A stretch of DNA of 64,000 nt from an uncultured Verrucomicrobiae bacterium. Lineage in GTDB: Bacteria > Verrucomicrobiota > Verrucomicrobiia > Chthoniobacterales > UBA10450. Below the pieces are notes generated by a model, which worked only from the letters and a program-made list of their open reading frames with translations, made no database searches and had not been told where the DNA came from. The stretch covers positions 288,001 through 352,000 of the forward strand of contig CAVSDR010000003.1 of NCBI GenBank assembly GCA_963726745.1, read 5' to 3'. The translations under genes and the position numbers were made by a program. How positions within the stretch are numbered: the first letter of the stretch is position 1; every line of letters starts with the position of its first letter. Of the stretch, positions 1-64,000 are shown piece by piece.

Positions 1-577
1 CAATCTCACGCCGCTCTTCCCGGTGCACGATCTCGGGCCCTACCACGCGAAGGCGCACGTCTATTTCGCCGATCTCGGGAAGTTCTTTTACTCCGAGACG
101 AAGGTCTTCCAAGTGATCGATGTGCGGCCGTTTTGGCAGCGCACCGTCGGCGTGCCCGAGGGCCAGCCAGGCGCGGGCGAGATGCGCACCTATTCGCTGC
201 TCTCGAATCGCTTCCCGAACTACACCAGCATCTACGTGCGCGTGGAGGACAAGACGAGCAACGCGGTCTACAACACCTTCTCGTTAGGCCGGGTGATCGC
301 GGCCGATGAACCGCAGGTCGAGCTCGATGGGCAAAACCGCCTGCATGTGCTCCATTGCGCCGCGCCCCGCACCTGGAGCTACAACCAAATCGGGCCCAGT
401 GGGGAATTGCTCGCGCATCGCACCATCCAGGAAACCAAGACCCGGCCAAAGCTGCGGCGCACCGAGACCGGCAGCGTTGCCATTCGCGGCGGCATGCTGG
501 ACGCTCCCATGCCGTCCCAAGCCAATGCTGCCGCCAAACTCTCCGCCCGCCCGCCCGAACCTGCCGATGACGAATAA
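1..577 (+). CDS. Hypothetical protein, probably 5'-truncated by the window edge
   Basis: Open frame with GC3-rich codon use that ends at TAA 575-577 and overlaps the start of the amidase; no recognisable family. Confidence 0.6.
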   Translation, partial: NLTPLFPVHDLGPYHAKAHVYFADLGKFFYSETKVFQVIDVRPFWQRTVGVPEGQPGAGEMRTYSLLSNRFPNYTSIYVRVEDKTSNAVYNTFSLGRVIAADEPQVELDGQNRLHVLHCAAPRTWSYNQIGPSGELLAHRTIQETKTRPKLRRTETGSVAIRGGMLDAPMPSQANAAAKLSARPPEPADDE

Positions 578-1433
578 ATCCGCCCCGCGCTTCCGCTTCC
601 GTGCGCTGGGCTGGTTCGTCCTGCTCCTCGCCCTTTTCACCGCGCAGACCGCCCCGGCCCAGTCGCGCACGATCGTGATCGATGCCGGCCACGGCGGCTT
701 CGATCGCGGCGGCGTGCCCTACCAGCGGATCGGCGAAAAAAATCTTACCCTCGACGTGGCTCAGCGGCTCGCGCGAATCATGCGCTCCGCCGGTTACCGC
801 GTGATCATGACGCGCGACAGCGACGTCTTCATTCCGCTCGGCCAGCGCGTCGCCATCGCCAATCGCTACCGCGGCGCCATCTTCGTCTCGGTGCACTTCA
901 ACTCCGCCTCGCGCTCCGGGGCTAACGGCATCGAGACTTATTACTACCGGAGCGACGCTGCCAGCCTGGCGGCTAATATTCACCGCAACGTCGTCGCGGG
1001 CGCGCCCTCGGAGAATCGCGGGATTCGCCGGCGCGGTTACTACGTGCTCCGGCGGACGAATATTCCCGGCGTGCTGGTCGAGTGCGGCTTCCTGACCAAT
1101 CCCACCGAGGGCCGCTACGCGCTCGACTCGAACTACCGCGAAAAGCTCGCGCAAAACATCGCCCGCGGCATCCAGCGCCAGCCGCCGCCATTCCTCCGCC
1201 CGATGTCGCGTTCCAGCGCGGCTTCGCCGGAAGTGCTCCCGCAGCCCTTCAATGGCCCCGATTTCGTCCGCGCCGCGCCGCGCAGCAGCAAGGCCTCCTC
1301 CAGTCGCAAGGGGAAGGCTTCGCGCAAGAGCAGCAGCAAGAGCAAGGCGTCGAAGAAAAAATCCTCCAAGTCTTCAAAGAAGAAAAAGAGCAGCAGCGGC
1401 AGCTCGAAGAAGAAAAAGAAGAAGTCGGGTTGA
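567..1433 (+). CDS. N-acetylmuramoyl-L-alanine amidase (Amidase_3) with signal peptide and Lys/Ser-rich tail
   Basis: ATG at 567 (MTNKSAPRF...), hydrophobic signal, motifs IVIDAGHGG, EKNLTL, FVSVHFNS, GIETYY, VLVECGFLTN. Confidence 0.9.
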   Translation: MTNKSAPRFRFRALGWFVLLLALFTAQTAPAQSRTIVIDAGHGGFDRGGVPYQRIGEKNLTLDVAQRLARIMRSAGYRVIMTRDSDVFIPLGQRVAIANRYRGAIFVSVHFNSASRSGANGIETYYYRSDAASLAANIHRNVVAGAPSENRGIRRRGYYVLRRTNIPGVLVECGFLTNPTEGRYALDSNYREKLAQNIARGIQRQPPPFLRPMSRSSAASPEVLPQPFNGPDFVRAAPRSSKASSSRKGKASRKSSSKSKASKKKSSKSSKKKKSSSGSSKKKKKKSG

Positions 1434-1434
1434 G

Positions 1435-2884
1435 GTGGAAACGCGCGTGGTGAGTGTCGCCGGGATGCGGGCCGCGGAAGAAGCCGCCTTCGCCCGCGGG
1501 CACACCCCGGAAGCGCTCATGGACCAGGCCGCGGCGGGCATCGCGCGCGCCGTCCGTTCCTTCTTCCCCGCGCCCGGTCATTGCGTGGTTTTCGCCGGGA
1601 AAGGCAACAATGCGGGCGACGCCTTGGTCGCCGGGCAGCTTCTGCACGCCGCCGGCTGGAGCCTCGAGCTCCGGCTCTGCTTTCCCGAGAACTCGTTAGG
1701 CGATCTCGCGCGCCGGAAGTTGCTGTCTAATTCCCCGGGCCCGCGCGTCGGCGGACCGGTGGTGATCCTCGATGGCCTGCTCGGGCTCGGGGCGCGGCTG
1801 CCGTTGCGCGAGCCGATTCTCTCCGCCTGCCGCGCGCTCAACGCCCTGCGCACCGCAGCCCGCGCCTTCGTGGTCGCGATCGATTTGCCCACCGGGCTTG
1901 ATGGCGAGACCGGGGAGGCGGCCGAGGACTGCGTGGTGGCCGACCTCACCGTCACGCTCGGCGCGGCCAAGCGCGGCCTGCTCGCAGACGAGGCGCTCCA
2001 TTACGTCGGACGGCTGGAGGTGGTCGCGCTGCCGGCACGTGGAATTCGAGGGCGCCGCCGAGGAAACTGTCGCCACTGCGGAGTCGTTAGGCGGCATTCT
2101 CACGCGGCGCGCTTTTGGCGCCTACAAGAACCAGTTTGGGCGCGTCGGCGTGGTCGCCGGGTCGCGCGGGCTCACCGGCGCGGCCGTCCTTTGCGCCAGC
2201 GGCGCGCTTCGGGGGGGCGCCGGCTTGGTGGAACTTTTCGCGCTCGAGGAAATCTATCCGACGCTGGCCGCCGCGGCGCCGCCGGAGGTGATGGTGAAAC
2301 CGGTAAAGGATTATCGCTCGTTAGGCGACGAGGCGGTCGACGTCTGGGCGATCGGCCCCGGCCTCGGGAAAAGAGACGACCTCCTCGACCTGATCGAGCG
2401 CGCGCCCCAGCCAATGGTGCTCGATGCCGATGGCTTGAACCTCTTCGCCGGCCAGCTCGACTTGCTGGCTACTTCTCGCGGGCCGCGCCTGCTCACGCCG
2501 CACCCCGGCGAGATGCAGCGCCTCCAGCCGACGGAAAATCTCGGGCGCGCCGCGCAGGCTCGCCGTTTCCTCGAGAAAGTAGACAGCACTTTGTTGCTCA
2601 AAGGCAGCCGCACGATCGTGGCCGCGCGCGGCCGGCCGCTGAGCTACAACAGCACCGGCCACCCAGGCATGGCCACCGGCGGGATGGGCGATGTCCTCAC
2701 CGGCGTGTGCGCGGCCTTGCTCGCGCAAAAGCTCTCGCCCTACGACGCCGCGCGACTCGGCGCGTGGGTTTGCGGCCGGGCCGCGGAGCTGGCGATTTTC
2801 CAGGGCCACGCGAGCGCGCAATCGTTTCTCCCGACGGATCTGCTGGCCCATCTCGGCCGCGCTTTTCGCGAAGTCGCCGGCTAA
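1435..2884 (+). CDS. nnr: Bifunctional NAD(P)H-hydrate epimerase/dehydratase (YjeF family), frameshift near 2040
   Basis: N-part in the ORF 1252 frame (GKGNNAGDAL, ILDGLLGLG, IDLPTG); C-part in the ORF 1772 frame (IGPGLG, VLDADGL, LTPHPGE, MATGGMGDVLTG). Confidence 0.88.
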
Positions 2885-4914
2885 TTTTCCGGACGCGCGA
2901 GCAATTTCGCAAAGCGCGGATGGCTCCGCAGCTCGTCCCATTCCCAGCGGAATTTCAGGTCGCTCACGGTCACGCTGTAGTCCACGCTGTCGACGGCGCC
3001 GGGCATGTCGATCAGTTGCTCGAGCAAATCGAGCGCGTGCTCGTTTTCGCCCACGCGCGCATAGATGAGCGCGAGCGAGCAAAGCATGAGCGCGCCGTCA
3101 AAGGCATCCTTCGAGAGCGGCTTCAGCTCGACTGCGCGCCGCCCGCTGCGGATGGCCTCGTCGTGCCGCCCGAGGAACGCCTGCACCATCCCGAGGTTCG
3201 CATGCCGCGCGGCCACCTCCGGCGCTTCCTCGACCGCTTTCTGGAAAAAGATCCGCGCTTCCTCGAGCGGCCCCGCGGCCGCCGCGGTGTCGCCGCGCGC
3301 GAGCGCGATGCAGCCGCGAAAGAAGCTCACCGGCGTGAGGCTGCCATTCGCGTAGGAAATTTCCCCGAGCGCGGTCGCGTCGATTACCTTGGTGGCGCCG
3401 GCAAAATTACGCTGCAACATCTGCGCCTCCCAGCGCGCGGAGGTGACGACGCCATCAGGATCAATGCCCGCAGGAATGGCATTGGCCTCTCGCTGCAGCG
3501 ACCCGATTTCGCCCTTCCACCAGAACTGGATGTAAGCGCTCTGGATCACGGCCACGATCGATTCCGGGGCCAGCCGGCGCAGCCGTTCGGCCGCCTTGGC
3601 CGCGCCCGCCCAGCGCCGCAGGGCGGTGTTGGTGAACATGAGATTGCGCACGTTGTTCGGGTTGCGCGGGTCGAGCTTCTCGATGCTCTCGTAGGCCGCG
3701 AGCGCGCGCTCGAACTGCCCCTGCCGCCGAAGAATCGCGGCCACGAGCACGCCGATGCTGGTGTCGTTAGGCAGGAGTTGCTGCGCCAGCGCGAGCTCGC
3801 CCAGGGCCTTGTCGTAATCCTGGTGCATCCAGTAAAGGCATTGCGCGCGGGCGAAGTGCGCCTCGCCCAGGTTTGGCTGCAACTCGAGCGCGAGCGCGGC
3901 CTCTTTTTCCGCGAGCTCGCGCCATTGGTCGAGCGGCTCGTGGAAATGGAAAATCGCCGCCGCGGTCGAGGCCAGGCGCGCGTGGGCCAGGGCAAACTCC
4001 GGGTCGAGCGCGATCGCGCGGCGGTAGAGCTCCTCCGCCCGGCGATAGTCCTGCAGAAGCGTATCCGGCCCTTGCTCGTAGGGCAGGGCGCGCAGGTAAA
4101 GATCGTAGGCCTCGGCGTTGTCCGTCGGCTGGCGGACGACGCGCTCCTTTTCGTCCGCGGTCAAGGTCACGCGCAGGGCCTCGGCGATCTTGCTGGCTAA
4201 TTCGCCCTCGATCCCTAACGAGTCCGCGAGGGTGCGGTTGTAACGATTTGCCCAGAGATGGCGCCCGCGCCGGGTATCGATCAACTGCGCGTTCACGACC
4301 ACGCGATCGCCCGAGCGGCGGACGCTGCCTTCGAGAATATTGACCACGCCCAGGGCTCCCGCGATTTCCCGGAGGTCGCGCTGGCCCTCGGTGCCTTTGT
4401 AGGCCTTCACGCTCGTGCGGCTGATCACGCGCAGGTCTTTGATCCGCGCGAGATTGGTCAGCAAATCCTCCTGCAGCCCGTCGGCAAAAAAGGCGTTCGC
4501 CTTGTCTTCGCTCAGGTTTTCGAAGGGCAGGACGGCGATGCTTTTCTCGTGCGGCGCGCGCGGGCGAAAGCGATCGAAGAGCAGGAGCGCGACCGCGAGC
4601 GTGAGCACCGCGATGATCGCAAAGTCGAGCTTTCGTCCGAAGGCGCGCCGCCGTTGGATCGGCTGCAGCGGCACATCCTCGGTGCGCACGAGGCCTTCCG
4701 GCGTGAGCTCAAAAGCCCAGGCCAGGATGAGAGCCACGGGAAACCCGGCCACCAGCAGGACGATGATCGTGCGCACCGCCCAGCTGGAGACGTCGAAAAA
4801 CGGGAAGACCTGCGTGACCACCTGGATGAGCACCCAGGCGGCGGCCACGTAGCCCACGGCGGCACGGTAGACATTGCGGCGGCGGAGTTCGGCGAGGAAT
4901 TTGGGGAGATTCAC
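2881..4914 (-). CDS. Membrane-anchored TolB-like/adenylate-cyclase-associated domain + TPR protein (paralogue 1)
   Basis: GTG start (VNLPKFLAELRRRNVYR), 3 TM segments, KSIAVLPFENLS...VISRTS...LEGSV...HLWA, TPRs, terminal WDELRSHPRF. Confidence 0.85.
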   Translation of the reverse strand: MNLPKFLAELRRRNVYRAAVGYVAAAWVLIQVVTQVFPFFDVSSWAVRTIIVLLVAGFPVALILAWAFELTPEGLVRTEDVPLQPIQRRRAFGRKLDFAIIAVLTLAVALLLFDRFRPRAPHEKSIAVLPFENLSEDKANAFFADGLQEDLLTNLARIKDLRVISRTSVKAYKGTEGQRDLREIAGALGVVNILEGSVRRSGDRVVVNAQLIDTRRGRHLWANRYNRTLADSLGIEGELASKIAEALRVTLTADEKERVVRQPTDNAEAYDLYLRALPYEQGPDTLLQDYRRAEELYRRAIALDPEFALAHARLASTAAAIFHFHEPLDQWRELAEKEAALALELQPNLGEAHFARAQCLYWMHQDYDKALGELALAQQLLPNDTSIGVLVAAILRRQGQFERALAAYESIEKLDPRNPNNVRNLMFTNTALRRWAGAAKAAERLRRLAPESIVAVIQSAYIQFWWKGEIGSLQREANAIPAGIDPDGVVTSARWEAQMLQRNFAGATKVIDATALGEISYANGSLTPVSFFRGCIALARGDTAAAAGPLEEARIFFQKAVEEAPEVAARHANLGMVQAFLGRHDEAIRSGRRAVELKPLSKDAFDGALMLCSLALIYARVGENEHALDLLEQLIDMPGAVDSVDYSVTVSDLKFRWEWDELRSHPRFAKLLARPEN

Positions 4915-5015
4915 AGCGGCGCGTCTGGGGAAGAGTAGCCGAAGGGTCAAGCCGTGCAGGTGCTTTCGCGGAAATGACTTCTCGCTGGCGGCGCGGCGAA
5001 TTAGCATGCGCGGCC

Positions 5016-8000
5016 ATGGCCGGTAAGCTCATCGTTCTTGCCGGCTGCATCCTGGCTGGCTTCGCGGCCACGCCGCCGGCTCGCGCGGAAATAGACAGCG
5101 CCCTGACCGCTTCCGTCTGGCAGATGAAATTCGGCCTGACCGCGGCGCAGGTGAACGATCCGGCGTGGCTGGCACAGGACAGCGACGGTGACGGCCTAAC
5201 GAATGGTGCGGAACTGATCGCGGGCACGGATCCGTTGGCGGCCAATTCCGGTTTGGCGAACAAGAACACGAGTGCCGCGGGCGGAGCGTTCTCCGTGAGC
5301 GTGCCGACGGTTGCGGGCAAGCTTTACCACCTCGAGTGGAGCCGGGAAGCCAACGGCGCCGGCGGCTGGATGGCCTTGGCGCCGCCGGTGCAGACGCTCG
5401 GCAACGGCAGCGTGCAAACTCTGGCCGCACCGCAAGCCGCCGACGCCTTTTATCGCGTGGTCGTGGAGGAGATCGACAGCGACGCCGATGGCGTGAGCGA
5501 TTGGGCGGAAATCGTGACCGGCTTCGATCCGCACAATACGCACACCGACGGCGCGACCACGGACGACCACACCGCGCTCACAGGCCAGCTGGCGAACGAA
5601 AACGTGGTCACGCTCGTGGCCACCGATCCGAGCGTGCAGCAACCGCCCGACGCCGCGACCCCGCCCGCGAGCAACGGCTCGATCACGCTCCGGCGCGGCG
5701 GCACCTTGCACTTCAGCACCGTGACCGTGGCTCTGACGCACAGCGGCACGGCTGACGGAGGGGACGGATTACCTGCCGCTGCCGGGCTCGGTGACTTTCG
5801 CGCCCAAGGTCAGCTCGATCAAAGTCCCGGTGATCCCGCTGGCTAATCCCGTGCGCCGGAGCAACGCCACCGTGACTTTGCAAGCAATGCCCGGCGGCGG
5901 CTACGTAGTCGGCGCACCGGCGGCCGCGAGTGTGGTCCTCCAGCCCGCGGGCACCCCCAGCGGCAGCGGCTTGACCGGCTCCTATTATAACTCCAGCTCG
6001 AGCGCGATCGGCGCCGGTTACAGCCCGAATCTCTTCCTCGCGGCCAACCTGAAAGCGACCCGGCTCGACCCGACGGTGGATTTCAATTTCAGCACCGCCG
6101 GCGTTTTGCCCACGGGCGTGAACACGACCTACTTCGTGGTTCGCTGGCTCGGCCAGGTGCAGCCGCAATACTCCGAGACCTACTACTTCAATACCCGCAC
6201 CGACGACGGAGTGAAGCTTTGGGTGAATGGCCAGTTGATCATCGATCGCTGGGTCAACCAGGGCGCGACCGACTGGGTGGGCGCGATCGATCTCCAGGCC
6301 GGCGTGCTCTACGACATCCGGATGGAATATTACCAGTCCACCAGCAGCCGCGAGGCGCACCTGAATTGGTATAGCGAGAGCCAGGTGAAGCAGATCATCC
6401 CGGCGGCCCGGCTTTATCCCGCGACCGCCACCGCCGCGCCGCCTTCCCTCACCGGCAGCCTGAAAGCGGTCGGCTTCCGCGGGCAGCCGTTTAGCTACAC
6501 GGTGAGCGCGAGCAACTCCGCGAATTTGCCGACTACTTTCACCCTCGGCGCGGGGAGCGGCGCGTTGCCGCCAGGGTTGAGCTTGAATCCCGGGAGCGGC
6601 GTGATCAGTGGCACGCCCACGCAAGCGGGCGCCTTTCAGGTGGCGCTGGTGGCCACGAACGCGCTCGGCCTCGGCAGTTCCGTGCTCGAGCTGCAAATCC
6701 TCGACCCGGGCAACGCGGTCACGCGCGAGCTTTGGACCACCGGCGTGACCGGGCCGGAGCTGCGCGACATCCCGCTGGCTAATCCGCCGGGCAGCATCGA
6801 CCAGTCGTTAGTCACGCTCGAAGATAACGCCGTCTATCCCGACAACACCGCCGAGCGGCTGCGCGGTTACTTCACTGCGCCCACCACCGGGAACTACTAT
6901 TTCTGGCTGGCGGCGAGCAACACCGCCGAGCTCTGGATTTCGAACAACCGCGAGCCGGTGAACAAAGTGCGCCGCGCTTCCGTGGCCGCGCCGGGCACAA
7001 GCCCAGGCGTTTGGGACGCGCAGCCCGCGCAGAAATCTCCCTGGCTCGCGCTCGTCGCCGGGGAGCGCTACTACTTCGAGGTGCTGCAAAACAAAGGCAG
7101 CGGCACGCCGAACGATCACCTCGCGGTCGCCTGGTTCCTCGATCCCACCGGCACGCTCGACCAACCGATTGCGAACGGCACCAGCGTGGTCCCCGGCTAC
7201 CTGCTTTCGCCCTACGATTACCCGGCGACCGCAACCGCCAGCGGCACGCTCTACGCCACCAACATGGCCCCGCAAGGCCTTGCCCTAACGACCGCGGTCG
7301 GCTCGGCCAATCTCCGGCTCAATGCCGATCACACCCAGGCGATCCTGCATTTCCAATACAGCGGTCTCGGCTCGCCGCGCACCGGTTACCACGTCCACGT
7401 CGGAAGCCTTCGGCACGCACCCCAGCCAGATCATTCTCGACCTCGACGACATCGATAAATTTCACCCCGAACTTCGAACCGCGGATGGTGGTTACCTTTG
7501 GAACATCGAGGCCACCGGCACCCTCAGCGCGGCCGAGATCGTGAGCGCGATCCAGCAGGGCAAGGCCTACATCAATATTCATTCGGTGAACTATCCGGCC
7601 GGCGAGATCCGGGGAAATTTCAGCCTCGTCCAAGGCTCGCAGACTCCGCCAATGCCGCAGCCGGATCCGGGTTACGATCCGGCCAGCGCCAGCACCGATG
7701 CGGGCGCGGCGCGCTTCCTGAACCAGGCGACTTTCGGCGCCAGCCCGGCGGACATCGCCGCGGTCAAGGCCCTCGGATTTGACGGTTGGCTCACGAGCCA
7801 GTTCGCGCAACCGGCGACCCATCTCCTGCCCGAGGTGCTGGCTAAAATCACCGCCGACCCGACAAATCTTTACCCGAGCACGCTCACCTTTAATGCCTGG
7901 TGGCGCCGTGCCGTGACTGCGCCCGATCAGCTCCGCCAGCGCGTCGCTTTCGCCCTGAGCGAAATCCTCGTGGTCTCCGATACCGGCACGCTGAACAACA

Positions 8001-10087
8001 ACGGTCGCGTCCTCGCGAGCTATTACGACACCCTCCTCGACCAGGCCTTCGGCAACTTCCGCACCTTGCTCGAGCAGGCGACGCTCACGCCGGCAATGGG
8101 CCTTTACCTCGACATGCGCGCAAACCAGAAAGGCAGCCTCCTGACCGGGCTGCACCCGAACGAAAACTACGCGCGCGAGATCATGCAGCTCTTCTCGTTA
8201 GGCTTAAACCGCCTCTGGCCCGATGGCTCGCTCGTGCTCGATTCGCAGGGCAACCTCATCCCGACCTACGACCAGGAGGTAATCAACGGCGTCGCCCGCG
8301 TCTTCACTGGCTGGAATTATAACCAGCCACTTCAGGGCAACGGCCGCCTCCCGACCGGCTTCAGCCCGGCGGCCAATTACATCGACCCGATGGTGCTGGT
8401 GCCCACCCGCCACGAACTTGGGACTAAGCGGGTGCTCGACCGCGTGGTCCTCCCGGCCGCGCGCGGCTACAGCCTAACGAGCAATCCACCAGCCGGCTCC
8501 GAGGCCAACCCCGACAACCCGGCCTTCGATACCTATTGCTTGAACGATCTTCAAAAGGCGCTCGCGAGCATGTTCAGCAACGCCAGCGTAGGCCCGTTTG
8601 TCTGCCGGCAGCTCATCCAAAGGCTCGTCAGCAGCAACCCCTCGCCCGCTTATCTCCAGCGCGTGGTCCAAAAATTCGAGGACGACGGCAGCGCGCAACA
8701 CCTCCGCGGAAACATGCAGGCGGTCATCCGCGCGATCCTGCTCGACGGCGAAGCCCGCGGGAACATCGTCAGCACCACCCAGGGAAAACAGCGCGAGCCG
8801 CTCCTGCGGATCACCGGTCCGGCGCGCGCCTTCCCCACCAGCGGGAACACCGGCAGCTTCACGCAAAGCGGCGGCCTGGCCATGACCATCACCACCGCGG
8901 CGCCGCATCTCCTGACCGGTGGCCAGGCAGTTGCGCTTGATTTTGCCAGCAACACGCCGGCGCCTTTCGACAATCCCACGAGCGGGAACTACGCCGTCCT
9001 GAGCAGCCCCGGGCCCACCGCCACCACCTTCACGGTCAACGCCACCGGCCTAACGAGCGCTGCCTACACCCAGGCGGCCAACTCGAACACGATCACCGTG
9101 ACCGTCACCAGCAGCACCAATCCGCCGGTGAACACCAAGCTTTACCTCCACCCGGTCAGCGGCGGCGCGCCTGGTGGCGTCTTCGTGGTTGCCGCGCAAA
9201 CCGACTCGACGCACTTCACCGTCGCGACTACGGAAAATCCGCCGCCCACGTCCGCCCGCAGCGGCACCTTCCTGATCCATCGCATGACTGCCGGGGAAGC
9301 GGTGCGCAACGCCGGCACGCCCGTCACTTCCACGATCACGCTGTCGACCTCCGCGAATCACAACCTGCAGGTGAACGACCCGGTCTGGATCGATTTCGCC
9401 AGCGCCTCCGGCTCCGTTAATGCCGATGGCCAATTCACCGTCAATAGCGTGGTCGACGAGGACCATTTCACCGTCGTGGTCCCAAACTCAACCATGACCC
9501 AGGAGACGATCAGCACCTCGACCGTTTTCCCGCTGCTCGCGCCGCCGCTGGTGCGCTCCGGCAGCGTGCGCTTCGAGCAGAGCAAGTTCGACGTCGGCTA
9601 CAGCAACAGCGATCTCACCCAGACCCCGCTCGGCTCGCCCACGGTCTTCAATTTCTTCTCGCCCGACTATCAATTTCCCGGCTCGCTCGCGGCCAATCAC
9701 GCCACCACGCCGGAGTTCCAGCTCACGACCGACACCAATGTGGTCACGCTCACAAACACCATCTCCTCCGCGATCCTCTCCTCCGGCAACACGAACGGCC
9801 TCACGAGTTACAAGGCGGGCGGGAACACGGTCACGATGGACCTGAGCGCCTACATGACCTCCGGCCAGACGTCGAACGCCGCCATCCCCGCGCTGGTCGA
9901 TAAATTAGCCGACCTCCTCACCGGCGGTCAGCTCGCCCCGGAAACCAAAACCGTGATCGTGAACTTCGTGGCCAACACGACCACCTTCCCGATGAGCGCC
10001 ACGCCCACGGCGACGCAGATGCGCGATCGCGTGCGCGCGGTGGTCCATCTCATCGTCACTTCGCCCGAGTACGCCATCCAGCGCTAG
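5016..10087 (+). CDS. Large secreted DUF1800-family protein with Ca-binding DxDxDG repeats, two PA14 domains, putative Ig (He_PIG) and CHRD domain; frameshifts near 5755 and 7405
   Basis: Signal peptide at 5016; DSDGDGLTN; PA14 (VRWLGQVQP, TDDGVKLWVNG); ISGTPT; YINIHSVNYPAGEIRG (CHRD); DUF1800 motifs AARFLNQATFG, DQLRQRVAFALSEI, PNENYAREIMQLFSLG, SPTVFNFF, SPEYAIQR. Confidence 0.82.
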
Positions 10088-10101
10088 CCGCCGCCCACTT
10101 C

Positions 10102-11685
10102 ATGGAACCGGAACACTTCTCCAGCTTCACCACCCGCCGGAAATTCCTCCGCCAGGCCGCTTGCGCCGCGCTCGGCACCGCCGCGCTCACTAACACCATT
10201 CGCGATCTGCGTTTCATCAATGCCGCGGTCGCCCAGACGCCGGCGGTCGATTACAAGGCGCTCGTCTGCATTTTCCTCTCCGGCGGGAACGACTCGAACA
10301 ATCTCTTCATTCCCACCGACCCGTCGGAATACGCCAGCTACGCCAGCATCCGCACGCCTGTGCTCGCGATCCCGAACAGCGACGGCAGCCCGGCGACTGC
10401 GCTCGCGCTCAACTCCCTAACGAGTGATGGCCACAGCTACGGCTTGCATCCGGCTTGCCGGGAATTGCAGGGGATGTTCAATGGCGCCCCGCTGGCGGTG
10501 AACGGCAACCCCAACGCCGGCCAGCTGGCGGCGCTCTTCAACACCGGCACCCTGGTCTACCCATTGACCAAGGCGCAGTATCAAAGCGGCAGCGTGGCCA
10601 AGCCGTCGCAGCTTTTCTCCCACAGCGACCAGGTCACGCAATGGCAGACCTCCATCCCCGACCGGCCGCCGACCACTGGCTGGGGCGGGCGTTGCGCCGA
10701 CCTGCTCGACACCATGAACCCGCGCAATGGCGGCGCCGCGGCCCTTTCGCTCGCGATCTCTCTCGCCGGGGCCAACACCTTCGAGGTCGGCGGCTTGGTT
10801 CAGCAATACTCCGTCTCGACCAACGGCGTCGTCGCCCTTTCCCTCCCCGGGCCGTCGCCGAGCGCGCGCCAGACGGCGATCAACAGCATCCTCGGGATCG
10901 ACGAGCTCCAGTCCAATCTCCTGGTGCAAAACTACGCCCTCGCGCTCGACCACTCGTTAGCCACCGGCTCCGCCCTCTCCACGGCGCTGGCTAATTCCCC
11001 GCTGCTCGCGAGCTACTTCAATCTGCCGGCTAATTTTCCCAGCATCACCGTCCCGAACGGCGGCCCCACGATCAATAACTCCAGCCTCATGGCCCAGCTT
11101 AAGATGGTCGCGCGGATCATCGACGCCGGCTATCGCGACGTCGCCGCCGGCGGCCTCGGGATGAAGCGGCAGATTTTCTTTTGCCAGGTCGGCGGCTACG
11201 ACACCCACACCGCGCAGACGAACAATGCTGGTGTGCAGACGCCCACGCCCGCCCAGGTGATCCTCGGTTCGCAGGCCAATCTCCTGGCCGAGCTCAGCCA
11301 ATCGATGAATGCCTTCCAGGCCGCGATGCACAAGATCGGCACGCAATACAACGACACCGATTTCGAGAAGCGCGTGACCGCTTTCACCAACAGCGATTTC
11401 GGCCGCACCTTCCCGAGCAACGCGCTCGGGAGCGACCACGGCTGGGGCAGCCATCACCTCGTCATGGGCGGCGCGGTCAAGGGCCAGCGCACCTACGGCA
11501 CCTGGCCCACGCTCGCGGTCGGCGGCCCGGACGACACCAGCACCGGCCGCTGGATTCCGACGACTTCGGTCGATCAATTCGCCGCCACCCTCGCGAAATG
11601 GTTCGGCGTCACGAGCACGCAAATGGGCACCGTCTTTCCGAATTTGAATCGCTTCGCCGTGCCCGATCTCGGCTTCATGAGTTAA
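10102..11685 (+). CDS. DUF1501-family protein with Tat signal
   Basis: TRRKFLR twin-arginine; YKALVCIFLSGGNDSNN, LFSHSDQ, GGYDTH, SDFGRT, GSDHGWG, GRWIPT; canonical position after DUF1800. Confidence 0.9.
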   Translation: MEPEHFSSFTTRRKFLRQAACAALGTAALTNTIRDLRFINAAVAQTPAVDYKALVCIFLSGGNDSNNLFIPTDPSEYASYASIRTPVLAIPNSDGSPATALALNSLTSDGHSYGLHPACRELQGMFNGAPLAVNGNPNAGQLAALFNTGTLVYPLTKAQYQSGSVAKPSQLFSHSDQVTQWQTSIPDRPPTTGWGGRCADLLDTMNPRNGGAAALSLAISLAGANTFEVGGLVQQYSVSTNGVVALSLPGPSPSARQTAINSILGIDELQSNLLVQNYALALDHSLATGSALSTALANSPLLASYFNLPANFPSITVPNGGPTINNSSLMAQLKMVARIIDAGYRDVAAGGLGMKRQIFFCQVGGYDTHTAQTNNAGVQTPTPAQVILGSQANLLAELSQSMNAFQAAMHKIGTQYNDTDFEKRVTAFTNSDFGRTFPSNALGSDHGWGSHHLVMGGAVKGQRTYGTWPTLAVGGPDDTSTGRWIPTTSVDQFAATLAKWFGVTSTQMGTVFPNLNRFAVPDLGFMS

Positions 11686-12231
11686 ATGCGCCGCCGACAT
11701 TTCGTTCTCCTGGCGCTTCTCCTCCTCTCGTTAGGGGCGATCGACTTCTGGTTCACCCACCGGAAAGCGACGCCCTCGGCGGTGCCGCTCGGCGCCTCGC
11801 CTAACGAATCCTCGCCCACGCCTGCATCAGCGCAGCCATCCTCCACCGGCGGCGCCTCTCGCTTCATCACCCCCACGGCCACGCCCGTCCCGACAGTGCC
11901 CCTGGCCCCAGCGATGACACCGGCTCCTCCGGACGCCGCGGCCCTGCTCGAAGCCGACAAGGTCTCCCTGATGATCCGCGATTACCGCACGATCGCGGGC
12001 GAGAACCCGGTTGGGACCAACGCCGAGATCATGGCCGCGATCATGGGCGGTAATCCGAAACAGGCCAAACTGGGTCCGCCCGAAGGCATGTCGCTCAACC
12101 AACAAGGCGAGCTGATCGATCGTTGGGGCATGCCCTATTTCTTCCACCAGCTTTCCAAGACGCACATGGAAATCCGTTCCGCCGGTCCCGACAAAATCAT
12201 GGGCACCGACGACGATGTCCTCATTCGTTAG
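11686..12231 (+). CDS. Membrane-anchored protein with GspG/pseudopilin-like C-terminal domain
   Basis: N-terminal TM, Pro/Thr linker, C-terminal IDRWGMPYFF...IRSAGPDKIMGTDDD resembling the T2SS G DPWG...S.GPDG..GT.DD signature; no prepilin GFxxxE motif. Confidence 0.6.
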   Translation: MRRRHFVLLALLLLSLGAIDFWFTHRKATPSAVPLGASPNESSPTPASAQPSSTGGASRFITPTATPVPTVPLAPAMTPAPPDAAALLEADKVSLMIRDYRTIAGENPVGTNAEIMAAIMGGNPKQAKLGPPEGMSLNQQGELIDRWGMPYFFHQLSKTHMEIRSAGPDKIMGTDDDVLIR

Positions 12232-14210
12232 GGCGATTGCTGCCAGAGCGCCTGGAAGCGCGGGTCGTCGCGCACTCGATCCCAGAACGGATCGAGTTTT
12301 AGAAAAGCCGGGGTGAGCGCTTCCGCCGCCGTGGCAGTCAGCGCATGCTTGAGCAAAGGCAGCGCGCGGTCGAAATCGCCCAGCGCCGTGTAAGCGCGCG
12401 CGGCCGCTTCGTCCTCATTCGGAAGGGCCCACAGATCGGCGCGGATTAATTCCCGGTTGGCCTGCAGGACTCGCTCCACTTCCTCGCGGTGACCGAGAAG
12501 GGCTTCCGTCATCGCGTAGGCGTCCGCGAGGAGCAGGCCATCGTCGCCCTGCGCGCGCAACGTCTTGAACTCTGCCGCGGCCTGCTCGAGGAGCGCGCGC
12601 GCTTTCTCTGTCTCGCCTTGCGCGAGGCGAAAATGGGCGGTCGTGAGCCGCGCGATGCCGCGGAAAACAGGCGGCGTCTCCGGCGCGCTCTGCAAGCCCT
12701 GCTCGAGAAAGGCCTCTGCTTCCTCGAAGCGCCGCTGAAAAATCAGAAGGAGGAGCTGGAAGCCAAAACCGCGGTCGCTCGGAAGAAACTTGAGGTCCTT
12801 CACCAGGGCCGCCGCGGTCGTGACGTCGCCCTGCGCCAGATAAGTTTCCGCCTTCTGCCCAATAATCTCGGGGTCGTTAGGCGCAGTTGCCAAGGCGCGA
12901 TCGAACATCGCCCGCGCCTCATCAAACTTGCGCTGCCCGCGGTAGCTCCGCGCCAGGTTCACCCAGAGATCCTGGTTCAACGGATCGAGCTTCGTCGCCG
13001 CCAGCTGCGACGCGATCGACTCGTCGAAATTCCCCTGCCGCCGCTGCACCAGTCCGGTCCAGAGCAGGACGTTGGCGTCGTTCGGCGAGAGTTCGCGGGC
13101 GCGCTTCAACTCGGCCAGCGCGCGGTCCCAGTCGCGCAGGCAGTAGTATTGATAGGCGCCCATCGCGAGGTGCGCCTCGGTCGTATCGGGACCGAGCCGG
13201 ACCGCCGTCTCCGCCGCCTGCCGGACCCGCGCGAGCTGCGCCTCCGTGTGATTGGGAAAGAAATATTGCTGCGCCTCCGCGATCGCGAGCAGCGACCAGG
13301 CTTCGAGGTAATTCGGATCCAGCGCAACCGCGCGCCGGCTGAGCGCGACCAGCTTTTCCTCGTTCGCCTGCCCCTGCGCATGCGAGATCGCGAGCGCCTG
13401 CAAATAAACATCGTAGGCCTGCGGATTCTTCGTCCCCCCGGCCTTCATCGCCTGCATCTCGCGCCCGGTCAGCTTGGCTTCCAAAGTGCCGGCAATTCTC
13501 TGCGCGATCTCGCTTTCGACTTTGAAAATATCCATCAAATCGCGGTCGTAGGTTTCCGCCCAGAGATGCGAGTCGTTCAGCGCGTTGATCAACTGCACGG
13601 TCACGCGCACCTGCCCGGCGGATTTCTGCACGCTCCCCTCGAGCACATGGGTCACCCCGAGCTGCTGCGCGATCTCGCGCAGGTTTTCCGGGGCGCTTTT
13701 GTATTTCTGGGTCGAGGTGCGCGAGATCACTTTCAGGTCGGCCACCTTGGAAAGGCGCGTCAGGATTTCATCCTGGATGCCGTCGGCAAAATAAGCGTTC
13801 GCCTTGTCCTCGCTGAGCGATTCGAAGGGCAGGACCGCGATCGATTTAGCCGGCGTCGCTCCCTGCTTCTCCGGCGCGCTGTAGCGCCCGGCAAAGAACA
13901 GGCCTAACGAGAGCAAAGCTCCCACGACCGCCACGTAGATCCAGGCGTGACTCCGCTTCCGCTCCGGGAGCGCTTCGGCCGCTTCCGTGCGCTTGATTCC
14001 TTCCGGCGTGAGCTCAAAGGCCCACGCGATCACGAGCGCAACCGGGAAGCCCAGCGCGAGCAGGACGATCACCAGCCGGATAATCCAATCCGGAATCTGC
14101 AGGAACGGGAAGACCTGCGTCGCCACCTGGATGAGGAGCCATGCGACCACCGCGTAGGCCACCGCGACCTTGTAGACATTCCGCCGCTTTAGTTCCTCGA
14201 AAAACCTCAT
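12228..14210 (-). CDS. TolB-like/TPR membrane protein (paralogue 2)
   Basis: MRFFEELKRRNVYKVAVAY, KSIAVLPFESLS, ISRTSTQKY, TPRs, terminal WDRVRDDPRF. Confidence 0.87.
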   Translation of the reverse strand: MRFFEELKRRNVYKVAVAYAVVAWLLIQVATQVFPFLQIPDWIIRLVIVLLALGFPVALVIAWAFELTPEGIKRTEAAEALPERKRSHAWIYVAVVGALLSLGLFFAGRYSAPEKQGATPAKSIAVLPFESLSEDKANAYFADGIQDEILTRLSKVADLKVISRTSTQKYKSAPENLREIAQQLGVTHVLEGSVQKSAGQVRVTVQLINALNDSHLWAETYDRDLMDIFKVESEIAQRIAGTLEAKLTGREMQAMKAGGTKNPQAYDVYLQALAISHAQGQANEEKLVALSRRAVALDPNYLEAWSLLAIAEAQQYFFPNHTEAQLARVRQAAETAVRLGPDTTEAHLAMGAYQYYCLRDWDRALAELKRARELSPNDANVLLWTGLVQRRQGNFDESIASQLAATKLDPLNQDLWVNLARSYRGQRKFDEARAMFDRALATAPNDPEIIGQKAETYLAQGDVTTAAALVKDLKFLPSDRGFGFQLLLLIFQRRFEEAEAFLEQGLQSAPETPPVFRGIARLTTAHFRLAQGETEKARALLEQAAAEFKTLRAQGDDGLLLADAYAMTEALLGHREEVERVLQANRELIRADLWALPNEDEAAARAYTALGDFDRALPLLKHALTATAAEALTPAFLKLDPFWDRVRDDPRFQALWQQSP

Positions 14211-16183
14211 GGCTGCGACTCGAGCAGTTTTTGAAACTGCGGTTCGTTTCGCAACGGATCCCACAGCGGATCAGAGCGCAACGCCGCCACCGTGAGCGGG
14301 ATTTCCGCGGGCGTGTGCAGCAGCTCCGCCACGCTCGCCAGCGCGGCCGCTTTCTCACCGAGGTGCGCGCGCGCGAGCGCGATCTCCGTGCGAAGAGCGG
14401 CGCCTTGCAGCGCGTCGTGCCGGATGTTCTCGGCCACCTCCGCGACCAGCGCTTCCAGCTTGTCTTTCTCCTGGAGAAAGCCGGCCAAGTCGATCAGGAG
14501 GGCGGTCGTCCACGGATTCGGACCATGCTGCGCGCGCAAGGTGGTCAGCTCCTCCTGCGCCGCGGAGAGTGCCGTCTGGACGGGCTCGCCCGCCAGGCTC
14601 TGCGCGATCGCCAATTCCGCACGGTAATTAGCGGCTACCGCCGGGGCCAGCTGCCCGGCCGCGGCCAGGGTGCGCTGCAAAATCCCGATGCCTTCCGCAA
14701 ATTGCCGCTGCCAAAACCGATGGCGCACCAGCGTCATCACCACCATCGTTTCGCGCGCGTCGAACCGAACCTGGCCTAACAAGTCGCCCGCGGCCGCAAA
14801 GTCTCCCTGCGCCAGGTGCAACGAAGCCTTCTGCGCCAGCAGTTCGGAGTTGCCCGGCTCGATCAGGAGAGCGCGATCCAGCAGCGGAAACGCTTCCGCG
14901 AACCGCCGCAACGCGCCATAAGTCAGCGCCGCTTCCGAGAGAAGGATCGGGTTGCGCGGGTCCAGCTCGAGCGACTGCGCGTGCAGCTGAAGCGTGTCCT
15001 CCCAGCGGCCCTGGCGGCGCTTCACATAAGCGGAGAACTCGATCGCCATCACTCGATTGGCCAGGCGATCGCGCGCTTTCTCGAAACTCTCCAGCGCGCG
15101 GTCGAAATCGCGCAGGACCTTGTAGCGATACATTCCTTGCGCCAGCCAGACTTCGCCCAGGTCCGGCTGCAATTCCTGCGCGCGGTCGAGCGCCCGTTTC
15201 GCCTCCGCGGCTCGTGCCGGCGTGGAATCGAAGGCGGTGTACTTGAAAGACTGCACCACCGCGAGGTAAGCCCAGCCGAGCGCGAAGTTCGGATCGAGCT
15301 CCACCGCGCGCGCGAAATAGTCCGCCGTCTGATCCACTTCATCGAGCGACTGCGTGAAGCGATTCCAGAGCACGAGTCCGCGCAGGTAGGCATCGTAGGC
15401 CGCGGGATTATCCGTCGGGTGCGCCGTGACCGCTTCCTCCTCGCGGCCGGAAAGTTTCAAGCGCAGCGCCTTGGCCACGTTGGCGGCGATGTCGCTCTGC
15501 ACGCTGAAGATGTCGGTTAATTTCCGATCGTAAACTTCCGCCCACACGTGGTCGTCCGTCTCCGCGTGGATCAGCTGCACGTTGACCCGCACCTGCGTGC
15601 CCGCCTTCTGCACGCTCCCTTCCAGGACGTGGGCCACTTTTAATTGCCGCGCGATTTCCGGGATGTTTTCCGGCGAACTCTTGTAACGCAGCACCGAGGT
15701 GCGCGAGATGACTTTCAAGCCGTCGATCTTAGCCAGCCGGCTGAGGATTTCGTCCTGGATGCCGTCGGCAAAATAGGCGTTCGCCCGGTCTTCGCTCCGG
15801 TTCTCAAACGGCAGGACGGCGATCGACTTTTGCGGAATCGAGCCAGCTTCCGGCGCCGGGATGGCGGAGGCCGCCGGCCCGTGCGTCTCCCGGGCGTAGC
15901 GCCAGAGGAAACCGCCGCCTAACGAGAGCAAAAGCGCGAGGATCACGAGCTCGATTCCGCTCACGCGCTGCGCCCCGCGTTCGCCGTGATACCAGGCGAG
16001 CACGAGCGTGATCACGAAACCGACGCAGGTCGCGATGATCAGGGCGCGCTCGATCAGGTCCGGCCAGCCGAAACGTTGCGCGACGATGTCCACGCCCTGC
16101 AGCAACGCGAACGCCGCGGCGGCGTAGGCGACGGCCCATTGCACCAGCTTGCGCTGCTTCAGCCGTTCGAAAAAGGCGTTCAT
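14207..16183 (-). CDS. TolB-like/TPR membrane protein (paralogue 3)
   Basis: MNAFFERLKQRK, KSIAVLPFENRS, TPRs, WDPLRNEPQF; ATGA overlap with paralogue 2. Confidence 0.87.
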   Translation of the reverse strand: MNAFFERLKQRKLVQWAVAYAAAAFALLQGVDIVAQRFGWPDLIERALIIATCVGFVITLVLAWYHGERGAQRVSGIELVILALLLSLGGGFLWRYARETHGPAASAIPAPEAGSIPQKSIAVLPFENRSEDRANAYFADGIQDEILSRLAKIDGLKVISRTSVLRYKSSPENIPEIARQLKVAHVLEGSVQKAGTQVRVNVQLIHAETDDHVWAEVYDRKLTDIFSVQSDIAANVAKALRLKLSGREEEAVTAHPTDNPAAYDAYLRGLVLWNRFTQSLDEVDQTADYFARAVELDPNFALGWAYLAVVQSFKYTAFDSTPARAAEAKRALDRAQELQPDLGEVWLAQGMYRYKVLRDFDRALESFEKARDRLANRVMAIEFSAYVKRRQGRWEDTLQLHAQSLELDPRNPILLSEAALTYGALRRFAEAFPLLDRALLIEPGNSELLAQKASLHLAQGDFAAAGDLLGQVRFDARETMVVMTLVRHRFWQRQFAEGIGILQRTLAAAGQLAPAVAANYRAELAIAQSLAGEPVQTALSAAQEELTTLRAQHGPNPWTTALLIDLAGFLQEKDKLEALVAEVAENIRHDALQGAALRTEIALARAHLGEKAAALASVAELLHTPAEIPLTVAALRSDPLWDPLRNEPQFQKLLESQP

Positions 16184-16219
16184 TGCCCGCCGTCGCAGAC
16201 TACCATGAGCCGCACGGTA

Positions 16220-16911
16220 TCAGAACGTCCCCTTCGAACGCAGGGGAAACTGCAGGCTCGCCAGCGCCGCGGGTAGCTCGGTCAGGTGCTGAATGACTGC
16301 ATCTGCGCCCAAGGCCTCTGCCGGACGGTCGCGGAAACCGAAGCTCACTGCCACGCAGGGCAACCCCGCCGCTCGCGCCGTTTCCACATCATAATCGAGT
16401 CGCCTACGAGCACCGCCGACCCGCCGCCGGCGCGGCGGACCGCTTCAAGCAGAGGCGCCGGGTTCGGCTTGCGCACCGCGAGCGTGTCGCCGCCGATCAC
16501 ACTGGCGAAAACGCTCCCCCAGCCCATGGCCGCGAGGAGCAAATGCGTGTGCGCTTCCGGCTTGTTCGTGCAGATCGCCAGCCGCATCCCGGCCTCGCGC
16601 AATTGCTCGAGCGTTTCGCGCGCGCCTTCGTAAATGCGGCTCCCATCCGCGATATGCGCGGCGTAGTTTTCCAGGAAAATAGGCAGCGCTTTCTCCACCA
16701 GCGCGGGGCTGGAATCGCCGGTGGCGCAAAGGCCGCGGTCGAGCAGCACGCGCACGCCGGACCCGACCATTTGCCGCACGACCGCGGAAGGAAGTTCCAC
16801 GCGCCCGAATGCGCGCAGGACAAAATTCAGCGCGCTCGTCAGGTCGGGCGAGCTGTCGACCAAAGTGCCGTCTAAATCGAAGACGACCACGTCGTAAGGA
16901 ACGGTTTTCAT
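16220..16911 (-). CDS. gph: Phosphoglycolate phosphatase-like HAD hydrolase, frameshift near 16390
   Basis: [23 protein letters not shown]; continues in a shifted frame as [19 protein letters not shown]...* ending at 16220. Confidence 0.8.
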
Positions 16912-16971
16912 GCGCCGGAAAAGCAGGTGCGGACAGATAGTCGAAGACCCCCGCAGATGCTACCGTCTCCG

Positions 16972-19180
16972 ATGCCGTTCGAGCTCGAGTCAAACTACAC
17001 CCCGCGCGGGGACCAGGGGCAGGCGATTGCGAAGCTGCTCAAGTCGCTCGAAGCCGGCAATCGCCACCAGACGCTCCTCGGCGTGACCGGCTCGGGCAAG
17101 ACCTTCACGATGGCGAATGTGATCAAGGAACTCGAGCGCCCGACCTTGATCATCTCGCATAACAAAACGCTCGCGGCCCAGCTTTACTCGGAGTTCAAGC
17201 AATTCTTCCCGCGGAATGCGGTGGAGTATTTCGTGAGCTACTTCGATTACTACCAGCCGGAGGCTTACATCCCGCGCTCCGATACCTACATCGAGAAGGA
17301 CTCCTCGATTAACGAAGAGATCGAGCGCCTTCGCCTCGCGGCCACGAGCGCGCTGCTTTCGCGGCGCGACGTCATCGTCGTCGCGAGCGTCTCCTGCATC
17401 TACGGCGTGACCTCGCCGGAGGATTACCTGCGCATGCTCCTGACGGTGAAGAAGGGCCAGCAAATCTCGCGGGAAGCGGTCCTCGGCCGGCTAGTCGACA
17501 TGCTCTATGGGCGAAACGACATCGAGTTTGCCCGCGGAAAATTCCGGGTGCGCGGCGACGTGGTCGAGGTTTATCCCGCGACCGCCGACGAGGAGGCGAT
17601 CCGGCTGGAGTTTTTTGGCGACGAGATCGACGCGATCACGCGTTTCGATCCCCTCACCGGCCAGGCGCGCGAGCAGCTGGGCGTGATCACTTTCTTTCCG
17701 GCGAAGCAGTTCGTCACCCCAGCCGACAAATTGAACCGGGCGCTTTCCTCCATTCGGAACGAGCTCGAGCACCGGATCATCGAGCTGGAATCGCAAAGCC
17801 GCCTGCTCGAGGCGCAGCGCTTGAAAATGCGCACGGAATACGACCTCGAGATGCTCCAGGAGATGGGCTTCTGCAACGGGATCGAGAACTACTCGCGCCA
17901 TCTCTCCGGCCGCATGCCGGGGTCGAAGCCGTTCACGCTCCTCGACTTTTTCCCAAAGGATTACTTGTTAGTCATCGATGAATCGCACGCCACCATTCCG
18001 CAGATCGGCGGGATGTATGAAGGCGACAAGTCGCGCAAAACCGTCCTCGTGGAATACGGCTTCCGGCTCCCGAGCGCGCTCGATAACCGTCCGCTGAACT
18101 TCAAGGAGTTCATGGGCTCGACCAACCAGCTCGCCTATGTCAGCGCCACGCCGGCGGAGTTTGAGATCAAGAACAGCATCGTCGGCAACACCGGCTATTT
18201 CCCGCACAAGCGCGAGCGCATCGGCCAGGACGAGGAAGTGCCGTTCCTCCTCCCGGGCAAGACCACGGCGACGGTTGTGAGCCGGACGGACGACCCGCCG
18301 GAGAAGTTCGACACGCAGCACGCCGGGCGCGCCATTGGTGGTCGAGCAGATCATTCGGCCGACGGGATTGCTCGACCCGAAGATCACGCTCAAGGAATTG
18401 AAGAACCAGATCGACGAGACGATCGAGCTTTGCCGGCAGCGGGTGGAAGTGCAGGAGCGCGTCCTCGTGACCACCTTGACGAAACGCACCGCGGAAGACC
18501 TCTCCGATTACCTGCGCGATGTCGGCCTGAAAGTGCGCTATCTCCACAGCGACATCGACACGATCGAGCGCGTGGAAATTCTCCGTTCCCTGCGCGCGGG
18601 CGACTTCGATATTCTCGTCGGGATCAATCTCCTGCGCGAAGGCCTCGACCTGCCCGAGGTCTCGTTAGTCTGCATTCTCGATGCGGACAAGGAAGGCTTC
18701 CTGCGCTCGCAGACTTCGCTCATCCAGACCGCCGGTCGCGCCGCGCGCCACGTGAACGGCGAGGTCGTGCTCTTCGCCGACACGGTCACGCAAAGCATGC
18801 AGGCCTTGATCTCGATCAGCGATTACCGCCGGACGAAGCAGATGGAGTACAACGAGAAGCACGGGATCACGCCCACGACGGTGAAGCGCGCGATCCAGGA
18901 GAGCTTGCACACGATTTTGAAAGGTCGCGAAATTGCCGCCTCGGTGGTGCAGGAAGCAGGCGGCGATTTCAACCTCACCGAGCTCCTGCGCGAGCTCGAG
19001 GACGACATGCAGAGAGCGTCGGCTAATTTGGAATTCGAACGCGCGGCGCTCCTGCGCGACCAGATCCTGGAAGTGAAAAACGGCACCGGCCTTTCGAAGA
19101 TCGAGCCGAAGCGCAAACCGGTGAAATACTCCGCGCGCGGCGGCGGCGGCACTCCGCGCCGGCGCGGCTCGCGCGTCTAG
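16972..19180 (+). CDS. uvrB: Excinuclease ABC subunit B, frameshift near 18320
   Basis: [68 protein letters not shown]. Confidence 0.95.
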
Positions 19181-19184
19181 CACC

Positions 19185-19799
19185 ATGAAACACCTTGCGC
19201 TCCTGCTCGCGTTGCTCGCCAGCACAGCCGCGGCCCGCGAGCCGGTCGTCGGCGGCCCGTGTGAAGGATGCGAAGCAGTCTATGTGGGTTTGCCGGCGAA
19301 GCTCGAGTCCCGTGCGCGGATCGCGCCGGCTGGCGAACCGGGGACGCCGTTGCGCATCGAAGGCACGGTGCGCACCGCGGACGATCGTCCGGCTGCGGGC
19401 GTGATCGTTTACGCGTATCACACGAACGCCCAGGGCATTTACCCGCCGGATCCTGCGACGCGCGGCACCGCGGCCGCACGTCACGGCCGGCTGCGCGCCT
19501 GGGTGCAAACCGACGCGCAAGGCCGCTACGTTTTCGAAACCATCCGGCCGGGCGGCTATCCCGGGCGGCTTGACCCCGAACATGTCCACCTGCACGTGAT
19601 CGAGCCGGGACGCTGCACCTACTACATCGACGACATTGTCTTCCGCGATGATCCGCGCCTGACCGCGGCGCAGATCGCCCGCGTTGCGCACGGTCGCGGC
19701 GGCTCCGGCATCACGCAGCCGCGCCGCGCGGCGGACGGCGGTCTCCGGGTCGAGCGCAACATTCTCCTCGGCGCGGCCATTCCCGGCTATCCGCGGTAA
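19185..19799 (+). CDS. Secreted intradiol ring-cleavage dioxygenase-like protein
   Basis: Signal peptide, GGPCEGCE, GTPLRIEGTV, YHTNAQGIY, LRAWVQTDAQGRYVFETIRPGGY, HVHL. Confidence 0.75.
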   Translation: MKHLALLLALLASTAAAREPVVGGPCEGCEAVYVGLPAKLESRARIAPAGEPGTPLRIEGTVRTADDRPAAGVIVYAYHTNAQGIYPPDPATRGTAAARHGRLRAWVQTDAQGRYVFETIRPGGYPGRLDPEHVHLHVIEPGRCTYYIDDIVFRDDPRLTAAQIARVAHGRGGSGITQPRRAADGGLRVERNILLGAAIPGYPR

Positions 19800-19838
19800 G
19801 GCCGTGCGCGCGCACGCAACTCGCTACAGACCGGAGGC

Positions 19839-20705
19839 GTGATCCGCCTTCTCCTCCTGCTCCTCCTGACTGCGACTTCGCTCCGGGCGCAGCTCGAGGA
19901 GGTCGAGCTCTCGAGAATTAGCCAGCAGGATGGCCACCCGCTGGCGGCGCGCGCGCTCGCGCTCCATCCGGCGGAATGGAAGCACGCCGAGGGCGAGCAT
20001 TTCATCTATCATTACACGCGCAGCCACGTGGCCAACGCCGTTGCCCTCGAGGCCGAGCATGGCTGGCGCGTGATCGCGCAAACGCTCGAGCGCGACGCGC
20101 CGGCGAGTCCGCGAAAGTCGCACATCTACCTTTTCGAGAATCCGGAGGACTGGGTGAATTTTCGCGTCGCCGGCGAACTCGAGGCGTGGACTGGCGGGAT
20201 CCATTCCGAGGGCAGCCTCTTTCTCCTGCGCGACGCGGCGACTCGTTTTGCCGACAACACCCTCGCGCACGAGGTCGCGCACCTGGTGCTCTTCCGCTAC
20301 TACGGCCACGCGATTCCGCTCTGGCTGAACGAAGGCTTCGCGCAATTCGTTTCCAAAGGCGCGCAGGCCAGCTTCCATCGCGCGCGCGGCCGGCGGGCGG
20401 TCCCGAAGTCGGAGGCGGTCGACCCGACGGGCTACATTCCCATCGCCGAACTCCTCGCTTTGACCAAAGCGCCGGGCGACCGCGTCGACCTCTTTTACGA
20501 CGAAGCCGAGCGGCTGGTCCGCTTTCTCGCCGCCGAAAAGCCGCGCTTCCTCGCGCTGCTCGATGCGCTTGGGCGACAGGAGACGTTCGACGCGGCTTTC
20601 CCTCGCGTATATGCCGGGGTCTTTAACAACCGGGCCGATTTCGAGGAGAAGTTTCGGGCTTACGCCTCGAAGGATTTTGCCGGCAACCCGCAGGACACCT
20701 TGTAG
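19839..20705 (+). CDS. Secreted putative zinc metallopeptidase (gluzincin/peptidase MA-like)
   Basis: Signal peptide; LAHEVAH followed by PLWLNEGFA. Confidence 0.65.
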   Translation: MIRLLLLLLLTATSLRAQLEEVELSRISQQDGHPLAARALALHPAEWKHAEGEHFIYHYTRSHVANAVALEAEHGWRVIAQTLERDAPASPRKSHIYLFENPEDWVNFRVAGELEAWTGGIHSEGSLFLLRDAATRFADNTLAHEVAHLVLFRYYGHAIPLWLNEGFAQFVSKGAQASFHRARGRRAVPKSEAVDPTGYIPIAELLALTKAPGDRVDLFYDEAERLVRFLAAEKPRFLALLDALGRQETFDAAFPRVYAGVFNNRADFEEKFRAYASKDFAGNPQDTL

Positions 20706-20738
20706 CGCCACGGTCGAACGCGGACTAAAGTCCGCGGG

Positions 20739-21864
20739 ATGGCGAAAGCAAAAGCCAAAACGGGCGACGCCCAGATCCACGCGGTCGTCGGCTCCGACGA
20801 GAGCGAGGTCAAGCGCACCGCCGCGGAATTAGCCGCCCAGTTGACCCCGCCGGATGCGGGCGATTTCGGCCTCGAGATCATCGACGGCGCAGGCGACAAC
20901 AGCGAGCAATCTGCCAGCCGCATTCGCGCCGCGATCGATGCCTTGCAGACGCTCCCGTTCTTTGGCGGCAAGCTCGTCTGGCTCAAGAACGCGAACAGCC
21001 TGGGCGATTCCGTCATCGGCCGCTCGGTCGCGGTGCAGGAAGCGCTGGAGAAATTAGCCGACACTTTGGACGAAGGACTCGCGCCTGGAATTACCTTCCT
21101 GCTGAGCGCGACCGAGGTGGACAAGCGGCGCTCGTTCTACAAGTCGTTAGGCAAACGCGCCGAGCTGCAGGTGATCGACAAGCTCGACGCCAGTCGCAGC
21201 GGCTGGGAAGAGGAAGCGACCGAGATCGTCCGCCGCCGGGCGCGCGCGCGCGAACTCGCCTTCGAGGAGGAAGCGCTCGATCTCTTCGTTCTCCTGACCG
21301 GCGGCGACACCCGGCAAATCGAGAACGAGCTCGAGAAGCTCGACCTTTATGTGAGCGCGCAACGCCGCGTGACCACCGAGGAAGTGCGCACGCTGGTGCC
21401 GCTCTCGCGCGCCGGGGTGATCTTCGAATTAGGCAACGCTTTGGCCGCCTGCGATCTCGACCGCGCGCTCGCGCTCGTGCGCGGGCTGCTCGACCAGGGC
21501 GAAAGCGCGATCGGCATTCTCCTGGTCGCGATCCTGCCGACGGTGCGGAATCTCCTGCTCGCGAAGGACCTGATCGAGCGCCATCGGATGAGCCGGCCCT
21601 CGGCGCCGTTCTCTTTCATCTCCGCGGTCAATCGCCTGCCCGCGAGCGCGACCGAGCATCTCCCGCGCAAGAAAGACGGCACGGTCAACGCCTACGCGCT
21701 CGGGCCTGGCCGCGATGGCGGCGCACCGCTTCGAGACGGAGCAATTAATCGCCGGTCTCGAGGCTTGCCTGGAAGCGAACCTGCAGATCGTGAGCAGCGC
21801 GCTCGATCACGAGCTCATCCTGACCGAGATCGTGGTCAAGCTGCTTGCGCGGCCAGGTCGTTAG
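20739..21864 (+). CDS. holA: DNA polymerase III delta subunit, frameshift near 21705
   Basis: LQTLPFFGGKLVW, GGDTRQIENELEKLDLY, IFELGNAL; shifted tail AAMAAHRF...LEANLQIVSS...LLARPGR* ending at 21864. Confidence 0.85.
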
Positions 21865-22296
21865 ACCGCGGACGTGGTCCCATCGACCTGCTGGCGCGCG
21901 ATCGGCCCGAGGTAGGGAATTTCCCAACGCACACCGATAAAAGCCTTCACCAGCGTGATGATGAAGAAGACGAGGAAGGCCAGGCTAACCAGTGCCCAGA
22001 TGATCCAAAGGATGAGCGCGAAGACGACGCCAAGCGCCGGGAATGGGCGTGAGGATGGCGTGCGCGATGTTGAAGACGATCACGAAGACCAGCCAGGCAC
22101 CGCCGAAAATGATCGACTGCATGGCGTAAAAACGGACGAATGCATCGCGTTTCTCGAGCACGTAAAAGATGATCCCACCGATGAGCGGAATGCAGGCGAG
22201 CGCGGCGGCCACATTCGACGGCAGGCCGGTCGTGCTATTGGTCGGGCCGACCGGCGGCGGAGTCGTTGGAGGAATGGAATCAACAGGGTCAGCCAT
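21861..22296 (-). CDS. DUF4870-like small membrane protein, frameshift near 22040
   Basis: TGLPSNVAAALAC, VLEKRDAFVRFYAMQSI; shifted tail ...KAFIGVRWEIPYLGPIARQQ..*. Confidence 0.7.
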
Positions 22297-22352
22297 GTCC
22301 TTGAGTACATGAGACCGCGCGCCGGGTTGTCAAGCGCGCGCCGGGAAACCGC

Positions 22353-23405
22353 ATGAGAGAAATCATCGTTCGCGCCGGCGCCGCACGCTATCGCGTGCTC
22401 GTGGGGCGCGGGCTGCTCCGCACCGTGGGCGAGGAAGTGCGCGCGCTCGGGCGCGGGCCGCGCTGCGCGCTGATCGCCGATGCAAACAGCGGCAAGCTCT
22501 TCGGTGAAGATGTGCGCGCAGCCTGGAGGTGGCCGGCTATTTCCCGACGGTGATCACGCTGCCGGCGGGCGAAGGTTCCAAATCGCTCGAGCACGCCGGA
22601 CGCTGTGGCGGAGAAGATGGCGGCTGCAGGATTGGATCGGACGTCGTTCGTGGTTGCGCTCGGCGGCGGGGTGGTCGGCGACCTCGCGGGCTTCGTCGCG
22701 GCGATTTATCATCGCGGCATTCCGGTGGTGCAGCTGCCGACGACTTTGCTCGCGCAGGTCGATAGCGCGATTGGCGGCAAGACCGCGGTCAACACGCGCG
22801 CAGCAAAGAACTTGTTAGGCGTGGTGCACCAGCCGGCCTTGGTCCTGGCCGATGTGGCCGCGCTGGAAACGCTTCCGCCGCGCGAGTTTCGGCAGGGCTT
22901 CGCGGAAATCATCAAGCATGGCGTGATCGCGGACCCGGCGATTTTCGAAATGTTAGCCGGCGACCTGGAGGCGCTGGTCGCGCGCAATCTCCAGATCAAG
23001 GCAGACGTGGTCGCGTTGGATGAGTTCGACACTTCGGGGGCGCGCGCGGTCCTCAATTTTGGCCACACCGTCGGCCACGCGCTCGAGCGCGCGGCCGGTT
23101 ATGGCGCGCTCCTGCACGGCGAAGCCGTGAGCCTTGGGATGGTGGCGGCGTGTGAGATTTCCGTGCGCTGCGCGGGCTTGCCGGAGGCGGAGCGCGCGCG
23201 GGTAATCGCGGCCTTGGAGCAGGTCGGCTTGCCGACGAAGTTGCCGGCTAATTTTCCGCGGGGGGAGATTTTGCCGGCACTGCGCGCGGATAAAAAATTC
23301 GAGCGCGGTGAAGTTCGCTTCGTCGTGAGTCCGAAGCTCGGAAGCGCCTACCTCTCCTCGGAGATCACGCTCGCGGAGATCGAAGGGGCGATCGCAAAGC
23401 TTTAA
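22353..23405 (+). CDS. aroB: 3-dehydroquinate synthase, frameshifts near 22525 and 22600
   Basis: LPAGEGSKS, ALGGGVVGDLAGF, PTTLLAQVDSAIGGKT, AEIIKHG, LNFGHTVGHALE, LHGEAV, DKK. Confidence 0.92.
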
Positions 23406-23408
23406 TCT

Positions 23409-23541
23409 GGGGAGCGCAGGCTGCCAGCCTGCAGTTTCCGGCAGCCTGCCGGAAACACCTCCCTCTTCCCGAAACCTTCGGCCATCGCCCTCTGGACGCG
23501 GCAAGCTGCCGCGACCGGCAGGCTGGCAGCCTGCGCTCCCC
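23409..23541. repeat. REP/REPIN- or MITE-like element with 24-bp perfect terminal inverted repeats
   Basis: GGGGAGCGCAGGCTGCCAGCCTGC (23409-23432) and its exact reverse complement (23518-23541); internal hairpins GTTTCCGGCAG-C-CTGCCGGAAAC and CGCGGCA-AGC-TGCCGCG; lies between convergent genes. Confidence 0.75.
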
Positions 23542-23547
23542 GGAAAC

Positions 23548-24826
23548 CTACGGGCGGGCGCCGCGGTAATAATTCACCAGACCATCGGCCACGCCGTCGG
23601 CATACTCGCGGAAAATGCTCGGGCGCTCGGTGCCGTTCACGTTGCGCAAGCCCTCGTAATCGCCCTCCTGCACGCGCCAGAAAACCTCGTCGCTGTTCAT
23701 CACATACGGCTCGTAATAGATCACCGGGCAATCGTAGAGCCGCGTGGCCATAAGATTGCGCAGGAAGACATACTCGGTGCCCTCGACCGGGGTGACGTTG
23801 TCGGTCGTGTAGCGATATGGCGGCAGCTTCGTGCGCTGCGCGAGCGCATCGGCGGCTTTCCGCGCGAGCGGCAACTCCTCCTCGTGCGTCCGGCTGAGCA
23901 AACGTTCCAGCATCTCGAAGCGCACGTCGTCGAACTCCAGCTCTGCCGGCAGGTAAGCGCCGTTGACCAGCAGGTGCAGATGATTCCGCTCGATCAAACG
24001 CGGCGCGGTCGGCACATCCCAGGCCTCGGCGTTGAAGTGCAAACAGAGGACGACGTCCGGCTTCAGGCGTCCGTTCACGATCGCAGCGCGCTGTCTGATT
24101 TCGCTGTTGCGATAAAAGAGCAGCTCGCTCTCCCAGCGGACGGTGTGCTCCTTGTCCGGATCCTCCGGCGCCGGCGAACTCTTCGCGCGGCTGCGCAATC
24201 CCGTTGCGCGCCAGGACCTCCCGCGCGAGCACGCGCAAATCATCGGGGCGCTTCGGCGTGGTCGGCTCGTTCTCCGCGCGCACCAGCGAGACGGTGGCGC
24301 CGAGCTTGCGCAGCTTTGGCGCGAGCAATTTCGCCACCCGCAAGGTCATGTCGCCCTCGGTCACGGGCCGGCTGTCGCCCACCTGGAACCAGCGCTCCTC
24401 CATCTTCGCCCAGCGTCCGCCGATGTGTCCCGGGTCGAGCGCGATTTTCACCCCGGCGAGCGGGCGGTCCTTGGGCGGCGCCTTCCGCGTGGCGGTGCTT
24501 TTCCAGGGACGCGCAAACTTCCGGCGCGACTCCTCGTTAGGCGCGAAGCGTAGAGTAAACCAGCTCTGGGCGTCGTGATCGATCAGGAAGCGCGCGCGCT
24601 CCGCTTCCACCTGGATGTGTTCCGCGCTGTAGCCGCGGGTGCAGTAGACCTTTTCGAGCGCGGCCACGAAATCGTCGTGCGTCATCGTCTCCTGATATTT
24701 TTCGAAAGCGGCCCACTCAGGCGGGTGCCCCAGCGGACTGACCTTCGGCGCTGCGCCTGCAGAGAGCAGCAAAGCCAGGGAGACTGCGACCACCAGCAGG
24801 CAGCGGCGATAGATGATGCAACCCAT
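23548..24826 (-). CDS. Secreted Amidase_3-like protein, frameshift near 24170
   Basis: Signal peptide; PLAGVKIALDPGHIGG, EGDMTL, LCLHFNA, YYEPYVMN. Confidence 0.65.
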
Positions 24827-24874
24827 GGCTGGGAATGAACATCATTTCGCCCGAGGCGCTGGCGATTCCTGACT

Positions 24875-27859
24875 TTACCTTTCCCGGGTCTGGCGGTGAC
24901 GCCAGGTAGCAGCGAGGACAAGCGCCGTCAGCGCCGCGGCGGCCCAAGTGGCCGGCTCAGGCACGGCCGTGAGATTGGGCACGAACTCGTAGAATCCGTT
25001 GTAACTAATGATCGTTGCCCCCTGCGCAAACGGCATGGCGGCGTCGTTAAAGAACTGGAAAGAGGCGAGCTGCTCCGGCGAAAAGCCGGGGTTAAAGGAA
25101 GCCAAAAGCCGGTCATTGCCGGCGGACCCGGTATCGCCCAGGGGCGAGCCCGTCCAGTTCAAGATCGAGATCAAGCCGCCGCTTCCGGCATACATGGTAA
25201 TCGACGAGAAGAGCAGGGTGCTGCCGTTTCCGCCGCTGCCGAAGTCGATCGTGGTCCCGTTATGCAAAGTGAGGAAGCCTACGCCGACCGGGGAGCCAGC
25301 TGCGGGGCTGCCTTCGCTCAGTCCATTGGTCACCAATCTGGCCCCGGCCTGCAGGTCGATTGCCGTGTTCGCCCCCAGGCGGTCGTTCGAGGCCGTGGTG
25401 CCCTGCAAAAGCAAGGTGCCGCCGTTGTTCACGATGATGGTGCCGGCGCTGACTTTCCCGGTGGTTCCGATCTGCAGGGTGTTGCCCGTGGTGCCGCTGG
25501 CCGTGCCGATCACGACCTGGTTCGCCGTGACGCTGCCCTCGACCACCAGTTTGTTCGCGTTGGCGCCTGCATTGCTGCCGATGCGAATGGAGGTGCCGGG
25601 CAAGGTCACATCGGCAGAGTTGCCGGCCATCAGGATGACTTGATTCGAGCTCGTGGTTTCGCCCACAACCCAATCCTGGCGGGAGATGAAACTGATGCCG
25701 TCAATGGTCCGCGTGGCGTCCCCGACGTTCAGAGTCGTGATCGAACTGATAGTGCCGCTGTAGGCTTTGCCGGAATCTACTGCGACCCCGTCGCCATAAG
25801 ATGCGCCAACGACGAAGCGATCGCCATCCAGGCTGACGGAGTAACCGAAGAAGTCGCCACTAGCGCCATCCGAAGCAAAGAGCTTCACACTCTCCGTTAC
25901 GGTTCCTGTGGCCGTGTCTAAATTTTGAAAGAGGTAGGCCGAGCCTGCACCAGACTTCGCTCCGGGATTGTCGCCATACGCTCCGACCAGCGCGTTATTT
26001 CCGGAAATACTGACAGAGATACCGAAGTAATCATGAGCCGCGCGATCCGAAGCAAGTAGTTTTGCCGTCTGTGTCACCGTGCCATTGGCGGCGTCCAAAT
26101 TGCGAAATAGATAGGCCGAGCCCTCATCGGAATTCGCTCCGATATCATCGTCACCGTAGGCGCCCACGAGCGCGCTGGTCCCAGAAAGACTGACAGAATA
26201 GCCGAAGAAATCATCGGCCGCGCCGTCGGCCGCGATCAGCTTCGCGCTTTGCGTTACTGTCCCAGTGACGATGTCGAGATTCCGGAAAAAATAGGCTGAT
26301 CCTTGCTGAAAGTTGACGCCGATATCGTCGCCATGTGCGCCGACCAGCGCGTTACTCCCTGAAAGGCTGACCGAAGAGCCGAAGCGGTCACCAGAAGCAC
26401 CATCGGCGGCCACCAGCTTCGCGTTCTGCGTCACTGTCCCACCGGCACTGTCCAAATTCCGAAAAAAATATGCAGAGCCCCGGTCGCTGCCCGGCGCTCC
26501 GACTAGCGCACTGTTCCCGGCGAGGCTGACCGAGACTCCGAAGTGATCGTAGGCTGCGCCATCCGAAGCAGTCAGCTTCGTGTTCTGCGTCACTGTACCC
26601 GCAGCAGTGCTCAGATTCCGATAAAAGTAGGCCGATCCTTGGTAAGAGTTAGCTCCGACGAAGTCGCCGGGTGCGCCCAGGAGTGCGCTCGAACCGGAAA
26701 GGCTAACCGAATAGCCGAGGTTATCATAATAAGCCCCGTCCGAGGCGATCAGCTTCACGCTTTGGGTGATGGTCCCGCTGGCCGTGTTGAGACTTTGAAA
26801 CAAGTAACCGGAGCCCTGATAAGCGTTGACGCCAACGGCGTCATAAAATGCTCCGACCAGCGCGCTGGCACCGGAAAGACTGACCGACCAGCCAAAGTTA
26901 TCGTCGGTCGCGCCGTCCGAGGCCTGCAATCGCTGACCCAAGGCAAAACCAGACGCGGAATGAATCGTGAATCCATTCAAACGCGGGCTGTCGTTGGCAT
27001 TGGCCGTAGCCCGGAATGAGACCGTGCCCAGGGCGTTCGCAACTCCGCCGAGCGTGAGGGAGAACTGGCCATCGGCGGTCACGCTAGTGTTGTAGTTGAT
27101 GCTGCCCGAGGCGCCGCTGCCAAGGTTGGTGAAAGTCGTCGTGCCGCCCTGGGCTGAATGGTCGTAGGCGTAGAAGGTGAAAAAGTAGTCTGTGCCCGCG
27201 AGCAGCCCGGAGATGGTCAGTGTGAGGGCGCGGTTGTTGTCGGTGGTGACAAAGTCGCGGTAAAGTTCGCCCAGGGTGAAAGCGCCCGCATCGGCCGGCC
27301 CGCCGCGATCGCGGCTCCCGAGATTTCCGGCGGAGGCGGCCAGAGCAACGCTGAGGCTTCCGCTGGTGAAGCTGTTGCTGGCCGCGAATGACTGCGTCTG
27401 CGTGGGACCGCCGCTGATGTTAAAGGATTGCCAGCCGGTTTCGGTGGGGCTGCTGGGGGTGTTGAAGTCGATCTTGAGGACGGGGTCGCCGACAACGGTG
27501 GTCGCGGCCAGCAGTCTCTCATCGGACGCCAGCACAAGCCCAGCGCGGGAAGGGAGCCCGCGCAGCGACTTGGTCAAGCCAGCGCGCGCGTCCTTGACCC
27601 TGGTCCGCCGGAGAGCCGGCGTTTGCGAGACTCGTAGTGGCACGACTGGTTTCCACCACAGGCGGGAAAATTCCAGGCGCAGGGGGCGCGCGTCATCGAC
27701 TGCCGCATCGGCCTGAGCGGATACCATCTGCGCGGAGCCCGACGAGCAAACGACCGCCAGGTAAAGAGTGCTGGCTAATATGCCACAACGAGTTGCGGCG
27801 CGCGACAAAACGCGGAGCTGGATAAATGCGTTGGGAGACGAGGCGGCGATTGCTTTCAT
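24875..27859 (-). CDS. FG-GAP repeat surface protein with PEP-CTERM sorting signal
   Basis: About 7 repeats of KLxAxDGAxxDxFGxSVSLSGxxALVGA...GSAYxF; C-terminal VPEPATW + TM + basic tail; start uncertain (ATG 27859 chosen). Confidence 0.85.
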   Translation of the reverse strand: MKAIAASSPNAFIQLRVLSRAATRCGILASTLYLAVVCSSGSAQMVSAQADAAVDDARPLRLEFSRLWWKPVVPLRVSQTPALRRTRVKDARAGLTKSLRGLPSRAGLVLASDERLLAATTVVGDPVLKIDFNTPSSPTETGWQSFNISGGPTQTQSFAASNSFTSGSLSVALAASAGNLGSRDRGGPADAGAFTLGELYRDFVTTDNNRALTLTISGLLAGTDYFFTFYAYDHSAQGGTTTFTNLGSGASGSINYNTSVTADGQFSLTLGGVANALGTVSFRATANANDSPRLNGFTIHSASGFALGQRLQASDGATDDNFGWSVSLSGASALVGAFYDAVGVNAYQGSGYLFQSLNTASGTITQSVKLIASDGAYYDNLGYSVSLSGSSALLGAPGDFVGANSYQGSAYFYRNLSTAAGTVTQNTKLTASDGAAYDHFGVSVSLAGNSALVGAPGSDRGSAYFFRNLDSAGGTVTQNAKLVAADGASGDRFGSSVSLSGSNALVGAHGDDIGVNFQQGSAYFFRNLDIVTGTVTQSAKLIAADGAADDFFGYSVSLSGTSALVGAYGDDDIGANSDEGSAYLFRNLDAANGTVTQTAKLLASDRAAHDYFGISVSISGNNALVGAYGDNPGAKSGAGSAYLFQNLDTATGTVTESVKLFASDGASGDFFGYSVSLDGDRFVVGASYGDGVAVDSGKAYSGTISSITTLNVGDATRTIDGISFISRQDWVVGETTSSNQVILMAGNSADVTLPGTSIRIGSNAGANANKLVVEGSVTANQVVIGTASGTTGNTLQIGTTGKVSAGTIIVNNGGTLLLQGTTASNDRLGANTAIDLQAGARLVTNGLSEGSPAAGSPVGVGFLTLHNGTTIDFGSGGNGSTLLFSSITMYAGSGGLISILNWTGSPLGDTGSAGNDRLLASFNPGFSPEQLASFQFFNDAAMPFAQGATIISYNGFYEFVPNLTAVPEPATWAAAALTALVLAATWRHRQTRER

Positions 27860-27936
27860 AGCTGAGGGGTTCGTGACCTCAGCTTCTAACAAGACGGGGG
27901 ACGCCCACCTATTCCCCAAAATTAGGGGGTGGACTC

Positions 27937-28707
27937 CTACGCCTGGTCACCGCCATCGCCGCGCAGGAAACGCCGCATCAATTCCGCCTGCGAACGGACG
28001 CGAAAATGCCGGTAAACCTCCTTGATGTAGCCGCCCAAGGTGTGCAGAGAGATGCCCATTCCGTCGGCGATTTGTTTTCGGCTCTGCCCTTCGATCAGGA
28101 GATTCAAGGTCTGCCTTTGCCGCAACGAGAGGCGGGGGATGGTCACCGCGCGATCTTCCGGCCAGCCCTGTTCGTGCAACCACGGCACTTCGCTCAGGAT
28201 GATGTGGGCGATGCGGAGATCCCGCGCAGAAAATGGCGGATCCTCCGGGCTCCGGAAAATGCCGATCGTGCTCAATGACCTGGGGCCAATGGGCCTGGCT
28301 GACATGATCCCAGGGACCACGCCGGCGGCTTGCCAGAGTGGATAGGCACCCGAGAAGGCGAATCGATATTCCGGGTCGCTTTGCTGCCGCATGCGTGAGG
28401 TGTGAGCCTGGCGGCGTTGCAGCTCGGCAAAAAAAGGAGCGCTGAAATGCGCGAGATCGGGATGATCGAGCGCGCGCAGAAAGAGCGCGAATTGACCGTC
28501 CGTGAAGCCGCCGTGCAGAGAGCTGAGATGGACGGGTAATTGCCCGGGGTCCATGTCCGTGACCAAACTCCAAAGCCATGCCCGCGCCTGAATCAACTCG
28601 CTGAGCCCGCTCAGGAGGTAGCGCTTTTTCGCCATGTGATCGCCCTCGAGCGCAGCCACTTCGCCGAGCAGGCGCACCATCCGTCGCACATCGAATTCGC
28701 TCAGCAT
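27937..28707 (-). CDS. LuxR-family transcriptional regulator
   Basis: C-terminal HTH LSLRQRQTLNLLIEGQSRKQIADGMGISLHTLGGYIKEVYRHFRVRSQAEL. Confidence 0.85.
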   Translation of the reverse strand: MLSEFDVRRMVRLLGEVAALEGDHMAKKRYLLSGLSELIQARAWLWSLVTDMDPGQLPVHLSSLHGGFTDGQFALFLRALDHPDLAHFSAPFFAELQRRQAHTSRMRQQSDPEYRFAFSGAYPLWQAAGVVPGIMSARPIGPRSLSTIGIFRSPEDPPFSARDLRIAHIILSEVPWLHEQGWPEDRAVTIPRLSLRQRQTLNLLIEGQSRKQIADGMGISLHTLGGYIKEVYRHFRVRSQAELMRRFLRGDGGDQA

Positions 28708-28829
28708 CGCGCGTGGAACTGCGCCAAGCATGCGGCGAACGCCGCCGAAGCGTAAATGAAAATCACCTTTGCCGGCGGGCGCGTTCGCGGCCCTTTTGAT
28801 TTCCCCGTTTTTACCATCATCTTCGCGGA

Positions 28830-29650
28830 ATGCTGACGATCTTGTTTCTCGGGGACATCGTCGGCGAACCAGGACGGAGCGCGGTCATCGCGCGGCTGCC
28901 GCAGTTGAAGCAGCAATACGCGCTCGATTTCACGGTCGTCAATGGCGAGAACGCCGCCGCCGGGCGCGGGATTACGCCCAAGATCACGATCGACCTCCTG
29001 CGCGCAGGCGCCGCGGTGGTGACCACGGGCGATCACATCTGGGACCAAAAGGAAATCGTGCCCTACATCGCGACCGAGCCACGGCTCCTCCGGCCGATCA
29101 ATTACCCGAACGGCGCCCCCGGTGCGGGCACGATCGTGCTGGAGACGGCGAAAGGAAAAGTTGGCGTGATCAACGTCCAGGCGCGGACGTTTATGCAGCC
29201 GATCCTGGAGAATCCGTTCGAAGCCCTGGAGCGCGCGGTCGAGGAAATGCGGCGGGAAACGCCGGTGATCTTGGTCGACGCGCATGGCGAAACCACGAGC
29301 GAGAAGATCGCCATCGGGCGATTTCTCGATGGCAGAGTGTCGGCTGTTTTGGGAACGCACACGCATGTGCAGACGGCCGACGAACAGATTTTCCCCGGCG
29401 GGACGGCTTTCCTTTGCGACGCCGGGATGTGCGGGCCTAACGAGTCCATTCTCGGCCGCGCGATCGACCCGATCGTGGGCCGCTTCATCTCCAATTTGCC
29501 GGCTGCTTTCCCAGTGGCGCGCGGCGAGGTGCGAATCTGCGGCGCGGTCGTGCAAGTAGACGAAGCAACCGGGCGCGCCCTCTCGATCACCCGGGTGAAT
29601 GAGCTCATCCGCGCGCCGGCGGAAACTGGCGCTTTAGCAGCGCCGTTGAG
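28830..29650 (+). CDS. TIGR00282/YmdB-family metallophosphoesterase; true stop probably displaced by a frameshift
   Basis: LFLGDIVGEPGR, VNGENAAAGRG, TTGDHIWD, DAHGETTSEK, GTHTHVQTAD; homology ends near 29600; end coordinate approximate. Confidence 0.85.
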
Positions 29651-29654
29651 GCGG

Positions 29655-30254
29655 CTACTCGTCGTCTTCGTCGCCCGCGTCCTTGGCATTCGCCTCGTCT
29701 GCGTCCTCATCGTCGGCCTCGACCGAGAAGCGACGTTTGCGGCGCGCGGCCGGCAGGGGCGAGAGCGTCATGGTGATGTTGCGGCCGGCGATCTTCGGAT
29801 CCATCTCGACCTGCGACATCCCGGAGAGGTCTTCCTTCACCTTGTGCATCAACTGCATGCCGAATTCCTGGTGCGCCATCTCGCGGCCGCGGAATTGCAA
29901 CTGCACGCGGACCTTGTTCCCCTTGTCGAGGAAGGCTTCGCCGTGGCGGAGCTTGGTCATGTAATCGTGCTCGTCGATGTTTACCCGGAACTTGATTTCC
30001 TTGAGCTTCGTCCCGCTGCTTTTCTTCTCCTTCTCCTGCTTGGAGAGGTCGTAGCGGAACTTTCCAAAGTCGACGATTTTGCAGACGGGCGGGTTCGCCG
30101 TCGGCGCCACTTCCACCAGGTCCATCCCGATGCTCTGCGCCTTGCGAAGGGCGTCGGAAAGTTTCATGACGCCGAGCTGTTCGCCGGAAGCGCCCATGAT
30201 GACCCGGACTTCGCGAGCGCGAATCCGGCCGTTTACACGAATTTGTGGTTGCAG
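29655..30254 (-). CDS. infC: Translation initiation factor IF-3 with non-AUG (CTG) start
   Basis: IRVNGRIRAREVRVI, MDLVEVAP..NPPVCKIVDFGKFRY, KEIKFR..IDEHDY, FRGREMAH; frame open only back to a TGA, first plausible start is CTG at 30254, 11 nt after AGGAG. Confidence 0.9.
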   Translation of the reverse strand: MQPQIRVNGRIRAREVRVIMGASGEQLGVMKLSDALRKAQSIGMDLVEVAPTANPPVCKIVDFGKFRYDLSKQEKEKKSSGTKLKEIKFRVNIDEHDYMTKLRHGEAFLDKGNKVRVQLQFRGREMAHQEFGMQLMHKVKEDLSGMSQVEMDPKIAGRNITMTLSPLPAARRKRRFSVEADDEDADEANAKDAGDEDDE

Positions 30255-30463
30255 ATTAAATCAAGCTCCTGACCGGCGGGTGGGAGTGAGCCGCGCGCCG
30301 TATTGCACATTCTATCGCACGTTTCCACCGGGCTGGACGCCTGCCGGAACACTTCTGCCTGTCGTGGCTGCGATTCTTCGGGGGGACCGCAACAGGGGAC
30401 GCAGCCGGGGGCGCTGGTCGAACGGAAGTTGAGTGCAACTCCCCACGGAGGCAAGGTGAATCT

Positions 30464-31123
30464 CTACGCCGCCGGCGGCGTGCCGAAGTGAGCCGCGAAG
30501 CTTTCGTAGGAAACGAGATCGTCCAGCATCGCCTCGAGCGTCACCACGAGCGGCTCCAGCTTCGCAAACCCCGAAAAAACCGCGCGATCGCCGATCTCAC
30601 TCTCAACCACGAAGGTCGGCCGCTGCGTCACTTGCATGGAGTGAAACTCCGCAGTGCTGGCGCGGGCGCGCGCCTCCACTTCCGGCGAACGGGCGCGCTG
30701 CAATAGTTGCGCCTGGTCGAGGCCGGCGGCTTTCGCGCCGATCGCCGCGGCCGTTTCCCAGTCGCCGGTTTGCACGCCTTCGCGCACGGTCGCGTGCATG
30801 AGCGCGAGCCAGACGCGGTCGTCGACGACGCCCAGCTCGCGCGCGGCTTCCGCGACGAGGTTCGGCGCGAGACATTCCTTGATCCCTTTCTTAAACCAGC
30901 CTGGCTGGAGCATGAAGGGCGCGCGCATCATCATTCCGCTGCGCCGGTAGAACCACTCCGCCTGCGCGCGCGACTTCGGAAAGCCGGAGGCATCCATGAG
31001 CGCGATCTTCCACCGGAAGTCGACCCGCCCAGCGTAGCGCTCCTGCAATTGCGTCCACGCGGGCGCGGCCCAGTAGCACCAGGAGGAGATGACTTCGAGG
31101 TAGTTCGTGACCGTGATGCGCAT
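30464..31123 (-). CDS. DsbA-like/HCCA-isomerase thioredoxin-fold protein
   Basis: YLEVISSWCYW near the N-terminus and VTQRPTFVV cis-Pro loop. Confidence 0.7.
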   Translation of the reverse strand: MRITVTNYLEVISSWCYWAAPAWTQLQERYAGRVDFRWKIALMDASGFPKSRAQAEWFYRRSGMMMRAPFMLQPGWFKKGIKECLAPNLVAEAARELGVVDDRVWLALMHATVREGVQTGDWETAAAIGAKAAGLDQAQLLQRARSPEVEARARASTAEFHSMQVTQRPTFVVESEIGDRAVFSGFAKLEPLVVTLEAMLDDLVSYESFAAHFGTPPAA

Positions 31124-31207
31124 GGCCGCGACCCTCCCAAAAACTTCGCCACGCGGAAAGCGCATTGTCTTGCCGGCAAACGTGCCATCTTGCTGCCTCG
31201 AACCCGC

Positions 31208-32743
31208 GTGCCCGACTTTAATCAGCTCCTCCTTCTCATTGCCGTGCTTTCGCCGCTGGTGGTGCTCGTGCGCACCTGGCGGCGGGCGGCGCTGAATCGC
31301 AGCTGGCGGCTCGCGGCGCTGGCGATTTTAGCCGTCACCACGGTGGCCTGGCTGCTCGCGCCGAGCGCGGCTGGCTTGTTCGGCGGCACGGCCTGGTTGC
31401 TCCTGCTCTTCCTGCCCACGCAGGGCCTGCGGCGCATGGCGGAACTGGCGGCGGCGGAGCGTTTCCCCGCGGCTTTTCGCCTGGCGACAATTCTCTCGCT
31501 GCTCCATCCCGCGCGCGCGGTCCGGGCGCAACGGGCCCAGCTGCAGGCGCTCGCGCTGGCGCAACGTGGCGAGCGCGAGAAAGCGCTGGCTAAATTCGCC
31601 GAGCTCGCGAGCCCGCAGGCGCTGCGACTGCGGGGCGATTGGCCGGCCGCGCTCGCCTGGTGCGAAGCCCACCTCCCGCGCGCTGGGCTGGGCGACGACC
31701 CCGCGCTTCTTCTGCTGCTCTTCCGCTCGTTAGGCGAAACCGGGCAGCGCGAGGAGCTGGTGGCACAATTCGCCGCGCGCGCCCCCAGCCTGCTGGCGAC
31801 GCCGTTGCAGCAGCCGACCTTCATGGCCAGCCTGGCGCTGCTTTTCGCTTTTTGCGGACGCACCGCGAGTCTGCGGCGCTTGCTCGCGGAGGACTACGCC
31901 GCGCTCCCGGAAGCGCCGCGCGCTTTTTGGCTCGCGACCAGCCTGGCGGCGGAGGGCCGCCCGGCGGAAGCGCGCGCGCTCTTCGAAGGACTGGCCCGGC
32001 AAACAGCCGACCACCTCATCCGTGCGGAGGCGCAGCAGCGGATGGCCCGGCGGGGTCAGCTCCCACCTTTGCCGCTCACACCGCAGGCGGAGGCCACGCT
32101 GGCGCGCTTCGAGCGCGGCGTCTTCCAGCGTAAAGCTTCGCTCTTCGCGCCGCGCTCGCGCGGACCTGCGCCGGCCGTCTGGAGCTTGATCGCGCTCAAC
32201 CTCCTGATGTTCGCGATCGAGAGCCTGCTCGGCGGGTCGACCAATCTGCTCACCCTCCACCGCCTGGGCGCGCTCGAGCCGATCGCGGTCTACGTCGGCG
32301 GGCAATATTGGCGGCTGCTCGCGGCGCTCTTCCTGCACTACGGGCCGCTCCACTTGTTCGTGAACGTCTATGCGCTCTACGTCCTCGGGCCACGGCTGGA
32401 GCGGACCATCGGCTCGCTGCGATTTGCGCTCGCTTACCTCGTCGCCGGGCTCGGCTCGAGCGCGGGCGTGCTCTTGCTCTGGCGGCTGCGATTAATCGAA
32501 ACCGATCTGCTGGTCGGCGCGTCGGGCGCGGTTATGGGCATCGTCGGGCTTTGGGCCGGCATCCTCGTGGGGCATCGGCACGTGCCGGTGGCGCGGCGGC
32601 AACTGCTAAACATTGGCATCATTGTGGTCATCCAGACCGGGTTCGATTTCCTTTTCCCGCAGGTGAGCATGGGCGCGCACCTGAGCGGACTGGTGAGCGG
32701 CTTTCTCCTCGGCCTTTTCGTCCCGCCGAAGGAGCCGTCATGA
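31208..32743 (+). CDS. Rhomboid intramembrane serine protease with N-terminal TM/TPR-like region
   Basis: YWRLLAALFLHYGPLHLFVN, VGASGA, AHLSG; GTG start at 31208. Confidence 0.85.
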   Translation: MPDFNQLLLLIAVLSPLVVLVRTWRRAALNRSWRLAALAILAVTTVAWLLAPSAAGLFGGTAWLLLLFLPTQGLRRMAELAAAERFPAAFRLATILSLLHPARAVRAQRAQLQALALAQRGEREKALAKFAELASPQALRLRGDWPAALAWCEAHLPRAGLGDDPALLLLLFRSLGETGQREELVAQFAARAPSLLATPLQQPTFMASLALLFAFCGRTASLRRLLAEDYAALPEAPRAFWLATSLAAEGRPAEARALFEGLARQTADHLIRAEAQQRMARRGQLPPLPLTPQAEATLARFERGVFQRKASLFAPRSRGPAPAVWSLIALNLLMFAIESLLGGSTNLLTLHRLGALEPIAVYVGGQYWRLLAALFLHYGPLHLFVNVYALYVLGPRLERTIGSLRFALAYLVAGLGSSAGVLLLWRLRLIETDLLVGASGAVMGIVGLWAGILVGHRHVPVARRQLLNIGIIVVIQTGFDFLFPQVSMGAHLSGLVSGFLLGLFVPPKEPS

Positions 32744-32801
32744 CGCTTGCCGCTCCGGATTTTCCTGACATGCTTCGCGCCTTAACCCCAAGACCGCCGA
32801 C

Positions 32802-35363
32802 ATGCCGAAGTTCCTAACCTATAACGTCGTCCCGAATCTCCCCGCCGCGCTCGAGCCTCTGCGCGAAATGGTCTTCAACGTCTGGTGGACTTGGGAGCCC
32901 TCGGCGCGCGCGCTTTTCCGCCATCTCGACCCCGAGCTCTGGGAGCGAACGAATCACAACCCGGTGCGCATGCTCCAGCTCTCACGTCAGGCGCGCCTGA
33001 CCGAGGTGGCGCAGGACGACGATTTCCTGCGCGAACTGAAGGCAGTCCACACCGCGTTCAAGAAATATCTCGCGCGCAAGGACACCTACGGAAAGACCGG
33101 CGCGGGCAAGGTGCTGAAGAAGCCGGTGGCTTATTTCTCGGCCGAGTTCGGCTTCCACGAATCGATCCCAAACTACTCGGGTGGCCTTGGGATTCTCTCG
33201 GGCGATCATTGCAAATCAGCCAGCGATTTGGACCTGAACTTTGTCGCCATCGGCCTGCTCTATCGGCACGGTTATTTTAAGCAGCAGATTGATCGCGACG
33301 GCGTGCAGCACGCGGAAAGTCTCAATCAGAACTTCCACCATCTCCCGATCCGGGAAGTGCGGAAGGACAATGCCCGTGTGCTCGTCTCGGTGCGCATTCT
33401 CGAACGCGAAGTGCTGGCTAAAATCTGGGAACTGCGCGTCGGCCGGATCACGCTTTATCTGCTCGATACCGACGTGGCCGAGAACTCGCCGGAAGATCGC
33501 CTGATCACCGCGGAGCTCTACGGCGGCGACCTCGAGATGCGCATCCGCCAGGAGATGATCCTCGGCATCGGCGGCGCGCGCGCTCTCGGGGCGCTCGGGA
33601 TCGACGCGCAGGTTTACCACATGAACGAAGGCCACTCGGCCTTCCTCGCGCTCGAGCGCATCCGGCAACTTCACACCGAGAAAGGGCTCGATTTTTACGC
33701 CGCCCTCCAGCTCGTCGCAGCTTCGAATGTTTTCACCACGCACACCCCGGTGCCCGCGGGCAACGACGCTTTCCCGCGCGAGCTCATGCGAAAATACTTT
33801 GGCGATTTCGCCAAGGAAATGGGCATCCCCTTTGACGAACTTTTCACCTTCGGACAGACGCGGGTGAACCCGAGCGATCCCTTCAGCATGACCATCCTCG
33901 CCCTGCGCGCGAGCCGGCACGCGAATGGCGTGAGCGCGCTCCATGGCGACGTCAGCCGCGGCCTTTGGAAAGATGTCTGGACCGGCGTGCCAGTGGGGGA
34001 AGTGCCGATCACCAGCATCACCAACGGCATCCACACCAAGACCTGGATGGCGCCGGAATTCTCTGCGCTCTACACGAAGTATCTCGGCGATTGGGAGGAG
34101 AACCTTACCGACGCCGATTTCTGGCGCGGGGTGATCGACATCCCGGACGCGGAGCTTTGGGAAACGCACCAAAAGCTCAAGCTGCGGCTGGTGAATTTCG
34201 TCCGGGCACGCGTGCGCGCACGCCGGGTGCGCATCGGCGATTCGCCGGAAGCGATTCGGCGCGCAAACAGCATTCTCGATCCGGAGATTCTCACGATCGG
34301 TTTCGCCCGGCGCTTTGCGACCTACAAGCGCGGCGCGCTCCTTTTCAGCAACCGCGAACGCCTCGCGAAGCTCTTGCATGACAGCACGCGACCGGTGCAA
34401 TTCATCTTTGCCGGCAAGTCGCATCCGCGCGACGAAGGCGGCAAGGCGCTCATCCAGGAAGTCTACAAATTCTCGCGCGAAGAAGGCTTCGAGAACCGGA
34501 TCGTTTTCGTGGAGGACTACGACACCTACATCGCGCGCCGGCTCGTCCAGGGCGTGGATCTTTGGCTGAACAATCCGCTCCGCCCGCTCGAGGCCAGCGG
34601 CACCAGCGGGATGAAGTTGCCGCCTAATGGCGGGCTCAACCTCAGCGTGCTCGATGGCTGGTGGTGCGAGAGCTACAACGGCAAAAACGGCTGGGCCATC
34701 GGCGAGGAAATCCTCGACGGCTCGGTGGAATTCCAGAGCGAAGTCGACTCCACCAGCCTCTACCAATTGCTCGAGAACCAGATCATTCCGCTCTACTACG
34801 CGAAGCCCGACGGCAAGCTCCCGCTCGCCTGGCTTCAGCTCATGCGCGAGTCCATCCGCAGCGTCACCCCGGTCTTCAACACCCACCGGATGGTCTCGGA
34901 ATACACCGAGCGCCTCTACGCGCCCGCGCTCAAGGCGCACCAGGAATTCGCCGAAGGCAATGGCCGCGCAGCCACGGAGTTGAGCCAATGGAAGGCGCGC
35001 ATCCGGCAGGATTGGCCGCAGGTGCGGATCTACGACGTGCAGGTGGGGAACGAAAACCGCCACAACATCCTCGTGGGCGACGCGCTCAAAGTGTCGGCTA
35101 AAATTCATCTCGGCGCGGTCGACCCGCAGCACGTGCGCGTGGAGGCCTACTACGGCGAGCCGGGGAAAGACGACGTCGCGAACGTCTCGCGGCCCGCGAT
35201 CGCCGTGCTCCAGCAGAATGCCCACCAGGCGAACGGCCACTACTTTTACGAAGGTGAAGTCCCGGCCAGCGAAAGCGGGACCTACGCCTTCAGCGTGCGC
35301 GTGGTCCCGACACATCCACATCTCATGCAAGGCCACGAGCTGCGGTTGATCACCTGGTCCTAA
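32802..35363 (+). CDS. glgP: Alpha-glucan (glycogen) phosphorylase
   Basis: AYFSAEFG, YSGGLGILSGDH, HMNEGH, ARRFATYKR, EASGTSGMK. Confidence 0.95.
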   Translation: MPKFLTYNVVPNLPAALEPLREMVFNVWWTWEPSARALFRHLDPELWERTNHNPVRMLQLSRQARLTEVAQDDDFLRELKAVHTAFKKYLARKDTYGKTGAGKVLKKPVAYFSAEFGFHESIPNYSGGLGILSGDHCKSASDLDLNFVAIGLLYRHGYFKQQIDRDGVQHAESLNQNFHHLPIREVRKDNARVLVSVRILEREVLAKIWELRVGRITLYLLDTDVAENSPEDRLITAELYGGDLEMRIRQEMILGIGGARALGALGIDAQVYHMNEGHSAFLALERIRQLHTEKGLDFYAALQLVAASNVFTTHTPVPAGNDAFPRELMRKYFGDFAKEMGIPFDELFTFGQTRVNPSDPFSMTILALRASRHANGVSALHGDVSRGLWKDVWTGVPVGEVPITSITNGIHTKTWMAPEFSALYTKYLGDWEENLTDADFWRGVIDIPDAELWETHQKLKLRLVNFVRARVRARRVRIGDSPEAIRRANSILDPEILTIGFARRFATYKRGALLFSNRERLAKLLHDSTRPVQFIFAGKSHPRDEGGKALIQEVYKFSREEGFENRIVFVEDYDTYIARRLVQGVDLWLNNPLRPLEASGTSGMKLPPNGGLNLSVLDGWWCESYNGKNGWAIGEEILDGSVEFQSEVDSTSLYQLLENQIIPLYYAKPDGKLPLAWLQLMRESIRSVTPVFNTHRMVSEYTERLYAPALKAHQEFAEGNGRAATELSQWKARIRQDWPQVRIYDVQVGNENRHNILVGDALKVSAKIHLGAVDPQHVRVEAYYGEPGKDDVANVSRPAIAVLQQNAHQANGHYFYEGEVPASESGTYAFSVRVVPTHPHLMQGHELRLITWS

Positions 35364-35378
35364 CGAGTCATTTCTCCC

Positions 35379-36527
35379 ATGCCTGACCTCCCCCCAGAGG
35401 AACAAAACCCGGCAGCCCCCCGGCGCCGGACACTCACGCCGGAGCAGCGCAGCTTCCTGGGCACGCCGCGCAAAAGCTCCGAGCCGGCGCGCGAGTCGCC
35501 GACACCGGCGCCGGAGCGGCCCGCGAGTTCTCCGAAGGAAGCAACGCCTTCGCATCCGGCCGAGCGCCGGTCTCACTCCTCGCCGGGCGGCCGCGTCCCG
35601 CCGCAGCCGCAGGCCCAGGCGCGCACGGAGCAATCGCGCGTGGTCGAATTGCAAACCGCGATCTACGTCCTGGGCGGCCTCCTGGCTCTCGGAATGATCT
35701 TCTACGCGGGCTTGAAATTCGACGCGGTGAAGTATCACCTGCTCACCCGCATCCGCGGGAGCGAGCAACTCGAACGCGGACCGGATAAATATCCCGGGCT
35801 CTCGAGCGACGAGTTGCTCGAGACCGCGCTCGCCGCGGAAAAGCGCGGCGACTGGAAGGAAGCCACCGACCGCATGATCGCGGCCAAGCAAAAGGATCAC
35901 GCTTTAGCCGGCGTGCTCTTCCGCGTGGGCAAGGGCAGCTATGAGCGCGGCGATTTCGAGGGTGCCGCGGTCGCGCTCGAGCATGCGATTCGCTTGGGCG
36001 AAAACCTGGCCGCGGCGAACTATTATCGCGGGTTGATCGCGGCCAAGCGCAAAGACCTGGCCGCGGCCGCGGGCTACTTCGAGGCGGCCACCAAAGCCGA
36101 CCCGTTCGTCGCCGACTACTTCTATTTTTGGGGCGAAGCCTTGCGGCTGGATCAACGTCCGCGCGAAGCCATCCGGCGCTACCAGCAGGCGCTCGAACGC
36201 ACTCCCGGCAGCGCCGATGCCGAGCTGTGCCAGTTCAAGATTCGGCTGGCGCGCATCGAAGCGGCCGAGGTGCCGCAAGTCGCGGCCGACGTGGCCGCGG
36301 CGCGCGCGGCGGGGCCGCTTTCCACTTCCTGGCTGCTGACAGATGCGGCACTGCAACTGCACGCGGGCCGGATAGCCGAGGCCCGCCAACTGATCGATGA
36401 CGCCCGCGCTGCCAGCGCCAGCCAGCTTTTCCTCACCTGCGTGAGCGACAACGTCTTCCTGCGGGCCGCCGAGGCTCATCCGGAAATAGCCGCCGCCCTC
36501 CGGCCCGCGCCCGCGCCCGCTCGTTAG
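35379..36527 (+). CDS. Single-TM TPR protein
   Basis: Pro-rich N-terminus, one TM, several TPR-like helices (YYRGLIA, YFWGEAL). Confidence 0.7.
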   Translation: MPDLPPEEQNPAAPRRRTLTPEQRSFLGTPRKSSEPARESPTPAPERPASSPKEATPSHPAERRSHSSPGGRVPPQPQAQARTEQSRVVELQTAIYVLGGLLALGMIFYAGLKFDAVKYHLLTRIRGSEQLERGPDKYPGLSSDELLETALAAEKRGDWKEATDRMIAAKQKDHALAGVLFRVGKGSYERGDFEGAAVALEHAIRLGENLAAANYYRGLIAAKRKDLAAAAGYFEAATKADPFVADYFYFWGEALRLDQRPREAIRRYQQALERTPGSADAELCQFKIRLARIEAAEVPQVAADVAAARAAGPLSTSWLLTDAALQLHAGRIAEARQLIDDARAASASQLFLTCVSDNVFLRAAEAHPEIAAALRPAPAPAR

Positions 36528-36573
36528 GCGCAGGCATGAGAAGATAAGCGAGCCGCAGCCTGATCCAGCCCGA

Positions 36574-38487
36574 TCAGGGAACGAAATTCGCGCGCCGCAG
36601 AAAGTCGGCGTAACGCGGATCAGCGCGCAGAGGATCGAAGAGCGGATTCATTTTCAAGGGGATCGCGCCGCCATTCGTATGCTCTTGGAAGACGCGCTCC
36701 AGGTAGGCGAAAGCCGCCTCTTTCTCCCCCAAGCCGATGGAAACAAGCAGCGGCCATTGCGGCGAAACTGCGACTCTTTGCGCGAGTTCCCTGAGCTGCC
36801 GCAAAACGGCTTCCGCCTCCGCGCGCTGACCGGCCATGCCGTGGATGTAGCCGAGCCAGCCGAGGTGCATCGGGTTGGTTTCGATCTCCTTGATCTGGCG
36901 CATCTCCGTGAGGGCCTCCTCGTGTTTCCCTTGCAGCGAGAAGGTGAGCGCGAGCAGGCCGCGCGCGACCGCGAATTGCGGATCCATCTCCAACGCGCGC
37001 CGGTACTGCGCGACCGCTTCATCGTAGCGCCGCGCGAGCATCAGGACCTTGCCGATGTCGGCGCTGATCACGACGGAGAGCGGGTCCAGTGCTCCCGCCA
37101 GCCGGATCTCCGCGATCCCCTCCTCCACGCGTCCCAGTTGCACGAGGAATTCTCCGTTCCACTGGTGGGCGGTGGCGTAGTTCGGATTCAACTCGAAGGT
37201 GCGCTTGAATTCACGCTCCGCCTTCGGCCAATCCCAATCGAAATTGAACGCCAGGAGCGCGAGCGAGGCGTGCGCTTCCGGCAACGTCTCGTCGAGTTCC
37301 AACGCTTTCTGCAAGGCGGCGCGACCTCGCCCGAGCGCCTCTTTTTGGCCCGCGGCATCGTCGCCTCCGAGGAACAGGTAGGCATCGGCCAGGCCCGCGT
37401 AGGCCTGGGCATAGGCCGGATCGCGGTCGATGGCCTCCGTGAAATGCGTCACGGCCAGGCGATAGCCTTCCACGCTGCGCTTGTTCCAAAAATAGCGGCC
37501 CCGCATGCAGGCTTGATGCGCCGCGACGCTGGCCGTCGGTTTGGCTCGGAGGGCGGTTTGCTCGGAACCAGTCAGCCGAGTGGCGAGCGAAGTGACGATG
37601 CGCTGGGCCACCTCCGTTTCGACCGCGAACATGTCGGTTAATTTTCGGTCGTAGACCTCGGCCCAGAGATGGGTGTCGGTCGGCGCGTGGATTAACTGCA
37701 CCGTTACGCGCACGGTCTCGCCGGATTTTTGCACGCTGCCTTCCAGGAGATGGGTCACTCCGAGTTGCTGCGCGATTTCGCGCACGTTCTGCGGCGAGCT
37801 TTTGAACTGCTCGGTGGAAGTGCGCGAGATGACTTTCAGCGCCGCGATTTTCGAGAGGCGCGCGAGAATTTCGTCCTTCACCCCGTCGGCAAAATAGGCG
37901 TTCTCGGGATCGCCGCTCAGATTGGCGAAAGGCAGGACGGCGATACTCCTCTCCGCGATTGGAACGCCGGGAGACTTTCGCCAGAAGACAGCGGCCACCG
38001 CGGCGAGAACGAGCAGGGCGATGACGCCGCCGAAAAGGGCGATGCGCCGGTACCCGCCCCGACCGCCAGCCGGCGACGTCTCGGCCGCAACTGATGACGG
38101 CTCGCCGCCCGTGGTGCCGCCTCCGGCGCTCGCCTCGCAAGCGTCTCCACCCGCATGTGCAGGTCGCACTTCCGGCACGAACCGGTAGCCGCGTCCCGGC
38201 ACCGTGACGATGTAACGGTGCGCGCCGGGGCTGTCGCCAAAGAGGCGGCGCAACGTGGAGATATTTTGCGCCAGGTTGTTTTCCTCTACGGCGCAATCGG
38301 GCCAGAGGGCGTCCATGAGCACCTCTTTCTCGAGCACCCGTCCGGTGTTTTCGATGAAGTATCGCAGGGTCTCAAAAACCCGCGGGGTTAGCGGGACCCG
38401 AGTGCCATCCTGCCGCCAAACCGCGCGCTCCTCGAGATCGACCCGGAAGTCCCCGAATTCCAACACCTGTTTACCCGGAGCAAGCAT
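36574..38487 (-). CDS. CadC/ToxR-like winged-helix regulator fused to TolB-like and TPR domains (paralogue 4)
   Basis: FGDFRVD..LTPRVFETL..LMDALWPD..VEENNLAQNISTLR..TVPGRGYRF; TM; SIAVLPFANLS; TPRs; FDPLRADPRY. Confidence 0.88.
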   Translation of the reverse strand: MLAPGKQVLEFGDFRVDLEERAVWRQDGTRVPLTPRVFETLRYFIENTGRVLEKEVLMDALWPDCAVEENNLAQNISTLRRLFGDSPGAHRYIVTVPGRGYRFVPEVRPAHAGGDACEASAGGGTTGGEPSSVAAETSPAGGRGGYRRIALFGGVIALLVLAAVAAVFWRKSPGVPIAERSIAVLPFANLSGDPENAYFADGVKDEILARLSKIAALKVISRTSTEQFKSSPQNVREIAQQLGVTHLLEGSVQKSGETVRVTVQLIHAPTDTHLWAEVYDRKLTDMFAVETEVAQRIVTSLATRLTGSEQTALRAKPTASVAAHQACMRGRYFWNKRSVEGYRLAVTHFTEAIDRDPAYAQAYAGLADAYLFLGGDDAAGQKEALGRGRAALQKALELDETLPEAHASLALLAFNFDWDWPKAEREFKRTFELNPNYATAHQWNGEFLVQLGRVEEGIAEIRLAGALDPLSVVISADIGKVLMLARRYDEAVAQYRRALEMDPQFAVARGLLALTFSLQGKHEEALTEMRQIKEIETNPMHLGWLGYIHGMAGQRAEAEAVLRQLRELAQRVAVSPQWPLLVSIGLGEKEAAFAYLERVFQEHTNGGAIPLKMNPLFDPLRADPRYADFLRRANFVP

Positions 38488-38622
38488 GCCGATTCAGAAG
38501 ATTCATCGAATTTCAGCAGCATCCTAAAGACTTTCAGACGCAAACCGAAGAAAAATGGGTGCGCATCGAACTCGCCGTGCCGGCAGCTGATGCAAGCAGG
38601 AAACCCATCAGGCAGACCGATT

Positions 38623-40434
38623 ATGAAATCTCGCATTCTTCTTCTCCTTTTGACCCTTCTCGCTCTCGGCAGCTTAACGGCGCAAGTGCCACCGCTGATT
38701 AACTATCAGGGCCGCGTCGCGGTGGGTAACGTCAACTTCGACGGCACCGGCCAGTTCAAATTCGCGCTCGTAAACAGTGACGGCAGCCTGACGCTGTGGA
38801 GCAACGACGGCACGAGCACAGCAGGGAGCGAACCGGCCACGGCAGTCGCGCTCCCGGTCAGTCGCGGGCTCTATTCCGTTTTGCTCGGGAACGACACGCT
38901 TCCGAATATGAGCGCGCTCCCCACCAGCGCCTTCGCGAATCCGGACGTGCGTCTGCGGGTCTGGTTCAATGATGGCACCAACGGCTCGCAGCTCCTGACG
39001 CCGGATCAACGCCTCGCGCCTTCCCCCTACCTCGCGGATTCTGCGGTCACCACGGCGAAGATCGCGCCGGGCGCCGTCACCGGCCCGAAGATCGCGCCCT
39101 CCTCGATCAGCGGCGCGAACATCGCCCCGGGCTCGCTCGACTTTGGCCACCTCACCGTTCCCGCTGCGCCGGCCGCCGGCCAGGTGCTGGGGTTTAACGG
39201 CACGACTCTCAACTGGACGGCGCCGGGCGCTGGCGACGGCATCTGGGCCATCAACGGCGCCAACGCCTTTCGCAGCACCGGCAACGTCGGCATCGGCACG
39301 AACGTGCCCACGACCCGCCTGGAGCTGCGCACCGTCTCGGGCAATTACGGATTCCTCCACTCCGACGGCACGATCCAGGTGGGCACCTACGTGGGCAACA
39401 GCGCCTCTGGAGCGATCGGTGGCTGGCTCGGGACGCTCTCGAATCACCCGCTGCATCTTTTCACCAACAACGGCCAGCCTTCCGCGACTCTCAGCACGGG
39501 GGGCAACTTTGGGCTCGGCACGGCTACTCCCGGAGCGAGACTGCATATCTTTAATCCCACGGCCACTGTGGGCGAGGTCATCGAGACCGGCGGCGGCATC
39601 AACTCGCAGTCCGTCCTGGGATTCAAAAACCTGAACGGCCAATGGAACGTCGGCACGTCGCGTGGATTCAACAATGACATGCTCTTCATGGATCGGCTCG
39701 GGACCACGCCGATCGAATTCCAGCTCTCCGCTGCCGGCGCGCTCGGTCTCGGCATCGAACCGCAGGCCAAACTGCACCTCTTCGATCCCACGAACTCCGT
39801 CAGCCACCGCATCCAGAGTAACGGCGGCACGAACACCTGGTCGCGCGTCGAGTTCGCGAATCCGAACGGGCAATGGACCGTCGGCACTTCGCGCGCGTTT
39901 AATGGCGACCAGTTCTACATCTATCGCGAAGGCGCCAGCGGGATCGCCTTCGCGGTGCAGCCGAATGGCGACGCCTCGCTCCTCGGCACGATGTCGGTCA
40001 AGGTGCTCACGATCCGCGGCGGCGCGGACCTCGCGGAGCCGTTCGCGATGAGCCACCGCGGCATCCTGCCAGGGGCAGTCGTGAGCATCGATCCGCAGAA
40101 TCCCGGCAAGCTGCGGCTGAGCGGCCGCGCTTACGACAACAAAGTCGCGGGCATCGTCTCCGGCGCGAACGGGATCAAGCCCGGCATCTCCATGATCGAC
40201 GAAGCGCAGCTCGAACCCGGCGAAAACGTCGCGCTGAGCGGCCGCGTTTACGTGCAAGCGAACAACTCCGCCGGACCGATCGAGCCGGGCGATCTGCTTA
40301 CCAGCTCGGAAGTGCCCGGTGAAGCCATGCGAGCCGCGGATCATCGACGCGCGCAAGGTTCGATCATCGGCAAAGCGATGACGCCGCTCGAGGGTGAATC
40401 CGGCACGGTGCTCGTGCTCGTGACGTTGCAATGA
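38623..40434 (+). CDS. Secreted tail-fibre-like protein (GNVGIGT repeats, C-terminal chaperone-like domain)
   Basis: Signal peptide, LINYQGR, AVTTAKIA repeats, GNVGIGT/GNFGLGT, C-terminal GGADLAEPF...VALSGRVYV...PGDLLT...IIGKAM. Confidence 0.7.
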   Translation: MKSRILLLLLTLLALGSLTAQVPPLINYQGRVAVGNVNFDGTGQFKFALVNSDGSLTLWSNDGTSTAGSEPATAVALPVSRGLYSVLLGNDTLPNMSALPTSAFANPDVRLRVWFNDGTNGSQLLTPDQRLAPSPYLADSAVTTAKIAPGAVTGPKIAPSSISGANIAPGSLDFGHLTVPAAPAAGQVLGFNGTTLNWTAPGAGDGIWAINGANAFRSTGNVGIGTNVPTTRLELRTVSGNYGFLHSDGTIQVGTYVGNSASGAIGGWLGTLSNHPLHLFTNNGQPSATLSTGGNFGLGTATPGARLHIFNPTATVGEVIETGGGINSQSVLGFKNLNGQWNVGTSRGFNNDMLFMDRLGTTPIEFQLSAAGALGLGIEPQAKLHLFDPTNSVSHRIQSNGGTNTWSRVEFANPNGQWTVGTSRAFNGDQFYIYREGASGIAFAVQPNGDASLLGTMSVKVLTIRGGADLAEPFAMSHRGILPGAVVSIDPQNPGKLRLSGRAYDNKVAGIVSGANGIKPGISMIDEAQLEPGENVALSGRVYVQANNSAGPIEPGDLLTSSEVPGEAMRAADHRRAQGSIIGKAMTPLEGESGTVLVLVTLQ

Positions 40435-41774
40435 GGGCAGTCGGCTGGCTATTTTGCGTGCTCTTCTGCGCTCAGCTCGGGAGCATGCGCGCGACGCAGG
40501 CCATGCATCCCATCGCGCTGGCGACGGAGCCGCTCGCGAACGCCACCGGCGAGACGCGCATGCATGTTGTCGGCGTGGTCGCCATCCCCGGCGCCACGGT
40601 CCTGCGCGTGCCTTTGGCAGAGGCGAACCTCGGCGCAGCAAGCAAGGTGCGTTTCGTTTCGCTGCGCGACGGCCAAAGCCAAACGCTCGACGCCGCGCAC
40701 CTCGCGCTTTGGGCGCAGACCAGTGCGCTGTTTAATGGTGACGCGGTGCGAGTGGAGCTGCTCATCGCGCCGGGAGACAGCGCGGTCTCGCTGCGCGTGC
40801 GGGAAGCCTTCAGCTACACCCTCGCGGTAGAGACGCAGCAGCCCGTGGGGATCGAGACGCTCTGCGGCGCCGATGATCGCGTCGCTTCCAGAGATAATCG
40901 CGTCGGCCGGCTGAATGGGAACTGCACCGGCTGGCTGGTCTCGAACGGCGGCGTCCTCACGGCGGGCCATTGCGCGATCGTGGGCGGGAGCATTTTCGAA
41001 GTGAACGTGCCCGCTTCCCAACCCAACGGCGTCACCGTCGCCGCCGCGGTCGAGGATCAATTCCCCGTCATCGGCACCTCGATCGTGCTTTCAAACGGCG
41101 GCGCCGGCAACGACTGGCAGGTGTTCACCCTCGGGCCGAACAACCTCGACCAGCTCGCGCATGAAACGCACGGATTCTTCCGCATGATCACCGCCGTCCC
41201 ACCGGCCGCCGCCAGCACCCGCGTCACAGGTTTCGGTGTTGATAACACCCCGGCGGGAAGCGATCCCACCACCTGCGGGAATTTAAATGCTGCCGGCAGT
41301 TGCACGCATCCTGCGCCGAATGCGCAAAATCAGACGCTCCAGACCGCCATCGGACCCTTCACCGCACTGAGTGGGAGCACGCTGACCTACGCGGTCGACA
41401 CGGAGCCGGCGAATTCCGGTAGCCCCATCATTTGGGAAGCGAACGGTTTCGCCATCGGCATCCATGCCCAGGCCGGTTGCACCGCGACCGGGGGATCGAA
41501 CAACGGCACCTCCTTCGGCCTCGCCGCGCTCGAGAACGCGATCGCCGCCGTGCCCGGCCCGGAGACGCTGTATCTCGATACCCTCCCATCGCCCGGCGTA
41601 GTGGAAGACGGCACCATTTTCCGCCCGCACGACACCTTGGCCGAGGCAGTCGCGACCGTGCCCGTCAGCGGAAGGATCTCGATCGTGCGCGGCAATTACG
41701 CGGCCGCCGGGACGACGATCAGCAAGGCCATGATCCTGAGCGCGCCTGTGGGCGTGGTGAATTTAGGAAACTGA
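40431..41774 (+). CDS. Secreted trypsin-like serine protease
   Basis: Signal peptide; CTGWL..LTAGHC, DW, DTEPANSGSPI. Confidence 0.8.
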   Translation: MRAVGWLFCVLFCAQLGSMRATQAMHPIALATEPLANATGETRMHVVGVVAIPGATVLRVPLAEANLGAASKVRFVSLRDGQSQTLDAAHLALWAQTSALFNGDAVRVELLIAPGDSAVSLRVREAFSYTLAVETQQPVGIETLCGADDRVASRDNRVGRLNGNCTGWLVSNGGVLTAGHCAIVGGSIFEVNVPASQPNGVTVAAAVEDQFPVIGTSIVLSNGGAGNDWQVFTLGPNNLDQLAHETHGFFRMITAVPPAAASTRVTGFGVDNTPAGSDPTTCGNLNAAGSCTHPAPNAQNQTLQTAIGPFTALSGSTLTYAVDTEPANSGSPIIWEANGFAIGIHAQAGCTATGGSNNGTSFGLAALENAIAAVPGPETLYLDTLPSPGVVEDGTIFRPHDTLAEAVATVPVSGRISIVRGNYAAAGTTISKAMILSAPVGVVNLGN

Positions 41775-41781
41775 AATCGGC

Positions 41782-42528
41782 ATGAAGATTCTCCTCATCT
41801 GCGCCTCTCTTCTCCTCGTCGCCGAAGTCGCTCCGGCCTCTTCGCGGCAAAGCGCCAACTACTCCATCCGAGCCGACGCGATCGATGCCGGCGGGGGAAA
41901 TTCCAGCAGCGCCAGCTATCAGCAGACGAACAGCGCGGGCTTGATCAGCGACACATCCAGCGCGGCGCAGGGCGTGGTCCTTCGAAGCGGTTACGTCGCG
42001 CAGCTTTTCACTCCGCTGGAAGTGCTCAGCGCCGTCTCGCGAAAAACGCACGACAGCGCGGGAACGTTCGACATCGCTCTGCCGCTCGCTGGCCCTGCCG
42101 GCATCGAATGCCGCAGCGTCGGCGCCGGCGGAAATCACCAGGTCGTCGTCACTTTTGGCAGCCCAATTACCATGAACGGACTCTCGGTCATGAGCAGAGA
42201 TGGCCAGGCCGGCGGAGCCGCCACCGCGAACGGAAACATCGTGACGGTAAACCTGACCGCGGTCGCCAACGCGCAGACGTTGCTGATCACCTTGCTCGGG
42301 GCAAGCAACGGCTCCACCACCGCCGACCTCGCGATCCCCATGGGCGTGCTCGCGGGCGATACCAACGACGATGGCACGGTGAATTCCGGCGACTCTTTGC
42401 AAACCCGGAGCCGTTCGGGTCAGGCGCTCGGTGCGACGAACTTCCGCTCGGACGTGAACGTCGATGGCGCGGTGAACAGCGGTGACAGCTTGATCGTGCG
42501 CTCTCGCTCCGGGAGCGCGCTGCCATAG
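41782..42528 (+). CDS. Secreted protein with dockerin type I-like C-terminus
   Basis: Signal peptide; YSIRADAIDAGGG; GDTNDDGTVNSGD / SDVNVDGAVNSGD. Confidence 0.78.
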   Translation: MKILLICASLLLVAEVAPASSRQSANYSIRADAIDAGGGNSSSASYQQTNSAGLISDTSSAAQGVVLRSGYVAQLFTPLEVLSAVSRKTHDSAGTFDIALPLAGPAGIECRSVGAGGNHQVVVTFGSPITMNGLSVMSRDGQAGGAATANGNIVTVNLTAVANAQTLLITLLGASNGSTTADLAIPMGVLAGDTNDDGTVNSGDSLQTRSRSGQALGATNFRSDVNVDGAVNSGDSLIVRSRSGSALP

Positions 42529-42532
42529 CCGC

Positions 42533-43840
42533 ATGAGGTCACAGCTTCCAGCCTCGGCCTCTTTCCTCCGGCGCATCTCTGCCGCTGCCGTGCTCCTCGC
42601 CTCAGTCGCATTTGCGACACCGGCAGCCCGCGCCATCGACGAGTGCAATATCGAGTGGCAACGCGTCTCTCCCGCCACGTCGCCCGGTGAAAAGATCGGC
42701 TGGGCTGCGGCTTATGATTCGCGCCGCGGCGTAGCCGTCGTCTTCGGCGGAGGCAACCCGTTCACCGGCTCCACCCGTGGAAGCGATACGACTTGGGAGT
42801 TTGCCAACGGCACCTGGACATTGCGCAACCCGGCGAATCGTCCTCCCATGCGCCAGGACGCGGCCATGGCTTTCGACATTGACCGCGGTGTGATGGTCCT
42901 CTTCGGCGGCGGCGACAACGTTTTTCAAAACGAAATTCCGCAGAACGACACCTGGGAATACGACGGCAACAACTGGACGCTGCGCCAGGCGACCAACTAC
43001 GGCAACGTCGGCCAGCCTCCGCCCTTCGACGCGCCCAGGATGGTTTACGACAGCACGCGCCGGAAATGCGTCCTCATCGCTAGTGGCGACCGTCTGGGTG
43101 GCAACGAAACGCTCAACACCAGGACCTGGGAGTGGGACGGCCTGCAGTGGACGGTCGTGAACACCGCGCCCCCGGCCCGCTACGATCCTGCCGTGGCCTA
43201 TGATGCCGCGCGCCGAGTCACCTTGATGCATGGCGGTCTGGATGCCTTGACCGGGGGCCAGGGCCCATCGGGCGACACCTGGTCGTGGAATGGCGTCGTC
43301 TGGACACAGGTCGCGACCACCGGTGCGACCGCGCGGCGAGAGCACGCCATGGCTTACGACGAACGCCGCCAGGTCGTCACCCTCACCGCCGGGCGTTTCA
43401 ACTCCAGTCTCGAGCCCGAGATGTTTGGCGATACGTGGGAGTGGAACGGCACCGCGTGGACGCTCCGTCCCGACGCCGGCGCCTTCGGCTACAGCCCGCG
43501 CCGTCTCCATCAGATGTGGTATGACCGGGCCGAGCAAAGGTTAATTTCCTTCGGCGGCACCTGGTCCAACGCGCTCCCTGGGGGCGGTTTCCGCCACACC
43601 ATTAGCGACGAAATCTTTGAGGCCCGCCCGCCCGGCCGCTGGATCGATTTTAACTACAGCGGGACCCCGCGAGACGGCCTCTTTTACACCCCGTTCCAAA
43701 CGCTCAGTGCAGGCGCCGCGTCGATCCAGGCCGGTTGCACTTTGAACCTCAAGCCCGGCAGCAGTCCGGAAGCGCTTACCATCACGCGCGCGATGCGGTT
43801 GGAAGCCTATTCCACGTCGGTCAGCATCGGCCTTCCGTAA
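42533..43840 (+). CDS. Secreted kelch-repeat protein
   Basis: Repeats of AMAYDxxRxxxVLFGG...DTWEWDGxxW. Confidence 0.8.
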   Translation: MRSQLPASASFLRRISAAAVLLASVAFATPAARAIDECNIEWQRVSPATSPGEKIGWAAAYDSRRGVAVVFGGGNPFTGSTRGSDTTWEFANGTWTLRNPANRPPMRQDAAMAFDIDRGVMVLFGGGDNVFQNEIPQNDTWEYDGNNWTLRQATNYGNVGQPPPFDAPRMVYDSTRRKCVLIASGDRLGGNETLNTRTWEWDGLQWTVVNTAPPARYDPAVAYDAARRVTLMHGGLDALTGGQGPSGDTWSWNGVVWTQVATTGATARREHAMAYDERRQVVTLTAGRFNSSLEPEMFGDTWEWNGTAWTLRPDAGAFGYSPRRLHQMWYDRAEQRLISFGGTWSNALPGGGFRHTISDEIFEARPPGRWIDFNYSGTPRDGLFYTPFQTLSAGAASIQAGCTLNLKPGSSPEALTITRAMRLEAYSTSVSIGLP

Positions 43841-43874
43841 TTTCGTCACCCAACCACACCACCCACCTCATCCT

Positions 43875-44486
43875 ATGAAGCTCCAAAAATTCCTTCTCCT
43901 CGCCGCCCTGCTCCTCGTCTTCCAGACTACCGCGCGTGCGGACGTTGCCTTGCAGTTCGGCAACTACTCCCTCCGTGTCGACGGGCAGACGACCTTCGGC
44001 TGGGCGTTTACGATCACGGCCCCGATCTCCATCACTAATCTCGGCTACTTCGATTTCCAAGGGGACGGTCTGACCGATTCGCATCCGATCGCCATTTGGG
44101 CAGGCACGGGTGGCAGTCCCCTCGCGATGGCGACGGTTCCGGCGGGGACCAGCGCCACGCTCCTCGATGGCGTTCGCTATGTCCCGATCACCCCGATCAT
44201 CCTGCCGGCCGGGACCTACGTCATCGGTGGCTTCTCGATGAACCTAACCGACAGCGTCGCGATCGAGAGCGCCATCCTGACCACAGCGCCGGGGATCAGC
44301 TACGCCGGGGCGCGGAGCGCTCAAGGCTCGTCGCTCACGTTTCCTGCGGGGAATACCCAAGGATACTCGAACGGCGACTTCGGGCCGAACTTCCAATTTG
44401 TCGCCGTGCCTGAGCCCTCGATCGCGGCACTCGTCCTGGTCGGCGGCGCGGTTTTCGTCGGCCTGCGCGCTCGGAAAACTCGATGA
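43875..44486 (+). CDS. PEP-CTERM protein (DUF4082-like domain)
   Basis: Signal peptide; FGWAFT..ITNLGYFD; GPNFQF; VPEPS + TM + RARKTR. Confidence 0.8.
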   Translation: MKLQKFLLLAALLLVFQTTARADVALQFGNYSLRVDGQTTFGWAFTITAPISITNLGYFDFQGDGLTDSHPIAIWAGTGGSPLAMATVPAGTSATLLDGVRYVPITPIILPAGTYVIGGFSMNLTDSVAIESAILTTAPGISYAGARSAQGSSLTFPAGNTQGYSNGDFGPNFQFVAVPEPSIAALVLVGGAVFVGLRARKTR

Positions 44487-47139
44487 AAACACCACCGTCG
44501 CCGTCGGCATCTCAGCGCTTTGGCCGGCGCCGTGCATTGCGCGTGCTTGTGCCTCAACGCTGCGCGCGCGGCGACCATCCCGGTCTACAATACCAACGAC
44601 GCCTTTGCCGGATCATTGCGGCAGGCAATCAACGACGCAAATCCTGCGGGCGGCGACACGATTGTCTTCCAGATCCCCACTTCCTCCGCAGGCTACAATC
44701 CAAGCTCCGGTGTCTTCACCATCGGCCTCACCAGCGGTGAGCTCTTCGTGAACAAAAGCCTAATCATCGATGGCGAGGGGAAGAAGATTGTCATCCAGCG
44801 AGCGAGCGGATCGTTTCGTATTTTTCAAGTTGCCGCCGGCACGGTCACCCTGGCGAATTTGGCGATCGCGAATGGAGTGGCGAGCAGCGCAGGCGGAATT
44901 TATAACAGCGGCAATCTGACGCTCAGGAACTGTAGTCTCTACAGCAATACCACCGGCACCGACGGCCCTTATGGCGGCGCCATCTTCAGCGGCGCCGGCG
45001 GAAGTCTACGGATCACTCGTTGTACCTTCACCGCAAACCGGGCCAACAACGACGGCAGTGCAATTTACATTGGCTATAGTGACGTCACGATTGAGAACAG
45101 CACGATCTTTTCAAATGGAAGTGCCAGCGCGGTTTTCCATAGCGGCAACGGCACCGTGCGCGTGCGCAACAGCATCATCGCCGGCGGTGGCATCACGGTC
45201 TCGGGCGCATTCGTTTCCGAAGGCTACAATATCATCGGGAGTGCGGCGGGGAGCACCGGCTTTGGGAACATCGGCGACCAGATCGGGGTGAGCGCAGCGC
45301 AGGTAAATCTCGGGCCGCTCCAGGATAACGGCGGCTCCACGAGCACAATGCGGCCGCTACCCGGCAGCCTGGCGATTGATCAGGGAAAACGCGGCCTCGA
45401 TGCGAACGGTGTCGCCCATCAACCTCGATCAGCGCGGCCTGCCGAGCCCGGTCGATCTCCCCGGGGTGAACAATGCCGCCGGCGGAGATGGCAGCGACAT
45501 CGGCGCGGTCGAAGTCGGCCCGCTCCAGACCGGCCCCGCCTTCACCGTCACGAATACCGCCGAACATAACGACGGCAATTGCACGACGGAGGAGTGCACG
45601 TTGGTGGAAGCGTTGAATGCGGCGAACGCGAATCCCGGACGCGAACACGATCAACTTTGCTGCCGGCGTCGGTGGCACAATCACAACCGCGCTGACGCCC
45701 AGCGGGCTCGCGGTCACTAGCCCAGTCACAATTAACGGTCCGGGCGCTCGCAAGCTGACGATCAAACGAATCTTCGGCCGGCCGCGTCTTTTGGGTGGCA
45801 TCACCGGAGTCAGGATCTCCGGGCTGACGGTCGCCAGACGGCATTCCTCTACGGTGAAAACGGAGCGGGTCTTCTCGTCAAGAGCGGTAGCGATCTGACG
45901 CTCACAGACTGCGCATGATACTCAGCCTCGCTTTCGCGGATGGAGCCGTGGCAGGAAGCGGCGCTGGCTTGTACAATGAAAGCGGCGCGACCTCGACTCT
46001 GCTCCGATGCAACCTTTGACGACAATGGCGCGAACCAGTTCGGTGGCGGAGTTTACAGCGATGGCACGCTGACCGCGACAAACTGCACCTTCACCCGCAA
46101 CATCGGCGCTACGCGGCGGCGGGCTGATCTCGCGAGCTGACGGTGGCGCCGCGAAGATGACGCTGCGCAACTGCACGATCACCGGCAACACGGCGAGCGA
46201 CGGCGTAGCCTCGCCGGGTTTCGGCGGTGGCGGCGTCTTCGCGGAAGGAAACAACACCCAGTATTTCGCCGCGAACAATCTCATCGCCGGCAACACCGCC
46301 ACGAACGATCCGGACATCCGCGGCAACTACACCACGCAGGGCAACAACCTGATCGGCAAAATCGGCGACGCGACCGGTTTCACCAACGGGGTGAACGGTG
46401 ACAAAATCGGCACCGTCGTCGACGCCGTTGGACGCACAGTTTGGCTCCTTCGGCGCCAACGGCGGCGCCGACCAACACCTGGAGCCTGCTGGCAAACAGC
46501 CCGGCGATTAACGCCGGGAACGACAGCCTCGCGCCCGCGACCGACCAGCGCGGCTTCGGCCGCAATGGTGCGAGCGACATCGGTGCGTTTGAGTTCAACG
46601 GCGTGCCGCCGGCCATCCCTCTCGTCGGTGCGGTTTCACGCCGGACGCACGCCAGCGCCGGCACCTTTGACATCAACCTCCCACTGACCGGAACACCCGC
46701 GGTCGAGTGCCGCACGGGTGACGCCAATGGCGATCACACCCTGGTTTTCCATTTCGAAAACTCCCTCGCCAGCGTGGGCAGCGTCGCGGTCACCAGTGGC
46801 ACCGGCTTTGTCAGCTCGAGCGCGATCGCGAACGATGCCCGCCAGTTTGTCGTCAACCTGAGCGGGATCGCGAATGAGCAGCGCGTGACCGTGACTGCGT
46901 TTAACGCCACCGACAGCCTCGGCTACACCAGCACGGCCGTCCCGGTCTCGATCCGGTTCCTCGCGGGCGACACCAGTGGCGATGGCTCGGTTAATTCAGG
47001 CGACGCTTTGCAAACTCGCAGCCGGTCCGGGCAGACCACCGATGCCGCCAATTTCCGTTCCGATTTGAACGGCGACGGCACCGTCAACAGTGGCGATACG
47101 CTCCTCGTGCGCGCACGTTCGGGCACATTTGTGCCCTAA
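44483..47139 (+). CDS. Secreted beta-helix (CSLREA/choice-of-anchor Q-like) protein with dockerin tail; several frameshifts
   Basis: GSLRQAI, GGAIF repeats, LGPLQDNGGST, DQRG..DIGAVE/DIGAFE, ECTLVEAL, terminal dockerin pair; fragments in ORFs 44520, 45376, 45617, 45940, 46157, 46441. Confidence 0.7.
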
Positions 47140-47150
47140 GGCAATTTCCT

Positions 47151-48674
47151 TCAGGCAATCGCTTCAAGCACGCGCCAGAATTCTTCCAAGGTTCCCTCTT
47201 CGCGAATGGCGCGATTGAGGGCGTCGATCCGCTGGTCGTCCGCCGCCTCTGGCAGCGGAACACGTCGAGCGCTGCGGCCGTTCCTCCGAAAAACGATCTC
47301 GTCCCACTGGATAGATTCAATTTCACGATTGAACCTGGCCACCGCGCGGCCGCGGAAGAAAGCGCGGGTGGTCTCGGGCGGGGCGAAGATCGCGGCGCGG
47401 ATTTCGTTTTCCTCGACCACGCGGCGCATCGTCCCCTGCCGCTCGAGTTCGTAGAAGAGCCCGGCGTCGGGCTGGATGTTGTGATACTCCAGATCGATCG
47501 CCTGCAGCCACGGATCACTCCAGCTCAGTTTTTCCTCCTCCTGGAAAGAGGTGAGGAGAAACTTCTTCGCCACCCAGTCGACACGATCTCTCGTTAGGCT
47601 AACGTCGCGTTCGAGGTCGTGGAGCACGTTCTCCCACTCGCGTAGCAGCCATGCGGTCTCTTCCTCCGCCGCCCGCTCGCTCTCCTGCGCCGCGCGAAGA
47701 TAAAGGCGCTGCACCTCGATCGCGGAAATCTTCCGCCCGTCGCGCAGCTCGATGATCCAATCATACGTCTGGTCGCGGCTGATCGACTTGAGCGCCTCGA
47801 CCGGCTGGGCGATTTCGATCTCGGGCGCGTTCCCGTTTTCGATCAAGTCAAGCACGAGCGCCGTCGTGCCAATCTTCAGCGCGGTGGCCCATTCGCTCAT
47901 GTTCGCGTCGCCGATGATCACGTGGAAACGGCGATACTTCGCGGCGTCGGCATGCGGCTCGTCGCGCGTGTTCACCAGCGGGCGCTTGTTCATCGTGTCG
48001 ATGCTCACGAGCACGCTGAAGAAATCCGAGCGCTGCGAAATCTGGTAGACGCCCGGCTGGCTGGCGGCGCTCTCGACTTCGATCCCCATCTTGCCGGCTC
48101 CGGCGAAAATTTGCCGCGTGATCAGAAACGGGAGCATCCCCGCGACCACGCGATTCCACGGGACGTCACGGCGCATCAGGTAATTATCGTGGCAGCCGTA
48201 GCTGTGGCCGACGAAGTCGGTGTTGTTCTTGTAAAGCCGCAGTTCCTGCTCGGGCGGCAGCTTCTCGTTCCGCCGCCGGGCGCACTCCGCGAGCACCCGC
48301 TCGCCGGCTTTATCGTGGGCCACGAGCTCGCGCAGGGTGGTGCACTCCGGCGTGGAATATTCCGGATGCGCGTGGTCGTTATAAAAACGGGCGCCATTCG
48401 AGAGCACGAGGTCGCTCTTGATTTCCTGGAAACTGAGCGGGCGGTTCTGGTCGATTTCAAAATAGGCGGACTCGTCCGTGTCCTGGAGCAGCTCCTTCGC
48501 CCGAAAACCGCGCGCGTCGCGGTGCGGATCTTCCAGCGCGTAATCCCACTTCATCAGCGCGCCGTGTTCCGTGTAGGAACGCACCAGCTCGATCGATTCG
48601 GCCACGACATCGAGCGACTCGGCGCCGTTGATCGTGATCCCGTATTCCGTCTCAATCCCAAAGACGCGCTTCAT
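47151..48674 (-). CDS. dop: Pup/UBact deamidase-depupylase Dop (PafA2 family)
   Basis: GIETEYG, NGARFYNDHAHPEYSTPEC (Dop-type), KNNTD..GHSYGCHDNY, NTRDEPHAD, RRFHVIIGDANMSE, IDLEYH. Confidence 0.85.
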   Translation of the reverse strand: MKRVFGIETEYGITINGAESLDVVAESIELVRSYTEHGALMKWDYALEDPHRDARGFRAKELLQDTDESAYFEIDQNRPLSFQEIKSDLVLSNGARFYNDHAHPEYSTPECTTLRELVAHDKAGERVLAECARRRNEKLPPEQELRLYKNNTDFVGHSYGCHDNYLMRRDVPWNRVVAGMLPFLITRQIFAGAGKMGIEVESAASQPGVYQISQRSDFFSVLVSIDTMNKRPLVNTRDEPHADAAKYRRFHVIIGDANMSEWATALKIGTTALVLDLIENGNAPEIEIAQPVEALKSISRDQTYDWIIELRDGRKISAIEVQRLYLRAAQESERAAEEETAWLLREWENVLHDLERDVSLTRDRVDWVAKKFLLTSFQEEEKLSWSDPWLQAIDLEYHNIQPDAGLFYELERQGTMRRVVEENEIRAAIFAPPETTRAFFRGRAVARFNREIESIQWDEIVFRRNGRSARRVPLPEAADDQRIDALNRAIREEGTLEEFWRVLEAIA

Positions 48675-48692
48675 TATTGGGCGAGCGAATGA

Positions 48693-50396
48693 TCAGATGA
48701 TCCCCGAAGTGCGTCGGGCCATGGCGCTCGCCGCCGCCGCTCGAGCGGGCGCGATTTTGACGACATTTTCCGGGTCGTAATCGATCAGCTTAAACCAATC
48801 CTCGGCCACGTCGGCCGGCGGGAAGATGTCGTTCTCGCTGAACTCGGCCTGGAACGAGAGCTCCAGATCCTGCTGGCTAATGCCAACCGCCGGCGCTTCC
48901 TCCGCGTTGCTCGCGATCGCGCGCTTGATTGCCCGCGCCTTCGCCCGCTCGACCACCGAGGCGATAATCGCGCCGCTCAACAGGTCGCTCCGGTAGACGT
49001 TTTCTTTCCGACCACTCCGCAGCGTGATCTCGAGGAATTTGTTCTCCTCGGTCTTCGCAAACTGCCCCTCGAGCAGGCGCTCGATCAGTTGCTCGACCGC
49101 CGCGTGCGTCTTCTCCGCGCCTTCCAGCACCGCGCGGTCATAGGGCAACTCATCGGTCAGATAAATCCGGTAAATTTCGCGCGCGCCCGCGCGGTTCGGA
49201 CGGCGCACCTTGATTTTCCGGTCGATTCGGCCCGGGCGCAGGATCGCCGGATCGATCAGGTCGGCGCGATTCGAAGCTAGGATAATCACGACGTCATCCA
49301 GCGACTCGATCCCGTCCATCTCCGAGCAAAACATCGGCACAAGCGTGGAGAGAATGTTCGAGTGCCGCGAAGAGCGGCGCGTCCCGAGGATGCTCTCGGC
49401 TTCGTCGATGAACAGAAACGGCATGTAGCCTTCGCGGCGTTTCTCGCGGGCGGTGGCGAAGATTTCCCGCACCATCCGCTCGGATTCGCCCACCCACATG
49501 TTCAGGATCTCCGGGCCCTTCACGTGCATGAAGTATTCCTTCATCTCGACGCCTGTTTTCTCGCGCAAGCGCCGCGTGAGATTGTAGGCCGTGGCCTTGC
49601 CGATGAGCGTTTTCCCACAGCCCGGCGGGCCATAAAGCAGGAAGCCTTTCGGCGTCGCGTGCTGGTATTTTGCGAAGAGCTCGCCATGGATCAGTGGCAA
49701 CTCGATCGCGTCCTTGATCGCCTGCAGCGCCTCGTCCTGACCGCCCACTTTTTCCCACGGCAACTCCGGCACTTCATCGAGGTAATGCTCGCGCGATTCC
49801 GGATGCGGCAGCGCCTCCAGCGCCATGCGGTAACTGGGGTCCACCCGCACTTCGTCGCCGGATTTAAGCGACGACTTCACCAGCGGTGCAGAGCGCTCGA
49901 GGATGGTCGATTGCATCCCGTGCTCGCCGCCCACGCGCAGCCGGTCTTCGCCCAGGACCTCGGTAATTTTCGTCACCGGCCCAGCGTTTTCAAAACCGAG
50001 ATCGCCTACGATGACGTAGGCTTCGTTGACCAGCACGCGCGTGCCCTTCTTCAAATCACGCAGCCGAATCCGCGGATCGACGTTGCAATAATAATCCGAG
50101 CCGCCGACGACAATGTGCGCCGTGTCGCGCGTCGGATTCCCAAGGTAAGTGCCGATGCGATTGGCCGGCGAAGTCACCTTCTTGATCACTTCCTCGAGCT
50201 TCTCGATCATCTGCCGCGCGCTCGCGATCATCTCCTCGTGCTCCGCGATCTCCTCGCGCAACTCCAGGAGGTCGGCCCGCAGTGGCGAGCCCGGCTCCAC
50301 CTGCGCCACCACCAGATCGAACAACTGCAGGAGGCTCAAGGGCTCGCCGCCGCCGCCGCCGTAGTTTTCCATCTCGTCGTTTGTTTTTTCGTCCAT
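48693..50396 (-). CDS. arc: Proteasome-associated AAA ATPase (ARC/Mpa-like)
   Basis: N-terminal coiled coil, OB region, EVPELPWEKVGG, LYGPPGCGKTLIGKA, VKGPEILNMWVGESER, FIDEAE, ASNRADLIDPAILRPGRID; directly upstream of dop. Confidence 0.88.
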   Translation of the reverse strand: MDEKTNDEMENYGGGGGEPLSLLQLFDLVVAQVEPGSPLRADLLELREEIAEHEEMIASARQMIEKLEEVIKKVTSPANRIGTYLGNPTRDTAHIVVGGSDYYCNVDPRIRLRDLKKGTRVLVNEAYVIVGDLGFENAGPVTKITEVLGEDRLRVGGEHGMQSTILERSAPLVKSSLKSGDEVRVDPSYRMALEALPHPESREHYLDEVPELPWEKVGGQDEALQAIKDAIELPLIHGELFAKYQHATPKGFLLYGPPGCGKTLIGKATAYNLTRRLREKTGVEMKEYFMHVKGPEILNMWVGESERMVREIFATAREKRREGYMPFLFIDEAESILGTRRSSRHSNILSTLVPMFCSEMDGIESLDDVVIILASNRADLIDPAILRPGRIDRKIKVRRPNRAGAREIYRIYLTDELPYDRAVLEGAEKTHAAVEQLIERLLEGQFAKTEENKFLEITLRSGRKENVYRSDLLSGAIIASVVERAKARAIKRAIASNAEEAPAVGISQQDLELSFQAEFSENDIFPPADVAEDWFKLIDYDPENVVKIAPARAAAASAMARRTSGII

Positions 50397-50499
50397 CGAG
50401 TCGCCGGTTGGGAACGCCTGCAAGAAAGATACGTTCCGCGGATTCGACACGCAATGCGCGCCGCTTGTTCAGTGCCGGCGCGCGCGGGGGAAAAAGTGG

Positions 50500-50528
50500 T
50501 TGAAGCAGGCCAGCGCTCGACCTACTCT
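50500..50528 (+). promoter_or_regulatory. Putative sigma70 promoter of tRNA-Asp
   Basis: TTGAAG-17 nt-TACTCT, 17 nt before the tRNA. Confidence 0.5.
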
Positions 50529-50545
50529 CCCGCTGCCTTTTTCAA

Positions 50546-50619
50546 GGAGTCTTAGCTCAATTGGTTAGAGCGCCGCCCTGTCACGGCGGAGGTTGCGGGT
50601 TCGAGCCCCGTAGACTCCG
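50546..50619 (+). tRNA. tRNA-Asp(GTC), CCA not encoded
   Basis: Acceptor stem GGAGTCT/AGACTCC, D-arm AGCTCAATTGGTTAGAGC, anticodon arm CCGCC-CTGTCAC-GGCGG, T-loop GGTTCGAGCC. Confidence 0.96.
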
Positions 50620-50631
50620 GTTTTTCCCGGC

Positions 50632-51760
50632 TTGCGAGGACGCGGCTCTCACGGTAACAGGCAGCGCATTAGCGCGTCCTCCTTTCATCGCCGAAGGAAT
50701 TTCTTCCGCGTTGCGGCGTTGCTGCTGGCGCTGGTCGCGATTCCGCGCGCGCACGCCCTTCTTCCCCTGGTCGACGGCATGGTCTGGGAGTATCGCGTCG
50801 TCGGGAGCGCGCCCGGCGAAAAAACGCCCGCGCACCTTTCCGTGCGCGTGGCCGGCCAGAGCGAGCGCAACGGCCACGAGCTTACCCGGCTCGAGACCTG
50901 GCACGACGACGTGCTCGCGAAGACCGAGCTGGTAACCGATGACACCCGCGGCCTGCTCCGCTTCGAGAGCGTGGAGGGGGAACGCAAAACCGAGTTCGAC
51001 CCGCCGCAGATTCTCGCGCCGCGGGACCTGCATGTGGGCGCCAGGTGGGAGCTGGAGAATGCCGTCGGCAGCGAAGAGCCGCGCCAGCAGATGACGGTGG
51101 ACGGCGAGGAAAAAATCACCGTGCCCGCCGGGAACTTCCGCGCCTTCCGCATCCGCTACGAGGAACCCTGGCCGCTCACGGTGCAGGTGGAGCGCTGGTT
51201 CGCGCCTGGGGTTGGCTGGATCAAAGATTCCACCATCACCCGCGGGCCCGGCGGACGACTCGTTAGCCGGGTGACCATGGAGCTGACTAAATTCTCCCCC
51301 TCCGCCGCCACGCCGAGCCCCACTCCCTCGCCTGTCCCCTCACCGCTCCCGAGCCCAACGCCGGCGCCTTCCGTCGAAATCTCTCCGGAGGAATCCCCCA
51401 CGCCCTGCCCCTTCGCCAGAAACTCCGGTCGAATTAGCCGTCGAGTTGGCCAAGACCCCCGACGGTCCGGCGGCGACCGAGTTCCCCGCCGATACGCCGA
51501 ATTTCTATGTCCGCTGGCGCGGCGCGAATTTGCCCACTGGATCGGTCGTTCGCTTCACCTGGGTGGCGGAAGACGTGGGCGACATCGTCGATCCGAATTT
51601 CATCGTCGACCAAAAGAATCTCCAGGTGAACACGCCCAACGTGAGCGGGCGGTTCACCCTCTCGCGTCCGCCGGACGGTTGGGCCCCGGGGAAATATCGA
51701 GTGGACCTTTACCTGGACGATAGGCTAACGAGCAGTCTCGCGATCACCATTCAAGAATAG
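50632..51760 (+). CDS. Secreted two-domain hypothetical protein with PS/PT linker; frameshift near 51410; start uncertain
   Basis: Signal-like LLLALVAIPRAHA, EKITVPAGNF..WFAPGVGWIK domain, Pro-rich linker, Ig-like C-domain (GWAPGKYRVDLYL) in the ORF 51446 frame. Confidence 0.55.
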
Positions 51761-51765
51761 CCAGC

Positions 51766-52800
51766 ATGATCACCTTCTACGCGCCGGAGCAGCCCGGAGC
51801 CGTCGACCAAAGCGGCGAGCAGTGCGCCGCCCTCACGCCCGGCGCAGTCTGGATCGACCTGCTCGAGCCGAGCCCGGCGGAAGAGCAAGCCCTCGAGCGC
51901 GCCCTCGGGATTAACATTCCCACGCGCGAAGAAATGATGGAGATCGAGCTCTCCAGCCGGCTCTACGAGGAAGGCGACGCGCTCTTCATGACCGCGACCG
52001 TCATGACGCGGAGCGACACGAGCACGCCGCAGAGTTCCGCGGTCACTTTCATCATGACCGCGGGCAAGCTCATCACCTTGCGCTACGCCGATCCCGCGCC
52101 CTTCGCGACCTTCCGGAAAAAGCGCGAAGCCCATCCCGAGCGCTACCAAAATGCCGGCCAATTCCTCGCCGGGATCATCGACGCGATCGTGGAGCGAATA
52201 GCCGACATCCTCGAAGGCGTGGGCGCGAATCTCGACCGCATTTCCCTGCGCGTCTTCGATCCCGGGCAGCCCGCGGAACCGCTCCCGCTGCCCGCGCGCC
52301 TGCACCACAGCGCCCATGGTCGCGCGCGGAAAACGCGCCAGCGCGATTTCGTGGAAACGCTCCGCCGCATCGGCGCCGCGAGCGATCTGGTTTCGCGCGC
52401 GCGCGAGAGCCTGGTCAGCTTCACCCGCTTGCTCGCGTTCTACCGCGAAGTCCACAAGGACGACGGCAACGGCACGCGCGAGGCGCACAAGCATTTGAAG
52501 ACAATCGCGGGCGATCTCACCTCGCTGAGCGACCACGCCAGTTTCCTCGGGAGCAAGGTCAGTTTTCTCCTCGATGCCACCCTCGGGATGATCAACAACG
52601 AGCAGAATGGCATCATCAAAATCCTCTCCGTGGCCGCGCTCGTTTTCCTCCCGCCCACGCTCGTGGCCGGGATCTACGGGATGAACTTCCAGCACATGCC
52701 GGAGCTGAGCTGGGTGCGCGGTTACCCGTGGGCGCTCACGCTCATGGTCTTCTCCGCGGTCGTGCCTTATCTCTTCTTCAAGCGACGCGGCTGGCTTTAG
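51766..52800 (+). CDS. corA: CorA-family Mg2+/Co2+ transporter
   Basis: WIDLLEP, EIELSSRLY, LPPTLVAGIYGMNF..MPEL. Confidence 0.92.
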   Translation: MITFYAPEQPGAVDQSGEQCAALTPGAVWIDLLEPSPAEEQALERALGINIPTREEMMEIELSSRLYEEGDALFMTATVMTRSDTSTPQSSAVTFIMTAGKLITLRYADPAPFATFRKKREAHPERYQNAGQFLAGIIDAIVERIADILEGVGANLDRISLRVFDPGQPAEPLPLPARLHHSAHGRARKTRQRDFVETLRRIGAASDLVSRARESLVSFTRLLAFYREVHKDDGNGTREAHKHLKTIAGDLTSLSDHASFLGSKVSFLLDATLGMINNEQNGIIKILSVAALVFLPPTLVAGIYGMNFQHMPELSWVRGYPWALTLMVFSAVVPYLFFKRRGWL

Positions 52801-52845
52801 CCGGCAGGCTGGTCGCGCCGGGACGTTTTTGTTAAAGCTGCGGCC

Positions 52846-53382
52846 ATGTGGCGTCTCCTGCTCTTCCTGGCGCTCGCCGCCGCGGCCGGCGCGCAGGAAT
52901 TGCCCACCGGGAAGGATGACGAAGCGGGCGATGTCGACCCGCCGATCCTGATCCAGGAGCGCAAGCCGGATGGCTCGTTCGTGCTCAGCGGCGCGGCCCA
53001 AACCGCCCCCGATCTCGATCTGGAAAAACTCGAGCGCGACCTCGCGCGGGCCCGGCGCGGTGCCGCCGGCGCGGAAGGGCTCTACCGCGCGGGCATTATC
53101 TCGAAGGTGGAAGCGGAAGAGCGCGCGCTCCGCGTGGTGCGGCTGGAAGCGAAGCTGGCCACGGCCCGGCTTGAGCTCGCGCGACAAAACGCTGCCGCTG
53201 ACCTGGCGAGCGTGAAAGAGGCGGCCGAGCGCGCCGTGACCGAACGCACGCGCGCCGAGCTGGAAGTGGCCGCGCGCAACGTCGATCGCCAGAAGAAACT
53301 GCTCGCGCTCGGGAGCGGCCGGCGCGGCGATCTCCAGCGCGCGGAACAAAAACTCGCGGAACTGCAGCAGCCGCACGAATGA
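52846..53382 (+). CDS. Secreted coiled-coil hypothetical protein
   Basis: Signal peptide, long amphipathic helices. Confidence 0.55.
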   Translation: MWRLLLFLALAAAAGAQELPTGKDDEAGDVDPPILIQERKPDGSFVLSGAAQTAPDLDLEKLERDLARARRGAAGAEGLYRAGIISKVEAEERALRVVRLEAKLATARLELARQNAAADLASVKEAAERAVTERTRAELEVAARNVDRQKKLLALGSGRRGDLQRAEQKLAELQQPHE

Positions 53383-53389
53383 TTCGGCC

Positions 53390-54052
53390 GTGCGCTGGTT
53401 CCATCTCGCTGTCTGTTTTGCCAGCACTCTCTGCGCGCAGGAAGAAGCGCCCTTGAAGACCACGGAGGATCGGCTGGCGGAATTCGGCGACGCGGTCCGT
53501 GCGCGCCTCGAGCCGCAATTCCGCGCGGCCGGGATCGCTTATCCGCCCACGCAAGTGATGCTCATCGGTTTGAAAGCCGAGCGCGTGCTCGAAGTGCACG
53601 CGCGCGACGCGGACAAAGATTTCCGCCTCGTCTGCCGCTACCCGATTCTCGCGGCCAGCGGCGGCCCCGGGCCGAAGCTGCGCGAAGGCGATCTGCAAGT
53701 GCCGGAAGGCTCCTATGCGTTGCGGGAATTGAACCCGAACAGCCGCTTCCACCTCAGCCTTTGGATCGATTATCCCAACGCCGAGGAAAGCGCGCGCGCC
53801 GCCGCCGAAGGGCGCGATCCCGGCGGCGAGATCATGATCCACGGCGGCCACGAGTCGCGCGGCTGCCTCGCGCTGGGCGATCCCGCGGCGGAAGATCTCT
53901 TCGTGCTCGCGGCGCTTACCGGAATCGAAAACGTCCGGGTGCTCCTCGTTCCGCGCGACTTGCGTTCGTTAGGCGGCAAGCTCTCGCCCGCGGAGGAGAT
54001 CCTGCGCGCCGAACTGCAGCGCTTCCCCGCGGCTCAAGTTTCGAGCAAGTGA
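53390..54052 (+). CDS. L,D-transpeptidase (YkuD) family protein
   Basis: GPKLREGDLQVPEGSY, NPNSRFHLS..IDYPN, IMIHGG..SRGC. Confidence 0.85.
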   Translation: MRWFHLAVCFASTLCAQEEAPLKTTEDRLAEFGDAVRARLEPQFRAAGIAYPPTQVMLIGLKAERVLEVHARDADKDFRLVCRYPILAASGGPGPKLREGDLQVPEGSYALRELNPNSRFHLSLWIDYPNAEESARAAAEGRDPGGEIMIHGGHESRGCLALGDPAAEDLFVLAALTGIENVRVLLVPRDLRSLGGKLSPAEEILRAELQRFPAAQVSSK

Positions 54053-54645
54053 TCGGGCGTGCGCTCGCCATGCGCCAGGCGGCGCAAGCGCGGCTCGCAC
54101 AGGAGCACCGCGAGGGCGCAGGGGGCGGTTTTCATGAGGCCCATTTGCACCTGCTCGATCGCTTCCGCCACCGGCACGAGCTGCACTTCGATACTCTCAC
54201 TCGCTTCCTTCTCGGTCTCGTGCGCGAGCTCCACGCCTTCAGCCAGGAAGACGTGGCACTTCTCGTCGCAGGTGGAATTGGCCGAGTAAAAATAGTCGAC
54301 GTAATGGAAGGCCGCAGCTGTTCCGCCGACTTCCTCCTTCAGTTCCTTGCGCGCCACTTCCTCGAGCGAAGCGCCATCGCTATCGTGCATCCCGCCGGCC
54401 GGCACCTCCAGGCACCACTCGTCGACGGCGTAACGATATTGCCGCAGCATGACCATGCGCCCGTCCTTCGTCACCGGCACAATCACGACCGCGTCGCCAC
54501 GTTCCAGGTAGGCAAACTGCAGCTTCTTCCCGTCGGCTAATTCGACCGCGTCCTCGCGCACCCGGAAGATGTCGTTTCGAAAACGCTCTTCGCTCGCGAC
54601 CTGGGTCCAGCCCGCTTTCCTTCCGTTCGGCTTGTCGTTTTTCAT
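54034..54645 (-). CDS. NUDIX hydrolase (ADP-ribose pyrophosphatase-like)
   Basis: RQYRYAV..LEVPAGG..ARKELKEEVG; ATG at 54645 in a TAATG overlap with the upstream gene. Confidence 0.85.
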   Translation of the reverse strand: MKNDKPNGRKAGWTQVASEERFRNDIFRVREDAVELADGKKLQFAYLERGDAVVIVPVTKDGRMVMLRQYRYAVDEWCLEVPAGGMHDSDGASLEEVARKELKEEVGGTAAAFHYVDYFYSANSTCDEKCHVFLAEGVELAHETEKEASESIEVQLVPVAEAIEQVQMGLMKTAPCALAVLLCEPRLRRLAHGERTPDHLLET

Positions 54646-56193
54646 TAGGTTCCCTTCGCAGTGCGGTAATGATCGGCCAGCGGATAACTCCGCGCCACCA
54701 ACCCGAAAGGCCAGCGCGGCGGCAAAGGCAAAGGCGGCAAAGAAAAACATCTGCGCCGCGGTCACGCCGAAATTAGCCGACCGGATGGAAGCGAGCACGC
54801 CTTCGTTTTGCACCACCGCATTGACCACCAGGACCCAGAGATTGCCGATCGTGACCGAGAGATTCCAGAAGGCCATGATCGCGCTTTTCATCGTCAACGG
54901 CGCCTGGCTGTAGGCAAACTCGAGCCCGGTCGCGGAGACGAGCACTTCGCCAAAAGTGAGGAAAGTATACGGCAACATCTGCCAGAAAATCGAAAGCGTG
55001 CCGGCGCCATCGAGGACGAGTTGCATCAAGCCAATCACGATCCAGGAGAGCCCGGAGAAGGCGATCCCCGCAGTCATGCGCCGGAGCGCAGTCATCTCGT
55101 AGCCAAAACGCCGCAGCGCCGGATAGAGCACGAGGTTGTTGAAGGGGATCAAGACCATCACGAGCAGCGGATTGAGCGCCTGCATTTGCGAAGCCTGGAA
55201 CCAACTGGGCGAGCTCATGGTTTTCCCCTGCAAAACCCAGGTGGAAGCTTTCTGGTCAAAGAGCGACCAGAACGGCGTGACCAGCGCGAAAAGCACGAGC
55301 ACGCGCAGGACCGAGCGCACCCCGGCGATCGCGTCCGGCGGATGCACCTCGCGCACGTCGTCGAGTTGCAGCCAAACCCCGAGCCCGCCGAGCGCGATCA
55401 CCGAGACGAGCGCGAGGCAGGCCGCGATGACAAAGCCGAGCTGCGGCATGAGCACGAAGGCCACGACCGCGCCGGCCACCGCCAGAAAAGCGAAAACGCG
55501 GCCGCGCGTCCCGGCGTTGAGCGCGCTCGCGCTCACGCGCAGAAACGAGTGCGGATTTGGCGGCGCCGGCGGGACCATGACGTATTGCCGGCGGCCCCAC
55601 CAAAGGATCATCGTGGCGATGAACATGAGCGCGCCGGGAATGCCGAAAGCGATCGAGGCGCCGAGATGCCGCAGGAAAATCGGCATCAGGAGCGAAGCGA
55701 AGAAGCTCCCGAAATTAATGATCCAGTAGAAGGAATCGAAGACCACCTTCGCGCGGTGCTTGTTTGTCTGGTCGAATTGATCGCCGACAAACGCGGCCAC
55801 ACAGGGCTTGATCCCGCCGGAGCCGAGCGCGATCAGCCCCAGCCCGGTGTAGAAGCCGTAGCGGTTCGACTCGAAGATCGCCAGGCAGGCGTGGCCCGCG
55901 CAATAGACCAGGCTAAGCCAGAAGATGGTGTTGTACTTCCCGTAGAAGCGGTCGGCCAGCCAGCCGCCGAGCAGCGGAAAAAAGTAAACCCCGATGACGA
56001 AGGTGTGGAAGACATCCTTGGCCGCGAGCGCGCGTTCCCCTTCCGGCAAATAGAGCAGGAGATGCGAGACGAGGAAGATCGTGAGGATGTTCCGCATCCC
56101 ATAAAAGCTGAAGCGCTCGCAGCCTTCATTGCCGATGATGTAGCGGATCTGCCGCGGGATCGGCGCTTGCGGGTCGGGAGTCGTCGCCTGCAC
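54645..56193 (-). CDS. POT-family proton-dependent oligopeptide transporter, frameshift near 54706
   Basis: EGCERFSFYGM, GGWLADR, GSGGIKP, FYWIINFGS, GLEFAYSQAP; removing one T from a TTT run gives FGLVARSYPLADHYRTAKGT*. Confidence 0.88.
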
Positions 56194-56251
56194 GCCTGCG
56201 AGCGTGCGAAGAAGCGCCGGCCGGCGCAACCAGAAAGCGTCGGCTCTTTGC

Positions 56252-56671
56252 CTAACGAGTGCTGCGCCGCCAGGCCAGAAGCGTCCAGGCGAAGGTGACG
56301 ATTTCCTGCACGCTGAAGAGGAACGCAAACGCTCCCGGCAGCAACCCCAGCCACCAGAGCCCGGCCACCAGCGGCGGCACCAGCGGCCGGTCGAGCAGGG
56401 TGGCGAAGACAAAGCCCTCGGCATTCAGCCGTCCGCTCACGGTGTAGAGCATCCCGATGCCGGCAATGAGCAGGCCGGCCAGGCGCAGGAACGCGAGCGC
56501 CTGCGCCGCGGGCGCTTCCAAATGCAGCAACGCCGCGACCCAAACCGGGAATAGAACCAGCACACTGCCCTCAAGCAACAGCACCCAGCCATAGAGCTCG
56601 ACCGTGCGCGCGGCCGCCGTTTGGCCGGGGCGCGCCCAGAGACGCCGGAACATTTCGCGGAGCGGAGGCAT
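56252..56671 (-). CDS. Small integral membrane hypothetical protein
   Basis: About 4 hydrophobic segments; collinear with the RND and POT genes. Confidence 0.6.
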   Translation of the reverse strand: MPPLREMFRRLWARPGQTAAARTVELYGWVLLLEGSVLVLFPVWVAALLHLEAPAAQALAFLRLAGLLIAGIGMLYTVSGRLNAEGFVFATLLDRPLVPPLVAGLWWLGLLPGAFAFLFSVQEIVTFAWTLLAWRRSTR

Positions 56672-56733
56672 GGACAAAGTGCTGCCTAAACCTTGCCCGC
56701 CGGGGCCGCCCGTCGTCGAACTTTTTTCGCTCG

Positions 56734-59700
56734 TTAGGCCTGCACGGGCAGCGGCGGGGCCACTGGCTTCCCCTGCTCCGCCTCGTGATGCGTGTGGCTG
56801 CTGCGCAGGAAAGGCACGCGGTCGAGCACGCGCTCCTGGAACCATTCCAGCGCGAGGTAAATAACCGGCGTGATGTAGAGCGTGATCAACTGCGAGATGA
56901 TCAAGCCTCCCACAATCACGAGGCCGAGCGGCCGCCGCGACGCCCCGTCCGCGCCGTAGCCGAGCGCGAGCGGCACCGCGCCCATAAGCGCCGCCAGCGT
57001 GGTCATGATGATCGGGCGAAAACGCTCGACGCTGGCTTCGTGAATCGCGCTGCGGCGATCGTAGCCTTCATCGAGTCGATGGAGCGCGAAGTCGACAATC
57101 ATGATGCCGTTCTTCTTCACGATGCCCATGAGCAGGAAAAGACCGATGACCGAGTAGAGCGAGAGCGTCGAATCGAAAAGCCAGAGCGTGAAGAGGCCGC
57201 CCACGACTGCTGGGAAGAGCGTCGAAAGCACGGTCACCGGATGGACGTAGCTCTCGTAAAGAATGCCGAGGATGACATACATCACAAAGACCGCGCCGAG
57301 GATGAGGAACGGGAGCGCATTGAAGAGCTGCCGGAGCACGAGGCCTTCGCCTTGCAACTCGCCTTTGACCGTCGGCGGGATCACTTCCGTGGCCGTCTTT
57401 TCCAGGAAATCAGTCACATCGCCGAGGGCCACATCCGGCTTCACGTCGAAGCCAAAAGTCACGCTGGTGAACTGGTTGATGTGATTGACTGATTGCAGGC
57501 CGAGCTTCGTCTCCGCATTCGTTAGCGTCTGCACCGGGATGAGTTTCCCGGTGGTGTCACTCTTCACGTAAAGGTGGCGCAAATCATCGGGGCCGGAACG
57601 GTCCGCGCCTTCGACTTCCAGGATCACCTGGTATTGATCGTCGGCCGCCTTGATCAAGTAGACGTAGTTTTGCGAATAAGCGGCGCGCAGGAGATTTTGC
57701 AGGCGAGTGGCGGAGACGCCGTAAAGGCTGGAGCGATCGCGATCGATGTTGATGTCGATGTTCGGCATGTTCCGGAAGAGATCGGAACGTGGCGGCGCGA
57801 CGAAGCCCGGGTAGTCCTTGAGCTTCTTCTCGAAAGCATCGGCCGCGGCGTAGACTTCCTGCGGATTGATCCCGCTCAAGACGTAGCTGTAGCGCCCGAA
57901 ACTGCTCCCGCCGCCGCCGATGTCGATGCGTAAAACGGGCTGCGGATTGAGCGTGGGAAAGACGCCGGGAATGCCGCTTAAGGCAGCGCGCAGATCTTTC
58001 GCCACCTGGTCAATTGGCGGCCGCTCGCTCGCGTCTTTCAGGAAGAGAACCGTGAAAATGCCGGCACTTTGCCCACCGCGCCCGGCCACGGTGAAGTATT
58101 TGTCGACCGCGGGATTAGCCTGCAAGACGGGGTCCAGCCGATCCTGCATGGCTCGCTGCTCCGCCGGCGAAGCACCTTCCTGCATGATAAAGAAACCACG
58201 AATGACCCCGCTATCGCCCGTGGGCAGGAGCGTAAAAGGCAGCGCCTTAAAGAAGAAAACGACGCCTAAACCGCAGAGCAAAACAATCGGGGCCGCGAGC
58301 CATCCATGATTCAAAAACCAATCGAGCGACCGGCTGTAAAAGCGCAACGTGGGCTCGAAGATGTGCTCCGTGAAAATCTCCGTGCGCGTCTTCTTGTGCC
58401 CGGGATTGTGCTCCGAGAGCATGCGCGAGCACATCAGCGGCGTGAGGGTTAACGAGACCAAACCGGACGCCAAAATCGCGACAATGATCGTGACCGCGAA
58501 CTCGAAGAAGATGCGGCCGAGTAACCCCGGCATGAAGACCAGCGGAATGAAAACCGCCGCGAGCGAAAGCGTCATCGACAAAATGGTGAACGAGATCTCA
58601 CCCGCGCTATTCATCGTCGCCTGGTAGATCGACTCGCCGGCTTCCGCGCGGCGGACAACGTTTTCCAAAAAGACGATCGCGTCATCGACCAGGAAGCCGA
58701 TTGCCAGCGTCAGCGCCATGAGCGTGAGGTTGTTGATCGAGAACCCAAGCGCGAACATCGCGATGGTGGTGATGAGGAGCGACATCGGCAGCGCGACCAC
58801 CGGAATGAGCGTGTCGGTCACGCGCCCGAGGAAAAAGAAGATCACCAGAACGACGAGGAAAAAGGCGATCAGGAGCGTCTCCTGCACATCGTGGACCGAG
58901 CGCACGATCGTCTGCGAGCGATCGAAGGTGGGAATCAAGTTGATCGAGCCCGGAAGTTCGCGGCGCAGTTCCGGCACGAGATCGGTCACGGCTTTCGCAA
59001 CCTCGACCGCATTCGCCCCAGCCTGCCGCGAAACCGCAAAGACGATCACGGAAGCCGGCGGCTTAAACCCGCGTGCGAAGAAATGTCGCGAGAGCCGCTC
59101 GTCCTGCACGCCCTCGACCACGCGCGCGACATCGCGCAGGTAAACCGGGGTGTTATCCTTCCCGCGGCCGACGATTAAATTCCGGTAGCCTTCGGCGTCA
59201 GCGATCTGCGCATTCGGCCGCAAGACAAAGGTCCTCGTGGCGCCATCAAACTGTCCCGCGCCGGCGTAGCTCGTGCCCGCGCGGATCGCGGCCGAGAGCT
59301 CGTCCAAGGTCATGTTGCGCGCGGTCAACGCGCCGGGGTCGGCCTTGATCCGGATGGCGCGTTTCACTCCGTAGATCTGCACGTCGGAGACACCTGGCAG
59401 GATGCTGATCCGCTGCTGCACCTGCGTGGTCGCGTAGAGATAAAGGTCGCCGTCGGTCAGCGTTTCACTCGTTAGGGCAACGTAGACGACCGGCTGGTCG
59501 TTCGGGTTGCTCTTGGTAAAAGTCGGCGGGCTCGGGAGATCGGAAGGGAGCTGGCCGCTGGCCTGCTGGATCGCCGCCTGCACGTCGGTGGCCGCGCTGT
59601 CGATGCTCTTCGCGAGGTCAAATTGCAGGGTAATGTTCGTGCTGCCCTGCGTGCTCGAACTGGTGATCAGGAAAATCCCGGGAATCTGGGTGAACTGCTT

Positions 59701-59988
59701 CTCCAGCGGCGTGGCGATGGTGTTCGCCATCGTTTCCGGATTCGCGCCCGGATAACTCGCGCGCACGTTGATGATCGGATAATCGACCGCCGGAAGATCG
59801 TTCACCGCCAGCCGATTGTAAGCCAGCACGCCGAAGACGATCATGGATGCCGTCAGCAGCATCGTCATCACTGGCCGCTTGATGAAGGGCCGCGATAAGC
59901 CAGAGGAAAACTGGACCAACGCCGGCTTCGCTTTCGCGGCGAGCGATGGGCCGCTGGTCTCGGTGACGGGATCGCGCGACTCAGCCAT
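56734..59988 (-). CDS. RND efflux permease (MdtB/MdtC-like)
   Basis: FIKRPV, LPAVDYP, GFLVDDAIV, GIVKKNGIM, RFRPIIMTT. Confidence 0.93.
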   Translation of the reverse strand: MAESRDPVTETSGPSLAAKAKPALVQFSSGLSRPFIKRPVMTMLLTASMIVFGVLAYNRLAVNDLPAVDYPIINVRASYPGANPETMANTIATPLEKQFTQIPGIFLITSSSTQGSTNITLQFDLAKSIDSAATDVQAAIQQASGQLPSDLPSPPTFTKSNPNDQPVVYVALTSETLTDGDLYLYATTQVQQRISILPGVSDVQIYGVKRAIRIKADPGALTARNMTLDELSAAIRAGTSYAGAGQFDGATRTFVLRPNAQIADAEGYRNLIVGRGKDNTPVYLRDVARVVEGVQDERLSRHFFARGFKPPASVIVFAVSRQAGANAVEVAKAVTDLVPELRRELPGSINLIPTFDRSQTIVRSVHDVQETLLIAFFLVVLVIFFFLGRVTDTLIPVVALPMSLLITTIAMFALGFSINNLTLMALTLAIGFLVDDAIVFLENVVRRAEAGESIYQATMNSAGEISFTILSMTLSLAAVFIPLVFMPGLLGRIFFEFAVTIIVAILASGLVSLTLTPLMCSRMLSEHNPGHKKTRTEIFTEHIFEPTLRFYSRSLDWFLNHGWLAAPIVLLCGLGVVFFFKALPFTLLPTGDSGVIRGFFIMQEGASPAEQRAMQDRLDPVLQANPAVDKYFTVAGRGGQSAGIFTVLFLKDASERPPIDQVAKDLRAALSGIPGVFPTLNPQPVLRIDIGGGGSSFGRYSYVLSGINPQEVYAAADAFEKKLKDYPGFVAPPRSDLFRNMPNIDINIDRDRSSLYGVSATRLQNLLRAAYSQNYVYLIKAADDQYQVILEVEGADRSGPDDLRHLYVKSDTTGKLIPVQTLTNAETKLGLQSVNHINQFTSVTFGFDVKPDVALGDVTDFLEKTATEVIPPTVKGELQGEGLVLRQLFNALPFLILGAVFVMYVILGILYESYVHPVTVLSTLFPAVVGGLFTLWLFDSTLSLYSVIGLFLLMGIVKKNGIMIVDFALHRLDEGYDRRSAIHEASVERFRPIIMTTLAALMGAVPLALGYGADGASRRPLGLVIVGGLIISQLITLYITPVIYLALEWFQERVLDRVPFLRSSHTHHEAEQGKPVAPPLPVQA

Positions 59989-61180
59989 TCCCCTGCACTC
60001 CCGTCTCGGCGCTGCGCTCCCGCGCGGGCGGCACTGGAGATTCCTCCTTGGCCGCGACTTTCGCGCCGGGTGCGAGCTGCAGCTGACCGCTCACCACCAC
60101 GCGTTCGCCCGTCTGGACGCCATCTTGGATGACCGTCTTGTCGCCTTGCACCTGGCCGGGTTTCACCTGGCGGAGGTCGAGCGTGGAATCTTCTTTAACC
60201 ACAAAAACGTAGGGGCCGTTTTGCCCGATCTGGACCGCGCTTGTTGGGACGAGCTTAGCGTCTTTGAGCGTCTCGAGAATCAAACGGACGCGCACGAATT
60301 GTGCAGGCCAAAGCGCGCGGTCGGGATTCGGCGTGATGGCGCGCGCCTTGATCGTGCCGGCTCCCGGTTGCACCGCCTGGTCCACAAAAGTGAGCTTGCC
60401 TTCGCGCGGCGGCACGTTGTCGCCTTCGGCATCAGTCAGCACTTTGAGCGTGTCGCCGTCCAGATAACGCCGGACAAGCGCGAGGTCGGGCTCGGCGATG
60501 GTGAAATCGGTGTAGATCGGATCCAGGCCCTGGATCGTAACCAAGGTCGCGCCATTCGGCGTGACCACGTTGCCGACATCGACATTGCGCAGCCCCGCGC
60601 GGCCATTGATCGGCGAGCGCACTTCGGTGAAGTCGAGATTGACCTGCGCAGACGCCACCGCGGCCTCCGTGCGCATGGCGTTGGCCTTCGCGGTGTCGAG
60701 TTCCTGCGTCGCGGTGACGTTTTTTGATTGGAGATTTTGCTGCCGCGCGAAGTTCGACTGCGCGAGCGCAGCGTCGGCCTTGGCCGCGGCGAGCGTGGCC
60801 GCGTAGGGCCGCGGGTCGATCTTGAAAAGGAGGTCGCCTTTCTTCACGTCGGCGCCGTCCTGGAACTCGCGCGAGACAATCTGCCCGGCGACTTGCGGCT
60901 GCACGTTTACGGTTTCAAACGCGGTCGTGGTCCCGATTTCGTCGAGATACAACGGCACGTCCGCTTGCGTGACCTTTGCGACCGTGACCGGTTTCGGCGG
61001 CGGAGCGGATTGATCCTTCTTCTTCCCGCCGAATCCGCGCCAGGCAAAAAACAAAATAGCCAGCAAGATGAGCGCGCCGATGACGTAGAAGCGCGTCCGC
61101 CCGGAGGCGCGCTCGTGGGCGGCGGCGGCGTGCTCGCGGGTGGCACCGGAAGCTTTGGCGAGGGAGGTCATGCTGCTCAT
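59981..61180 (-). CDS. RND periplasmic adaptor (MFP)
   Basis: TM, VQPQVAGQI, VKKGDLLFKIDPRPY, VRSPING, LWPAQFV. Confidence 0.9.
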   Translation of the reverse strand: MSSMTSLAKASGATREHAAAAHERASGRTRFYVIGALILLAILFFAWRGFGGKKKDQSAPPPKPVTVAKVTQADVPLYLDEIGTTTAFETVNVQPQVAGQIVSREFQDGADVKKGDLLFKIDPRPYAATLAAAKADAALAQSNFARQQNLQSKNVTATQELDTAKANAMRTEAAVASAQVNLDFTEVRSPINGRAGLRNVDVGNVVTPNGATLVTIQGLDPIYTDFTIAEPDLALVRRYLDGDTLKVLTDAEGDNVPPREGKLTFVDQAVQPGAGTIKARAITPNPDRALWPAQFVRVRLILETLKDAKLVPTSAVQIGQNGPYVFVVKEDSTLDLRQVKPGQVQGDKTVIQDGVQTGERVVVSGQLQLAPGAKVAAKEESPVPPARERSAETGVQGNG

Positions 61181-61659
61181 GCTGCTTTCACTGTTACGAG
61201 AGAGGCGCCAGTCCGGGCGCGATCGGTTTCCTCGAGCGCTTTTTCGCGGATCTGCCGCAGAACGCGCGCACAAATCTCGAGATCGCGCCGCGGAATATCT
61301 GCCAGCAACTCGTGCCGCACTTCCTGCGCGGTCTGGAAGATATTTTCAAGGACGACGTTAGCCCGCGGCTGCAGGTGGACGGTCTTGCAACGCCGATCCG
61401 CCGCATGGCCGCGGCGGGTGATCCAGCCATCTTCCTGCAGGCGATGAAGAATGCCCGCGAGCGTCGGCTCCTCGATCCCGACAAGCGCAGCGATTTCCTT
61501 TTGCGTCCGCTTATCGCCGCCGCGCGCGAGGTGCGCCAGCGTGGTCCACTTGCCCATGCTCAAGCCGAGCGGCTTGAGCCGGCGATCGAGGCGATTGCGC
61601 CAGGCGCGGCCGGTCTCGACGATGAGCAGGCCGAGGCGTTCGAGGTCGTTCGGGGGCAT
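61177..61659 (-). CDS. MarR/SlyA-family regulator
   Basis: RAWRNRLDRRLKPLGLS..W.TL, TQKEIA..GIEEPTL, DRRCK. Confidence 0.88.
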   Translation of the reverse strand: MPPNDLERLGLLIVETGRAWRNRLDRRLKPLGLSMGKWTTLAHLARGGDKRTQKEIAALVGIEEPTLAGILHRLQEDGWITRRGHAADRRCKTVHLQPRANVVLENIFQTAQEVRHELLADIPRRDLEICARVLRQIREKALEETDRARTGASLVTVKAA

Positions 61660-61662
61660 GCG

Positions 61663-61682
61663 ATCGTTAGCATGCTAACGAT
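61663..61682. promoter_or_regulatory. Perfect 20-bp palindrome, probable MarR operator
   Basis: ATCGTTAGCATGCTAACGAT, 3 nt upstream of the marR ATG and downstream of a minus-strand TTGACA (61696-61691); core resembles the SlyA box TTAGCAAGCTAA. Confidence 0.75.
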
Positions 61683-61692
61683 TTCTCGCTTG

Positions 61693-63084
61693 TCAACGCG
61701 CAGGCGCGATCTGGAGCAGCGCGATTTCTTTCCCCCGATAATCCCGCACCCGCAGGAGCGTCCGCGCTTCCGGGTGCGCCCGCAGCGTTTGCTTTTCCCC
61801 CGCTGGCTGGACGAACACGAAACGCGCGCCTGGCGGCAGCGCGGAAACTTGGTCGAGATAAACCAGCGGCTCGCGCACGTAGAAGAGCGCTGGCTGATAA
61901 TCGGGGTCGATCGCGTAAAGCGTCTCGTTAGGCGGCAAGACGGCGTTGAGCTGCGCGCCGATGTTCCGGACTTTCTCGCGCTTCCGCAGATGCGGCATGA
62001 GCGCGAAGGCGTAGACGAGCATCCCTACGCAGGCGATGGCGGTCACGATCAACGGCAGGCGCAAGCGCCAGCGATGCGCGCGCAGAAGGCTGGCCGTGAG
62101 CCACGCGGCCGGCGCGAGGAGCGGCATGGTGTAGCGCGCAAGGGAGCCGGGGAGGAGGCTGATCAGGAGAAAGGAGGCCGCGATGCCGAAGGCGAGGCCC
62201 CGGTGAACCTCGAACGTCCCACTCTCCCTCGTTCGACCTTCGACGATTCCCAAAAACAGCAGCACCACCGTCCACGGCAAAAAGTATCCCAGCCCCCGCG
62301 GCACATTCAGAATCCATCCAGAGAACTTGAAATCCTCACCGCTGAGCCGGCCGGAAAATTGCCGCGCCCAAGTGTGCGCCACGGTCTCGCCGCTGCCGGC
62401 CATCGCATGCAGCGCGGGAATCGCCCAAGCGGCGAAAAGAGCCAGCATCATCAAGAGTCCGAGGAGATGCGGAAAGTTGAAGATCGTCCGCAGTTCGCGT
62501 CGGCTAACGAGTGCTCCGAGCACGATCGCGTAAAAGAAGACCAGCAGCACCGGGCCTTTCGCGAGCCAGCCAAGCCCGAGGAAAACGAACGGCACTGTCC
62601 AGGTGAGCCAGGGCGATCGGCGCTCGCTCCACCAACTGAGCCAGCAAACGATCGCCAGCCCCGCGAGCGAAGCATAGAGCGCCTCGAGTTCGATCAAGCG
62701 GCCTTTCTCCAGCATCCCGAAATTAGTCAGCCAGATGAGCGCGCCGCCTAACGAGCCGTAAGCGCCGAGACTCCCGCGCGCGACCGTGGCGAAGGCGAGC
62801 GCCACCAGCAACACGCAGATCGCCGAGGGCAGGCGCGCGGCCCATTCGCTCCGCTCCCCGAAGAGCTTGAAGGAGCCGGCAACCAGCCAATTGATCAGCG
62901 GCGGCTTGCGAAAATAAGGATCGCTCCCGACTTGCGGGACAAGAAAATTGCCCGTCTGCAGCATGGTGATCGCGGGCAGAATGCGGCGGCCTTCCTCGCC
63001 CTTGATCTCGAGCGTGCCTAGACCGGGAAGGTAAAGCAGCGCCCACGCAGCCACGACGAGGAGGATGGAGCGGGCGGCAGTCAT
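61693..63084 (-). CDS. ArnT/PMT-family (GT-C) glycosyltransferase
   Basis: EEGRRILPA..M, YFRKPPLINW, EWAARLPSA, LAKGPV, many TM segments. Confidence 0.85.
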   Translation of the reverse strand: MTAARSILLVVAAWALLYLPGLGTLEIKGEEGRRILPAITMLQTGNFLVPQVGSDPYFRKPPLINWLVAGSFKLFGERSEWAARLPSAICVLLVALAFATVARGSLGAYGSLGGALIWLTNFGMLEKGRLIELEALYASLAGLAIVCWLSWWSERRSPWLTWTVPFVFLGLGWLAKGPVLLVFFYAIVLGALVSRRELRTIFNFPHLLGLLMMLALFAAWAIPALHAMAGSGETVAHTWARQFSGRLSGEDFKFSGWILNVPRGLGYFLPWTVVLLFLGIVEGRTRESGTFEVHRGLAFGIAASFLLISLLPGSLARYTMPLLAPAAWLTASLLRAHRWRLRLPLIVTAIACVGMLVYAFALMPHLRKREKVRNIGAQLNAVLPPNETLYAIDPDYQPALFYVREPLVYLDQVSALPPGARFVFVQPAGEKQTLRAHPEARTLLRVRDYRGKEIALLQIAPAR

Positions 63085-64000
63085 CGAGATGGCAGCTCGT
63101 ATACGAGCGTGGTGTGGCCGCGCAAACCCGATGGGCTCGCGAGCAGACGCGGCCGCGGCGTGCGCCGCTCGACTTCCGCGCGCGCCGTCGAGTCGACGAT
63201 GACGAAGCGGGCCGCGGGCGGGAGCGCCTCGAGCGTCGGGTAATAATGAATGCGCTCTCCAAGGTAGAAGAAGTACGGCTGGAACCCCGGCCGCACCGCA
63301 TAAAGCGGCACGCCGGCCGGCAGGAGCGCACTAACCGACGCAGCCACCTGCGGAAAACCGGGCCGCGCTTTTTGCACCGTCGCCGAGCGCAACGGGAAAA
63401 TGATCGCCGCGGCGAGGGTGATTGCCGCCATCGTTGCGACGACGATTTTGCGTGGCACCCGCCATTCGAAAGCGCCCGCTTCGCACGCGAGCCCGAGCAG
63501 GCAATAGATCGGAACCAACGTCGGCAGAACATAACGCTGGATCGCGCCCGGCAGCAGCAGCACGCCGACAAAGGGCAACGCCGCACCCCAGAACAATCCC
63601 CGCGTCCAGCGCGGCAATTGCCCGAGCCGAACGAACGGAAGCAACAAGCCACACGGCAAAAAGTAAGCGAGCGCGAGCGGCCAATTGAGCCACCAATCGG
63701 CCAGCGTCCCCTCTGAACCGGTGAAGCGGCCGAGCATTTCGGTCGACCAGGTTTGTGTGGCGGCGCCCGCGTGGACCGCGCGCGTGTACGGCCAGGCCCA
63801 AGCGGCGAAAATAGCCGACAAGATCACCAGCCCGGCCAGGTGAGCGGGCTGCCAAAGTTCCCGCAGCCGCCCTTCCAGATAAAGCACCGCCACCACCACC
63901 GCATAGAAGAAGAGCAGCAACGCCGGCCCTTTCGCGAGCAGGCCGAGCCCGAGAAAGATCCACGGCGCGGTCCAGGTGAGCCAGGGCGAACGACCCGCGC
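63081..64000 (-). CDS. Second ArnT-family glycosyltransferase, 5'-truncated by the window edge
   Basis: SPWLTWTAPWIFLGLGLLAKGPALLLFFY parallels the downstream paralogue; ATGA overlap. Confidence 0.78.
   Translation of the reverse strand, partial: AGRSPWLTWTAPWIFLGLGLLAKGPALLLFFYAVVVAVLYLEGRLRELWQPAHLAGLVILSAIFAAWAWPYTRAVHAGAATQTWSTEMLGRFTGSEGTLADWWLNWPLALAYFLPCGLLLPFVRLGQLPRWTRGLFWGAALPFVGVLLLPGAIQRYVLPTLVPIYCLLGLACEAGAFEWRVPRKIVVATMAAITLAAAIIFPLRSATVQKARPGFPQVAASVSALLPAGVPLYAVRPGFQPYFFYLGERIHYYPTLEALPPAARFVIVDSTARAEVERRTPRPRLLASPSGLRGHTTLVYELPSR

Follow-up and report, generated by a model that had tools for sequence, protein, structure and literature searches.

Word 1 in the window

The 64-kb stretch of DNA analysed here (the window) raises the question of why the heptamer TCGTTAG (word 1) is so frequent in it. 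The window belongs to the metagenome-assembled genome of an uncultured soil bacterium (G000 in genome comparisons), from which words were counted. It contains 41 copies of word 1, whereas 100 dinucleotide-preserving shuffles yield a mean of 3.06 (standard deviation 1.64, maximum 9, 0 of 100 reaching 41). The original prediction, made from the letters of the window, had listed these copies with every coordinate and strand exact (25 TCGTTAG and 16 CTAACGA), and its estimate of about 4 expected copies was right. The motif extends to TCGTTAGGC in 24 of the 41 copies and to the full CTCGTTAGGC in 17; according to crude ORF-based gene calls, 34 are within ORFs, 5 are intergenic and 2 lie across a stop codon.

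Alignment with relatives, combined with the same crude gene calls, indicates that some copies are shared at the orthologous place: a CTCGTTAGGC copy in the Ser-Leu-Gly frame of an ORF (281..287, +; G013, G024 and G078), a copy antisense in an ORF (3764..3770, +; G002, G013, G015 and G078), another CTCGTTAGGC copy (8195..8201, +; G015 and G024), a core followed by CC (TCGTTAGCC; 10954..10960, +; G015 and G024), a core inside uvrB (18662..18668, +; G013, G015, G024 and G078), a copy in an ORF common to G013 only (4215..4221, -), and two cores also in G015 (TCGTTAGTC at 6805..6811, +; 7285..7291, -). Others are found only in G000: an intergenic ACTCGTTAGGC (1693..1699, +; four relatives aligned), two copies in ORFs (2084..2090 and 2318..2324, both +), one antisense in an ORF (5196..5202, -), copies at 8474..8480 (-) and 9050..9056 (-; an indel in relatives), and a core at 10417..10423 (-). 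The CTCGTTAGGC copy at 13904..13910 (-) is not in G015.

Stop codons are supplied by the TAG of the core at 12225..12231 (+; ORF 11686-12231), the TAG of the copy at 36521..36527 (+; ORF 35379-36527) and the complementary TAA of the core at 35360..35366 (-; ORF 32802-35363), and the copy at 56731..56737 (+) overlaps the stop codon of an AcrB-family gene (56734-59988, - strand). Intergenic copies include a CTCGTTAGGC (24534..24540, +), a core followed by CC (51260..51266, +) and the left arm (61664..61670, +) of the sole close inverted pair of cores in the window, of which the right arm is at 61675..61681 (-); another copy is antisense in a Pup-ligase gene (47591..47597, +). The remainder are CTCGTTAGGC (15919..15925, -; 31727..31733, +; 61925..61931, +; 62748..62754, -), ACTCGTTAGGC (29437..29443 and 56252..56258, both -), cores (11728..11734, +; 21858..21864, +; 51725..51731, -; 57519..57525, +; 59469..59475, +), other copies (11801..11807, -; 12874..12880, +; 21144..21150, +; 53966..53972, +) and a hybrid site described below.

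Genome-wide enrichment and coding context

As the original prediction proposed, the signal is genome-wide, with 2,025 copies in 3.41 Mb (991 and 1,034 on the two strands), and each of the 7 contigs has between 0.45 and 0.70 copies per kb. Enrichment holds over both a Markov and a codon-aware null: CTCGTTAGGC occurs 820 times versus 6.1 expected (134-fold; order-3 Markov) and, within ORFs, 635 times versus approximately 9.5 in 20 synonymous-codon shuffles (approximately 67-fold), which give approximately 141 for TCGTTAG in ORFs versus 1,583 observed. For word 1, a basecalling artefact is ruled out by its presence throughout the genome and in related genomes that other groups had assembled.

The motif had been described as read in several frames and as drawing on rare TTA and CTA codons, and both descriptions apply to the whole genome. 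Every stop-free frame on both strands contains word 1: 943 copies are sense (657, 198 and 88 by frame), 601 are antisense (305 and 296), 156 lie at gene boundaries and the other 325 between genes. TCG-TTA-G accounts for 662 of 3,036 TTA codons and CTA-ACG-A for 311 of 1,605 CTA codons; 113 ORFs stop at the TAG of word 1 and 176 at the TAA on its complement. Amino-acid identity to the G015 orthologue is 0.636 at word-1 codons versus 0.770 in the background. The constraint on word 1 thus acts at the level of DNA, not protein. Sequences that differ from the core by one letter are near background at six of its seven positions (0- to 6-fold), the exception being C-to-T in the CpG (39-fold), and flank variants remain enriched 30- to 56-fold; a site recognised by a protein has such a sharp core with tolerant flanks.

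Distribution among relatives

Within one Chthoniobacterales family, most of 36 genera show enrichment of word 1, and 59 of the 121 genomes sampled have at least 300 copies. The check in related genomes that the original prediction proposed found TCGTTAGGC in 24 of 24 other genomes of the same genus (138-2,412 copies versus 30-118 for reversed-word controls), and 16 genomes of 15 sister families of the order are unenriched (1-19 copies). Flank preferences vary among genera, and the taxonomic pattern resembles dialects. At approximately 72-73% DNA identity to G000, G154 retains the exact word at the orthologous position for 27 of 58 word-1 sites of G000, and G077, which belongs to another genus, does so for 19 of 53; the baseline survival of any 9-mer is 10.7% in the G000-G015 alignment (74% identity). 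Word 1 has been maintained for a long time, and its sites are both old and young. Literature searches found no paper describing it, in agreement with the original view that it is undescribed for this lineage.

Additional words

The original prediction did not include a second word in the same window, a third in the same family, or the coexistence of words. Word 2 is a degenerate sequence of approximately 18 bp, AAWTTAGCCRGC.., with the consensus RAAW-TTAGCC-RGC-RM-N-WT-S centred on the TTAG also found in word 1. G000 has approximately 1,100 copies, 25 of them in the window (versus 1.13 expected), and word 2 is clearly enriched in none of 317 other genomes searched. Few of its sites are common to relatives (2 of 80 in G015, 0 of 49 in G154, 0 of 43 in G077), and relatives hold pre-words such as TTCGCGAGC; amino-acid identity at word-2 codons is 0.689. 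Word 2 arose through point changes that mostly spared the protein.

In the window, relatives have other sequences at 5838..5846 (-; TTCGCTTGC or TTTGCCTGC) and 7837..7845 (-; TTCGCGAGC), as does G015 at 10986..10994 (-; TTCGCGAGC) and 15729..15737 (+; TTCGCCAGG). Word 2 is absent from G015 at 2876..2884 (-; TTAGCCGGC), from four relatives at 4192..4200 (-; TTAGCCAGC), from three at 6774..6782 (-), 9905..9913 (+; TTAGCCGAC) and 11025..11033 (-), and from five at the end of uvrB (19018..19026, -). The commonest 18-mer, AAATTAGCCGGCAACTTC, is at 23243..23251 (-), and the TAG of the copy at 52797..52805 (+) closes ORF 51766-52800. Further copies are on the + strand (13846..13854, 19918..19926, 21054..21062, 22953..22961, 35904..35912 and 54773..54781) and the - strand (27770..27778, 31585..31593, 33413..33421, 35093..35101, 48872..48880 and 54532..54540). 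At the hybrid site TCGTTAGCCGAC (-), a word 1 core (62504..62510) and a word 2 half (62499..62507) have TTAG in common.

Word 3, TGTCGATCTT, is dominant in other genera of the family and coexists with word 1 in some genomes, such as G066, where word 1 has 1,803 copies and word 3 has 4,653. G000 likewise carries two unrelated words, 1 and 2, at high density. Word 2, word 3 and the self-avoidance pattern described below are new results.

Orientation, spacing and alternative explanations

Chi and KOPS had been set aside on the strand ratio in the window, and the whole genome bears this out: among its 2,025 copies there is no replichore polarity, orientation does not correlate with GC skew (rho -0.01), and a binomial test across 33 100-kb windows finds it homogeneous (chi2 35.7, df 32). 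A terminator hairpin is rejected: of 2,018 gaps, only 10 separate opposite-strand copies by 60 bp or less. Spacers have the same density of word 1 whether they are convergent, divergent or tandem, and word 1 lacks the terminator habit of uptake sequences in Neisseriaceae, which counts against the uptake reading discussed below. A mobile element was also rejected. A nucleoid-protein site and a methylation- or repair-driven motif, both offered in the original prediction, are further candidates.

Word 1 is depleted in accessory DNA. Gaps of at least 10 kb number 15 in G000 versus 5.6 expected, and such deserts contain polysaccharide, O-antigen, secreted-protease and pilin loci and a few very constrained operons. 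The 11-kb interval 36528..47590 of the window, one of 19 deserts of at least 9 kb, lacks words 1 and 2 and carries genes for secreted protease, dockerin, Kelch and beta-helix proteins. Close copies are avoided in G000 (44 gaps of 100 bp or less versus 118±10) and G066 (11 versus 27±4.7), weakly in G154 (38 gaps of 200 bp or less versus 50.3) and not at all in G077. Word 1 is nearer to word 3 than chance in G066 (123 versus 99±8 within 100 bp), as word 2 is to word 1 in G000. Words shun their own close copies in some genomes, not one another.

A possible role in DNA uptake

The best reading, which we advance tentatively from these patterns, is that the words may be uptake-sequence-like tags of self DNA, spread by molecular drive. 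TCGTTAG is the invariant part of a longer asymmetric word, approximately 15 bp in length (WWSSWC-TCGTTAG-GC). This word is probably read by a sequence-specific protein and would have spread over the chromosome by point mutation together with a bias favouring DNA that matches it exactly. Such a bias would most likely be the one to which Neisseriaceae and Pasteurellaceae owe their uptake sequences: competent cells would capture DNA from their own kind via a word-specific receptor, import it and then recombine it, so that alleles gaining the word would be over-transmitted at any place where the protein can accommodate it, whether in Ser-Leu-Gly, x-Leu-Thr-x or Pro-Asn-Glu/Asp peptides, at stop codons or in spacers. 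We infer that the protein reading the word does so during DNA uptake, as a pilin-type receptor. Word 2, which G000 has begun to accumulate in addition, may reflect a further reader specificity, new or altered, that originated in the lineage of this species.

The original prediction suggested seeking competence genes such as ComP and ComEA; G000 has a ComEA-like HHH protein, together with ComEC, DprA, 3 secretins, 4 PilB-like and 6 PilT-like ATPases and approximately 12 pilin-like ORFs. ComEC was detected in 115 of the 121 genomes of the family, among them G063, which has no words, and every one of the 8 genomes of g22, a word-poor genus. Five genomes, word-rich or word-poor alike, have 15-19 pilin-like genes each, and DUF7305 pilin clusters do not track words, no receptor candidate being found among the genes examined. 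These generic DNA-import genes do not discriminate word-rich from word-poor genomes. Two aspects of spacing count against the uptake reading: different words do not repel each other, as they should if either gave equal access to a single import route that can be saturated, and self-avoidance is not general across genomes.

A further point against it is that, unlike described uptake-sequence systems, G000 and G066 each hold two unrelated dense words; we know of no such system with two in one genome. To our knowledge, a copy-number pattern of this kind has so far been described only for self-DNA uptake tags, in Neisseria and Haemophilus relatives. The likeness to uptake sequences noted in the original prediction extends to the number of copies, their neutral orientation, the frames in which they are read, their sharing across the family and their depletion in accessory DNA.

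Abundance and structure of word 1

The original prediction placed 41 copies of the TCGTTAG/CTAACGA core (word 1) in the window; every coordinate and strand is exact, and the excess over chance that it claimed is borne out by shuffled sequences, which contain 3.06 ± 1.64 copies (largest value 9) and reach 41 in none of 100 trials. The source genome (G000; 3,406,779 bp in 7 contigs, ~64% G+C; the window is C3:288001-352000) contains 2,025 copies of TCGTTAG, 991 on the plus strand and 1,034 on the minus strand, at 0.45-0.70 per kb on every contig. An order-3 Markov model of this genome predicts 194 copies of TCGTTAG; by the same model, the 9-mer form TCGTTAGGC is observed 1,312 times (19.7 expected), the 10-mer form CTCGTTAGGC 820 times (6.1 expected) and ACTCGTTAGGC 321 times (0.6 expected). 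The codon-aware null that had been proposed as a check was built by shuffling synonymous codons 20 times inside each of 2,781 ORFs, called by a crude codon-usage finder and covering 84-88% of each contig, and the excess persists: TCGTTAG occurs 1,583 times in ORFs versus ~141, and CTCGTTAGGC 635 times versus ~9.5. This null is conservative because it retains the rare codons that word 1 itself supplies.

The logo of word 1 in G000 reads W-W-S-S-W-C-TCGTTAG-G-C and reaches background beyond about -6 and +9; the word is therefore not part of a longer repeat. Single substitutions of CTCGTTAGGC at core positions T2, G4, T5, T6, A7 and G8 are represented by 0-28 copies, or 0-6 times expectation. The C-to-T variant at the CpG is 39-fold enriched, and at flank positions 1, 9 and 10 most variants exceed expectation, the commonest ones 30- to 56-fold. 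Neither word 1 nor either of the two further words described below (words 2 and 3) is a palindrome. Long tandem hexamer arrays are also very abundant in G000: 14-mers of (GTTGGC)n such as TTGGCGTTGGCGTT occur ~140 times, (GAGTCG)n ~50 times and TTGGTGTCGGGGTT 33 times, and these arrays probably encode repeat proteins or are satellite-like.

Placement of word 1 in genes and spacers

ORFs contain 1,544 of the 2,025 copies of word 1 (76%), 943 in the sense and 601 in the antisense direction; 156 copies lie across ORF ends and 325 are intergenic. The commonest sense frame, with 657 copies, is TCG-TTA-G (Ser-Leu-Gly). The antisense frame with an in-frame TAA is occupied by none of the 2,025 copies, and the sense frame with an in-frame TAG by 88, among which at least some copies form the stop codon. 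Word 1 holds 662 of the 3,036 TTA codons and 311 of the 1,605 CTA codons of G000, both rare leucine codons. Amino acid identity to G015, the relative with the most synteny around the window, is 0.636 at word 1 codons versus 0.770 overall; word 1 sits mostly in peptides that permit it, at the cost of some replacements.

Stop codons are in part dictated by the words: word 1 supplies 289 of the 2,781 ORF stops (~10%; 113 as ..CGT-TAG and 176 as C-TAA-CGA), and word 2 closes ~148 ORFs, roughly another 5%. Stop codon use is nearly even for a genome of 64% G+C (TAA 883, TAG 963, TGA 934), which word 1 stop codons probably explain. The density of word 1 in spacers is 0.73-0.76 per kb, alike for convergent, divergent and tandem spacers, and opposite-strand pairs within 60 bp number only 10 (4 '+-' and 6 '-+') among 2,018 gaps. 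Both a terminator and a promoter role are thereby excluded for word 1; in particular, the scarcity of pairs and the absence of a preference for convergent spacers rule out a terminator hairpin.

Orientation, spacing and deserts

G000 is a draft genome of 7 contigs with weak GC skew. In this setting the orientation of word 1 is unrelated to GC skew (rho -0.013, 69 windows of 50 kb), as expected from the earlier argument that strand-polarized signals of the Chi and KOPS type could be set aside, and across 33 windows of 100 kb (df 32) orientation is binomially homogeneous for both word 1 (chi2 35.7) and word 2 (chi2 33.2). Without orientation polarity, Chi-like and KOPS-like signals are unlikely. 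In the 50-kb windows of G000, GC skew correlates negatively with gene-strand bias (rho -0.33, p 0.006), opposite to the usual sign.

Copies of word 1 in G000 avoid one another. Gaps of at most 100 bp number 44 (118 ± 10 expected) and gaps of at most 300 bp 193 (333 ± 15 expected; z about -9); gaps of 400-2,000 bp are in excess, as are gaps of at least 10 kb (15 observed, 5.6 expected). Depletion of close copies is the same for same-strand and opposite-strand pairs. Self-avoidance of word 1 is present in the related genome G066 (11 versus 27 ± 4.7 at up to 100 bp), weak in G154 (38 versus 50.3 ± 5.5 at up to 200 bp) and absent in G077, and we do not regard even spacing as a general property. 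Words 1 and 2 keep no constant distance from each other in G000, apart from hybrid sites that share TTAG.

A Pfam scan was applied to 182 ORFs from 19 word 1 deserts of at least 9 kb and two pilin-gene regions. The deserts of G000 contain exopolysaccharide and O-antigen loci, secreted peptidases, dockerin proteins and pilin clusters, together with a few very constrained operons (ATP synthase, mreBCD-PBP2 and H+-pyrophosphatase); the desert of the window extends from 36528 to 47590. Word 1 is thus enriched in core and depleted in accessory DNA, the excess long gaps falling mostly at surface-polysaccharide, secreted-protein and pilin loci. No restriction-modification or methyltransferase gene was found among the 182 ORFs. 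One O-antigen/polysaccharide island (G000:C7:49001-85500; loci L150 and L151), 36 kb long with 58% G+C and 28 of 30 genes on the same strand, is almost free of words 1 and 2.

Distribution of word 1 among relatives and age of its sites

The nearest named records, located through UvrB, are metagenome-assembled genomes of Chthoniobacterales or Verrucomicrobiota, and one of them (L003; UvrB 84% identical) carries word 1 at 0.94 per kb. The 9-mer TCGTTAGGC recurs in 24 of 24 other genomes of the same genus (138-2,412 copies; reversed-word controls 30-118). Among 121 family genomes sampled across 36 genera, at least 300 copies are present in 59 and at least 1,000 in 27, up to the 4,336 copies in 3.2 Mb of G089, and 16 genomes from 15 other families of the order have only 1-19 copies (controls 12-99). 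Seven unpublished genomes (G001, G008, G156, G042, G046, G053 and G286) contribute to such counts and to nothing else. The word that was predicted to be a genome-wide signal is present in more than 100 independently assembled genomes. Its flanks vary by dialect: the bare 9-mer is used in genus g19 (G077), and an upstream W..C preference is added in G000 and G154. Some longer, low-copy repeats in G077 and in G063, of genus g39, have a REP-like look: a ~20-bp unit with GGGTCGTACAGTTCC (13-18 copies per 400 kb; G077:C12:1-400000) and another unit with AGTCTCGCCCTA (12 copies per 300 kb; G063:C2:1-300000).

Site age was examined in alignments of G000 to three genomes, each sampled over 400 kb and 72-74% identical at the DNA level; synteny with L003 reached uvrB only, and G015 was taken as the aligned relative. 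(A further stretch of L003, 14412-15117, lies about 2.4 kb downstream of its uvrB and is 83% identical to the 3' part of that gene; it may be a partial duplication.) Word 1 sites of G000 are exact at the orthologous place in 27 of 58 cases in G154, of the same genus, in 19 of 53 in G077, of another genus, and in 12 of 97 in G015, in whose alignment the baseline survival of an arbitrary 9-mer is 10.7%. Many word 1 sites are thus older than the genera. Of the 97 sites aligned with G015, 60 differ at 2-7 of 9 positions (baseline mean 2.16) and 22 fall at alignment gaps (baseline 8.1%), indicating that new copies arise in poorly conserved, indel-prone parts of genes. Within the window, the sites at 281, 3764, 8195, 10954 and 18662 are common to several species and those at 1693, 2084, 2318, 5196, 8474 and 9050 are private to G000.

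A second word private to the source genome

A k-mer survey of G000 revealed a further family of abundant words, including TTAGCCAGC (479 versus 15.7 expected) and TTAGCCGAC (315 versus 11.7). Their logo (word 2) is R-A-A-W-TTAGCC-R-G-C-R-M-N-W-T-S, ~18 bp long and so degenerate that the commonest exact 18-mer has 7 copies only. TTAGCC[AG][GA]C occurs 1,139 times in G000 (575 on the plus and 564 on the minus strand) with near-Poisson spacing, and the window contains 25 copies of word 2 where 1.13 are expected. Within ORFs it is read as Leu-Ala-Asn/Lys (antisense strand), Leu-Ala-Ser/Asp or x-Ser-Gln. At 92 hybrid sites (TCG-TTAG-CCRRC) a single TTAG satisfies the cores of words 1 and 2 together.

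The form WTTAGCCRGC, with 691 copies in G000 (control 63), is clearly enriched in none of the other genomes surveyed (34 of the genus, 121 of the family and 201 of the order). The runners-up are G015 (164 versus 80), G046 (72 versus 58) and G169 (51 versus 21), and G015 has a weak echo of word 2 in TAGCCGACA (20 versus 0.67 in 400 kb). Borrowing from another lineage was considered and rejected: none of the 201 other genomes of the order exceeds ~2.4 times its own control. Word 2 sites of G000 are shared in 2 of 80 cases with G015 and in none with G154 (0/49) or G077 (0/43); at the corresponding positions relatives have near-words, TTCGCGAGC for example, that leave the amino acids unchanged, and identity to G015 at word 2 codons is 0.689 (overall 0.770). 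The few common sites and the near-words with the same amino acids argue, on sequence grounds, that word 2 is young, having come from point substitutions under protein constraint, and that it is no basecalling artefact. Short-read contigs from three soil runs of one study, 92-99% like positions 1-20000 of the window with partial cover, have no word-site difference among the differences listed, a comparison that speaks neither for nor against word 2.

A third word and the coexistence of words

G073, of genus g49, lacks word 1 and has 21 copies of TGTCGATCTT (word 3) in 62 kb, versus 0.44 expected. Among the 121 family genomes, word 3 reaches at least 200 copies in 40 and at least 1,000 in 20 (reversed controls 0-8), and it numbers 8-65 copies in word 1 genera, with 22 in G000. 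Words 1 and 3 are both above threshold in 8 of the 121 genomes, among them G066 (2.9 Mb; 1,803 and 4,653 copies, respectively) and G090 (1,234 and 4,179). Neither word is present in 11 of the 121, including most of genus g22 and G063, which has 13 and 14 copies and in 300 kb of which no hyper-abundant word whatever was found.

Both words are neutral in orientation in G066 (166:170 for word 1 and 333:333 for word 3). Self-avoidance is seen for word 1 and, in mild form, for word 3; word 1 is closer to word 3 than chance would place it (123 versus 99 ± 8 within 100 bp). Self-avoidance without mutual avoidance indicates that the words behave independently. Part of G066 (C14:1-400000; loci L213-L232) also contains a variant of word 3 ending in TTAG(C), represented by TGTCGATCTTAG (51 copies) and GTCGATCTTAGC (41 copies), beside the usual ..CTTGC; the TTAG of this variant is also the core common to words 1 and 2.

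Genes for DNA import, recognition and modification

Competence and methyltransferase genes, proposed earlier as possible companions of the motif, are both encoded in G000. The import genes comprise ComEC (an 849-aa ORF), DprA, a 103-aa ComEA-like HHH protein and three secretins, and the pilus genes four PilB-like and six PilT-like ATPases and ~12 pilin-like ORFs. They do not discriminate between genomes: ComEC is encoded in 115 of the 121 family genomes, word-poor genera included, and G066, G089, G045, G063 and G073 each have 15-19 pilin-like genes, whatever their words. Two paralogous clusters (G000:C6:620352-626133, locus L144, and G000:C3:584383-586936, locus L138), both in word 1 deserts and one of them 2 kb from dprA, each encode two pilin-like ORFs and a DUF7305 protein. 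As a reader of the words they were rejected, DUF7305 being absent from word-rich G013 and G024 and present in 7 of 8 word-poor g22 genomes. Neither pilin counts nor DUF7305 clusters yielded a candidate for a word-specific receptor of the ComP/ComN minor pilin type.

The DNA methyltransferases of G000 are one of N6/N4 type, Type I-like pieces at contig ends and one of C5 type, and the search for a Vsr-type endonuclease gave no match in this 94.7%-complete genome. Part of a Type I-like N6 methyltransferase domain lies at the end of one contig (G000:C4:371899-372432) and the rest at the start of another (G000:C6:336-1251); contigs C4 and C6 may abut there. This Verrucomicrobiota genome also encodes a pupylation module, at 47151-50450 of the window, where a gene for Pup ligase (PF03136, E 1.7e-168) adjoins one for a proteasomal AAA ATPase that has OB domains of the Mpa type.

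Origin of the words

The degenerate, position-weighted logos, the all-or-none core and the preservation of amino acids all favour recognition and biased fixation over templated writing, a mobile element or an artefact. A protein would recognize the words, and point mutations would be fixed with a bias whose identity we infer; the genomic hallmarks of uptake drive are mostly present. Uptake-coupled molecular drive, to our knowledge the only described process that gives such a signature, may thus underlie the words, a reading to which we give a nearly even chance. Coexisting unrelated words, independent spacing and the lack of terminator pairing fit poorly with a simple one-receptor model. More tentatively, self-DNA recognition in the family may be an evolvable system of several words, at least three in number and unrelated or partly related (TCGTTAGGC, TGTCGATCTT and AAWTTAGCCRGC..), each present in thousands of copies, read independently and gained or lost by lineage, and with G000 acquiring a new word on an old TTAG core.

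The words could instead be sites of intracellular chromosome readers, either nucleoid-structuring proteins or a self-marker against nucleases or defence, with ordinary selection acting on each site in soil populations of very large size and one reader per word. The sharp recognition-site profile of word 1, the presence of several words in one genome, their scarcity in accessory DNA and their neutral orientation are consistent with such readers, and words that avoid themselves without avoiding each other would fit separate readers with one site per few hundred bases. We consider this unlikely, though deserving of attention: no known nucleoid protein or self-marker gives a 100-fold excess of an exact 10-mer in genes at an amino acid cost, whole genera without either word make an essential structural role improbable, G077 shows no self-avoidance, and no candidate protein was found. 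That the words are functionless by-products of biased mutation or repair, in which a methyltransferase, nickase or mismatch-repair partner corrects near-matches, seems improbable. They are asymmetric and, at 10-18 bp, far exceed methyltransferase targets in length; word 2 has many degenerate positions, unlike the products of templated or enzymatic correction; one-off variants are not below background, as correction of near-matches would predict; and neither a Vsr-type endonuclease in the genome nor a methyltransferase in the deserts came to light. In favour of such a bias, the species-level turnover of words (word 2 being clear in G000 only) resembles the turnover of restriction-modification specificities; G000 does encode DNA methyltransferases, GATC lies inside word 3, and the many differences at sites missing in G015 could be explained by a directed process.

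A recombination hotspot of the Chi type, or an architecture-imparting sequence such as KOPS, is already disfavoured by orientation and has very little probability, even though the copy number is of the right order and the reverse complement of word 2 starts with GCTGG, as does Chi of Escherichia coli. Words 1 and 2 lack strand polarity at the contig and the 100-kb scale, several unrelated words occur within one family, and the enrichment of Chi is one to two orders of magnitude below that of the words here. Least credible, to the point of being negligible, is that the signal is a basecalling artefact at a modified motif or the footprint of a REP/MITE mobile repeat. Word 2 is clearly enriched in a single assembly, which, consisting of 7 long contigs, probably comes from long reads, and these points would suit an artefact. 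Against it are the many independent assemblies with word 1, the retention of orthologous amino acids at word 2 sites with the weak echo in G015 and, as a weak point, the soil-run contigs, with no listed difference at a word site. Information limited to ~15-18 bp without conserved flanks speaks against a mobile repeat, word 1 showing none of the REP/MITE features (a longer conserved unit, a hairpin, mainly intergenic placement), and neither an artefact nor a mobile repeat suits copies that lie predominantly in ORFs and never in the stop-creating frame.

If multi-word recognition is the true reading, the specificity of uptake-like systems can change radically and quickly, and the readers should be findable by comparing G000 with its sister G015 and word 3 genera with word 1 genera. 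These contrasts, together with the word-less genera, are natural ones for a reader search and can serve to test molecular drive by transformation in dominant soil lineages. As strong lineage markers, the words also have practical value, both for binning these genomes and for detecting foreign DNA in them.

Comparison with known systems

A literature search for the 9-mer word strings returned only unrelated contexts among the matches listed, and searches on DNA uptake sequences and on natural competence or uptake in Verrucomicrobia returned nothing on such words. The highly iterated palindrome HIP1 of cyanobacteria, which Elhai (2015) reportedly discussed with its alternates, is likewise a hyper-abundant short word that occurs in genes in all frames, is lineage-specific and has an unsettled mechanism; biased mutation or repair has been proposed as its origin. 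HIP1 is a palindrome linked to a methyltransferase site, whereas the words described here are asymmetric and longer, with no methyltransferase link and no Vsr found.

Word 1 resembles the USS of Pasteurellaceae in several respects: its core is asymmetric and flanked by weaker positions, a genome holds one to two thousand copies in either orientation, most copies sit within genes in the least costly frames, and a whole family has the word, in type variants. Its spacing in G000 is more even than chance, as Karlin and colleagues are said to have found for USS; Redfield and colleagues reportedly developed the drive model for uptake sequences. Unlike USS, the words belong to a host of the phylum Verrucomicrobiota, and are unrelated in sequence to USS; the family has several unrelated words and single genomes have two side by side, one-off variants of the core lack enrichment, and even spacing is not family-wide. 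USS are described as a 9-base core with flanking preferences, for which the minor pilin ComN is the predicted receptor (PMC12616744).

The DUS of Neisseriaceae, words of 10-12 bases, likewise number in the thousands, occur throughout a family in the form of dialects, favour core over recently acquired DNA, where they are rare, and avoid stop-containing frames. Their dialects, reportedly catalogued by Frye and colleagues, are a few bases apart, whereas the words here are unrelated (TCGTTAGGC and TGTCGATCTT) or have only TTAG in common. According to the account of Helsem et al. (2025; 10.1101/2025.10.24.684340), DUS are read by the minor pilin ComP, and about half of uptake sequences, with >90% of inverted pairs, lie inside terminators; word 1, by contrast, has only a handful of close opposite-strand pairs and no convergent-spacer preference. 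G000, with 2,025 cores of word 1 and 1,139 copies of word 2, also departs from the one-word-per-genome habit of DUS and USS.

Loci containing ComEC have been linked to high recombination in abundant soil bacteria, Verrucomicrobia being one of the phyla studied (Crits-Christoph et al. 2020). Self-DNA recognition by uptake sequences is described as known in two families: Neisseriaceae, with 8 dialects and the receptor ComP, and Pasteurellaceae, with 2 dialects and the predicted receptor ComN (10.1101/2025.10.24.684340). The signature of a self-DNA tag, known on that account from two proteobacterial families, is found here in a different phylum and in a large uncultured family of soil bacteria, accompanied by features for which the known systems offer no described parallel: one family has unrelated words, one genome has two words, and one species-specific word is clearly young.
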